32,416 nucleotides of DNA from contig WJKR01000025.1 in NCBI GenBank assembly GCA_014729015.1, positions 1 to 32,416 of the forward strand, read 5' to 3'. Of the stretch, positions 1 through 32,416 are shown piece by piece (positions within the stretch are counted from its first letter, which is position 1; the number at the start of each line of letters is the position of its first letter). The notes beneath the pieces are model-generated. The model was not told the origin of the DNA and searched no databases. It saw nothing but the letters and a program-made list of their open reading frames with translations. A program made the position numbers and the translations under genes. The stretch comes from Candidatus Woesearchaeota archaeon (GTDB lineage: Archaea; Nanobdellota; Nanobdellia; Woesearchaeales; WJKR01).

Positions 1-440
1 CCTTAGGGGCGATCTACACGTTCATCCTCTTTGCTGTCATCCTCTACCTGTTCGGGCCGAAAGCATTCTCATTGCCGTTCGGTATATTCGTCATCCTCTC
101 CGCCATCGTAGCGTACCCCATCAAATGGTTGTTCCCGACGCCGCGACCGGACCACAAAGAGAAACCGTTGCCGAAGAAGATAACCCTTTGGAACTACTGG
201 CGCGTCATCGACCACGGCGCCTTCCCCAGCGCACACGCCATGAGGACCGCAGGACTAGCGACACTCTCATTATTTTTCTCATCGCGAACATTACACGTAA
301 TCTTACTAGCATTATTCTTCATTATCTGCTGGTCACGAATACACCACAGAAGGCATTACCCGAAGGATGTCATCGGCGGAGCGCTGATGGGAATAATCAT
401 CATGGTGCTCTCCTGGTACCTCGCGCAATGCATGCACTAA
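1..440 (+). CDS. PAP2-family (type 2 phosphatidic acid / polyprenyl-pyrophosphate) phosphatase, 5' partial
   Basis: The frame is open from position 3. It has the PAP2 motifs C1 KWLFPTPRP, C2 FPSAHA and C3 SRIHHRRHYPKDVIGG, plus several hydrophobic helices. Confidence 0.88.
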   Translation, partial: LGAIYTFILFAVILYLFGPKAFSLPFGIFVILSAIVAYPIKWLFPTPRPDHKEKPLPKKITLWNYWRVIDHGAFPSAHAMRTAGLATLSLFFSSRTLHVILLALFFIICWSRIHHRRHYPKDVIGGALMGIIIMVLSWYLAQCMH

Positions 441-533
441 AGAAATATTTCCAAAAAAATTGAATTACCAACGAAATTCTTACCTCAAACCAATTAAAAA
501 ATCCTGTTTTCTCATCCACCCGGTGATACAACA

Positions 534-716
534 ATGGGATTAACCAACAAGAAAGAAGAACAACTCAAGAAGATGCCAAAGATAGAAACTAAACTGAGCA
601 AGAGTAATGATGGAAAGTTTGTCATACACCAAACCATTATTACGCATGTTCGACCAGTGACGTACTATCAAGCAGTGCTTGAGAACAATGAAGAAGTGGC
701 TGAGGAATCAGCCTAA
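534..716 (+). CDS. Small hypothetical protein (60 aa)
   Basis: Archaeal SD GGTGA at 522-526 upstream of the ATG; T-rich tract after the stop; protein-like sequence with a basic N-terminus and acidic tail. Confidence 0.7.
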   Translation: MGLTNKKEEQLKKMPKIETKLSKSNDGKFVIHQTIITHVRPVTYYQAVLENNEEVAEESA

Positions 717-770
717 TTCTTTATTTCTTTTGCATAATTCTTTTAAACTACTTTTTTTTCTCAATCCGAA

Positions 771-1271
771 CGTCATAAGGCCAGAATTCTTCAGGCTTCA
801 ACGTCTGAAGTATACGGTGATCCTGAGGTACACCCTCAAAAGGAAGAGTATAGGGGGAGTGTTAACACTATTGGTCTTCGTGCGTGTTATGATGAGGGGA
901 AGCGTTGTGCAGAAACACTCATGTTTGACTATCACCGGAAGAATGGTGTGGACATAAGAGTTGTGAGAATTTTCAGCACGTATGGTCCTAGAATGGCTGC
1001 TGATGACGGGCGTGTTGTTTCTAATTTTATCATACAAGCTCTTGATGGTGATGATATCACTATCTTTGGTGATGGTTCCCAAACAAGGAGTTTTTGCTAT
1101 GTTGATGATTTGTTGAATGCTATGGTATCTTTCATGAACACGCTAAACTGCACAGGTCCTTTGAATATTGGCAATCCTACTGAATTCACTATTAAAGAGC
1201 TAGCACAAGAGGTTATTTCTTTGACAAGTTCTACCTCTAAATTAGTTTATTTCTTTGTACTAAAGATTTAA
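771..1271 (+). pseudogene. uxs: UDP-glucuronate decarboxylase (UDP-xylose synthase) fragment
   Basis: The frame of ORF 921 extends upstream as [48 protein letters not shown] and continues ...[13 protein letters not shown]...[11 protein letters not shown], all UXS signatures. An in-frame TAA lies at 744-746. The N-terminal GxxGxxG Rossmann segment and the normal C-terminus are absent. Confidence 0.88.
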
Positions 1272-1277
1272 AAAAAA
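1270..1277 (-). terminator. Oligo-T terminator of the 5S rRNA gene
   Basis: A8 on the + strand equals T8 immediately downstream of the 5S 3' end on the - strand. Confidence 0.6.
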
Positions 1278-1278
1278 G

Positions 1279-1395
1279 GAGGACAGCTTTCCGGTTTTCC
1301 CACACATAAGTGCAGTACCAGCCGAAACGTGGGCATGCTTAACTATCCGTGTTCGAAATGGGAACGGGTGGAACCACGCCGCTTTGACCGTCCAC
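1279..1395 (-). rRNA. rrf: 5S ribosomal RNA (stand-alone)
   Basis: The reverse complement reads GGACGGUCAAAGCGGCGUGGUUCCACCCGUUCCCAUUUCGAACACGGAUAGUUAAGCAUGCCCACGUUUCGGCUGGUACUGCACUUAUGUGUGGGAAAACCGGAAAGCUGUCC. It contains the CCCAUnnCGAAC and GUUAAG loop motifs and GGUACUG, and helix I is formed by GGACGG/CUGUCC. Confidence 0.95.
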
Positions 1396-1409
1396 TGTTG
1401 GGAAACACG

Positions 1410-1423
1410 ATTTCATTTATAAA
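1410..1423 (-). promoter_or_regulatory. TATA box promoter of the 5S rRNA gene
   Basis: TTTATAAA at 1423-1416 (- strand), about 21-28 nt upstream of the 5S 5' end. Confidence 0.7.
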
Positions 1424-1436
1424 GTTAATGGTGAGT

Positions 1437-2420
1437 CTATTTTAATAGATTTGTGCTCGAGAAGCCTTCTATCCTTGGTATTAGGTATATTTTACCACCA
1501 TATTTCTTGACAGTTGTTGCTTCTATGCAGTTCTCTCCGTACTCAGCGCCGTTGGCATGTATATCTGGTTTTATATCTTCTACTATCTTCCTTGGGTCTG
1601 GCTCTGCAAAGCTGGTGATAAGATCGACTGCTGTGTACATGCTCAGCATACGTTGCCGTGCTTGTAGCGTGTTAACAGGTCTGTTTTTTCCTTTGTTCTT
1701 TCTGATGCTTTCATCCTCATTAAGTGCAACGATAAGCACATCCCCTTGTTTTTTTGCTTGTGAGAGAATGTAATCATGGCCTTCATGGAGGAGATCGAAG
1801 GCGCCGTTGAGCGTTACAATTTTTTTGCCTGCTGCTTTGAGCTCTGCTACTCGGTTTTTGATGGTTGTTCGTGATACTATTTTTTCTTCTTTAGCCTTAG
1901 CTACAAACGTCGCTGCTTGCAGGAGATCAGACGTGATGTACGCTGGACCTGCGGTTTTTACCTTTTGTAGTGTTACTTTTCCTTGTTCTGTGAGAAGGTG
2001 AATTGCTTTACATCCTATGTTGTTTGCTAGTTTTGTGTCCGATGGTTTGTCACCAATAATCCATGATTGTGTAAGGTCGATGTTATATTCTCTGGCAGCT
2101 TTTTGTGCGAGTGCAGTTTTTGGTTTTCTACATTTGCACACTTCTTCTGGTGAATGTGGGCAATGATATACTTTTTGTATGTTAACTTGTGATTGTTGTA
2201 GTGTATTAGTAAGGTGCTTATTGAACTGGTGCATTTGTTCTTCTGTGTAATATCCTCTTCCTATACCTGACTGGTTGGTAATAATGATTAATTCGAAGTT
2301 TTCTAGAATTTGCAGTCCTTCAATGACTTTGTGGTGAAGGGAGAACTCATCGACTTTGTAAGTGTAGCCACCATCTTTATTGAGTGTGCCATCTCTGTCA
2401 AGAAAGATTGCTGGATTCAT
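1437..2420 (-). CDS. gmhB: Bifunctional heptose-1,7-bisphosphate phosphatase (GmhB) / heptose-1-phosphate nucleotidyltransferase (HldC/RfaE-II)
   Basis: N-terminal HAD IIIA domain with FLDRDGTLN, TNQSGIGRG, CPH..C.CRKP and IGDK.SD. C-terminal nucleotidyltransferase domain with TLNGAFDLLHEGH, K..GD.LIVALN.D.S, KG..RP and EGFSST. Confidence 0.9.
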   Translation of the reverse strand: MNPAIFLDRDGTLNKDGGYTYKVDEFSLHHKVIEGLQILENFELIIITNQSGIGRGYYTEEQMHQFNKHLTNTLQQSQVNIQKVYHCPHSPEEVCKCRKPKTALAQKAAREYNIDLTQSWIIGDKPSDTKLANNIGCKAIHLLTEQGKVTLQKVKTAGPAYITSDLLQAATFVAKAKEEKIVSRTTIKNRVAELKAAGKKIVTLNGAFDLLHEGHDYILSQAKKQGDVLIVALNEDESIRKNKGKNRPVNTLQARQRMLSMYTAVDLITSFAEPDPRKIVEDIKPDIHANGAEYGENCIEATTVKKYGGKIYLIPRIEGFSSTNLLK

Positions 2421-3307
2421 TTTAGCTGTGGTAAATAATCTTTAATACCATCGATAAGCGAGTATTCTGCCTCAAACTTAAGGTGTTTTTTGGCTCGAGT
2501 AGTGTCTGCTTCTGTGTGGTGCTGGTATGTTTTCATATCGTAAGGGCTATCGATATATTCTGGTTGAAGATTTGTTCCAAGAGCTTTATTAATAGCAGCT
2601 ATTAGTTCGTTAAAACTTGTGCCGATACCTGTGCCTACGTTGTAGACTCCACTTTTTGCATCAAGTGCTTTTATGGTTGCTTTAACGACATCTTTGACAT
2701 AAATATGATCTCTTTTGTGTTCGCCGTGCTTGAACAATTTTGGTCTTTTACCTTGTCGCATCTGTTTTATGAGGTGGTATATCATCGATGCGGGTCTTCC
2801 TTTGTGTGTTTCTCCTGGTCCGAAGACATTGAAATACCGTAGACCAACGACCTGTAGGTCATCGTAGTGGTGGCTTGCCATCTCGTCTATGATGAGCTTT
2901 GATTCAGCGTATGCGGTGGTAATCTCTTTTGCTTGGTCTTCTTTTTGTGGTGCCGGACCGTTGCCGTATAAGCCTGCTGTTGACGCGTAGACAAGTTTTG
3001 CTTTTTTCTCTTTGGCAAGCTCCAGTATGTTTTGAAATCCTTTGACGTTGGCTTCGAGGAGTCTGGCATCCTCTTCGTAGCGTGGGTCTGTGATTGCTGC
3101 TATATGGAAGATTGCATCTATGTTTCCTTCAACAGTGAATGGTTTGCTGACGTCTTGCTCGATTGTTACCCCTTTGCATGTTTCGAGGTTGTCTTTGTGT
3201 CCGCTAGAGAAATCGTCGATAACAATGGTTTCGTGGTTTTGTCGTTCAAGTTCTTTCACAAGGTTGCTGCCGATAAACCCTGCTCCACCCGTAATGACGC
3301 ATTTCAT
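2417..3307 (-). CDS. hldD: ADP-L-glycero-D-manno-heptose 6-epimerase-like extended SDR
   Basis: Start revised to ATG 3307 (MKCVITGGAGFIGS). YAESK catalytic motif, HldD-like GLRYFNVFGPGETHKGRPASMI, RDHIYVKDV and YQHHTEAD. ATGA overlap with gmhB. Confidence 0.8.
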   Translation of the reverse strand: MKCVITGGAGFIGSNLVKELERQNHETIVIDDFSSGHKDNLETCKGVTIEQDVSKPFTVEGNIDAIFHIAAITDPRYEEDARLLEANVKGFQNILELAKEKKAKLVYASTAGLYGNGPAPQKEDQAKEITTAYAESKLIIDEMASHHYDDLQVVGLRYFNVFGPGETHKGRPASMIYHLIKQMRQGKRPKLFKHGEHKRDHIYVKDVVKATIKALDAKSGVYNVGTGIGTSFNELIAAINKALGTNLQPEYIDSPYDMKTYQHHTEADTTRAKKHLKFEAEYSLIDGIKDYLPQLK

Positions 3308-3338
3308 GTTATTATTAATGGTGCTTTTTTTATATGCA

Positions 3339-4016
3339 TTATGCATCGAGGTTCTGTTCGAAGGTTTGTGCTTTGACAAGATCCCTGCCTTTTCGACGCT
3401 TAAATTGGACGAGTCCTTGTAACTCTAGCTCATCCATATATCTATAGAATGATGCTTTTGAGCAGTATTTTTTCTGATCAACAACTACATCTCGTAAACT
3501 GATCTTTGTGAGATCTCCTTTGGCTACTTCGCTAAGAATTTGTTGTTTGATGATGTCTTTACGATTCCGCTCATAATTTTTGAGCAGGTCTTCTTTGAGT
3601 TTATCTGCAACTAGTTTCTGACTTTTTATGATTGGTTCTGGTTGTTGTATATTTTGTTCTTCTCTAACAGGTATTTCTTCAATTTTTTGCTCAGTCTCAG
3701 GCTGAGACTGGGTTGAGAAAACGCTTGATTCTTTTGTATTTAACTCTTTCAAGGCTTTTCCGACACCTTCGGCAACTGCTTCTTTGAGAATGAGTCTCAG
3801 CGTCTCAGGGTTGAGAATGGGTTGAGACTCGGATGATTTTCGCTCTTCTTCGAAAGAACGTCGGACATTTTCTTCTTTTTGCAACTGCTCCCTTACCCTC
3901 TGCAATTCTTCCTCGAACAAAGAAAACTTCGCGTTGAGCTCTGAGATGTCCTTTTTCACTTCCTGGAAGCTCTTTCTGATTCGCTTCCGATCGTTCCCCA
4001 ACAAATCCAATCTCAT
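3339..4016 (-). CDS. Hypothetical protein with N-terminal coiled coil and C-terminal wHTH-like DNA-binding domain
   Basis: Heptad-rich N-terminus, polar linker, then LTKISLRDVVVDQKKYCSKASFYRYMDELELQGLVQF, resembling a recognition helix plus wing. TTAAATA TATA box at 4046-4040. Confidence 0.7.
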   Translation of the reverse strand: MRLDLLGNDRKRIRKSFQEVKKDISELNAKFSLFEEELQRVREQLQKEENVRRSFEEERKSSESQPILNPETLRLILKEAVAEGVGKALKELNTKESSVFSTQSQPETEQKIEEIPVREEQNIQQPEPIIKSQKLVADKLKEDLLKNYERNRKDIIKQQILSEVAKGDLTKISLRDVVVDQKKYCSKASFYRYMDELELQGLVQFKRRKGRDLVKAQTFEQNLDA

Positions 4017-4151
4017 GCACGAAGAGGAATAATCCTCGGTATTTAATCCTTTCTCACGCTGAGACTGGTCTCAAAAAAACACGTTTGTTTATAAATGAAA
4101 TTCTCAATTAAGACTTTTCCATGTGCAAAAAGGCTGAGACTGAGCTGAGAA
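3689..4151. repeat. Array of TGAGA(C/A) / (G/T)TCTCA boxes in both orientations
   Basis: 16 TGAGA/TCTCA-containing boxes starting at 3694, 3703, 3714, 3785, 3794, 3802, 3812, 3823, 3942, 4010, 4051, 4060, 4068, 4101, 4135 and 4146. GCTGAGACTG occurs 3 times (3701, 4058, 4133) and GGGTTGAGA 3 times (3710, 3808, 3819). Palindromes: CAGTCTCAG-G-CTGAGACTG (3692-3710) and TGAGAC-TG-GTCTCA (4060-4073). Confidence 0.85.
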
Positions 4152-4194
4152 TGTCTTTTTTTCCCTCATCACAAGCAACTCTCTTTCAGAACGC

Positions 4195-4202
4195 TTATAA
4201 AT
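4195..4202 (+). promoter_or_regulatory. TATA box for a leaderless cysQ operon transcript
   Basis: TTATAAAT ends 21 nt before ATG 4224; no SD in between. Confidence 0.55.
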
Positions 4203-4223
4203 GGTGTTTTTTTCTCTAGGCAC

Positions 4224-5021
4224 ATGGAATTAGGGAAAGAAGCATCAATCGCACAAGAACTCGCACTCCAGGCAGCGGCTATCATCATGGGCTTTTACCA
4301 ACAAGATATGTCCGTAGCTGAGAAGGAAGATAAGAGCCCTATTACCGAAGCGGACCTTGCGGCGAACAAGCACATACTCAAAGGACTCAAGGAATTATTC
4401 CCAGATGATGCCATCCTCTCAGAAGAAGCGGCTGACGACAAGGCAAGGCTCGACAAGAGCCGGGTGTGGACAGTCGATCCTCTGGATGGCACCAAGGAGT
4501 TCATCAAGCGGAACGGCGAGTTCACCGTCAACATAGCCCTAGCTATCGATGGTGTGCCGGTCGTCGGGGTGGTGTGCTTACCGGCGAAGGACGAGTTCTA
4601 CGCGACTGATGGGGAGGATGTGTTCGTCATCAAGGATAGTGAACGCTTGCCCATCAAAGTCTCCGACAAGGATGACTTTCGGGAGATGACGCTGATGAAG
4701 AGCCGCTCGCACGCCTCAGAAGCACTCATAGCCATCGCCAAGAGGGCAGGCTTCAAGGATGAGAAACCTGCTGGCAGCGCCCTCAAAGGGTGCCTCGTCG
4801 CCTCAGGAGACGCGGACGTCTATATCAGGATGGGGAACACGCATGAATGGGATATCTGCGCGTTGGACGCAGTCATCAGGGCTGCAGGGGGCGTCGTGAC
4901 CGACCTGGAAGGCAATCCTTTAAAATACAACAAGGATGACACCCTCGTCAGGGGGTTCGTGGCTTCTAATGGTAAGAAGCACGAAGCATTGGTGGGGTTA
5001 ATACAAGATGGACAGGCTTGA
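4224..5021 (+). CDS. cysQ: 3'(2'),5'-bisphosphate nucleotidase CysQ (PAP phosphatase)
   Basis: [48 protein letters not shown] and EWD motifs. Confidence 0.93.
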
Positions 5022-5886
5022 AGCATTGGAGGCGCAAAGCGTCTACATATTGAGGGAGGCGTATGCCAAGTTCAAGAGCCTCGTCATGCTCTGGAGCATC
5101 GGGAAAGACAGTACGGTCATGCTCTGGATGGCGAGGAAGGCTTTCGGTGGCCACGTGCCTTTTCCTTTGGTGCATATCGATACGGGCTACAAGATACCAG
5201 AAATGATCAAGTATCGTGACAAGCTCGCCATAGAACTCGGCCTGAACATGGTCATCGGCCAGAACAAGCAAGCACTCAGAGAAAAAAACACCTTCCCCGA
5301 CGGCAAGCTCAACAGGATAGAGTGCTGCAAAGCACTCAAAACAACAGCGCTCAGAAACACGCTCTCAGGGGAATGGCCTCGGTACCGATTGGATCACCAC
5401 AAAAAGAAATACGTGCTCGACGAGGACAAAGAGCCGTACACAGGTGTCATCGTTGGCGTACGAGCAGACGAGGAAGGCACCAGAAGCAAAGAACGCTACT
5501 TCTCACCAAGAGACAAGAACAACGACTGGGACGTCGCAGACCAACCCCCAGAACTCTGGAACCAATTCAAGACCGACTTCGCGCCGAACACCCACCTCAG
5601 GATACACCCCTTACTCGATTGGACTGAGCTGGACATCTGGCTGTACATCCAGAAAGAGAATATACCTGTCACTTCACTGTACCTCGCAAAGAATGGGAAA
5701 CGCTATCGATCACTAGGCTGCTATCCCTGCACCAAACCAGTCGACTCAAACGCAGATACTATCGCAAAGATCGTTGAAGAACTCAGAAGTGGAAAGTTCT
5801 CTAACATCGCTGAACGATCAGGAAGAGATCAAGACAAAGAAGACGGTGGAGGACTCGAGACCTTACGCTTGGATGGATACATGTAA
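5008..5886 (+). CDS. cysD: Sulfate adenylyltransferase small subunit
   Basis: [72 protein letters not shown] and terminal GYM. Confidence 0.95.
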
Positions 5887-5887
5887 A

Positions 5888-6106
5888 ATGAGAAAAGAGA
5901 CGCACGCAAGAACACTCATAAAAAGTATTACCTGGAGGATTATCGCGACGATGGCTACCATCATTATCGTGTATCTTCTCACAGATAACTTTGGTATAGC
6001 AACAGCAGCAGGACTCGTCGAAGTAGTCACGAAACTCATCATCTACTACTTGCATGAAAGGGCATGGATACATGTCCCTTGGGGCATAAAGAAAAATGCG
6101 CGCTGA
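5888..6106 (+). CDS. DUF2061-family small membrane protein (72 aa)
   Basis: Start revised to ATG 5888. [18 protein letters not shown]...[14 protein letters not shown] is the DUF2061 pattern; two hydrophobic helices. Confidence 0.85.
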
Positions 6107-7883
6107 AAAAGAACAGATGAACATCGTACTCGTAGGTCATGTCGACCACGGTAAAAGCACAGTCGTCGGTAGATTGCTCGCTGACACCGACTCATTACCA
6201 AAAGGAAAACTCCAACAAGTCAAAGACTACTGCAAGAACAACGCAAAAACATTCGAATACGCGTTCCTCCTAGACGCATTGAAAGCCGAACAATCACAAG
6301 GCGTCACCATTGACAGCGCGAGATGCTTCTTCAAGTCAAAAAAACGGGAATACATCATCATCGACGCCCCAGGACACATAGAATTCCTCAAGAACATGAT
6401 CTCAGGAGCGGCACGAGCAGAAGCAGCAATTTTAGTCATCGACGCACAAGAAGGCATACAAGAAAACAGCAAGCGGCACGCGTACATGCTCTCCCTCCTC
6501 GGCATCAGGCAGGTGTTGGTGGCCGTGAACAAGATGGACCTCGTTGACTACTCGCAGGAGCGGTTCGACAAGGTCAAACAGGATTTCACCGGGTTCCTCG
6601 AGGGCATCGGCATCAAGCCTAGGGATTTCATCCCGGTGTCTGCTCGTGAGGGTGACAACGTCGCCTCCAATTCCAAGAATCTCTCATGGTTCAAGGGCGA
6701 CACCGTCCTGGAGGCGATAGACCATTTCGAGAAAGAGCCGTTGCCTGAGGACAAGGAGTTCCGCATGCCCATCCAGGGGGTGTACAAGTTCACCAACCTC
6801 GGCGACGACCGCCGCATCATCGGGGGGCGCGTCGAGACCGGCACGCTCAAGGCAGGGGACAAAGTGGTGTTCCTGCCTTCCTACAAGACCTCCACGGTCC
6901 AGTCCATAGAGGAGTTCAACGTCTCCGGCAAGAAATCCATCTCAGCCGGCGAGTCGACAGGTTTCACCTTGACTGAGCAGGTCTTCGCCACCCGCGGCGA
7001 TATCGCCTGCAAGGCCTCCGAACCACCTCCCTATGTCGGCCGGCTGTTCAAGGCGAGCATCTTCTGGATGGGCAAGAAGCCCCTGGAGCTGGACAAGGAG
7101 TACAAGCTCAAGCTCACCACCTCCGAGGCTAAGGTGCGCGTCACCGAGATTACGGGTGTCTTGAATTCGTCATCGTTGGAGAGCGCGAAGGCCCCCGAGG
7201 TCAAGCGCCACGAGGTGGCCGACTGCGTCATCGAATCCAAGGTTCCCTTGGCGTTCGACACGTTCAAGGCGATGAAATCTACTGGCCGGTTCGTCCTCGT
7301 GGACGAGTACGAGATCCGCGGCGGCGGCATCATCACCGAGCCCTTGGAGGACGAGGAGTCAGCCACGCGCGAGCAGATTTCGCTTCGCGAGCAGAAGTGG
7401 GACCCTGGCAGCATCGGCTTCAGGGAGCGCTCGTTGAAGTACGGCCAGTTCCCGACGCTCATGCTCATCACCGGGCCTTCCGGGGTGGACAAGAAATCCA
7501 TCGCGAAGCAACTCGAGAGAACGTTGTTCGACCAGGGACGCTCGCCCTACTTCCTCGGCATCGGTAATTTGTTGCGTGGCCTGGATGCGGATATCGACAA
7601 GGAAAGACGACAGGAGCATATCAGGCGTCTCGGCGAAGTCTCTCACTTGCTGTTGGATGCCGGCTTGATCGTCGTGGCGACCGCTAGTGATTTGACTGAG
7701 CCCGAGATAAGGTTGCTGCGGACCATCATCAACCAGGATTTCATCATCACCGCCAACGTCGGAGACTTCACCAATGGTAATGGTGTTATTGACGTCTTCC
7801 TCGACGAGAACGACGGCGTCGAGGCGAACGCGAACAAACTCTTGGGCAAGTTGTCGTCGAACAACAACATCTTCAGCAGGTAG
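6096..7883 (+). CDS. cysN: Sulfate adenylyltransferase large (GTPase) subunit with degenerate C-terminal APS-kinase domain
   Basis: [27 protein letters not shown] and TGRFVLVD...GGGII. The C-terminal CysC-like domain has GPSGVDKK in place of the P-loop and LGIGN in place of LDGDN. Confidence 0.92.
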
Positions 7884-7889
7884 GGAATC

Positions 7890-8462
7890 ATGGCTGACAA
7901 CATCACCTGGCACCACGGCAAGGTCACGCGGGAAGACCGCGTCAAACTCTTTGGGAAGAAGAACAAGGTGTTCTGGTTCACCGGACTGTCAGGATCGGGG
8001 AAGTCCACCATCGCGGTCGAGTTCGAGAAGCGGCTGCACGAACAGGGACATCCTACATTTATTCTTGATGGGGATAACGTCCGCCACGGCCTGAACAAGA
8101 ACCTCGGCTTCTCTCCCGAGGACCGTGAGGAGAACATCCGACGGGTGGCCGAGGTGGTCAAGCTGTTCTACGACGCTGGTGTGACTGTGTTGGTATGCTT
8201 CATCAGCCCTTATAGGAATGATCGTGAGTACGCGCGGTCATTGATAGGCGATGATTTCGTGGAAGTGTACGTCAAGTGTTCCTTGGAGACGTGCGAGGAG
8301 CGCGATCCTAAGGGCTTGTACAAAAAGGTCCGGAAGGGTGAGATAAGAGGATTCACAGGGGTAGACGCGCCGTATGAGGAGCCGACTTGCCCTGAGGTCA
8401 CAATCGTGAGTGATATTGTTGGTGTGGATGAATCTGTCTCTGCATGTATGGATTTGTTGTGA
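7890..8462 (+). CDS. cysC: Adenylylsulfate (APS) kinase
   Basis: WFTGLSGSGKSTIA, LDGDNVRHGLN, DREENIRR, FISPY, RDPKGLY and FTGVDAPYE. Confidence 0.96.
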   Translation: MADNITWHHGKVTREDRVKLFGKKNKVFWFTGLSGSGKSTIAVEFEKRLHEQGHPTFILDGDNVRHGLNKNLGFSPEDREENIRRVAEVVKLFYDAGVTVLVCFISPYRNDREYARSLIGDDFVEVYVKCSLETCEERDPKGLYKKVRKGEIRGFTGVDAPYEEPTCPEVTIVSDIVGVDESVSACMDLL

Positions 8463-8494
8463 AGAAGTGTATCATGGGTTTTTGGCGATTCATG

Positions 8495-9590
8495 TTAATA
8501 GTACTTGTATTTTTTGAGGTTCTTGTTGAGTGAACGGGCAGTCTTGATATTTTCTTTCCTGTAGAGTTCGGTGATTTTTCTCCTGGTTTTCTTGTCCATT
8601 CTATATTTGCCTGATATTTTCCTCAGCATGAGTTTGTCGTCGAGGAATAGCAGGGTCTTGGTGCATAGTCTTCTCAATTGTTGGTCGAAGAAGTTTTTAT
8701 ATCGGTAGTATTCGGCCTTTTTGAAGTCCCGGTTGCTATTGTTTCCGATGAGTTTTTTTTTGTAACTGGGATGAGATATTGAACTTCTCGAGGATTTGTC
8801 GGAACCATAATAGTAACATGGCGGAAAGCGATGTTAGCCATGATAGGGGGCTCAAGGGGGATTCGTTTAACTTGCTTGTTAGGAATGTGTTGAGGAATCT
8901 ATGGATGGAAATTGTTATCTTTGACAATCCTTGTTTTTGTTTTTTCTTATCAGGTGTGGGGGGTTCTGAAATCCCCAAAAATTTGCATAGTTGTTTCAGA
9001 ACCTTTGCAGGTTCGCTTTTAAACTCTTCGAATACATAGACGAAAACATTTTCTTTCCCGAATACGTGTTGGTAGTGGGTTATGAATGTGTGGTAGAAGA
9101 GCTTGCTCCTCAAGGCAACGCTCCTCTTGTTTGGTGAGAACAATAGTTTTGTTGAGGGAAGTCTTCCTCCTCTTTTGATATACTGGTTGTAGTAAGATTC
9201 GAGCATGGATGTTTGGTTTCTTATCCCGATTATGATTCGTGTGTCAAAGTCCTTGAAGCTTTCTTTCAATCGCTCTGCTACATAGAGGGAAGAAGGCATC
9301 AGTCCGCCGTTTCCGAAAGATAATCCTTCATAGCTCACCCCATATATCTTCTTCTCAGTGGGATGTTTCCTTATTATGTTTCTTACTGTATCTCTTGATT
9401 TCTTCGGGGAGAACGTGATATCTGGCTCGTTCTGGAGGTTCATCTGTAGTCTTGTCAGTTGCTGGACGTGCTTCCTTGAGCTTTTTCCCAGGAACTCTAT
9501 ATCCTGATGTGTTGAGAAGAACTCATTCTGGAGCCATGTCGTGGCGGTCTTTGGAAATCCTATATTGATGAATATCTTTTTCTTTTTCAT
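8495..9590 (-). pseudogene. PAPS-dependent sulfotransferase split by a +1 frameshift in an A9 tract (8753-8761)
   Basis: 5'-PSB motif NIGFPKTATTWLQ, SYEGLS and RNQ...ESYY.QY. Deleting one A joins ORF 8736..9590 to the 8495..8677 frame, giving 364 aa that ends ITELYRKENIKTARSLNKNLKKYKYY, a typical sulfotransferase C-terminal helix. Confidence 0.82.
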
Positions 9591-10567
9591 TTTTCATGGG
9601 ATTCGCTTCTAGAAGATTGGGATTTGGGATTCGGAGTTGTTATCTTATCGTAATTCCATTGCGTTACCAGATCCCTATCCAGTAGTTCGCTGAGTCTCTT
9701 CACCTCCGGCTTGAATTTCTTCATAAGTCTTTCTTTCAGGGATGGCTTTATTTTCTGGTGTTTGACAGGGATTTTAATGAACTTGTATAATTTCCGTTTG
9801 ATGGCCTTGTATGCTTTCTGGGGCAGTACTGCTTTCCAGAATTTCCATACGAGAGGGTGTTCTGCTATGTTCTTGAGAGGCCTGTATTGTATTTTGTGCC
9901 TGTAATTTATTTTTTTGAAGGCGGGCGTGAACGTGTTGTCGACCCCTATGAATTTGGTGACTTCCGAAAACGTTTTTCTGTTGTCTCGGTTGAACTCATC
10001 GAAGAGTATGACTTTCACCTGGGAGCGTCCGAAAGTGCGAAAATACCGTTGTATGGATGTTGAGAATGTCGCGAGTTCGGTGTAGAAAAGTTGTGCGGGG
10101 AATGCTATTTTGGGCGGTAGTTGTTCTCCTTTTTTCCATGATTTCTCTTTTTCGAGTGATCTTTCAAAACTCTCTGTTTCAACCTTTCCGCCTTTGAATT
10201 GGTGGTATAGGGAGTGTATGTAATCAACGGGTTCTCTAATCATAATGATAATCTTGGCATTCGGGTTGAAATTATGGATGTTCTGTGCTGCTTCTTTCGA
10301 GTGGAGGTAGGCAGTGGTCCCTTCTCCTGCAACTTTCTCATCCTTCCAATCCCTGAATAGTGAGAGATATTTGCTCTGGGTGCGGTATGGGAAATGCTTT
10401 TTCTTACTATGGAACCTGTCGCTTTCCCTGATTCTGTCTGTGCAGAAAAAACCGATTTCTTTGGGTTCTGCCATGAAGATGTCCGGATGCTGCTTGAGGA
10501 ATTCGTACATCGCTGTGGACCCGCTCTTGGGAGCTCCCACGAGGAAGACACTGGGTTTTCTTCTCAT
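9587..10567 (-). CDS. Sulfotransferase family protein
   Basis: FLVGAPKSGST, L.QHPDIF, KE..FF, GEGTTAYL, P.AKIIIMIREPV...SLY and C-terminal LSELLDRDL..W. Confidence 0.9.
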   Translation of the reverse strand: MRRKPSVFLVGAPKSGSTAMYEFLKQHPDIFMAEPKEIGFFCTDRIRESDRFHSKKKHFPYRTQSKYLSLFRDWKDEKVAGEGTTAYLHSKEAAQNIHNFNPNAKIIIMIREPVDYIHSLYHQFKGGKVETESFERSLEKEKSWKKGEQLPPKIAFPAQLFYTELATFSTSIQRYFRTFGRSQVKVILFDEFNRDNRKTFSEVTKFIGVDNTFTPAFKKINYRHKIQYRPLKNIAEHPLVWKFWKAVLPQKAYKAIKRKLYKFIKIPVKHQKIKPSLKERLMKKFKPEVKRLSELLDRDLVTQWNYDKITTPNPKSQSSRSESHEK

Positions 10568-10740
10568 CTGGTTTTATTGATGGGAGGGTCCTTAAAAGGT
10601 TTTCTGAGGGGGTATTATGCGATTTGGCCCTGTTCCGCTTCGTAGTGTCTCTTAATCCCTTTGTCAGGGGTGGCTGTGAGGGCTTGTGGTGGCTGTCTAA
10701 GGCATAATGTTTTTAAATGATATATGTTTTTTAGAACGTT

Positions 10741-12480
10741 ATGAGGAAACCTTCTCTATTTATTGTTGGGGCCCCCAAATGTGGAACCACGACGTTGTAT
10801 GATTTGCTTTCCCAACATCCTGACGTTTTTATGACTGTCCCTAAGGAGCCTATGCATTTTTGTAAGGACTTTATTAGGGAGAGCGATTGGTTTTGGGGGA
10901 AGAAGAAGTATTTCCCTTATAGGGATAGGTCCCGTTATTGGGAGCTTTTTAGCGAGTGGTCTGATGAGAAGGTTGCGGGAGAGGCCTCGACCGTTTATCT
11001 GTACTCGAAGGTGGCTGCCAAGCGGATACGTCACTTCAACCCTGAGGCGAGGATAATCATCATGTTGCGGGAGCCTGTCTCCTTCATCGAGTCGCTCTAC
11101 CTCCATAACAGGCGTGAAGCGGGGGAGGTCCGTTCCTTAAGGGAGGCGCTTGATTTGGAACCGAAGCGGAAATGGAACCATAGATTGGCCCCCTCACGCA
11201 TTCGGTTCCCCTCCTATAGCTTCTACAGAGAGTTCGCCAACTTTCCTGAACAGGTAAGGAGGTTCACCGCAGTCTTTCCTCGGGAGCAGATACTGTTCAT
11301 CACGCTGGACGAGCTGAAGAGCAGCCCCGAGAATGTCTTGGAGAGGGTGTGCCGTTTCGTGGGGGTGTCTCCTTCCAGGACCTCCGCTTCACCGGCCTCT
11401 TCAAACACTCGTAGGCTCCCGAAATCGCAGGCGTTGAGAAAGGTGTTGGAGAGTCCCCTTGTATGGCAGCTGCCCAAGATGGTACTGCCGAGGAAGTGGT
11501 ACGACAAGCTGAAGGACGTCTACCGGGGAGCAGCCTACACTCTGCCTTCGAGGTCTGTTATGGAGTCTGATCTCGTGGAATCGTTGAGGAAGGAGTTCAA
11601 GCCCGTCGTGCGGGAGCTCAGCAAGATCACAGCCAAGGATTTGGAAGGGTTATGGTCTTACAGGGAGAGGAAGCTCAGCTCCTCAAAGGAAGACCCCCTG
11701 CCGGTGTGCTTGGGTGGCACGCTCGGCGACACCTTCATCGTGTTCTGCAAGATCACCAAATACTGGCAGAAGCACGGCGGCCACTACACCTTGAGACGCT
11801 TCAATGACCACAAAGGATTCGACAAGCCCTTGAAGGAATTCTTCAAAGGGGTGTCCTACATCGATTATCTCCCCAGCAAGAGCCATGCGATGCTTTCCAA
11901 GGAGATTTACAAGCACGTGTATCTTAATGCGGACGTCGAGGGGGGTAGGGGGACCAGGACCCGGATAAAGGATTCCGTCGATTTCGGTATGGAGCCTTTT
12001 CCGGATGTTCCTTTCAAACCGAAGCGCCCCAGGGGGAAGCATGTGGGCGTACAGCTCCATGCGGGGAAATCGCTCAACAACTACAAGGGGTTCCGTTTCA
12101 GCCATGTCTTGCGGTTCATGTCAGAGCATCCCGGCGCCACCTTCCACCTCTTCGGGACCGGCTACGGCTACAGCGAGCGGAGCGTAAGACGTTTCTGCAG
12201 GAAGCATGGCATACGGAATCATGTGGGCCGGACCAGTTTCTCGGAATGGCTGCGGTACCTCAAGTCCATGGATTTCCTCTACACGCCCGAAGGGTTCAGC
12301 GCGTTCTTCTCGCTCTCGCAGAAGGTTCCTTGCAGGGTGTACTACATTGATCCTCTCAGCACCAAGCGCATACATCCCGCCTGGAAGTCCCATGCCGACC
12401 TTGTACGTGCGAAATCCGTAATTCTATGGCCTTGGTTGTTCTTGGGGAGGGTGCGGCAGCGGCTTAAGATTCCGCGATGA
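10741..12480 (+). CDS. Sulfotransferase fused to a C-terminal GT9-like (GT-B) domain
   Basis: Residues 1 to about 307 form a sulfotransferase (FIVGAPKCGTT, GEASTVYL, LREPV...SLY). The C-terminus shows GTLGDT, HVGVQLHAG and NHVGRTSFSEWLRYLKSMDFLYTPEG...VP, resembling GT9 motifs. TTTTTAAA TATA box at 10710-10717. Confidence 0.8.
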   Translation: MRKPSLFIVGAPKCGTTTLYDLLSQHPDVFMTVPKEPMHFCKDFIRESDWFWGKKKYFPYRDRSRYWELFSEWSDEKVAGEASTVYLYSKVAAKRIRHFNPEARIIIMLREPVSFIESLYLHNRREAGEVRSLREALDLEPKRKWNHRLAPSRIRFPSYSFYREFANFPEQVRRFTAVFPREQILFITLDELKSSPENVLERVCRFVGVSPSRTSASPASSNTRRLPKSQALRKVLESPLVWQLPKMVLPRKWYDKLKDVYRGAAYTLPSRSVMESDLVESLRKEFKPVVRELSKITAKDLEGLWSYRERKLSSSKEDPLPVCLGGTLGDTFIVFCKITKYWQKHGGHYTLRRFNDHKGFDKPLKEFFKGVSYIDYLPSKSHAMLSKEIYKHVYLNADVEGGRGTRTRIKDSVDFGMEPFPDVPFKPKRPRGKHVGVQLHAGKSLNNYKGFRFSHVLRFMSEHPGATFHLFGTGYGYSERSVRRFCRKHGIRNHVGRTSFSEWLRYLKSMDFLYTPEGFSAFFSLSQKVPCRVYYIDPLSTKRIHPAWKSHADLVRAKSVILWPWLFLGRVRQRLKIPR

Positions 12481-13591
12481 TACGGGTGAGTCGTTTCTCG
12501 AGCTCTTTCTTAGGTGCTTCGGAGTCGAACTTTTTGGCGTGGGTCCTGGCTTTTTTTGAGTAATTTTTGTATTCTTTCTCTATTTGCAGGATGGCCTTTT
12601 TCCAGTCCTTCACTGTGGCTGAGGGCTTCATTAGTATACCGCCCCCGTCCACTGATTCTGCGTGCCCTCCCAGGTCGGTGGCGATGGCGGGGATGCCTGA
12701 CAGCATCGCCTCGACCGGCACGCGGCCGAAGGCTTCCGGGTGCTCCCTGGCTGAGATGAATATCCTCGTCTGGCGGTAGATATCCCTCGGGTCGTCGACG
12801 TATGTCCGCTGGACCTTCAGGTTGGGGATGTCGACCTCGTCCTTATGCCCGACCGAGAGGAACTTGTGGTCGGGCATGCTCCGGGCAAGGGCTTCCATCA
12901 TCCGGTGTCCCGACTTCTTCCCCAAGCCTATCGCCGTGATGTAGGATCCTGTGCTTTTCACCCTGTACTTGTGGGCGCGTATCCTGTAATACGACACTAT
13001 TGCGTCGACCCCGATTATCTTTTGTATCATGCGTCTCGTGTATTCGCTGTTCGCGACCACGAGGTCTGCTTCACGGAAGCTCTCTGGGATGGTACAGCCG
13101 TAGACGAACGTGTCCATCAGCCACGCGTACCCTACTCTGAGCGGTATTTTGAGCGTGTTCTTCTTCCCTCTGAACTGGCTGTTCTTCAGGGAGGGCAGCA
13201 GCCGTTCGAACTTCCTGAACAGCCGCCAGTATCCTCCTATCAGCGTCTCGAAGCGGTGGACGAAGAATACGTAGGGAATGCCAAGTTCACGTTTCAGGTT
13301 GAGCGCTATCTTCGATTCGAAGCTCCAGGTGAGGAGACACTCCGGCCTGTGTTTTTTCGCGAAGCTGGTGGCGAGTGCGAGCTTCCTCTTGTTGCTTGTG
13401 GCTTTGAGGGTGTAGTAGTGGACGCCGTTCAGCGTTCGCTTCTGGTTTTGCCAGGAGAATTGCAACACTTCTATCTCATGTCCTTGTGCAGTGAGGTATT
13501 CCGAGAGTTCCCTCATGCTTATCTCGCCCCCTCCTGGCATGGAGTGCTTTGTGGGAATCATGGGGTTGTGCGCGAGTATCATCAGTTTCAT
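12464..13591 (-). CDS. Glycosyltransferase family 4
   Basis: GGGEIS, ANSEYT and EAFGRVPVEAMLSGIPAIATDLGG..E (Ex7E motif). Confidence 0.92.
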   Translation of the reverse strand: MKLMILAHNPMIPTKHSMPGGGEISMRELSEYLTAQGHEIEVLQFSWQNQKRTLNGVHYYTLKATSNKRKLALATSFAKKHRPECLLTWSFESKIALNLKRELGIPYVFFVHRFETLIGGYWRLFRKFERLLPSLKNSQFRGKKNTLKIPLRVGYAWLMDTFVYGCTIPESFREADLVVANSEYTRRMIQKIIGVDAIVSYYRIRAHKYRVKSTGSYITAIGLGKKSGHRMMEALARSMPDHKFLSVGHKDEVDIPNLKVQRTYVDDPRDIYRQTRIFISAREHPEAFGRVPVEAMLSGIPAIATDLGGHAESVDGGGILMKPSATVKDWKKAILQIEKEYKNYSKKARTHAKKFDSEAPKKELEKRLTRIIAES

Positions 13592-14604
13592 GTTTTCTTC
13601 CTCTTATTGTGGTCTTCCACGAATGACAGCAGCCTCTCAATCTGGTTCTTCCAGGTGTAGTCTTCGAGAACTTTCTTTCTGCCTGCTTTGGCTATCGTTT
13701 CTCGTTCCTTGTGGTGCTTGAGGTAGTGCCTGATTGCGTTGAGACATTCCTCTTTAGTGGCGAACCATTCAAGGTGTTTCCCTTTCACGAAGAATTTCTC
13801 GAGATCCTTGTTGTGCGTCGCTAGGAGGAACGAGCCTGTCGCCATGGCGTCGAATACCCTGGCTGAGAAGCCTGCTCCTGGCCTGTTGATGTTGAGTATG
13901 ATCCTCGATTCCTGGTACAGTTTCGTGAGCGCTTGGTTGTAGCGGGGGCCGTTCCTGGTGTTAGGGCCGTACACCTCCACCTTAATGCCGTTCCTCTTGA
14001 GGTATGAGAGGAGCCTCCTCCGCGGCCTGTCTATCATGCCGACGAAGATGACGTCATGTTTCTTCTTCCTCCGCTTCAAGTGCTTGTAGTCCTGCAGCGA
14101 GGCTCCTTGGATGAGGTGCAGTTTCCTCGTGTTCCCGAAGAACGGCAGCACGTCGGACCAGGTGGTGCTTGCGTAGTCGCACCTCTTCGCGTACTCGTCG
14201 GCCTCGACAATCCTGGCGGTCTTCAGGTAGTCCATGAAATAGTAGAACAGCGGGCCGTGCCGCCGTAGTTTTGGGAGGAACTTGTAGTGGAGGTCTTCCG
14301 CTTTTGAGATCAGGATGAGGTCGTAGGTCTCGCCCTTGATCTTGCTGAAGAGCTCTTTCGCCATGCCTTGCCTGGCGGGATCCCTGTAGAACAGCCGCCT
14401 GACAGGTTTGGGGAAGAAGGGGAGCTTCAGGGCCCAGAAGAGCCTCCATGCGAACCATTTGAAGGGCCCCCTGCGCTTGTTCGTGTTCGCGCGGTAGTCG
14501 AATGTGGTGACATCGATGCCCTTCCGTCGCAACTCTTCCAACTGGGGTATGTTCTTCGAGTGAGTGGGTGAGAACACTCCTATGAAGAGTACGCGCTTCA
14601 ACAT
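13588..14604 (-). CDS. CgeB-like / Glyco_trans_1_2 GT-B glycosyltransferase
   Basis: HDVIFVG, Y..SRIILNI, SARVFDAMATGSFLL and RETIAKAG...V...YTW.. Confidence 0.85.
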   Translation of the reverse strand: MLKRVLFIGVFSPTHSKNIPQLEELRRKGIDVTTFDYRANTNKRRGPFKWFAWRLFWALKLPFFPKPVRRLFYRDPARQGMAKELFSKIKGETYDLILISKAEDLHYKFLPKLRRHGPLFYYFMDYLKTARIVEADEYAKRCDYASTTWSDVLPFFGNTRKLHLIQGASLQDYKHLKRRKKKHDVIFVGMIDRPRRRLLSYLKRNGIKVEVYGPNTRNGPRYNQALTKLYQESRIILNINRPGAGFSARVFDAMATGSFLLATHNKDLEKFFVKGKHLEWFATKEECLNAIRHYLKHHKERETIAKAGRKKVLEDYTWKNQIERLLSFVEDHNKRKKT

Positions 14605-14683
14605 GCGGGTGAAATTGCCTCGCCGTTTAAAAAAATTGTGAAAGCAAAAGGTTTATAACACTGCTGGAGCTTTTGGGGAGCGT

Positions 14684-15553
14684 ATGCGGACGCTCATCTG
14701 GCACGTCGGCCTCCACAAGACGGCTTCAACCTTCCTGCAGCACGAGGTCTTCCCCAAACTCGGTGGTGTCAAGCAACTCACCAGTCATGGCAAGTATGGT
14801 ACTGTTGACCTGATGAACAAGAATCTTTCCCAGCGTGATGTCAAGCGGATACGGGGAGAGTTGAAGAAGAGGGCGACGGCAGGCACGAACCTGCTTTCCT
14901 GTGAGGGTCTGGCTGGGTCCGCGTATCCTCGCCGCCCAGTCAAGGATAGGGTCCAGATACTGGATGATATAAAGAAGGTCTCCCAGGGCTTCAAGCCAAA
15001 GGTCATACTCGTGCTCCGCCGGCAGGACAAGCTGATTGAGTCCGTGTATCGTGACTATGTCCGTGGGGGGGCAGTTGATGACTTCGACACCTTCATGGGA
15101 CGGCTCTTCAGGAGGTGGGGTGGCCGGGGAGGCTTTGTCCAATGGTTCAGCTTCTCTGCTTACGTACGGGAATTGCACAAGATGTTCGAGAAGCAGAACG
15201 TCCTAGTGCTTACGCAGGAGGGGCTCAAAGCCTCCCCCACCCATTTCATGGAGTCGCTCTGCAGGTTCATCGGGACTGATGTGCCCGCTTATCACAATAA
15301 GCCGAGGAACAGGAGTTATGGGGCGGTGCAGATGAGGTTAGCGAGGAAGCTCAATATCCTCTTCAAGACGAGGTGTAATCCCCGTGGCCTTATACCATTG
15401 AGGATTGTCCCGGCGATTCTGGGGAGGGAGGTCTTCTTCAGGCTGTTCCCAAAACCCTACAGGATTCCTGAGGCGTGGCGGAAGGAGCTCCTGGAGCTAT
15501 TCTCAGAGGACAACCGGATTCTGAAAGAGAAGTATGGTATCGGATTCTCATAG
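14684..15553 (+). CDS. Sulfotransferase family protein
   Basis: HVGLHKTASTFLQ, LLSCEGL, LRRQD..IESVY..Y and L...FSEDN..L. TTTATAA TATA box at 14652-14658. Confidence 0.85.
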   Translation: MRTLIWHVGLHKTASTFLQHEVFPKLGGVKQLTSHGKYGTVDLMNKNLSQRDVKRIRGELKKRATAGTNLLSCEGLAGSAYPRRPVKDRVQILDDIKKVSQGFKPKVILVLRRQDKLIESVYRDYVRGGAVDDFDTFMGRLFRRWGGRGGFVQWFSFSAYVRELHKMFEKQNVLVLTQEGLKASPTHFMESLCRFIGTDVPAYHNKPRNRSYGAVQMRLARKLNILFKTRCNPRGLIPLRIVPAILGREVFFRLFPKPYRIPEAWRKELLELFSEDNRILKEKYGIGFS

Positions 15554-15558
15554 GATGC

Positions 15559-16992
15559 TCAGCTGGTCTTTTTTCGGAGCATCTTGACTTGCCGTATCAT
15601 CCAGAAGAGTCTCGATTTCTCCATTAGTGCAAGGATGATGATGTAACTGACTCCTATGATGAGGGCGTGGGTTATGAATGAGGTGAGCTGCTGCGAGAAG
15701 CTTATATGATTCCTCACCAGGAGGTGGACGGCTGCGCTTCCTGCCCCTGCTATGACTGGGTTGACAATCACTCTCTTGAGGTTGAGCGATACTATCCTTC
15801 TAGTCCTGCGGAGCAGCTCCACGATGCCGGCGACCATGCCGAGGTTGACGGCCATGGCCGCCCCCTCCGCTCCTGCGATCAGGGTGGCTGGTATGAGTAC
15901 GATAGCAAACCCGGCGAATTCAACCGTCTTCGCTGCCGCCACGTTCTTCGGGAGGCCCACGTGCTTGTTGAGGTTGATGTGCAACTGGCGGTAGGGTAGG
16001 AGGAGTGCGTATAGGACCATGATCTGTGCGATGGTGGTCATCGGCGCCCACTTCGCGCCGTAGACTATGACTATGGCTTCTTTTGCCAGGAGGAAGAAAG
16101 GTACGTATAGGAACAGGACGATTCTCATGACGAGGGCGCAGAGGACGTTGTAGTTCCTCTGGAGCACGCGCTTGTTGTTCTGGAACTTGGCGAAGACTGA
16201 GGCTGCCACTCGTCCAATCGAGCCTATGGTGAACTTGCTGAACAGTCCGCTGAGGGTGTAGGCTTGGCTGTACAGGCCCAGCGCGCCCGTGCCGACGAGG
16301 TGTTTCACCGTCACGTCGTCGGCGCGCTCGTTCGTCCTGTTGAGGATGGACGTCGCTATGTTGTACTTTGCGTAGTCGAAGAAGCGCCTGAAGTCCCGGC
16401 GCGAGAAGGCGAGCCGTAGCTTTGTGGGGCTTCTCATGAGGAGATAGGCTGATTTGATGATGTTTGGGGTTATGGTGAAGAGAAGGAGGGCCCATATCCC
16501 GAGCCCGTTGAACGCTACTATGAGGGCTGCCGCGAACGAGAGCGCCGTTGATGTCAGGAGGAGGATGGAGAGTTCCTTGAAGCGTATGTCCCTGGCGTAC
16601 AGGGCCTTGATTGATGTCGTCACGTGCTTGAGTGTCATGGCGACCCCTACGCAGAGGAACAGCCAGGTGTGGTTGCCGGCGGTGGTCGGGAAGAGGATGG
16701 GGTAGAGGAGCGATAACGCGCCCACTAGGATGAGGGATCCGGCCAGCTTGAATGTCATGATGGACCTGAGCGCGCCTTTGAGGTCGTTCTGGGTCTGCAC
16801 CAGGTAGGAATGCTCGTCCCAGGAGATGAACATGAATGTGAGGGTGAAGACGCTCATGAGGTACGCGATGGTGCCGAAGTCCTGCGGGGAGAGCAGGCGG
16901 GCGAGGACGATGGTTCCTACGAATTCCAGGAAGAGGACGACGTAGTTGGCGGTGGCGTTCCAGGCGAAGCTCTGTATGATTTTCTTCTTCAT
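15559..16992 (-). CDS. Wzx/PST-type oligosaccharide flippase (MOP superfamily)
   Basis: Start revised to ATG 16992 (ATGA overlap with the upstream GT). LARLLSPQDFG, G.GALGLYSQAY.L and YGAKW; about 12-14 hydrophobic segments. Confidence 0.9.
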   Translation of the reverse strand: MKKKIIQSFAWNATANYVVLFLEFVGTIVLARLLSPQDFGTIAYLMSVFTLTFMFISWDEHSYLVQTQNDLKGALRSIMTFKLAGSLILVGALSLLYPILFPTTAGNHTWLFLCVGVAMTLKHVTTSIKALYARDIRFKELSILLLTSTALSFAAALIVAFNGLGIWALLLFTITPNIIKSAYLLMRSPTKLRLAFSRRDFRRFFDYAKYNIATSILNRTNERADDVTVKHLVGTGALGLYSQAYTLSGLFSKFTIGSIGRVAASVFAKFQNNKRVLQRNYNVLCALVMRIVLFLYVPFFLLAKEAIVIVYGAKWAPMTTIAQIMVLYALLLPYRQLHINLNKHVGLPKNVAAAKTVEFAGFAIVLIPATLIAGAEGAAMAVNLGMVAGIVELLRRTRRIVSLNLKRVIVNPVIAGAGSAAVHLLVRNHISFSQQLTSFITHALIIGVSYIIILALMEKSRLFWMIRQVKMLRKKTS

Positions 16993-17867
16993 GGCGTCGT
17001 CACGATTTTCGTTTTGATGTTCCTCATGTCCGGGACGTGACGGTAGGGGTGGTTGTCGAGTATCTTTGGATGTCTTCCCCTGTACTTCTTGATGACTCTC
17101 TCGCTGCCCGGCCACCAGCCGTAGACGCCCGTGTTCCTCTCGTTCTCCTTATAGAGTTTGTCGGCATTCTTCTCGTTCCACTTGTAGTAGATGTGGTCGT
17201 ACCAATCCAGACTCTCCTTGGAGCGGGACCCGCCCTTGACTTCCATCAGGCGCGTGAGGTATTCCCTCTCATTAGTCCGTATGAAGCTGTAGTGGAACAT
17301 GGGGTCCTTTTCGAGCGCTATGTGCTCGCTTTTTTGGTAGCGGCTCCCGTTCGCGTAGAGCGCATACTGGTTGTAAAAGTGGAATTTCATGCCTTTGGTG
17401 TAGCGCCAGAGCCGCTTGGAGTAGCCGTCTATATAGTGGGTGAAATCGTACACGAAGATTCTCGCCTTCAGGCGGATCATGTCTTTTTTTGTGGTGCGCA
17501 TGATTCGTCTTATCTTCTTCATCTGCTCCTCGGTGTAGAACTCGTCGACGTCGCAGAGCATGATCCAGTCGCCTTCTCGTATTCCCATCCTTTTGAACTT
17601 GGAGAGGATTTTCTTGAATGACAAGCCCTTGCCTATTTCGACGCGGGGTCCCGCGACGTTCCTCATGAGGGTGACCTTTGGGTGGTCCTTGTACCTTTTG
17701 ATGATATTTCTCGTTCCGTCCTTCGACCGATTGGTCCAAAAGTGCCATATGGGGCCGTGATATCCTTCTCCGATTATCAGGTGGTCGACATGCTCGAGGT
17801 GCGCTTTGATGGCGTAGTCAGCCCAGTCCGCATCCTCGTAGATGGGCATGAATCCGTAGACAGCTAT
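16989..17867 (-). CDS. GT-A fold (GT2-like) glycosyltransferase
   Basis: (I)AVYGFMPIYED, IIGEG, SKDGT..II, DWIMLCDVDE (DxD) and MFHYS. The first ATG is at 17849, but an in-frame ATA at 17867 follows a GGTGA SD, so the start is uncertain. Confidence 0.78.
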   Translation of the reverse strand: MAVYGFMPIYEDADWADYAIKAHLEHVDHLIIGEGYHGPIWHFWTNRSKDGTRNIIKRYKDHPKVTLMRNVAGPRVEIGKGLSFKKILSKFKRMGIREGDWIMLCDVDEFYTEEQMKKIRRIMRTTKKDMIRLKARIFVYDFTHYIDGYSKRLWRYTKGMKFHFYNQYALYANGSRYQKSEHIALEKDPMFHYSFIRTNEREYLTRLMEVKGGSRSKESLDWYDHIYYKWNEKNADKLYKENERNTGVYGWWPGSERVIKKYRGRHPKILDNHPYRHVPDMRNIKTKIVTTP

Positions 17868-18907
17868 TTTTGATCACCTTGTATGTCTGACAGCGTCAGG
17901 TTTTTTTTAAAGGTTGTTCTCTCTGGGTCGACGTTGCCGGCTTCCATCGGGCGGTCTCGGGGCAGACCCTGCTTCCTGTCGTTGATCACCGTGTGGTCTT
18001 TTCCGTAGGGTTTCGTCCGGGGCCAGTTCGTCGGTCCTGCTATGGTGACGGTTCTCGTCCCCACTGCCGCGGCGAGGTGTCCTAGCCCGGTGTCCGCGTG
18101 TATTACCACGGCGCATTTGCGGAGGAGTGCTGCCGTCCGCGGCAGCGAGGTCCTGACAACTTTTTTTTCCAGCCCTGCTTCCTTTAGGGATTGGAGCAGC
18201 TCTTCCTCGTCCGGCCCGAGGAATACCATCGCCTCGTGCGTCGGGGGCAAGGACTGTATGAGTGAGATGTATCGGCTTATGGGGTACCGTTTTATGGCTT
18301 GTTTCTTCTCGCTGCCCGGGTGGATGCCGATGACGGTTTTCTTCTCGAGTCCTCTCTTGCTCCAGAGTTTGTCAGCGTAGTGCCGCGCTTCTTGTGGGAT
18401 GGTGTAGTGGTATGTCATTGATGACGGTCGGGCCATGCCGAGCTCATGGAGGATCTTGGTGTTCTCCTCGACCCGGTGCAGGCGAGGTGTTTGTGCGATG
18501 CTTATGTCTGCGCCGAAAGAGGTGGGGTGGCCTGCCAGGTCGTAGATGTGCGATGCCTTGGTGTTTCCTCTCAGCAGCCGAAAAAGGAGTCCTGACTTGG
18601 GACCTGCTCCGTGGGCAAGGAATATGAGATCGTAATTTCTCCTGTTGACGCGTCGGAGGGTGCGGAGACCTTGGAAGTGCAATATCTTTTTGACATCCTG
18701 GTTTCCCTCGAGGACTTCCGCTTTGGCTGCCAGGCAGAGGACGTCCACCGAGCAACCCTTTTTTTTGAGAGTGTGCGTGAGGGGTGTGGTCATCAGGAGA
18801 TCCCCCGCACCTTGGAGGTTCACGATAAGGATGGTCGATGTCTTGCCGGCCTTCTTGACAGGCCTGACAGGAAGACTCCTGCTCACGAGCTTCCAGAACG
18901 CCTTCAT
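17864..18907 (-). CDS. Glycosyltransferase family 9 (ADP-heptose heptosyltransferase-like)
   Basis: GAGDLLMTTP, HRVE, IGIHPGS...KRYP and DTGLGHLAAAVGT.TVTIAGPT....PY. Confidence 0.92.
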   Translation of the reverse strand: MKAFWKLVSRSLPVRPVKKAGKTSTILIVNLQGAGDLLMTTPLTHTLKKKGCSVDVLCLAAKAEVLEGNQDVKKILHFQGLRTLRRVNRRNYDLIFLAHGAGPKSGLLFRLLRGNTKASHIYDLAGHPTSFGADISIAQTPRLHRVEENTKILHELGMARPSSMTYHYTIPQEARHYADKLWSKRGLEKKTVIGIHPGSEKKQAIKRYPISRYISLIQSLPPTHEAMVFLGPDEEELLQSLKEAGLEKKVVRTSLPRTAALLRKCAVVIHADTGLGHLAAAVGTRTVTIAGPTNWPRTKPYGKDHTVINDRKQGLPRDRPMEAGNVDPERTTFKKNLTLSDIQGDQK

Positions 18908-19076
18908 GGGGTGAAATCACCAGAATTCACTTTATATGTTTTGTGGAATGCTTTTGTCCTTGCAGGTGGACTCCTCGGACTCCTCGATGTGGAACTCAGT
19001 GATGGGGCGAGTCGGTGATTCAGGGGTGTGGTACTACCACTAATTATATAAAGGCTATCTCGTGTACTACGTGGCT

Positions 19077-19928
19077 ATGAGAAGGGTGTTGTTCAGGGCG
19101 TTGCGTCGGACGGCAAGGGTGCTCGGGGGTGGCTCCCTGAAGCGGCAGAACGCCCTTGCGAGGTCGCTGGTGGTCCAGAAGGTTTACGATGCCCTCTTCA
19201 GGTTGACGCGGCCGTCCACGGCGTCGGTGCATGGACACGTAATGTACCTTGATGAGCGCGACACTCTCAACCTCTCGCAGCGGGAGGAGTATGAGCCGTT
19301 GATTACGGGTCTGTTCAGGGAGCAGCTGAGAGAGGGTGACGTCGTGGTTGATGTGGGGGCGCACATCGGCTATTACACCTTGCTCGCCGCAAAGCTCGTC
19401 GGCTCTAAGGGTCACGTGTACAGTTTCGAGCCTGATCCTAAGAACTTCAGGCTCCTTGAGAAGAATGTCGCCGTGAACAAGTACCGCAACGTCACGCTGT
19501 TGAACAAGGCCGCTGGCGACAGGAAGGGGACGGTCCGGCTTTACCAGGCTGGCTACAATAAGGGTGACCACAGGTTGTTTGATGATGTGAAGGGCAGGTC
19601 AAGCGTCGAGGTCCCGATGGTACGGGTGTATAGCGTGGTCCGGAAATCCGACTTGGTCAAGGTCGACGTGCAAGGGGCGGAGATGCTCGTGTTGGAGGGT
19701 ATGAAAAGCTTGTTGTCGCGGGAGTCCGTGAAGCTGATATCGGAGGTTGAGCCTGCCAGTTTGCGTAGTATGGGTGCCTCCGCGCAGGGATACTTCTCGG
19801 ACTTGTGGAAGCTCGGATTCAAGATTCAGCACGTCAACAGCTCGAAGGGACGCTTGGAGCCCCTTGATGAGAAGCGTTTCTTGAAGGAGTACGAGCACCG
19901 CGTGAGCAACATCTTCTGTCGCAAGTGA
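19077..19928 (+). CDS. FkbM-family SAM-dependent methyltransferase
   Basis: YEP, VVDVGAHIGYYT, SFEPDPKNF and KVDVQGAE..VL.G. Start placed at ATG 19077, 25 nt after TTATATAA at 19044-19051. Confidence 0.92.
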   Translation: MRRVLFRALRRTARVLGGGSLKRQNALARSLVVQKVYDALFRLTRPSTASVHGHVMYLDERDTLNLSQREEYEPLITGLFREQLREGDVVVDVGAHIGYYTLLAAKLVGSKGHVYSFEPDPKNFRLLEKNVAVNKYRNVTLLNKAAGDRKGTVRLYQAGYNKGDHRLFDDVKGRSSVEVPMVRVYSVVRKSDLVKVDVQGAEMLVLEGMKSLLSRESVKLISEVEPASLRSMGASAQGYFSDLWKLGFKIQHVNSSKGRLEPLDEKRFLKEYEHRVSNIFCRK

Positions 19929-19931
19929 TGG

Positions 19932-20828
19932 TCAATCCTGTAGGGGTTGTGTGTAGTCCTTGCCTTCCAACAGGCATCCTCGGAATCCTCCCGTTCCTGA
20001 GAATTCCTTCCGCTTCACTTCTTCGTTGCTCTCCTTGTCGACGACGAACAGCACTCCTTTCGTTCGCCGCCTGTTCTCGCGTTTCTCCACGCTTCCCCCT
20101 ACGATGTAAATGTGCTTCTTGTCTATGGAGTAATCTTTGCAGAAATACTTGTCTGGATAGTGCTCAAACAGGAAGGTGTCATCCACGAGAAGCCCTGCCT
20201 GGTGGGGGTGGTTGACCCTCTTTATCGTCCCTGAGGACCCGCAGAGTTCCATCTCCTTCCCGTCGATGATGCAGTACTTGTGGGCTTCCCAACCTTTCTC
20301 ATACCTCTCTATCTCGTTGAGGTGTTTATCGAGCACTGCCACTCCGCTCGGTCCGTACTGTTTGTTCAGCCAGTTCAGGCAGATGTAGTATTTTCCCTTA
20401 TGGGGCCAGATGCTGTTGAGATGGTTGTAGTTCTTCTTGTAAATGGTTGGCAGGTACTTATTCGGTGGCTGTATCTTTACTTTCTTCTGGAGTTTGGGTT
20501 CCTTGTCAAACAAGTAGATGTGGTTGTCATACGTCCCTGACACCAGGAGATGCCCATGGTGTAGTGCCATGTGGTGGAAGTCTGGTTTTCTTCTCTTCCC
20601 CAAGATATTCCTGGTGCTGTGTTGTTCGCTTGTAGAGATGAGGGTGTAACTCTTCCTATCGAGTTTGAATATTGCTGATGATCCTCCCACATAGAGGTGG
20701 TGGCTATCTCCCGCTAAACCCATGACTGTTTGGCCGATTCCTGCTCGGAAGACTTGGGTGAGTTTGTCGCTTTCATGGGAGTACTTGTAGAGTTTTCCGT
20801 TCTCTCCTCCAAGCAATATGTTTTTCAT
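19932..20828 (-). CDS. Hypothetical beta-propeller-like protein
   Basis: Repeated short beta-strand units (MGLAGDSHHLYVG, HHMALHHGHLLVSGT, NHLNSIW, KDYSIDKKHIYIVG, FRGC); no signal peptide. Confidence 0.6.
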   Translation of the reverse strand: MKNILLGGENGKLYKYSHESDKLTQVFRAGIGQTVMGLAGDSHHLYVGGSSAIFKLDRKSYTLISTSEQHSTRNILGKRRKPDFHHMALHHGHLLVSGTYDNHIYLFDKEPKLQKKVKIQPPNKYLPTIYKKNYNHLNSIWPHKGKYYICLNWLNKQYGPSGVAVLDKHLNEIERYEKGWEAHKYCIIDGKEMELCGSSGTIKRVNHPHQAGLLVDDTFLFEHYPDKYFCKDYSIDKKHIYIVGGSVEKRENRRRTKGVLFVVDKESNEEVKRKEFSGTGGFRGCLLEGKDYTQPLQD

Positions 20829-20845
20829 ATTTAATACGATTCTCT

Positions 20846-21569
20846 TTATTTTTTGGTCGCTTTGAGGTAGTAGCTGTGGTATTTTTCTGGGTTGATGTCT
20901 TCTATCTCTTTGATGTTGATGGGTTTGAAATATCCTTTTTTGCTCCTGTAGTTCAGGCTTAGTTCTACGTGGTGGTCTTTGAAGGATTTTTTCAAGGTTT
21001 CAACTCGCTCTTGGTAATCGTCATTAGTGTGGACTTCTATGAACCATGTGGTATTTTTCTTGAGCAATTTTTTGCTTCCTTTCAGAGCTTGAGTTTCAGA
21101 ACCTTGGATGTCCATCTTGATGACATCGGGAACTCCGTATTTTTTTTGCGAATGAATCAAGTGTGTTATTCTGTCCGTCGATTTCTACTGTGAGCACTTT
21201 GCTTTCCTGCGGACTTCCGTTTAATTTTAAGTTCTCTTTCGCCTTTTGCACTCGTTTCTTCCTGGGTTCAAACAGGGTGCAGGTGATATGCATTGCAGAA
21301 GCGAGCGCCGAATAGTAGCCAACACTGGCTCCGACATCAAAGAACAGGTTTGATTTTTGGAATGTCTTTTTAATCTGTCTTATGACAGGCGGTTCTATCA
21401 ATCCATTGTTAAGGAAGAAATCTTTTCCGAGACCGAGGTTTTGTGGATTTATGTTTTTGCTCCCTTTTAGCTGGAAATCCATATGGTCTATCTTTACTTT
21501 ATATGGGCTTTGTCGAAATAAACGGTGGGTATAATCTGCTAGTATTCTCTTCCCATGTACGAATTCCAT
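20846..21569 (-). pseudogene. FkbM-family methyltransferase split by a +1 frameshift in an A8 tract (21140-21147)
   Basis: The 5' ORF has FFDVGASVGYYS, FEP and TLDSFAKK; the 3' ORF has YGVPDVIKMDIQGSE..L.G and FIEVH. Removing one A gives the continuous TLDSFAKKYGVPDVIKMDIQGSE (240 aa). Confidence 0.88.
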
Positions 21570-21575
21570 TATGGA

Positions 21576-22541
21576 TCATCTCGTTCTTCTTACTTTATTT
21601 AAGTCTTTCTTCTCCAGCGTCTCCGTCCCGGCCTTCCCTACGACAACGCCTGCTGCTTTATTCGCCAGCCGCACGCTCTCTTCCAGGTCGCCGCCAGCGC
21701 CCAGTCCCAAAGCCGTCACCGCCGTCACTGTGTCTCCTGCTCCGGTGACGTCGAACACTTGTTTCGCTTCTGTAGGTATCATCAGCGGCTCGTGGCCTGT
21801 CCTGAACAGTGCCATGCCTTCCTCGCCGCGTGTCACCAGCACGTTGCTCTCCAATTCCGCCGCGATGGCCACGCCGATCTTGGTGATTCCCTCTCCGTTT
21901 TCCTCTGGTATGCCTGCGTAGGAGCTCGCTTCCACGTGGTTCGGCGTCAGCAGGTAGCAGTGCCTGCAGTGCCTGATGTTCTTCGGCTTCGGGTCGATCA
22001 CAGTCTTCAGGCCTTGCTCGTTGCAGTACGTGACGAGCTTTTCGATCACGTTGCCGGTCAGCACGCCTTTGGCGTAGTCTGACAGCACCACGATGTTGAT
22101 ACCGTCGCTGGAAACAACTTCCTTCACCTTCTCGAGCAGGGCCTGTCCGGTCTCCTCGTCCAGCCCGCCGTCTTCCTCGTAGTCCATCCGCAGCAATTGC
22201 TGGTTGTGCCCCAACACCCGGCTCTTGATCGTCGTCCTGCGCTTTTTTATGGTGACGAGCCTGTCGACTATCCCTTTGTCCTTCAATAATCCGCGCAGCT
22301 TCTTCAGGCCTTCGTCCTGCCCCGCTACGCTCACCAGCACCGCGTTCCCGCCGAGGCTTGTGATGTTCGCCGCCACGTTCGCCGCGCCGCCGAGCCGTTC
22401 GTACTCTTCCAGCACTTGCACGACGGGCACCGGCGCTTCCGGTGATATCCGGGACACCTTGCCTTTGATGTAGTGGTCTATCATGACGTCTCCTATCACG
22501 AGCACTTTCGCCTTTCCGAAGCTCTTGATGGTGTCGTTCAT
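21576..22541 (-). CDS. rfaE1: D-glycero-beta-D-manno-heptose-7-phosphate kinase (HldA/RfaE-I, PfkB family)
   Basis: Start revised to ATG 22541. VLVIGDVMID.Y..G.V.RISPEAPVPV, LGGAANVA.N, LSDYAKG, DPK, TPN and VFDVTGAGDTV. Confidence 0.94.
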   Translation of the reverse strand: MNDTIKSFGKAKVLVIGDVMIDHYIKGKVSRISPEAPVPVVQVLEEYERLGGAANVAANITSLGGNAVLVSVAGQDEGLKKLRGLLKDKGIVDRLVTIKKRRTTIKSRVLGHNQQLLRMDYEEDGGLDEETGQALLEKVKEVVSSDGINIVVLSDYAKGVLTGNVIEKLVTYCNEQGLKTVIDPKPKNIRHCRHCYLLTPNHVEASSYAGIPEENGEGITKIGVAIAAELESNVLVTRGEEGMALFRTGHEPLMIPTEAKQVFDVTGAGDTVTAVTALGLGAGGDLEESVRLANKAAGVVVGKAGTETLEKKDLNKVRRTR

Positions 22542-23116
22542 TGCGTGAACGCCTCGTCTATCATGCCGCACCACGTGTGTATGAGTGTGATGTGGACCTC
22601 TTGGATCCGTTTCGTCTCCTGGGATGGCACCACGACGGCGTGCCCGTATTCCTTGAGCTTGCCGCCGTCCTTGCCCAGCAACAAGATGATGTTCATGCCT
22701 TTCTCCTTGGCGGCTTCCGCAGCCCTCAAGACGTTCTCCGAGTTCCCGCTCGTGCTGATGCCCACGAGCACGTCGCCCTCAGCGCCATAAGCCTCCACTT
22801 GGAGCTTGAACACGTTGTCGTAGCCGTAATCATTCCCGCAGGCGGTGAGGATGCTCGTGTCCGTCGTCAACGCCAGCCCCGGCAGCTTCCGGCGCTCCTT
22901 CTCGAACCGCACCACGAGCTCGCCTGCGAAGTGCTGCGCGTCCGCCGCACTGCCGCCGTTGCCGCACACCAGGACCTTCTTGCCGTCCTTGAGCGCCTGG
23001 ATGAGGATGTCGCCGGCCTCGGCGGATTTCTTGATGAACCCCTCGTCCTGGGCCAGCTCTCCCTTGACCTTCCTTGAGGAATCCAGCTCCTCCTTGATGA
23101 ATACGTCGTGCTTCAT
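22538..23116 (-). CDS. gmhA: Sedoheptulose-7-phosphate isomerase
   Basis: Start revised to ATG 23116 (MKHDVF, 192 aa). CGNGGSAADAQHFAGELVVRF, NDYGY, ISTSGNS.N and RIQEVH. Confidence 0.96.
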   Translation of the reverse strand: MKHDVFIKEELDSSRKVKGELAQDEGFIKKSAEAGDILIQALKDGKKVLVCGNGGSAADAQHFAGELVVRFEKERRKLPGLALTTDTSILTACGNDYGYDNVFKLQVEAYGAEGDVLVGISTSGNSENVLRAAEAAKEKGMNIILLLGKDGGKLKEYGHAVVVPSQETKRIQEVHITLIHTWCGMIDEAFTQ

Positions 23117-23163
23117 TGTCTCTAGGCCTTCCGGTCTCGTTTTTATGCTTTGCGGAACCCGTT

Positions 23164-24159
23164 CTACGCCCGGTCCCTCGTCTTGTCCGTCCTCTTCACC
23201 CAACCTGCTACAGTCCCGGTGCCGTAGCCGAAGTGGATGCACAGGTATGTGATGAGGACGTACCACGGGTTCGTCTTCTTCGCCGCGCTCACCACGCCGC
23301 TGCCTCCGAGCAGCGCTGCCAGGTGTGCCGCCAGCGGCGCCAGCAGCCATCCTTCTCCCGTCGCGACCGTCCCGGCTCCCAGTCCCAGCCATCCTATCAC
23401 CGCGGCTGCCGGTGCCAGCGCGAACGGTTGCCATCGTCGCGCGTGCTTCATGACCTTCCACCGCCAGAACCCGTACCTGTACATCTGGTTCCATAATTTC
23501 TTGCTGCTGTCGCGCTTGTAGTAGTACGTCACTGCCTTGGGCTGGAGGTAGAGGTTGTACGCCTTGCTCACCCGCAGGTTGAATTCCAGGTCCTGCCCTT
23601 TGAGGAACCGCTTGTCGTACCACCCTAGTTCTTCGAAGACTTTCTTGGGGAACAGGCACGCGTACGCCGTGTCGACTCTCTTCAGGTCCTTCTTCTCGCT
23701 GTAGCTCGACCCGAGCCCTCCTCCTAACACGCTGTTCATCGCCGCTGTCGTGGCCTTGCTCATCCTCGTCCTGCCGGCGTCCTTGTGGATGCTCCCCACC
23801 CCGCCGACGTGCGGGTCTTCAGCCGACAGTCTCTTGTACGTGTCGTACAGCGTTCTCAGCCAGCTCTTGGACGCGTAGCTGTGCCCGTCGATGTACGCGA
23901 CGAACCCTGCTCGTGACTTCCGGATGGCTAGATTACGTCCTTGCGCCTGGTGCTTCTCCTTGTTGTCCAAGAGAACGACGTTTCCGTGCTTTGCCTGGTA
24001 CTCCTTGACGATGTCCCGCGTCCGGTCCGTGCTCATCCCGTCCGCGACGATGATGTCGTACGGCTCTTTGAGGTCTTGCTTGAGCAGGCTGTTCAGGCAG
24101 CGCCTGATGTGCTGTTCCTCGTTGTACGTTGGTATGATGACTGAGATCAGCGGTTTCAT
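23164..24159 (-). CDS. GT2 glycosyltransferase, ExoA-like (possible AglC/AglO-type)
   Basis: Start revised to ATG 24159. ISVIIPTYNEE, DGMSTD.T, IDGHS, QDLEFNLR, QMYRYGFWR and H.GYG.G, plus C-terminal TM helices. Confidence 0.88.
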   Translation of the reverse strand: MKPLISVIIPTYNEEQHIRRCLNSLLKQDLKEPYDIIVADGMSTDRTRDIVKEYQAKHGNVVLLDNKEKHQAQGRNLAIRKSRAGFVAYIDGHSYASKSWLRTLYDTYKRLSAEDPHVGGVGSIHKDAGRTRMSKATTAAMNSVLGGGLGSSYSEKKDLKRVDTAYACLFPKKVFEELGWYDKRFLKGQDLEFNLRVSKAYNLYLQPKAVTYYYKRDSSKKLWNQMYRYGFWRWKVMKHARRWQPFALAPAAAVIGWLGLGAGTVATGEGWLLAPLAAHLAALLGGSGVVSAAKKTNPWYVLITYLCIHFGYGTGTVAGWVKRTDKTRDRA

Positions 24160-24491
24160 TTTTTCTTCTTTCGTTGGAGCGCTATTTGCCGCACAAGCCT
24201 TGTAATGTCTTGTTGTTGCTGCTCCACTTTGACGTAGAGTCGGAATTGGAGGTAGAAGAGTACGAGTACCGTTACGATGATGACGAGGTCTATCGCGCTG
24301 CTGAATCCTGTCTTGTTGGCCACTGACGCGACCAGTTCGGGGAAGAGGGCTATGGCTATCGCTCCTAACCATATGATGCTCCAGAAGATGAGTTCTCCTA
24401 GTGGTACTGCTCGGTCTCTTCTTCGCAGAATGAGCCTGCTCAGCGCGAAGATGCTGAACAGAATGATGATTATTTGTAGTACGTGTACCAT
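24156..24491 (-). CDS. DUF2304-family membrane protein
   Basis: Three TM helices, W..IW, FP...A...G and a C-terminal coiled coil QQQDITRLVRQIAL. SD GGTGA upstream; directly follows a DPM1-like GT2. Confidence 0.85.
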   Translation of the reverse strand: MVHVLQIIIILFSIFALSRLILRRRDRAVPLGELIFWSIIWLGAIAIALFPELVASVANKTGFSSAIDLVIIVTVLVLFYLQFRLYVKVEQQQQDITRLVRQIALQRKKKK

Positions 24492-24498
24492 GGGTGTT

Positions 24499-25173
24499 TC
24501 ACCTTTTGAGTTTTCCTAAAATCATTTTTGTCATGATGTTGATGGCGTTGCTGTTGCCTTGTCCTTTAGCAAGTGTTTCGTCACTGTAGGTAATGGTGTT
24601 TGGGATTTCTTTGTACTTAAGTTTATTATCTGCTATTTGTTCGATGATTTCTGAAGCGTGTTCCATCCCATCGCTTTTTATCTTTATCTTGTTTGCTGCT
24701 TTTCTGGAGAGTGCTCTGAAGCCGTTGTGTGAATCGGTTAATTTTAGTCCGTAGAAGATACGCAGGGATAAGGCTCCTCCTTTGAGAATAACTCTTCTCA
24801 TGAACGGCGCATTATTAGTGTTTTTGAGGAATCGTGATCCTAGGCAGACGTCTGCTTCGCCTTTTTCAATAGGTTTGATGAACTTCGGTATATCTTTTGC
24901 TTTGTGTTGTCCATCTGCGTCAAATGTGATAATGATATTAGCTCCTTGCTTAAGTGCATAACTAATCCCTGTTTGTAGTGCTGCTCCTTGGCCGCGGTTG
25001 ATGATGTGTCTGAGCACGATAGCTCCAGCTTCTGTTGCTTCTTCAGATGTTTTGTCTTTGCTGCCATCATCTACTACAATAATATGTTGATAATTATGTT
25101 TATGTAGATTTTTAACGACTTTTCCGACACTGCCTTGTTCGTTGTACGCGGCTATTACTATCGCTATGTCCAT
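24499..25173 (-). CDS. DPM1-like polyprenyl-phosphate glycosyltransferase (AglK-like Dol-P-sugar synthase)
   Basis: IAAYNE, VVDDGSKD.T, H.INRGQGAALQTG, TFDADGQH, GSRF and TDSHNGFRA. Confidence 0.9.
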   Translation of the reverse strand: MDIAIVIAAYNEQGSVGKVVKNLHKHNYQHIIVVDDGSKDKTSEEATEAGAIVLRHIINRGQGAALQTGISYALKQGANIIITFDADGQHKAKDIPKFIKPIEKGEADVCLGSRFLKNTNNAPFMRRVILKGGALSLRIFYGLKLTDSHNGFRALSRKAANKIKIKSDGMEHASEIIEQIADNKLKYKEIPNTITYSDETLAKGQGNSNAINIMTKMILGKLKR

Positions 25174-25212
25174 ATGCTAAAGAACAAAAATCGCTTTTTT
25201 AAGCTTTATGAA

Positions 25213-28080
25213 TCACCAGTTGACTTTCCAAACGATAATCCGGTCGCCAGTGATGGGACTTCTTTCATCACTAAATTTCTCGAAATGCTTTGTATGTGCT
25301 CCTTCGAGGAAGAAGAGCCTGGTGAACATGCTCGTTGCCAGTTCGCTAGAAGCGATGACTGCCTTGTAGCTGCTTCCTTGTTGTACGAGGAACAGCTCGA
25401 AGTCTAGCCCTGGATTCTCGAATCTGGTTGTTTCTAGATTATTATTTTTAATGGTGACTGCTTTGAGGGTGAGCGTGTTCTCGCCGACCCGTTGTCCTGT
25501 TTGTCGGTTGTACGCGCCGATGCTGGCGATCGTGTTTTCCGGGTTTTCGAGGTCGACGACCACTGTTTCTAGCCTGATCGTTTGTCCTTGTTGGTTGCCG
25601 AGGTTCACGTTCTGGTTGCACGTGACGGTGTCGTTGTCGTCTTGGCAGCTGATTGCGTTTCTGGTGAGGTATTGCGGCCAGGGGCTGATCCACGCGTTCG
25701 CCGCTTGTTCGTTGGCGAGGCTGATTACTTGGTAATATAGTTGTCCTGCTGCTTTTGTTTCTATGTCGAAGAGTTCTTCGATGATAGGGGTTGCGACGTC
25801 CGGTGTTTCTTTTCGGAGCACGTTGTACGCGTACGCTTTCCTGAAGTCCCAGTTGCCGAAGTGTCCCCACACGCTCGCTTTACCGATCATGTCTGAACTA
25901 GTAATAAAATAGTTTTCTGGCGGTTCGCAATGGGTGAGTCTTGTGACGTCTTCAGCTTCTTCTTGTGTGAGTCCTTGTTCTTCCAAGTACGCAGTTGCTG
26001 CTTCTTGGTCTTCTATGAGGATTATCTCTCCCATGATTGCTCTTGCCTGCAAGGTGGTTTCTGGTGTTATGGCTTCTCCGTCTCCTTGGACGTGTTCTGC
26101 TAGGGTGTCGAATCCTTTTCTTGAACCGCAGTCAAGCATCCTCAATATGCCGACTGCTTCTTCCTCGTTGTTCGTGCTGAGCGCTCTGCCCACCCAGTGG
26201 GCCATGGGCGTGTTCTGGCTGGTGCCGTCGAACGTGACTGCTCTGTCGCCGATGGCTTTGAACCAGTGTCCGAAGTCCCACCAGCTGTTGATGATTGCGT
26301 CTGGTGCTGCTTCTTCATTGATTTTTGTTAGTGAACTCCACCAAGCGTCGTTCATGCTGGGTATTTCATGAAGTGCTGCTTGTTTTCCTGCATTGATGGG
26401 TTTGATGAGAATGAGTAATGCGATGATGATGAGTCCTGCTTTGATCCATGCTTGGTCTATTTCGAAGTTTTTCTCGCTCCAGGTGATGACGAGCTTGTAG
26501 AGTTGTCCGATGAGGATGCCTAACGCGACAGCGTAGGCTGGTACGAGGACGAGGATAAATCGTACGCCTTGTGTGCTGGCGTAGATGGTGCCTGCGAACC
26601 AGACGACGAGGAACAATGCGTATTTGATGTCTATGTCTCGTTGGTCTTTGAGGAAGAACAGGATGCCTGTAGCGACCGGTATTAGCAGTAATGCGAGGAA
26701 CACGTAGGGGTTGCCTCTGAGCAATGGTTTGGTGATGAGGATGAGGTAGAGGAATGCGCCGCCGCCGAGGATGGCCCAGTCTTTGTTCTTGAATTCCTTG
26801 ATGGTGATGAGGCTGAGGAGGAGTCCGAGGCAGGCTAAGTAGAAGTAGGCGCTGCCGCCTATCTGGTTGACGATGCTGGACAGTGATGCCCTGTTGAGCT
26901 CTGCGACGGTGGTGAAGACGTTCGGCCAGAGGTCTATTTTTGCCGCGTTCTGGATGCTGGCGAATTTAACTGCTCCTAATGGTCCGTTGATGAATCGGGA
27001 GAAAGATGAGAATAATGATACGAATATGCCGCTCGCTACCAACACTCCTAGTATGCTTCTGCCGGCGTTCTTCACTTCTGGTGCTGTGAATATTCTTTTC
27101 ACGTCTTTTGTTTGCAGCCATGATTTGATGATGCGGAATCCGAGGTATGCGATGATGGTGATGAGCATGAAGTCGAAGATGTACCACCAACCACTCCAAA
27201 ACTTGCTGTAGATGCCGAGGAAGAGGCCGGTGAGTCCTGAGTAGATAAGTTTCTTCTTGAGGTCTTTGGCGTCGAATGCTTCGATGAACATCCAGAGAAT
27301 CAGTAAGGGAAAGGTGACGTTGTAGCTGTCGGTGTCGGCGAATCCTGCTGCGGTTCTGCCGAGGAAGGTGGAGTGGACGGCGACGATTGTGCCGGCGATG
27401 AACCCTCCGAGGTTGCCTGCTTTTTTCCTCGTGATAAAGAATGCGGGGATGACGGCTAGTGAAGAAATGATGACTGGCATCCAGAAGAAGACGTTGAAGA
27501 GCTCTGCGTCTTTGTTGAAGAATCTCACAATCTTGTAGATCATCGCTGAGAATCTTGTGTGGTAGTCTGTTTCTGTTTCTGCTCTTCCTATTGGCGCGAG
27601 CATATGGTTGTTTATTTTGACACCGTCTATTTCTACGTCTGCGCCGTAGCCATGATCAAGAACGTTTTTTGTGTGTCTGTAGTAGAAGTAAGGGTCTATC
27701 GCCAAGAGGTAGGTCTGCCCGTCGTCTTTTTGGAGCCGTTCCCTGATGTATTGTCCTTGGGTCTTTGCTTGTTCTGCGATTTCCGTTTCTTGTTGCTTGA
27801 TGACTTGCGTGAGCTGTTCGTTGACGAGCGCTTGTTTCCGTTCTGGTGGCAGGTTGGGGTATTGTTGGTTTATCCCCGTGGTGATTTGGTTTTTGAGGTT
27901 GGTGATGATGCTGTTCTCTGCCCATTGGTCTGTGATGGGGAGTGTTGCTGGGTAGCTGCGGTAGGTGATGGAGAGTCCTGTGCTGATGAGGATGAGCAGG
28001 ATGATGAGTAGGACGCGGAGGTGTTGGTTGGTGATGCGTTGCAAGAATGCTCGTGGTGTCTTTGTTGTTTGTCGTGCCAC
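25213..28080 (-). CDS. aglB: Oligosaccharyltransferase AglB (STT3 family)
   Basis: IDPYFYYR, AGFADTD, TVAELN (TIxE-like), WWDFGHW, TFDG and DMIGK; about 13 TM helices. GTG start after GGAG. Confidence 0.96.
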   Translation of the reverse strand: MARQTTKTPRAFLQRITNQHLRVLLIILLILISTGLSITYRSYPATLPITDQWAENSIITNLKNQITTGINQQYPNLPPERKQALVNEQLTQVIKQQETEIAEQAKTQGQYIRERLQKDDGQTYLLAIDPYFYYRHTKNVLDHGYGADVEIDGVKINNHMLAPIGRAETETDYHTRFSAMIYKIVRFFNKDAELFNVFFWMPVIISSLAVIPAFFITRKKAGNLGGFIAGTIVAVHSTFLGRTAAGFADTDSYNVTFPLLILWMFIEAFDAKDLKKKLIYSGLTGLFLGIYSKFWSGWWYIFDFMLITIIAYLGFRIIKSWLQTKDVKRIFTAPEVKNAGRSILGVLVASGIFVSLFSSFSRFINGPLGAVKFASIQNAAKIDLWPNVFTTVAELNRASLSSIVNQIGGSAYFYLACLGLLLSLITIKEFKNKDWAILGGGAFLYLILITKPLLRGNPYVFLALLLIPVATGILFFLKDQRDIDIKYALFLVVWFAGTIYASTQGVRFILVLVPAYAVALGILIGQLYKLVITWSEKNFEIDQAWIKAGLIIIALLILIKPINAGKQAALHEIPSMNDAWWSSLTKINEEAAPDAIINSWWDFGHWFKAIGDRAVTFDGTSQNTPMAHWVGRALSTNNEEEAVGILRMLDCGSRKGFDTLAEHVQGDGEAITPETTLQARAIMGEIILIEDQEAATAYLEEQGLTQEEAEDVTRLTHCEPPENYFITSSDMIGKASVWGHFGNWDFRKAYAYNVLRKETPDVATPIIEELFDIETKAAGQLYYQVISLANEQAANAWISPWPQYLTRNAISCQDDNDTVTCNQNVNLGNQQGQTIRLETVVVDLENPENTIASIGAYNRQTGQRVGENTLTLKAVTIKNNNLETTRFENPGLDFELFLVQQGSSYKAVIASSELATSMFTRLFFLEGAHTKHFEKFSDERSPITGDRIIVWKVNW

Positions 28081-28331
28081 GTTCCCCCAGCTCCTGTTCG
28101 CCGGGTTCGGGGCGATGTTTATATAGTTTGTTGTTGGTTTTCTTTTTAAAGACGATTTATTTTCTTTAAGGAAAAGAATTATTTTGTTTCTACCAATTAG
28201 TGGTCACTTAAAGAAAATTATTTAAATCAATTAACTTTACTGTTTGGTAGTAACAAGCGTATGTTTTGGTGAGACACCACATGATCCGACAAGAAACAAG
28301 CACTTCTCAACCACGACACAGGAGGGATTCC

Positions 28332-31300
28332 ATGAAACAACTACTATTCTCCATCCTGCTGGTCATCATGCTTATCATGACCGTACAAGCAGCGAGCGCA
28401 GCCGTGACCTACGCGCACTGGCAGCCCAACGAAACAGCAACCATTACCATCAACGAAGGCGACACCGCAGCATTCGACTGGTACGCGCAGACGAACTGGT
28501 ACAACCTGGACGTAGACGTCCAGCTCAACGACGGAACGGACACGCTCGTGACCTATGTCGCAGGCCTGCAACCGAACAACTACGCCGGCGGCACCGTCGA
28601 AGTGGACCAAGACGATTACCAAGCACCAGGCACCTACACCGTCTCCGTCTGGGCGACCGACATCCTCGGCTACCAGGACACGCACACCATCGAATTGGTG
28701 GTCGAAGGACGAACACCCGAAGACAACGACCTCATCGACGTCGAAGTCACCGCAGAACCGACCGATGGCGAAGCACCATTAGAAGTGAGCTTCACCTGCA
28801 CCGCTGTCGGCGGCGACGCCCCCATCAGTTATGCATGGGCGTTCGGCGATGACACGACGAGCGATGAACAGAACACGACGCACACCTACACCGAACCAGG
28901 AGCGTACACGGCGATGTGCACGGCCACCGACAACGACGGTGACTTGATGAGCGAACTCGTCGTCATCACCGTCGGACTCGTCAACAAAGCGCCGGAAATG
29001 GAACCTATCGACGACCAATACGTCGATGAGACAACGACATTCACCTATGACTTGCAGGTCTCGGACCCTGACAACACGTTAGACGAGCTGATTTGCTATG
29101 ACGCGGAGTTCATGAAGGTCGACACGAAGCACACGAAAGGGGCCGACGATATCAAATACATCCCCGACTGGGCAGTCCTCGACGGCTGCACCATCGTCGG
29201 AGAAGCACCAGCAGTCGAATCCGACGAGGAGTATTACGTCCGAGTCGGCGTCAAGGACCCGGAAGGGCTGTTCGACGAAGAAGACTTCTACATCACCGTG
29301 CGACAACGCAACCAGCCGCCGACCATAGAGGACGTCGCAGACCTGACCATAAGCGAGGGGACGAACATCACCGTGCCCTTCACCGTGACGGATGCAGACG
29401 CGTTGGACACGTTGACATGCAGTGTCACGTCAGGGACGGAACTACCTGCCTGGCTGACCCTCGAAGACTGCGGCCTGGCCGGTACGGCGCCGCAAGTGAA
29501 TGGTAGCGACACGAGCACGATAAGCATCACCGTCACCGATGATAAAAATGCAAGTGACACGATGGCATTCACGATCACGGTCGTCGACGCGGGCAACGGC
29601 CCGACAGCCGACTTCACATGGTCACCGACGAACCCACTCGTCGCCGAAGCCGTGCAGTTCACCGACACCTCCTCTGATGATGGCAACATCGTCAGCCATG
29701 ACTGGACGTTCGGCGACGGCGCCCGCAGCGACCAGCATCACCCGACGCACAGCTACGCGAGTGGTGGAAGCTATCAGGTGACGCTCGTCGTGACCGACGA
29801 CGACGGCCTGACAGGCATCACGCAACAGACCATCACAGTGACCGACTACGACTTTTCCAGCATCACGGTAAGCGCAGACCCGACGACAGGTACCGCGCCG
29901 CTCGACGTAAACTTCACCTGCTCGGTCATCGGCGGCGACGCACCCCTGACATATTCATGGGAGTTTGATGACGGAACCTTCTCTACAGACCAGAATCCGA
30001 CGCACACCTATCACGCTGTCGGGACGTACACCGCCTCTTGCCTGGCAAAGGATGTGGACGGGGACACCATTTCAGGCCCCGTCGTCGTGTACGTTGAAGA
30101 GACGACGGCCACGAACCATCCGCCCATCATGCAACCGCTTCCTGACGACGAAGTGTACGAAGGAGAGCATTACACCAAGCAGTTGCTGGTGAGCGACCCT
30201 GACGACGACCCAGTGACTTGCTACTCAGCGGCAGACCTCGGCTACGGCATCTCACTGCCGGCATGGCTATCCTTGGACAAGGACAACTGCGTCCTGTCAG
30301 GCACCGCGCCTGAAGTGACTGAAGACAAGGTCTACTTGGTGGAGGTCGGTGTCGAGGATGACGGCGGGCTGACCGACTCTGAATACTATTATCTGACGGT
30401 GAAGGACCTCCCGGCAAATAACGTGCCGCCGACAGCGGACTTCGCTTGGGACCCGGCCGCACCATCGGTCGGGGAGACAGTCACCTTCACCGCGACGGCG
30501 ACGGATATCGACGGGAATATCGTCCTGTATGAGTGGGACTTGGACGACGACGGCTCTTACGAGCTGTCAGGGCCGACCACCGACACCGTCTTGAGGAGTT
30601 ATCCTTCCGCAGGCGATGTTGCCGTACGGCTCCGCGTCACTGATGACGACGGCGCCGCCGACTCGGTCGCGAAGATTATCACCATCACCGACGTCTCGGA
30701 CCATGACTTCACGGACATCGCAGTCGCGGCGGACCCGATCAGCGGTTTTGCGCCGTTGGCGGTCAATTTCACCTGTTCGGTCATCGGCGGCGACGCCCCC
30801 ATCAGTTATGCATGGGCGTTCGGCGATGACACGACGAGCGATGAACAGAACACGACGCACACGTACCGGACGACCGGCCCGTTCACCGCGACGTGCACCG
30901 CACGGGACGAGGACGGCGACGCCATACATGGCAGCGTTGACATAGCGGTCGCGGCGCTGCCGACTAACGATGCGCCCGTCGCCTCGTTCTCTTGGTTGCC
31001 CGTCGTTCCCGAGACGAACGAATCAGTGACCTTTAATGCGAACGCCTCGACTGACAACGACGGGAGCATCGTGTTGTACGAATGGGATTTCGACGGTGAC
31101 GGCGTCTGGGACGCGACTGGGGTCGCGGTGACGATTGCGTACGCCGCGCCAGGGGCGTATGACGTCACGTTGCGCGTGACTGACGACAACGGCGCTCAGG
31201 ATACGGAGACGAAGGAGGTCGCGGTCGTCAAGCCGTCTGCATTGCCGGTGGCGGAAGCAGGCCCTGACCTCACCGTGTACGTCAACACGCTGGTCAAGAT

Positions 31301-31955
31301 TGATGGTAGCGCTTCGTATGATCCTGACGGCGGCGACATCGTTTGGTATCATTGGGATTTCGGCAATGGTGAGATTGCTGCGGGCGTGCACGCGCAGGGC
31401 AGCGTCGTGTACAACCAGCTCGGCACGTACACGGTGACGTTGACGGTGACTGATGACGAGGATGACACGGTGGACGATACGGTGGTCGTGACGGTGATTG
31501 ACGAGCCGTACGTCGCGAAGTGCGCTGATGGCAGGGACAATGATGGTGACGGCTTGGTGGACATGGCCGACCCTGGTTGCTCGTCGCCTGATGATGCGAG
31601 CGAGGTCAACCTGGTGAATAGCGGTCCCGAGAAGGGGTTGAAGGTCGTTTCTATCAGCTCATATAGTGCCGAAGGCGCTGCTGTCGCGTTGCCTGGCGAC
31701 GTCTTGGTGGTGAAGACCGTGCTGGAGAACGTCTTGCGCCAGCCGTTGGAGGACTTGCGTATCGGCTTCGCTGTGCCTGAGCTGGGCGTGCAGCAGAAGA
31801 GCAGCCAGTTCGACGTGCAGCCTGGTAGGCGCGTGACGAAGCAGTTGCTCGTGTACTTGCCGTGGGACGCTGCTCTTGGCGAGTATTATACGGAGTTCAC
31901 CGTGGCGAACGATGAGCTGCGCAGGTCGTTGCATCGTTCGTTGACCATTAAGTGA
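28332..31955 (+). CDS. Large secreted PKD / cadherin-like repeat surface protein
   Basis: Start revised to ATG 28332 after SD GGAGG. Signal peptide MKQLLFSILLVIMLIMTVQAASA; about 7 PKD domains (W.FGD, Y..PG.Y) and 3 cadherin/dystroglycan-like domains (N..P, D.D, P.W); a CADGRDNDGDGLVDMADPGC Ca-binding-like motif; 10 N-X-S/T sequons. Confidence 0.9.
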   Translation: MKQLLFSILLVIMLIMTVQAASAAVTYAHWQPNETATITINEGDTAAFDWYAQTNWYNLDVDVQLNDGTDTLVTYVAGLQPNNYAGGTVEVDQDDYQAPGTYTVSVWATDILGYQDTHTIELVVEGRTPEDNDLIDVEVTAEPTDGEAPLEVSFTCTAVGGDAPISYAWAFGDDTTSDEQNTTHTYTEPGAYTAMCTATDNDGDLMSELVVITVGLVNKAPEMEPIDDQYVDETTTFTYDLQVSDPDNTLDELICYDAEFMKVDTKHTKGADDIKYIPDWAVLDGCTIVGEAPAVESDEEYYVRVGVKDPEGLFDEEDFYITVRQRNQPPTIEDVADLTISEGTNITVPFTVTDADALDTLTCSVTSGTELPAWLTLEDCGLAGTAPQVNGSDTSTISITVTDDKNASDTMAFTITVVDAGNGPTADFTWSPTNPLVAEAVQFTDTSSDDGNIVSHDWTFGDGARSDQHHPTHSYASGGSYQVTLVVTDDDGLTGITQQTITVTDYDFSSITVSADPTTGTAPLDVNFTCSVIGGDAPLTYSWEFDDGTFSTDQNPTHTYHAVGTYTASCLAKDVDGDTISGPVVVYVEETTATNHPPIMQPLPDDEVYEGEHYTKQLLVSDPDDDPVTCYSAADLGYGISLPAWLSLDKDNCVLSGTAPEVTEDKVYLVEVGVEDDGGLTDSEYYYLTVKDLPANNVPPTADFAWDPAAPSVGETVTFTATATDIDGNIVLYEWDLDDDGSYELSGPTTDTVLRSYPSAGDVAVRLRVTDDDGAADSVAKIITITDVSDHDFTDIAVAADPISGFAPLAVNFTCSVIGGDAPISYAWAFGDDTTSDEQNTTHTYRTTGPFTATCTARDEDGDAIHGSVDIAVAALPTNDAPVASFSWLPVVPETNESVTFNANASTDNDGSIVLYEWDFDGDGVWDATGVAVTIAYAAPGAYDVTLRVTDDNGAQDTETKEVAVVKPSALPVAEAGPDLTVYVNTLVKIDGSASYDPDGGDIVWYHWDFGNGEIAAGVHAQGSVVYNQLGTYTVTLTVTDDEDDTVDDTVVVTVIDEPYVAKCADGRDNDGDGLVDMADPGCSSPDDASEVNLVNSGPEKGLKVVSISSYSAEGAAVALPGDVLVVKTVLENVLRQPLEDLRIGFAVPELGVQQKSSQFDVQPGRRVTKQLLVYLPWDAALGEYYTEFTVANDELRRSLHRSLTIK
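28807..28885 (+). repeat. 79-bp perfect intragenic direct repeat, copy 1
   Basis: Identical to 30784-30862; encodes GGDAPISYAWAFGDDTTSDEQNTTHT. Confidence 0.92.
30784..30862 (+). repeat. 79-bp perfect intragenic direct repeat, copy 2
   Basis: Identical to 28807-28885; the offset of 1977 nt is in frame. Confidence 0.92.
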
Positions 31956-31960
31956 AATCA

Positions 31961-31981
31961 TTCTTTTTTTATTCTTTTTTT
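31961..31981 (+). terminator. Oligo-T terminator of the PKD gene
   Basis: Two T7 tracts directly after the stop codon. Confidence 0.6.
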
Positions 31982-32078
31982 AAGTCATCATCAATCCATA
32001 TAAAAACTGTTCTTACTCATGAATAGAAAACTTTATATGTGTTCTTGTGTTCTCCCATGGCCTAGGAGGGATGGTGCT

Positions 32079-32416
32079 ATGGCAAAAACTACTATTCAAG
32101 CGCAACAAGAACGATTTCGCAAACTAAGCGAATTATTTTCACACAAGAACGTGACCGACGTCGAAGCACTCAAGCAACTCGGCCTCTATGAGCAGGCAGA
32201 GGCGTTCGTGAAGCGAGTGATGGGAGAGGGATACAGCCTCAACGACCAAAAGCTCAACATGGACGACTTTGTGGAGCACGACCCCATCCCTGAGCGGAAG
32301 GTATCGATGGGCCAGAAGGTCGCCGCCGGCACCTTGGCAGCCGGCGCCGCGCTAGCGCTTGGCGCAGGGGACATATTCGGAAACCCCGCCCCTGACGTTC
32401 CGGCACCGCTCAGCCA
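32079..32416 (+). CDS. Hypothetical protein, 3' partial
   Basis: ATG 32079 after GGAGG (32065-32069), with TTTATAT at 32032. The frame MAKTTIQAQQERFRKLSELF...VAAGTLAAGAALALGAG is open to the window end. Not listed in the ORF track because it has no stop. Confidence 0.7.
   Translation, partial: MAKTTIQAQQERFRKLSELFSHKNVTDVEALKQLGLYEQAEAFVKRVMGEGYSLNDQKLNMDDFVEHDPIPERKVSMGQKVAAGTLAAGAALALGAGDIFGNPAPDVPAPLS

Follow-up and report, generated by a model that had tools for sequence, protein, structure and literature searches.

Why should a small archaeon keep, around the gene of its only oligosaccharyltransferase, the enzyme set known from bacterial lipopolysaccharide (LPS) heptose, together with a complete sulfate activation system? 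The window (the whole contig, 32,416 nucleotides) comes from an archaeal genome of 0.84 Mb, 92% complete, and every sulfotransferase of that genome is encoded in it, as are the only AglB and the only GT9. The five steps towards ADP-L-glycero-D-manno-heptose are covered too, alongside cysDNC and cysQ, FkbM methyltransferases, and a MOP flippase. A sequence-only reading had proposed that ADP-heptose, GT9, and PAPS serve a glycan transferred by AglB, and not LPS. Synteny, co-occurrence, and the lack of a Kdo transferase match in the genome make this the best-supported reading: the window is probably a variable, aglB-linked N-glycosylation island of a DPANN-type archaeon, with a predicted heptose- and sulfate-bearing glycan. 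Its composition stays what we infer, as do O-methylation and any role in host attachment or virus evasion. On this reading, the surface proteins would bear a glycan that is unusual and strongly charged.

The contig is archaeal and shows no obvious sign of being a chimera: an archaeal 16S fragment lies on another contig of the genome (C66), and the frame formed by the PKD protein, aglB, a 225-aa protein (unk225), and an ORF of the left flank recurs on single contigs of two genomes of the same genus. Genes were identified by Pfam and NCBIfam profile matches, mostly over the curated cut-offs; at the level of sequence, these identities by homology, the linkage, and its conservation are established. 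The gene content previously listed is real by these matches, except that one FkbM gene is split and the PKD protein has no excess of sequons.

From aglB to hldA, the genes form one co-oriented run on the reverse strand, in which neighbors are spaced or overlap by no more than 44 bases. The STT3-family oligosaccharyltransferase aglB (25213–28080; PF02516, 164.6 bits) is the single STT3 match in the genome and is 58–65% identical to the AglB of the two same-genus genomes; its translation contains WWDFG, DPYF, ADTD, and TVAE, which we take to be the AglB motifs. It is followed by a GT2 resembling the polyprenyl/dolichyl-phosphate-sugar synthases GacI, PpgS, and AglJ (24499–25173; PF00535, 100.4 bits; top NCBIfam match PpgS, 206 bits for a cut-off of 370, with AglJ at 112 bits), a candidate primer enzyme for the lipid-linked glycan, and by a small DUF2304 membrane protein similar to the GT2 partners GacJ and Rv3632 (24156–24491; PF10066, 86.2 bits). 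Next come a GT2 with a C-terminal membrane segment (23164–24159; PF00535, 94.1 bits), which has homologs in the aglB islands of genomes G006 and G262 and of locus L098, and then gmhA and hldA. The FkbM-type methyltransferase that had been placed in this run is the one member that does not stand as described: it occupies two frames (20846–21569, reverse; PF05050, 35.7 bits for the C-terminal piece, E of 0.2 for the N-terminal one) and breaks at an A8 tract (21140–21147), which may reflect phase variation, a genuine break in the gene, or an error of sequencing. An intact FkbM-type gene (19077–19928; PF05050, 70 bits) lies on the forward strand, opposite to the run. Between the two is a candidate beta-propeller-like (DUF4915) protein (19932–20828, reverse) without a Pfam match over cut-off, for which the TM of 0.72–0.80 to unnamed and DUF4915 clusters of the Atlas structures is a lead only.

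Divergent from aglB is a secreted PKD/Ig-repeat protein with a signal-peptide-like N-terminus (28332–31955, forward; PKD_4, 325 bits over seven stretches), whose homologs adjoin aglB in G006 and G262, making it a conserved neighbor. Its description as sequon-rich does not hold: over its 1208 aa, 10 N-X-S/T sequons occur where 7.1 are predicted from its own composition, and it ranks at the 81st percentile among the genome's 338 ORFs of at least 300 aa; secreted ORFs on other contigs have 5–8 sequons per 100 aa. A conserved border of the island is unk225 (3339–4016, reverse; no family match), which has a homolog near aglB in G220 and another in G006 (47% identity), where one contig holds both it and aglB at a distance of about 29 kb. 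Near the left end, an epimerase at 921–1271 is broken.

The five heptose genes and the GT9 gene each have an uninterrupted frame with the family motifs. The sedoheptulose-7-phosphate isomerase gmhA (22538–23116, reverse) matches SIS_2 (95.7 bits) and falls under two NCBIfam cut-offs (TIGR00441, 201.3 for 209.45; NF010546, 222 for 276), and the D-glycero-beta-D-manno-heptose-7-phosphate kinase hldA (21576–22541, reverse) passes its own (TIGR02198, 353.8 for 345). The remaining genes make a two-gene cassette (1437–3307) with about 40% GC compared with 55% for the genome: hldD (2417–3307, reverse; TIGR02197, 278.2 for 274.6) and a gmhB-hldC fusion (1437–2420, reverse; GmhB by NF006506, 157.9 for 178; RfaE domain II by TIGR02199, 141.3 for 181.5). 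Three of the five enzymes (GmhA, GmhB, and HldC) are thus under their NCBIfam equivalog cut-offs. The fusion is also unbroken at seven other loci, and a transketolase, for sedoheptulose-7-phosphate, is encoded on contig C30.

The candidate heptosyltransferase (17864–18907, reverse; PF01075, 96.1 bits) is the sole PF01075 match of the genome. It aligns with the GT9 structure 3tov (1.6e-10) and with WaaC (4.4e-7), including the K-R-Y-P and D-T-G-L-G-H-L stretches, and its nearest ortholog in the genome collection (43% identity) is at L098, co-oriented behind aglB-GT2-GT2-GT2. Its identity to the GT9 of most relatives is only 21–28%, and it lies far under the cut-offs of the WaaC, WaaF, and WaaQ equivalog models, so that ADP-heptose is a presumed donor. 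Four other genes could act on the same chain: a GT2_4 or GT17-like glycosyltransferase (16989–17849, reverse; PF13704, 31.3 bits), a MOP flippase of the Wzx/AglR type (15559–16992, reverse; PF13440, 165.8 bits; top NCBIfam match "MOP flippase family", 107.8 bits, under cut-off), and two GT-B glycosyltransferases, a GT4 (12464–13591, reverse; PF00534, 49.2 bits) and a Glyco_trans_1_2 (13588–14604, reverse; PF13524, 106.9 bits).

The sulfation genes fare as the sequence-only reading had it. All four genes of cysQDNC (4224–8462, forward), which by homology is a PAPS supply and recycling operon, score over their NCBIfam cut-offs: cysQ (4224–5021; TIGR01331, 235.4 for 228.8), cysD (5008–5886; NF003587, 342 for 195), cysN, with a partial APS-kinase-like tail (6096–7883; TIGR02034, 346.2 for 336.1), and cysC (7890–8462; TIGR00455, 246.2 for 138.7). 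In this 92% complete genome, cysD is the sole gene of the PAPS_reduct family, and no CysH-type reductase was found; PAPS would have no assimilatory outlet, and all sulfotransferases lie in the window. Of the four sulfotransferases, three exceed the Pfam cut-offs: those at 8736–9590 (reverse; PF00685, 43.8 bits) and 9587–10567 (reverse; PF00685, 55.8 bits), and the first half of a fusion protein discussed below, to which the second of these is 44% identical. The fourth (14684–15553, forward) reaches 20.8 bits for a PF00685 cut-off of 22 and is a paralog of the 8736–9590 protein by BLASTP (1e-16, near full length). The genome's three PF13469 matches are all within the window.

Is the association of heptose genes with aglB particular to this genome? 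Of the 94 further genomes of the phylum with hldA, 40 were sampled: stretches of up to 19.9 kb around their hldA homologs were searched with the window proteins by tblastn, giving matches to GmhB/HldC at 33 loci, GT9 at 29, the GT2 that comes after aglB at 28, GmhA at 25, HldD at 23, AglB at 17, and DUF2304 at 16. Fifteen of the 17 AglB matches score at least 266 bits; of the other two, one is cut by the edge of the stretch and one is weak and fragmented. Because 20 kb is at most about 3% of genomes of 0.6–2.1 Mb, about one chance neighbor is expected in 40. The link to N-glycosylation has more support than the sequence-only reading could give it. At 15 loci, from eight families and two orders, one finds the co-oriented arrangement aglB-GT2-DUF2304-GT9-gmhA...hldC-hldA-GT9. 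Among 401 genomes of the phylum, 95 have hldA and 125 have GT9 (87 both, 8 hldA alone, 38 GT9 alone, 268 neither), counts that overstate independence because the genomes are kin. Across the same phylum, hldA and cysC are not associated (12 genomes with both, odds ratio 1.3). Sulfation is a feature of this type of island, too: PAPS genes are found in the aglB islands of the congener G262 (PKD-aglB-GT2-DUF2304-GT2-deacetylase-GT4-PIG-L-sulfotransferase-cysQDNC, the operon being 58–91% identical to that of the window), of G084 (aglB-GT2-DUF2304 ... cysC), and of G220. The last, from another family, combines all modules: 34 kb of its sequence hold aglB, GT9, cysDNCQ, a flippase, and a sulfotransferase, along with an hldA-like gene.

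The same survey bears on where the glycan ends up. At 23 of the 40 loci, aglB was not seen within about 10 kb of hldA, and in the window, the sulfation, GT4, and GT9 genes stand separate from the aglB run, in several transcription units that use both strands. The heptose/sulfate glycan might then be a dolichyl phosphate surface glycolipid or a short exopolysaccharide, AglB using something simpler, such as the product of the GT2-DUF2304 pair, which in the bacterial systems described in 10.1101/180810 is a separate lipid-linked donor. This is unlikely, given that the co-oriented order from aglB through GT9 and gmhA to hldA is kept in eight families and that the flippase is of the type that PMC11980604 pairs with AglB in haloarchaea. 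Profile searches of the window and of the 92% complete genome also found no Wzy_C, O-oligosaccharyltransferase, ABC exporter, PMT_2 or other GT-C, second STT3, Kdo transferase, or initiating enzyme of PF00953 (WecA/AglH-type) or PF02397 (WbaP-type).

The comparison with the congeners raises a different issue. Neither hldA nor GT9 was found in either same-genus genome, so the heptose part is not essential and may be a recent gain. Compared with G006, the hldD/gmhB-hldC cassette sits between unk225 and its downstream spacer and seems inserted; over the length of the contig, GC content varies from 40% to 60%, and one FkbM gene and the epimerase are broken. That the module is nonfunctional or an artifact of assembly or binning, only a sulfated glycan of the congeners' type being made, is nevertheless quite unlikely: the frames of the heptose genes and of GT9 are intact, gmhA and hldA have 4-base overlaps with their neighbors inside the aglB run, both contig ends match the congeners' single contigs, and the contamination of the genome is given as 0.08%.

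The fusion protein (10741–12480, forward) joins a PAPS-type sulfotransferase (about 10750–11382; PF13469, 56.1 bits, residues 4–209) to a heptosyltransferase-like GT-B domain (about 11647–12441), a combination in a single polypeptide that is new here: it is the sole fused member among 61 relatives from a search of 1.84 billion representatives. The C-terminal domain has no Pfam match of its own, 9 of 41 aligned members of its family match PF01075 (best E of 9e-6), and hhalign with the GT9 alignment gives an E of 5e-4 and a probability of 30%. For the AF2 model (pLDDT of 91) of this domain, the closest folds in the PDB are TibC (1.6e-7, TMq of 0.53), the GT9 3tov, WaaF, and WaaC, with an Atlas TM of 0.68 to GT9 clusters. 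As TibC is the best solved-structure match and the gene beside aglB specifies a large secreted repeat protein, one might suppose that GT9 and this domain put heptose directly on Ser/Thr of proteins while these are in the cytoplasm, as TibC/Aah do, independently of lipid carrier and AglB. This is improbable, since the TM to TibC is similar to that to the LPS enzymes WaaC and 3tov (0.56–0.57), the canonical GT9 aligns best to the latter two, and AglB, a flippase, and a lipid-sugar synthase are the partners that conservation points to. Moreover, archaeal secreted proteins traverse the membrane unfolded, which fits badly with glycosylation in the cytoplasm. Most improbable of all is that NDP-heptose is a soluble metabolite for signaling or a small-molecule precursor (the commentary on Tang et al., PMC11461863, does not settle what archaeal NDP-heptose is used for), as 87 of the 95 hldA-positive genomes have GT9, hldA is linked with aglB, and the profile search found no natural-product genes in the window.

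The N-glycan reading can be laid out as a pathway. GmhA, HldA, GmhB-HldC, and HldD would convert sedoheptulose-7-phosphate to ADP-L-glycero-D-manno-heptose, and CysDN and CysC would make PAPS, the by-product PAP being removed by CysQ. The GT2-DUF2304 pair would load dolichyl phosphate with the first sugar, a priming role that would match the one reportedly held by AglK of Methanococcus voltae. On the cytoplasmic face, the lipid-linked sugar would be lengthened, at least one added residue being heptose, by the other GT2, the two GT4-type enzymes, the GT2_4, GT9, and the fusion protein's GT9-like half. An FkbM methyltransferase and as many as four sulfotransferases would decorate the chain. The flippase would then turn the finished oligosaccharide outward, and AglB would move it to the asparagine of N-X-S/T in surface proteins. 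We infer these enzymatic steps, the order of sugars, the residues sulfated or methylated, and the protein-bound end product from the gene content.

The same five enzyme families make bacterial ADP-heptose for LPS; hldA and hldD pass the equivalog cut-offs of those families, and GT9 has the conserved nucleotide-sugar-binding stretches. The differences are the archaeal genome, in which no Kdo transferase was found, the GmhB-HldC domain layout instead of HldA-HldC, and a GT9 far from every WaaC/F/Q model whose neighbors are aglB, a Dol-P-sugar synthase, and the flippase. The E. coli enzymes TibC and Aah (PDB 4rb4 and 4rap) use ADP-heptose, and the fused domain resembles TibC structurally, but at 12% identity and with a target that is here more likely lipid-linked. 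GacI/GacJ of Streptococcus pyogenes and PpgS/Rv3632 of Mycobacterium tuberculosis are polyprenyl-phosphate-HexNAc synthases of the same GT2 subfamily, with the DUF2304 protein directly after the GT2, which GacJ and Rv3632 stimulate; their product is described as the donor for an outside GT-C enzyme acting on wall polysaccharide, not as a primer (10.1101/180810). Since AglB is the only GT-C found here, the product of the GT2-DUF2304 pair more likely primes the N-glycan.

The view that there is no characterized equivalent was overstated. Functional archaeal NDP-heptose enzymes have been published (commentary on Tang et al., PMC11461863), and the N-glycan of Thermoplasma acidophilum combines a heptose with a sugar that bears sulfur, although as reported these are D-glycero-D-galacto-heptose, another isomer, and 6-C-sulfo-fucose, a C-S sulfonate instead of the PAPS-derived sulfate ester predicted here (PMC11407970, PMC12448462). 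Similar in its logic is Halobacterium salinarum, where the account in PMC11980604 has Dol-P-linked glycans built by Agl28/25/26/27, sulfated by Agl30 and Agl31, flipped by Agl29, and transferred by AglB. Clustered genes, more than one sulfotransferase, and a strongly anionic N-glycan (here predicted) are common to both. That pathway, as described, is without heptose or GT9, and the cluster is presented with no PAPS genes named, in contrast with the full cysDNC-cysQ operon of this island. The combination of heptose, sulfate, and AglB is a variant on the archaeal agl clusters.

The locus is real and coherent: judged from its genes, it is on balance probably an archaeal aglB-linked glycosylation cluster, whose predicted product is a heptose-bearing, sulfated, and possibly methylated N-glycan. 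Pfam and NCBIfam scans of 30 ORFs confirmed nearly all of the genes named in the sequence-only reading. The aglB run is encoded on the minus strand, and its neighboring genes are separated or overlap by at most 44 bases. It comprises aglB (25213–28080; PF02516, 164.6 bits), a GT2 enzyme with PpgS and AglJ as best NCBIfam matches, under the cut-offs (24499–25173), a DUF2304 protein (24156–24491), a second GT2 (23164–24159), gmhA (22538–23116; under the NCBIfam cut-off, with this family as best match), hldA (21576–22541; over the cut-off), a split FkbM gene (20846–21569), and an unknown β-propeller gene (19932–20828). The FkbM gene had been listed as a member of this run; it lies in two frames, broken at an A8 tract (21140–21147), and the intact FkbM gene of the window (19077–19928) is on the opposite strand. 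The rest of the window contains a GT9 (17864–18907; PF01075, 96.1 bits against a cut-off of 22), a GT2_4 enzyme, a MOP flippase (PF13440, 165.8 bits), two GT4-type enzymes, four sulfotransferase genes, and a plus-strand cysQ-cysD-cysN-cysC operon (4224–8462), all four over NCBIfam cut-offs. At its left end are a gene for a 225-residue protein of no known family (3339–4016), hldD (2417–3307; over the cut-off), and a gmhB-hldC fusion (1437–2420), both domains of which fall under the cut-offs with these families as best matches. Three of the four sulfotransferases exceed Pfam cut-offs; the fourth (14684–15553) stays under (20.8 against 22), but is a clear paralog of the one at 8736–9590 (E = 1e-16). 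The 298-residue protein encoded at 19932–20828 belongs to no family; its confident Atlas model (pTM 0.87) is similar to DUF4915-type β-propellers, and many of the neighboring Atlas clusters are labelled phage proteins.

Homologs of hldA (E ≤ 1e-20) occur in 95 of the 401 sampled genomes of the phylum, and in neither of the two same-genus genomes. Synteny was surveyed in stretches of up to 19.9 kb around the hldA match in 40 of the 94 other positive genomes. These loci were picked from roughly the best 60 matches listed by score, leaving out two unpublished genomes (G244 and G359) and several matches, some on short contigs; their content was determined by tblastn with the proteins of the window (E ≤ 1e-6). 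The survey, which the sequence-only reading had suggested, bears out the linkage of the heptose genes to aglB within the phylum: AglB is found in 17 of the 40 loci, along with GmhB/HldC (33), GT9 (29), the first GT2 (28), GmhA (25), HldD (23), and DUF2304 (16). CysD, CysN, and CysC are found in none of the 40, and CysQ (weak, 47 bits) and a sulfotransferase in one each. Fifteen of the 17 AglB matches score at least 266 bits; the others are cut by the edge of the stretch (L041) or weak and in three pieces (L042). By chance, one would expect about one such neighbor in 40 loci, as a stretch covers at most some 3% of these genomes. Kinship among the genomes inflates the count, and the proteins are nevertheless only 36–48% identical. 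A co-oriented order aglB-GT2-DUF2304-GT9-gmhA ... hldC-hldA-GT9 is found at 15 loci, from eight families and two orders. The closest ortholog of the window GT9 in the genome collection (L098, 43% identity) is co-oriented behind aglB and three GT2 genes; a profile search of the genome contigs with the GT9 alignment gave only five loci. Among the 401 genomes, 125 have a GT9 (PF01075) and 95 have hldA: 87 have both, eight hldA alone, 38 GT9 alone, and 268 neither. These tallies include the two unpublished genomes, and no claim depends on those two alone.

AglB is the only STT3 found in the genome (PF02516), and its translation shows readable WWDFG and acidic loop motifs, which we take to be the catalytic motifs of AglB/STT3. 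The PpgS/AglJ-like GT2 and DUF2304 directly follow aglB, and five further glycosyltransferase genes lie in the window. Searches of the 92% complete genome found no primer of the WecA/AglH type (PF00953) or WbaP type (PF02397), and no GT-C enzyme other than AglB was found in searches for PF13231, PF04932, and a second STT3. Hence, the GT2-DUF2304 pair is the strongest candidate for initiating the glycan on dolichyl phosphate. The main rival to an N-glycan, which seems rather improbable, is that the heptose- and sulfate-bearing glycan of the island is not bound to protein. The secreted PKD protein divergent from aglB (28332–31955), which had been described as sequon-rich, is not: it has 10 N-X-S/T in 1208 residues against 7.1 predicted by composition, and its percentile rank is 81 among the 338 ORFs with 300 or more residues in the genome, where the mean is 0.66 sequons per 100 residues. 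Five secreted-looking ORFs on other contigs have 5–8 sequons per 100 residues: C33:13060–15633 (71 in 857), C55:3695–7387, minus strand (70 in 1230), C29:6206–8029 (36 in 607), C27:60680–62188 (37 in 502), and C12:7622–9742, minus strand (35 in 706). AglB thus has far better candidate clients than its PKD neighbor, and these five are likely to be its main ones.

All five activities leading to ADP-heptose (isomerase, 7-phosphate kinase, 7-phosphatase, adenylyltransferase, and 6-epimerase) have best-match candidates. HldA (353.8, cut-off 345) and HldD (278.2, cut-off 274.6) exceed the NCBIfam cut-offs, and GmhA (201.3, cut-off 209.45), GmhB (157.9, cut-off 178), and HldC (141.3, cut-off 181.5) fall just under them. 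A transketolase on contig C30 makes the supply of sedoheptulose-7-phosphate plausible. Within the last 12 residues of the 1437–2420 protein, the HldC domain ends R-I-E-G-F-S-S-T; at this Arg position, 27 of 31 relatives in the phylum have another residue (mostly L or F) and four have Arg (L056, L064, L067, and L070). Enzymes of the 'STTR5' type also accept CTP and UTP, on one reading of PMC11461863. The HldC tail may be of this type, giving CDP- or UDP-heptose as well, and the presence of HldD argues for an ADP-linked product. The GT9 scores under the cut-offs of all the WaaC/WaaF/WaaQ equivalogs (TIGR02201, 76.3 against 170.2; TIGR02193, 67.6 against 185.3; TIGR02195, 56.7 against 134.6). ADP-heptose is its candidate donor, an assignment supported indirectly by the co-occurrence with hldA (in 87 of the 95 hldA genomes) and by adjacency (29 of 40 loci). 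LPS is ruled out as the purpose of these genes by the archaeal 16S rRNA and by the absence of a Kdo transferase (PF04413) from the 92% complete genome. In a contig of a CPR bacterium (L102, in a record titled uncultured Saccharibacteria bacterium), hldD, hldC, gmhA, hldA, and GT9 are adjacent, with an FkbM gene nearby. Production of LPS would not be expected of this lineage, and the heptose/GT9 set may be mobile between ultrasmall bacteria and archaea.

A search of the 92% complete genome gave no cysH-type gene, cysD being its only gene of the PAPS_reduct family, which rules out sulfate assimilation as the purpose of cysDNC. Because all three PF13469 matches of the genome also lie in the window, PAPS is left with no visible use other than sulfotransfer. 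Across the phylum, cysC homologs are found in 43 of 401 genomes and show no association with hldA (both in 12 genomes, odds ratio 1.3). Twenty cysC stretches were examined, drawn from 18 of the other 42 positive genomes. Sulfotransferase genes adjoin the cys genes in five of them (L078, L081, L084, L085, and L087), and aglB is nearby in L089 and L097, and weakly in L082. In the same-genus genome G262, a sulfotransferase, a PIG-L deacetylase, a GT4, and a polysaccharide deacetylase lie between the cys operon and aglB. In G220, a one-contig genome of another family, 34 kb hold GT9, GT4s, cysDNCQ, an MBOAT protein, a sulfotransferase, a flippase, a GT4, aglB, and an hldA-like kinase. The sulfation acceptor would be the lipid-linked N-glycan, given the location of the genes, the fusion of a sulfotransferase to a heptosyltransferase-like domain, and the precedent of Halobacterium. 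CysN (6096–7883) carries at its C-terminus a piece of APS kinase (residues 455–530, profile positions 4–81 of 152, 46.5 bits), which may be a regulatory or vestigial domain. A complete stand-alone cysC directly follows, an arrangement kept in G262 and G220.

The window is the entire contig C11, one of the 70 contigs that make up a genome of 838,599 bases (completeness 92.27%, contamination 0.08%), with an archaeal 16S rRNA fragment on contig C66 (668 bits to RF01959). The AglB proteins of the two same-genus genomes are 58–65% identical to that of the window. A single contig of G262 has PKD-aglB-GT2-DUF2304-GT2 ... cysQ-cysD-cysN-cysC, with Cys proteins 58–91% identical to those of the window. 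A single contig of G006, the other congener, has PKD-aglB and, about 29 kb off, homologs of the 225-residue protein (3339–4016) and of the left-end ORF of the window, with DNA matches to positions 521–686, 1270–1427, and 3408–3598. The window matches single contigs of the two congeners at both of its ends and in its aglB core. A chimeric or bacterial contig, which the sequence-only reading had named as fatal to its proposal, is on these grounds ruled out as far as can be told. The same matches indicate that the frame of the window is conserved and its interior a replaceable island. The hldD/gmhB-hldC pair has a GC content near 40% against about 55% for the genome and, relative to G006, lies exactly between the gene of the 225-residue protein and its downstream spacer; it looks like a cassette insertion. 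GC along the island ranges from 40% to 60%, as expected of a mosaic. The plus-strand ORF 921–1271, together with 1–920, encodes the C-terminal portion of an NAD-dependent sugar epimerase/dehydratase (positions 155–240 of the PF01370 profile) and lacks an intact N-terminal part; it is probably the remnant of an earlier cassette at the island edge. The island of G006 (contig C19, about 6–34 kb; L074/L075/L103) encodes NeuB, a CMP-type cytidylyltransferase, a UDP-GlcNAc 2-epimerase, and two DegT aminotransferases, apparently a set for nonulosonic acid. Alongside these it encodes a nucleotidyltransferase-GmhB fusion, a GmhA-like isomerase, and a GHMP kinase with HddA as best match, all under cut-offs; these look like a GDP-D-glycero-D-manno-heptose route, and heptose may recur in the genus by this second pathway. 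Between shared flanks, the gene set differs in each of the three congeners, marking the locus as a fast-changing surface determinant of organisms living attached to other cells.

The ORF 10741–12480 encodes a protein of 579 residues, a PAPS-type sulfotransferase fused to a C-terminal domain of 270 residues. Pfam gave nothing usable for this domain, even at E up to 1, and a word-based search at near lengths returned only the fusion protein itself. In the ESM Atlas the domain falls next to GT9 clusters (feature score 0.93, structure TM 0.68). Searched exhaustively with HMMER, 1.84 billion representatives yielded 61 relatives at E ≤ 1e-3, mostly stand-alone proteins of about 250–340 residues with a few shorter fragments, only the window protein being fused. 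Nine of 41 aligned family members match PF01075 (best E = 9e-6), and both the hhalign comparison of the family with the GT9 alignment (E = 5e-4, probability 30%) and the PDB sequence profile search (WaaF, 0.042) are weak. The AlphaFold model, generated from the alignment of this family (mean pLDDT 91), has heptosyltransferases as its best matches among solved structures: TibC (E = 1.6e-7, TMq 0.53), GT9 3tov, WaaF, and WaaC (TMq 0.51–0.57). The likeness to heptosyltransferases thus comes mainly from structure and the nine PF01075 matches, and the domain may be read as a distant, compact relative of ADP-heptose transferases. Of all features of the sequence, the fusion hints most directly that sulfate and heptose come together on the same molecule. 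Its sulfotransferase half has a paralog in the sulfotransferase at 9587–10567 (44% identity); the two genes diverge from a spacer of 173 bases and lie in stretches of different GC. A possible but rather unlikely joint reading is that the fusion protein heptosylates and sulfates the dolichol-linked glycan in one coupled step, placing sulfated L,D-heptose on N-glycans of these DPANN archaea, with cassettes swapped among relatives under virus or host pressure. If true, the LPS inner core would have a counterpart bound to protein and bearing a heparin-like charge, and archaeal NDP-heptose would have its first assigned use; the cassettes would be heptose plus sulfate in the window, sulfate only in G262, and GDP-heptose-like plus nonulosonic acid in G006.

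According to PMC11461863, functional archaeal NDP-heptose enzymes were reported in 2024 by Tang et al., and this commentary asks what the sugars are for. A full-text search, with most subscription journals outside its reach, found no published link of heptose or heptosyltransferases to AglB, DPANN, or Woesearchaeota. An NDP-heptose pathway co-oriented behind aglB with GT9s, in the window and at least 15 related genomes, gives archaeal NDP-heptose a testable candidate role, as heptose on the Asn-linked glycans of Woesearchaeota-type DPANN. The PAPS supply, the four sulfotransferases, and the fusion lead to the prediction of a sulfated, heptose-bearing product, and the locus offers compact enzymes for making sulfated heptosides. 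Specific to the window are the presence of the heptose and PAPS modules in one island, the sulfotransferase-heptosyltransferase-like fusion, and the three different islands in three congeners.

From homology, GmhA, HldA, GmhB-HldC, and HldD would make ADP-L,D-heptose, CysDN and CysC would make PAPS, and CysQ would clear PAP, while the GT2-DUF2304 pair would prime dolichyl phosphate. ADP-heptose, PAPS, and SAM are found in the cytoplasm, which would place chain extension, sulfation, and methylation ahead of both the MOP flippase and the AglB transfer. The priming pair is of the same kind as GacI/GacJ and PpgS/Rv3632, whose small membrane partner stimulates the polyprenyl-phosphate-HexNAc synthase (10.1101/180810). 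Titles cited by PMC11407970 mention dolichyl oligosaccharides that are sulfated and transiently methylated. The N-glycan of Thermoplasma acidophilum holds a heptose (D-glycero-D-galacto) and a sulfo-sugar, according to PMC11407970 and PMC12448462. Two sulfotransferases have been identified in the N-glycan pathway of Halobacterium salinarum, which, as described in PMC11980604, follows the same sequence of steps as proposed here, with modification before flipping and AglB.

Follow-up and report, generated by a model that had tools for sequence, protein, structure and literature searches.

The O gene of lambda carries the iterons of ori-lambda within its own sequence, in the part coding for a flexible linker and beside an AT-rich stretch. 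In plasmid R1, the parC site of ParR has ten iterons of 11 bp that surround the parMR promoter; TubR is a winged helix-turn-helix (wHTH) protein. The initiators of iteron plasmids (RepA, pi and TrfA) have winged-helix domains and repress their own genes at inverted repeats, and datA and DARS, with IHF, are initiator-control loci in E. coli. To our knowledge, almost nothing is known of gene control or the cell cycle in DPANN archaea, which cannot yet be grown alone. For Sulfolobus, one report describes UBP/ucm, an origin accessory protein and its motif, the latter being required at the origin and UBP being bound at hundreds of sites (PMC12141716).

The window analysed here, a stretch of 32,416 nucleotides from a Candidatus Woesearchaeota genome (G000), contains at 3339..4016 on the reverse strand a gene for a protein of 225 residues with a coiled coil and a wHTH domain, the recognition helix of which reads CSKASFYRY, as delineated from the ORF, its homologues and an AlphaFold model. 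Twenty homologues share 29-55% identity with the product, one of them labelled Candidatus Woesearchaeota. The family comprises 586 representative clusters at E≤1e-3 and is widespread in the order, being found in 119 of 401 sampled genomes at E≤1e-8 (113 of 395 when six unpublished genomes are left out). The nearest Atlas clusters are named 'hypothetical protein' of Woesearchaeota, and sequence searches of Pfam, NCBIfam and PDB gave sub-threshold coiled-coil noise and no named family above the cut-off. In the AF2 model, two helices (residues 2-62 and 70-100, with low pLDDT at 64-66) are followed by disorder at 99-133 and by a winged helix-turn-helix at 139-216, which has the order H-H-H-H-E-E at a pLDDT of 90-95. 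Its best Foldseek matches were wHTH proteins of the Fur, PadR, MarR and ArsR kinds at E values of 3e-3 and weaker, none reaching E≤1e-3, and a homodimer prediction (two copies, alignment A1) gave no verdict, with a score of 0.31 against a mark of 0.42. No second copy of the gene was found in G000 by tblastn, and a literature search gave no account of the family or of archaeal GTCTCA iterons. The ORF is a real gene of an unnamed, conserved Woesearchaeales DNA-binding family.

In total, 17 TGAGA/TCTCA boxes were found in 3339-4151 (TGAGA starting at 3509, 3703, 3714, 3785, 3812, 3823, 3942, 4060, 4135 and 4146; TCTCA at 3695, 3795, 3803, 4011, 4052, 4069 and 4102), 16 of them in 3694-4150. The initial annotation had counted 16 boxes in about 460 bp where roughly one was expected by chance, and both figures hold, the genome-wide density of 1.49 per kb (648 + 600 in 838,599 bases) predicting about 0.7 in 457 bp. 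Among 16,103 sliding 500-bp windows of the 838-kb genome, the maximum of 16 boxes falls at this locus (C11:3651) and the best window elsewhere holds nine (a coding repeat on contig C33). Six of the genome's 56 CTGAGAC/GTCTCAG heptamers also lie at the wHTH locus. The 12-bp matches noted between coding and intergenic DNA proved exact, AGGCTGAGACTG occurring at 3699-3710 and 4131-4142 and CTGAGACTGAGC at 4134-4145 and, inverted, at 3689-3700, and a perfect 19-bp palindrome, CAGTCTCAG-g-CTGAGACTG, was located at 3692-3710.

Upstream of the gene, these boxes are interspersed with candidate promoter elements. A TATA-like element, ATTAAATA (4040..4047, reverse strand), lies 24-31 nt upstream of the predicted ATG, aligns with ATAAATA in two further genomes (G001 and L010) and is probably the promoter of a leaderless wHTH mRNA. 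Next to it, the promoter-proximal cluster C (4052..4073) consists of TCTCA at 4052-4056, TGAGAC at 4060-4065 and GTCTCA at 4068-4073, the last two forming an inverted pair; its boxes would stand at -40, -48 and -57, and the first of them, which reads TGAGA on the coding strand, would occupy the BRE position. Farther upstream are a second, palindromic TATA-like element of putative function, TTTATAAA (4088..4095), conserved across the genus in the alignment, and a TCTCA at 4102-4106 with a degenerate TAAGAC at 4109-4114 (4102..4114 in all), a decayed copy of the GTCTCA-N2-TGAGA pair preserved intact by G001 and L010. The distal cluster D (4135..4150) has TGAGAC at 4135-4140 and TGAGA at 4146-4150 with an 11-bp step, and its block CTCAGTCTCAGCC is invariant in the alignment of the three genomes, among which the proximal 135 bp are more conserved than the protein. 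Distant relatives, too, show a TATA-like element near -30. At 11 of the 21 loci (out of 35) in which the start could be anchored, a TGAGA box stands at -40 to -47, just upstream of that element, and the other 10 lack a -40 box; 14 loci were not anchorable, and start codons and TATA elements are predictions throughout.

Relatives were chosen by protein homology alone and fell into 35 A-type loci with the helix CS[KR]A[ST]FYRY and nine S-type loci with CSKS[ST]FYR[LI]. As had been anticipated, homologues carry arrays of their own: at least three GTCTCA/TGAGAC hexamers lie within -500/+400 of the gene in 33 of the 35 A-type loci, the 46.4 kb near these genes containing 261 hexamers and the 71.9 kb of flanks 26, and exact GTCTCA-N5-GTCTCA matched 22 times in 41 related genomes, 20 times beside a homologue, compared with three matches for the reversed-pattern control; these pairing counts overstate the support, because related genomes share kinship and are not independent. 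In the complete genome of one relative (G087, 909,956 bp), the sole cluster and all four hexamer pairs within 35 bp sit at the wHTH gene. Spacings between boxes of the same orientation (287 boxes) peak at 11 (49), 22 (26) and 33 bp (26).

The S-type loci have 0-4 GTCTCA hexamers and 6-22 TCCCA boxes; their arrays read (G/T)TCCCA, with 11-bp spacing in six of the nine, and A-type loci have at most three TCCCA. Both types coexist in G015 and G020, each with a separate array. The expectation that the box changes with the recognition helix was thus confirmed, CSKA[ST]FYRY going with GTCTCA and CSKS[ST]FYR[LI] with (G/T)TCCCA. A protein family is hereby matched to its candidate DNA site, and the two types offer a natural switch of specificity (GTCTCA with KAS..Y versus TCCCA with KSS..L/I). 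Phased GTCTCA triplets were also present in 114 viral stretches, a relative of the wHTH protein being encoded in none of the 80 loci fetched, and the motif is therefore not exclusive to the wHTH family. A viral or plasmid origin of the module was rejected, as no viral or plasmid relative of the protein was found and the viral GTCTCA stretches are unrelated systems.

Because the arrays pair with the gene, vary with its recognition helix and form the unique cluster in the complete genome of a relative, we read the boxes as the wHTH protein's own iterons, and since they surround TATA-like elements of its own predicted promoter, autoregulation is implied. We give a probability of about 0.62 to this reading, namely that the boxes form an autoregulatory array at the promoter of the gene and probably not an origin. 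Of the analogies put forward in the initial annotation, the autoregulatory operator array fits best, the phased array being conserved with the gene and the box covarying with the helix, and the comparative evidence strongly supports its more general proposal, in which a protein that binds DNA goes with a cognate cis array and selection acts on the DNA. Given the 11-bp phasing, several wHTH copies would probably line up next to one another along the same helical face and also occupy the inverted pairs; the bound copies would cover the BRE and TATA elements of their own promoter and set their own level, repression being favoured over activation. The wHTH gene and its phased array of own sites are probably a conserved self-control module of Woesearchaeota-type archaea. 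In its winged helix, its direct and inverted repeats of one box and its predicted promoter overlapped by an inverted pair, this module resembles the Rep initiators, but it has a single wHTH instead of tandem WH domains, and neither a replication function nor plasmid or viral relatives were indicated.

Two further clusters lie inside the gene. Cluster A (3692..3719), with GTCTCA at 3694-3699, TGAGAC at 3703-3708 and TGAGA at 3714-3718 in an 11-bp step, holds the 19-bp palindrome and encodes F-S-T-Q-S-Q-P-E-T-E (residues ~100-108) where the disordered linker begins; its codons TTC TCA and GAG are the same in the three genomes compared. Cluster B (3785..3828), with TGAGA at 3785, GTCTCA at 3794 and 3802, TGAGA at 3812 and TGAGAC at 3823, encodes S-E-S-Q-P-I-L-N-P-E-T-L-R-L-I-L-K (residues ~63-77) at the point where one long N-terminal helix gives way to the other, with the codons TCT, CTC, GAG, CTG and AGA unchanged across the three genomes, and its counterpart in a same-genus genome repeats the 11-bp unit GAGTCTCAGCC in tandem, with two reading frames in use. 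The boxes had been placed in the linker between coiled coil and wHTH, which is mostly right: cluster A is at the start of that linker and cluster B at the inter-helix break. The codon alignment also upheld the observation that boxes within the CDS differ in codon phase and occur in both orientations.

It is extremely unlikely that the intragenic boxes are chance occurrences or a by-product of conserved SESQ/LRL/ETE peptides. These peptide motifs are kept in 17-18 of 18 close homologues, and the nearly invariant linker residues S64, Q65, L68, L73 and R74 are the box-encoded ones. However, the same hexamer fills upstream non-coding DNA here and in at least 30 other genomes, it is used in three reading frames and both orientations, shorter family members in which the linker is missing still have the array, and synonymous sites are frozen inside boxes only. 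Among columns with identical amino acids in G000, G001 and L010, codons were the same in all three sequences at 8 of 9 in-box synonymous sites (third base within a box) versus 23 of 66 sites outside (Fisher p=0.003), the one differing in-box site being in an isolated box. Furthermore, the residues flanking L68 vary (S/I/N and S/N/K) in ways that preserve nnT CTC Ann. The test stayed at three sequences because few close long-linker relatives were found, a contig scan returning the same-genus record alone, a metagenome scan two loci and an order-wide search none. Judged from these alignments, the intragenic boxes show selection at the DNA level.

In this genus, the array has probably spread into DNA coding for unstructured parts of the protein, where selection on the intragenic DNA fixes codons and, through them, the apparently conserved linker residues (SESQP.L., LRL, FS and PETE). 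The locus would then be a clean case of dual coding, in which the conservation of a disordered linker is explained by DNA binding sites, with protein function not the cause, and a caution against reading linker conservation as protein function. This is the likeness to lambda O and ori-lambda: own iterons inside the linker-coding part of the gene, beside an AT-rich stretch, so that the DNA would be code and binding site at once. The two differ in that the wHTH protein is an unrelated archaeal one, that most of the array and all its family-wide conservation lie in the predicted promoter and not in the CDS, and that the origin evidence here points to a cdc6 locus on another contig and to a single skew switch in one relative.

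The genes around the module were compared as well. The neighbours of the wHTH gene differ in every family examined and are varied housekeeping genes (13 loci). In a same-genus genome, the gene is directly followed by a 5S rRNA and preceded by polysaccharide genes, and in the window two heptose genes are inserted between the wHTH gene and a 5S rRNA at 1278-1395. On the opposite side, a TATA-like TTATAAAT (4195..4202, forward strand) lies about 25 nt ahead of a divergent inositol-monophosphatase/CysQ-like gene (ATG 4224), at a position where G001 and L010 have instead three more 11-bp-spaced iterons and a mini-ORB, GAAATAAGGGGGT. The initial annotation had suggested that the module regulates the divergent heptose and PAPS operons by looping, as might fit an array located between both gene groups, its cluster D some 50 bp short of the TATA-like element ahead of the CysQ-like gene. 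We consider this very unlikely, because the neighbours vary while the array stays with the wHTH gene; moreover, the heptose genes here are an insertion, and the PAPS side has replaced distal iterons. Linkage to 5S rRNA was likewise rejected as a general feature, since a 5S rRNA follows the wHTH gene in G001 and G008 and does so in none of the other 32 A-type loci scanned, among them L010, the contig of which ends within an apparent 5S sequence.

Another possibility, which we regard as rather unlikely, is a centromere-like or chromosome-organising site, where a wHTH-coated array would serve segregation or position marking and autoregulation would be incidental, as with ParR/parC or TubR/tubC. 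[quoted passage not shown] No further clustered targets suggesting a regulon were seen in G000 or G087, the search in G000 giving seven hexamer pairs within 35 bp outside the locus, mostly coding, and no convincing second target. The hexamer is also rather rare genome-wide, with observed/expected ratios of 0.41 and 0.60 under an order-2 model and 0.91 and 0.74 under order 4, an avoidance that is modest and model-dependent and was therefore not relied on. Unlike the parC and tubC systems, however, the module is chromosomal and has housekeeping neighbours; no ParA, SegA, TubZ or actin-like NTPase gene was present among 70 ORFs around 13 loci, nor was a partner protein found there. In addition, the N-terminal part of the wHTH protein is long and coiled-coil-like, the protein sequence shows no detectable similarity to any named family, and in three complete genomes the module and the cdc6 origin are separated by 18-33% of the chromosome. 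On the segregation module proposed in the initial annotation, the evidence is neutral.

Origin recognition boxes (ORBs) were sought as a dyad TCCAnnnGAAA plus G-string, flanking an AT-rich unwinding element, with a strict and a loose pattern. Neither pattern matched at the wHTH locus, and the genome-wide scan gave no ORB on its contig (C11); the segment TTTCCATGTGCAAAAAGGC at 4116..4134 (forward strand), for which G001 has TTTCCACACGAAAAAGGC and L010 has GTTCCATGAGAAAAGGGC at the aligned positions (reverse complements of the alignment), fails both patterns and is, with some uncertainty, a possible decayed ORB-like remnant. By comparison, 25 of the 35 same-helix relatives have ORB-like boxes of the classic kind inside the array (TCCAnnnGAAAnnnnGGGG, in many cases continuing into GTCTCA), the G-string often being fused directly to the box (…GGGGTGTCTCA). 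ORBs are missing from 10 of the 35 A-type loci, this one included, and from all nine S-type loci, so the wHTH family works without them. Going by this comparison, Orc1-type ORB boxes are lost or decayed in the array of this genome and present in most other families. The iterons that surround ORB-like boxes in the 25 relatives recall the ORB-DUE-ORB layout of Orc1/Cdc6 origins, and a second sequence-specific protein may therefore act beside Orc1 there; the differences are that the module lies away from the cdc6 origin and that the window copy is without ORB. UBP differs in its hundreds of sites, as reported (PMC12141716), versus a wHTH array that is unique in the genome (G087).

That replication starts at this locus under its own initiator, or that the locus serves as a second or a dormant origin, with intragenic iterons in the role of ori-lambda in gene O, appears decidedly improbable. 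The ORB-like boxes within the arrays of relatives, the mini-ORB kept in G001 and L010 and an AT-rich stretch at 3600-3690 adjoining the boxes would suit such an origin. An AT-rich tract beside the boxes had indeed been pointed out and is present, but its GC content (0.35 in 3451-3750) is not distinctly below that of the neighbouring heptose genes (0.37-0.39). Contig C7 of G000, moreover, has a textbook origin, with ORB-like boxes on either side of ~220 bp of very AT-rich DNA and, next to them, cdc6 at 576-1793, and a further ORB cluster precedes TBP-MCM on contig C14; in a comparison by eye, ORBs adjoin cdc6 in at least 15 of 41 related genomes. The position relative to a GC-skew switch had been proposed as a check. 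In the complete genome G087, G000 itself being fragmented, the cumulative skew draws a single V with turning points at 590 kb, where cdc6 lies, and at 80 kb, and it has no turn at 868 kb, the site of the module. Because the cdc6 origin is elsewhere, no ORB is present here and the skew of G087 does not turn at the module, the initiator and origin proposal is disfavoured, and the wHTH locus is probably not the replication origin of this genome.

A role in controlling the initiator was weighed separately from that of an origin. It is quite improbable that the locus is one at which an orphan ORB within wHTH iterons titrates or remodels Orc1/Cdc6 away from oriC, the window copy being derived, with the ORB lost: ORBs embedded in arrays far from the cdc6 origin (G087, G099 and G390) and the fusion of the G-string to the box speak for it, and their lack in 10 A-type loci and in every S-type locus against it. 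Stated for the order as a whole, a single-copy Woesearchaeales control locus, in which an ancestral phased wHTH filament would wrap an orphan Orc1/Cdc6 box and titrate or remodel the initiator, and of which the window copy would be a derived form with the ORB gone and the array having invaded the gene, is also unlikely. If true, it would be an archaeal counterpart of datA/DARS, with a protein whose linker sequence is dictated by its own binding sites. The tie of the array to Orc1-type boxes off the origin in most lineages points to a possible connection, so far undescribed, of the initiator with a small DNA-binding protein.

Two observations weigh against the preferred autoregulatory reading. 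The association with ORBs in 25 of 35 relatives is left unexplained by autoregulation, and a genome-unique array reaching 450 bp exceeds what simple autoregulation needs, which could point to a structural or chromosomal role.

The locus centred on the minus-strand wHTH gene at 3339-4016 is a conserved, predicted self-targeting wHTH/iteron module, most likely an autoregulatory one. The 225-aa ORF is a real gene: its product has 20 homologues with 29-55% identity, one record being labelled Candidatus Woesearchaeota, and a profile search with the family reached 586 representative clusters at E<=1e-3, while sequence searches of Pfam, NCBIfam and PDB returned no family matching it. The AlphaFold model (mean pLDDT 75.8) comprises long helices at residues 2-62 and 70-100, a disordered stretch at 99-133 and a confident wHTH at 139-216; its top Foldseek matches were Fur/PadR/MarR/ArsR-type wHTH proteins, none at E<=1e-3.

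Of the 17 TGAGA/TCTCA boxes in 3339-4151, 16 fall within 3694-4150. This agrees base for base with the initial annotation, which had described 16 in ~460 bp and two 12-bp matches, both exact in the sequence. A perfect 19-bp palindrome lies at 3692-3710. Since the density of these pentamers across the whole genome (838,599 bases in 70 contigs, 54.7% GC, the window being contig C11) is 1.49 per kb, fewer than one would be expected in 3694-4150. The locus is the densest of 16,103 sliding 500-bp windows (C11:3651, 16 boxes), and the best window elsewhere, on C33, holds 9, in a same-strand, multiple-of-three coding repeat. The inverted pair of window 3694-3708 recurs in GTCTCA-N13-GTCTCAgctTGAGAC at C30:18091-18124 (L104), inside coding sequence where a PilB-like ATPase gene meets a T2SSF-like gene, and may be a second putative binding site or a chance occurrence.

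Homologous loci were gathered by protein similarity alone, and boxes were counted afterwards, in each gene plus 500 bp of upstream and 400 bp of downstream DNA. The homologues carry arrays of their own, a point raised by the initial annotation: at least 3 GTCTCA/TGAGAC hexamers were present in 33 of the 35 A-type loci (helix CS[KR]A[ST]FYRY), the two below this number lying at contig ends. Summed over the A-type table, the gene-proximal 46.4 kb hold 261 hexamers and the 71.9 kb of flanks 26; the genomes compared are kin and these counts non-independent, yet they span many families and GC contents of 28 to 51%. Same-orientation spacings among 287 boxes, with the core (A/T)GTCTCA(A/G), peak sharply at 11 bp (49 pairs), 22 bp (26) and 33 bp (26). 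A search of 41 related genomes gave 22 exact matches to the doublet GTCTCA-N5-GTCTCA, 20 of them beside a homologue, against 3 matches for the reversed control pattern. The two other doublets (G029:C15:24189 and G009:C11:149294) do not adjoin a detected homologue. In the complete relative genome G087 (909,956 bp, 200 hexamers), the sole cluster, with 6 hexamers in 500 bp against 3 in the runner-up, is at the wHTH gene, as are all four close hexamer pairs. Across these comparisons, the array belongs to the wHTH gene. The single site per genome leaves a centromere-like site or a control element for an initiator as less likely readings.

Box and recognition helix covary, as the initial annotation had suggested they might. 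Nine loci of a paralogous subfamily, S-type (helix CSKS[ST]FYR[LI]), contain 0-4 GTCTCA hexamers and instead 6-22 TCCCA boxes of the form (G/T)TCCCA, spaced by 11 bp upstream of the gene in 6 of the 9, whereas A-type loci hold at most 3 TCCCA. Thus, one box base (T to C) shifts together with two recognition-helix residues. Both paralogues are present in G015 and in G020, with a separate array for each. Mainly because of this covariation, we infer that the wHTH protein binds the boxes. The S-type loci L015 and L020, with TCCCA arrays, adjoin XerC/D-like tyrosine recombinase genes, and L020 has both GTCTCA (3, in 11-bp steps) and TATTCCCA boxes. In IMG/VR (loci L107-L186), 114 viral stretches from several phage groups contain GTCTCA triplets with steps of exactly 11 bp, far above a rough, uncomputed chance estimate. 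The 80 fetched of these 114 encode no wHTH relative, and the triplets are an unrelated phage iteron system with the same hexamer.

Upstream of the wHTH gene, a TATA-like element ATTAAATA (4040-4047, minus strand) lies 24-31 nt before the ATG, with boxes at -40, -48 and -57 in both orientations (4052-4073). Farther upstream come a second, palindromic TATA-like element, TTTATAAA, at 4088-4095, and additional boxes as far as 4150. Among this genome, its same-genus relative G001 and the metagenome locus L010, the proximal 135 bp are more conserved than the protein (~50% identical). The start could be anchored in 21 of the 35 A-type loci (14 were not anchorable); 11 of these 21 have a TATA-like element near -30 with a TGAGA box abutting it at -40 to -47. 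We infer that the array controls the protein's own promoter at BRE/TATA, by repression or activation; the mRNA is probably leaderless.

Boxes within the CDS are confined to long-linker forms, namely those of this genome, G001 and L010 plus L012 from a different family (G009); apparent cases in L014 and probably L044 were rejected as over-long ORF calls. By the AlphaFold model and codon alignment, these boxes encode the protein's least structured regions. The G001 peptide SESQPSLS arises from two copies of the 11-bp unit GAGTCTCAGCC, each translated in a different frame, and its PETLRL is encoded by TGAGAC-gc-TGAGAC. At columns with the same degenerate amino acid in all three proteins, the codon is the same in all three at 8 of 9 positions with their third base in a box versus 23 of 66 elsewhere (three sequences; Fisher one-sided p=0.003). 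The near-invariant linker residues S64, Q65, L68, L73, R74 and S101 are box-encoded, and residues flanking L68 vary (S/I/N and S/N/K) with nnT-CTC-Ann kept. Because in-box codons are frozen and linker invariants box-encoded, selection on DNA rather than protein, as initially proposed, appears the better reading in this three-sequence test.

That the module is a replication origin was suggested by arrays enclosing ORB-like (Orc1/Cdc6-type origin) boxes in 25 of the 35 A-type relatives, often as …GGGGTGTCTCA. This reading, also made by the initial annotation, is countered by ORB, skew and cdc6 placement. ORB-like matches in the 41 genomes (118 versus 12 for the reversed control, summed) also occur elsewhere in each genome and, compared by eye, adjoin orc1/cdc6 in at least 15. 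In three complete genomes, 18-33% of the chromosome separates the module from cdc6. The cumulative GC skew of G087 traces one V, whose turning points are at 590 kb (cdc6) and 80 kb; at the module (868 kb) the curve shows no inflection. In the genome under study, the cdc6 region on C7 has the make-up of a textbook archaeal origin: cdc6 (C7:576-1793, minus strand), an ORB-like TTCCAGAGGAAAAAAGGG (C7:1810-1827), ~220 bp of extremely AT-rich DNA (C7:2010-2230), a second ORB-like box near C7:2155-2180 within the region C7:1794-2250 (L105), and a TrmB-like gene from C7:2253. Three further ORB-like boxes lie at C14:6600-6780 (L106), in the 480-bp spacer that precedes TBP and MCM; a second ORB site is likewise seen in many relatives, 8-17 kb away from the one beside cdc6. 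Neither of two patterns detected an ORB in the window's module locus; a possible remnant at 4116-4134 is doubtful. The distal part with three 11-bp-spaced iterons and a mini-ORB in G001 and L010 is taken by a CysQ-like gene in the window.

Neighbours of the module vary between families (Memo, DUF192, RsmB, ABCE1, phosphoesterase and others), and no Orc1 or partition NTPase was found among those scanned. Genus members show the gene order wHTH - 5S rRNA - PAP2; the window, like G001, L010 and G008, has its 5S rRNA gene (1278-1395, minus strand) on the downstream side of the wHTH gene. Here, two heptose-pathway genes of low GC (1437-3307, minus strand), one a HAD/cytidylyltransferase fusion and the other an epimerase, separate the two and look like an insertion; window 300-4200 has 35-46% GC versus 54.7% for the genome. 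These varying neighbours and the inserted heptose genes speak against a function connected with the heptose or PAPS operons, including the looping regulator initially proposed. Of that proposal, the DNA-binding protein with its cognate array is retained, favoured by gene-array pairing, covariation and the in-box codon freeze.

Across the order, the family was tallied in 119 of 401 genomes, or 113 of 395 without six unpublished ones used in this tally alone (G133, G184, G206, G208, G273 and G335). The literature, as far as its text was accessible, yielded no description of the wHTH-iteron module. A preprint (bioRxiv 10.64898/2026.05.13.725050) puts forward OG0000296, a wHTH regulator that is single-copy and very divergent, as a marker for all Nanobdellota, and, to judge from the preprint's description alone, this might be the same family.
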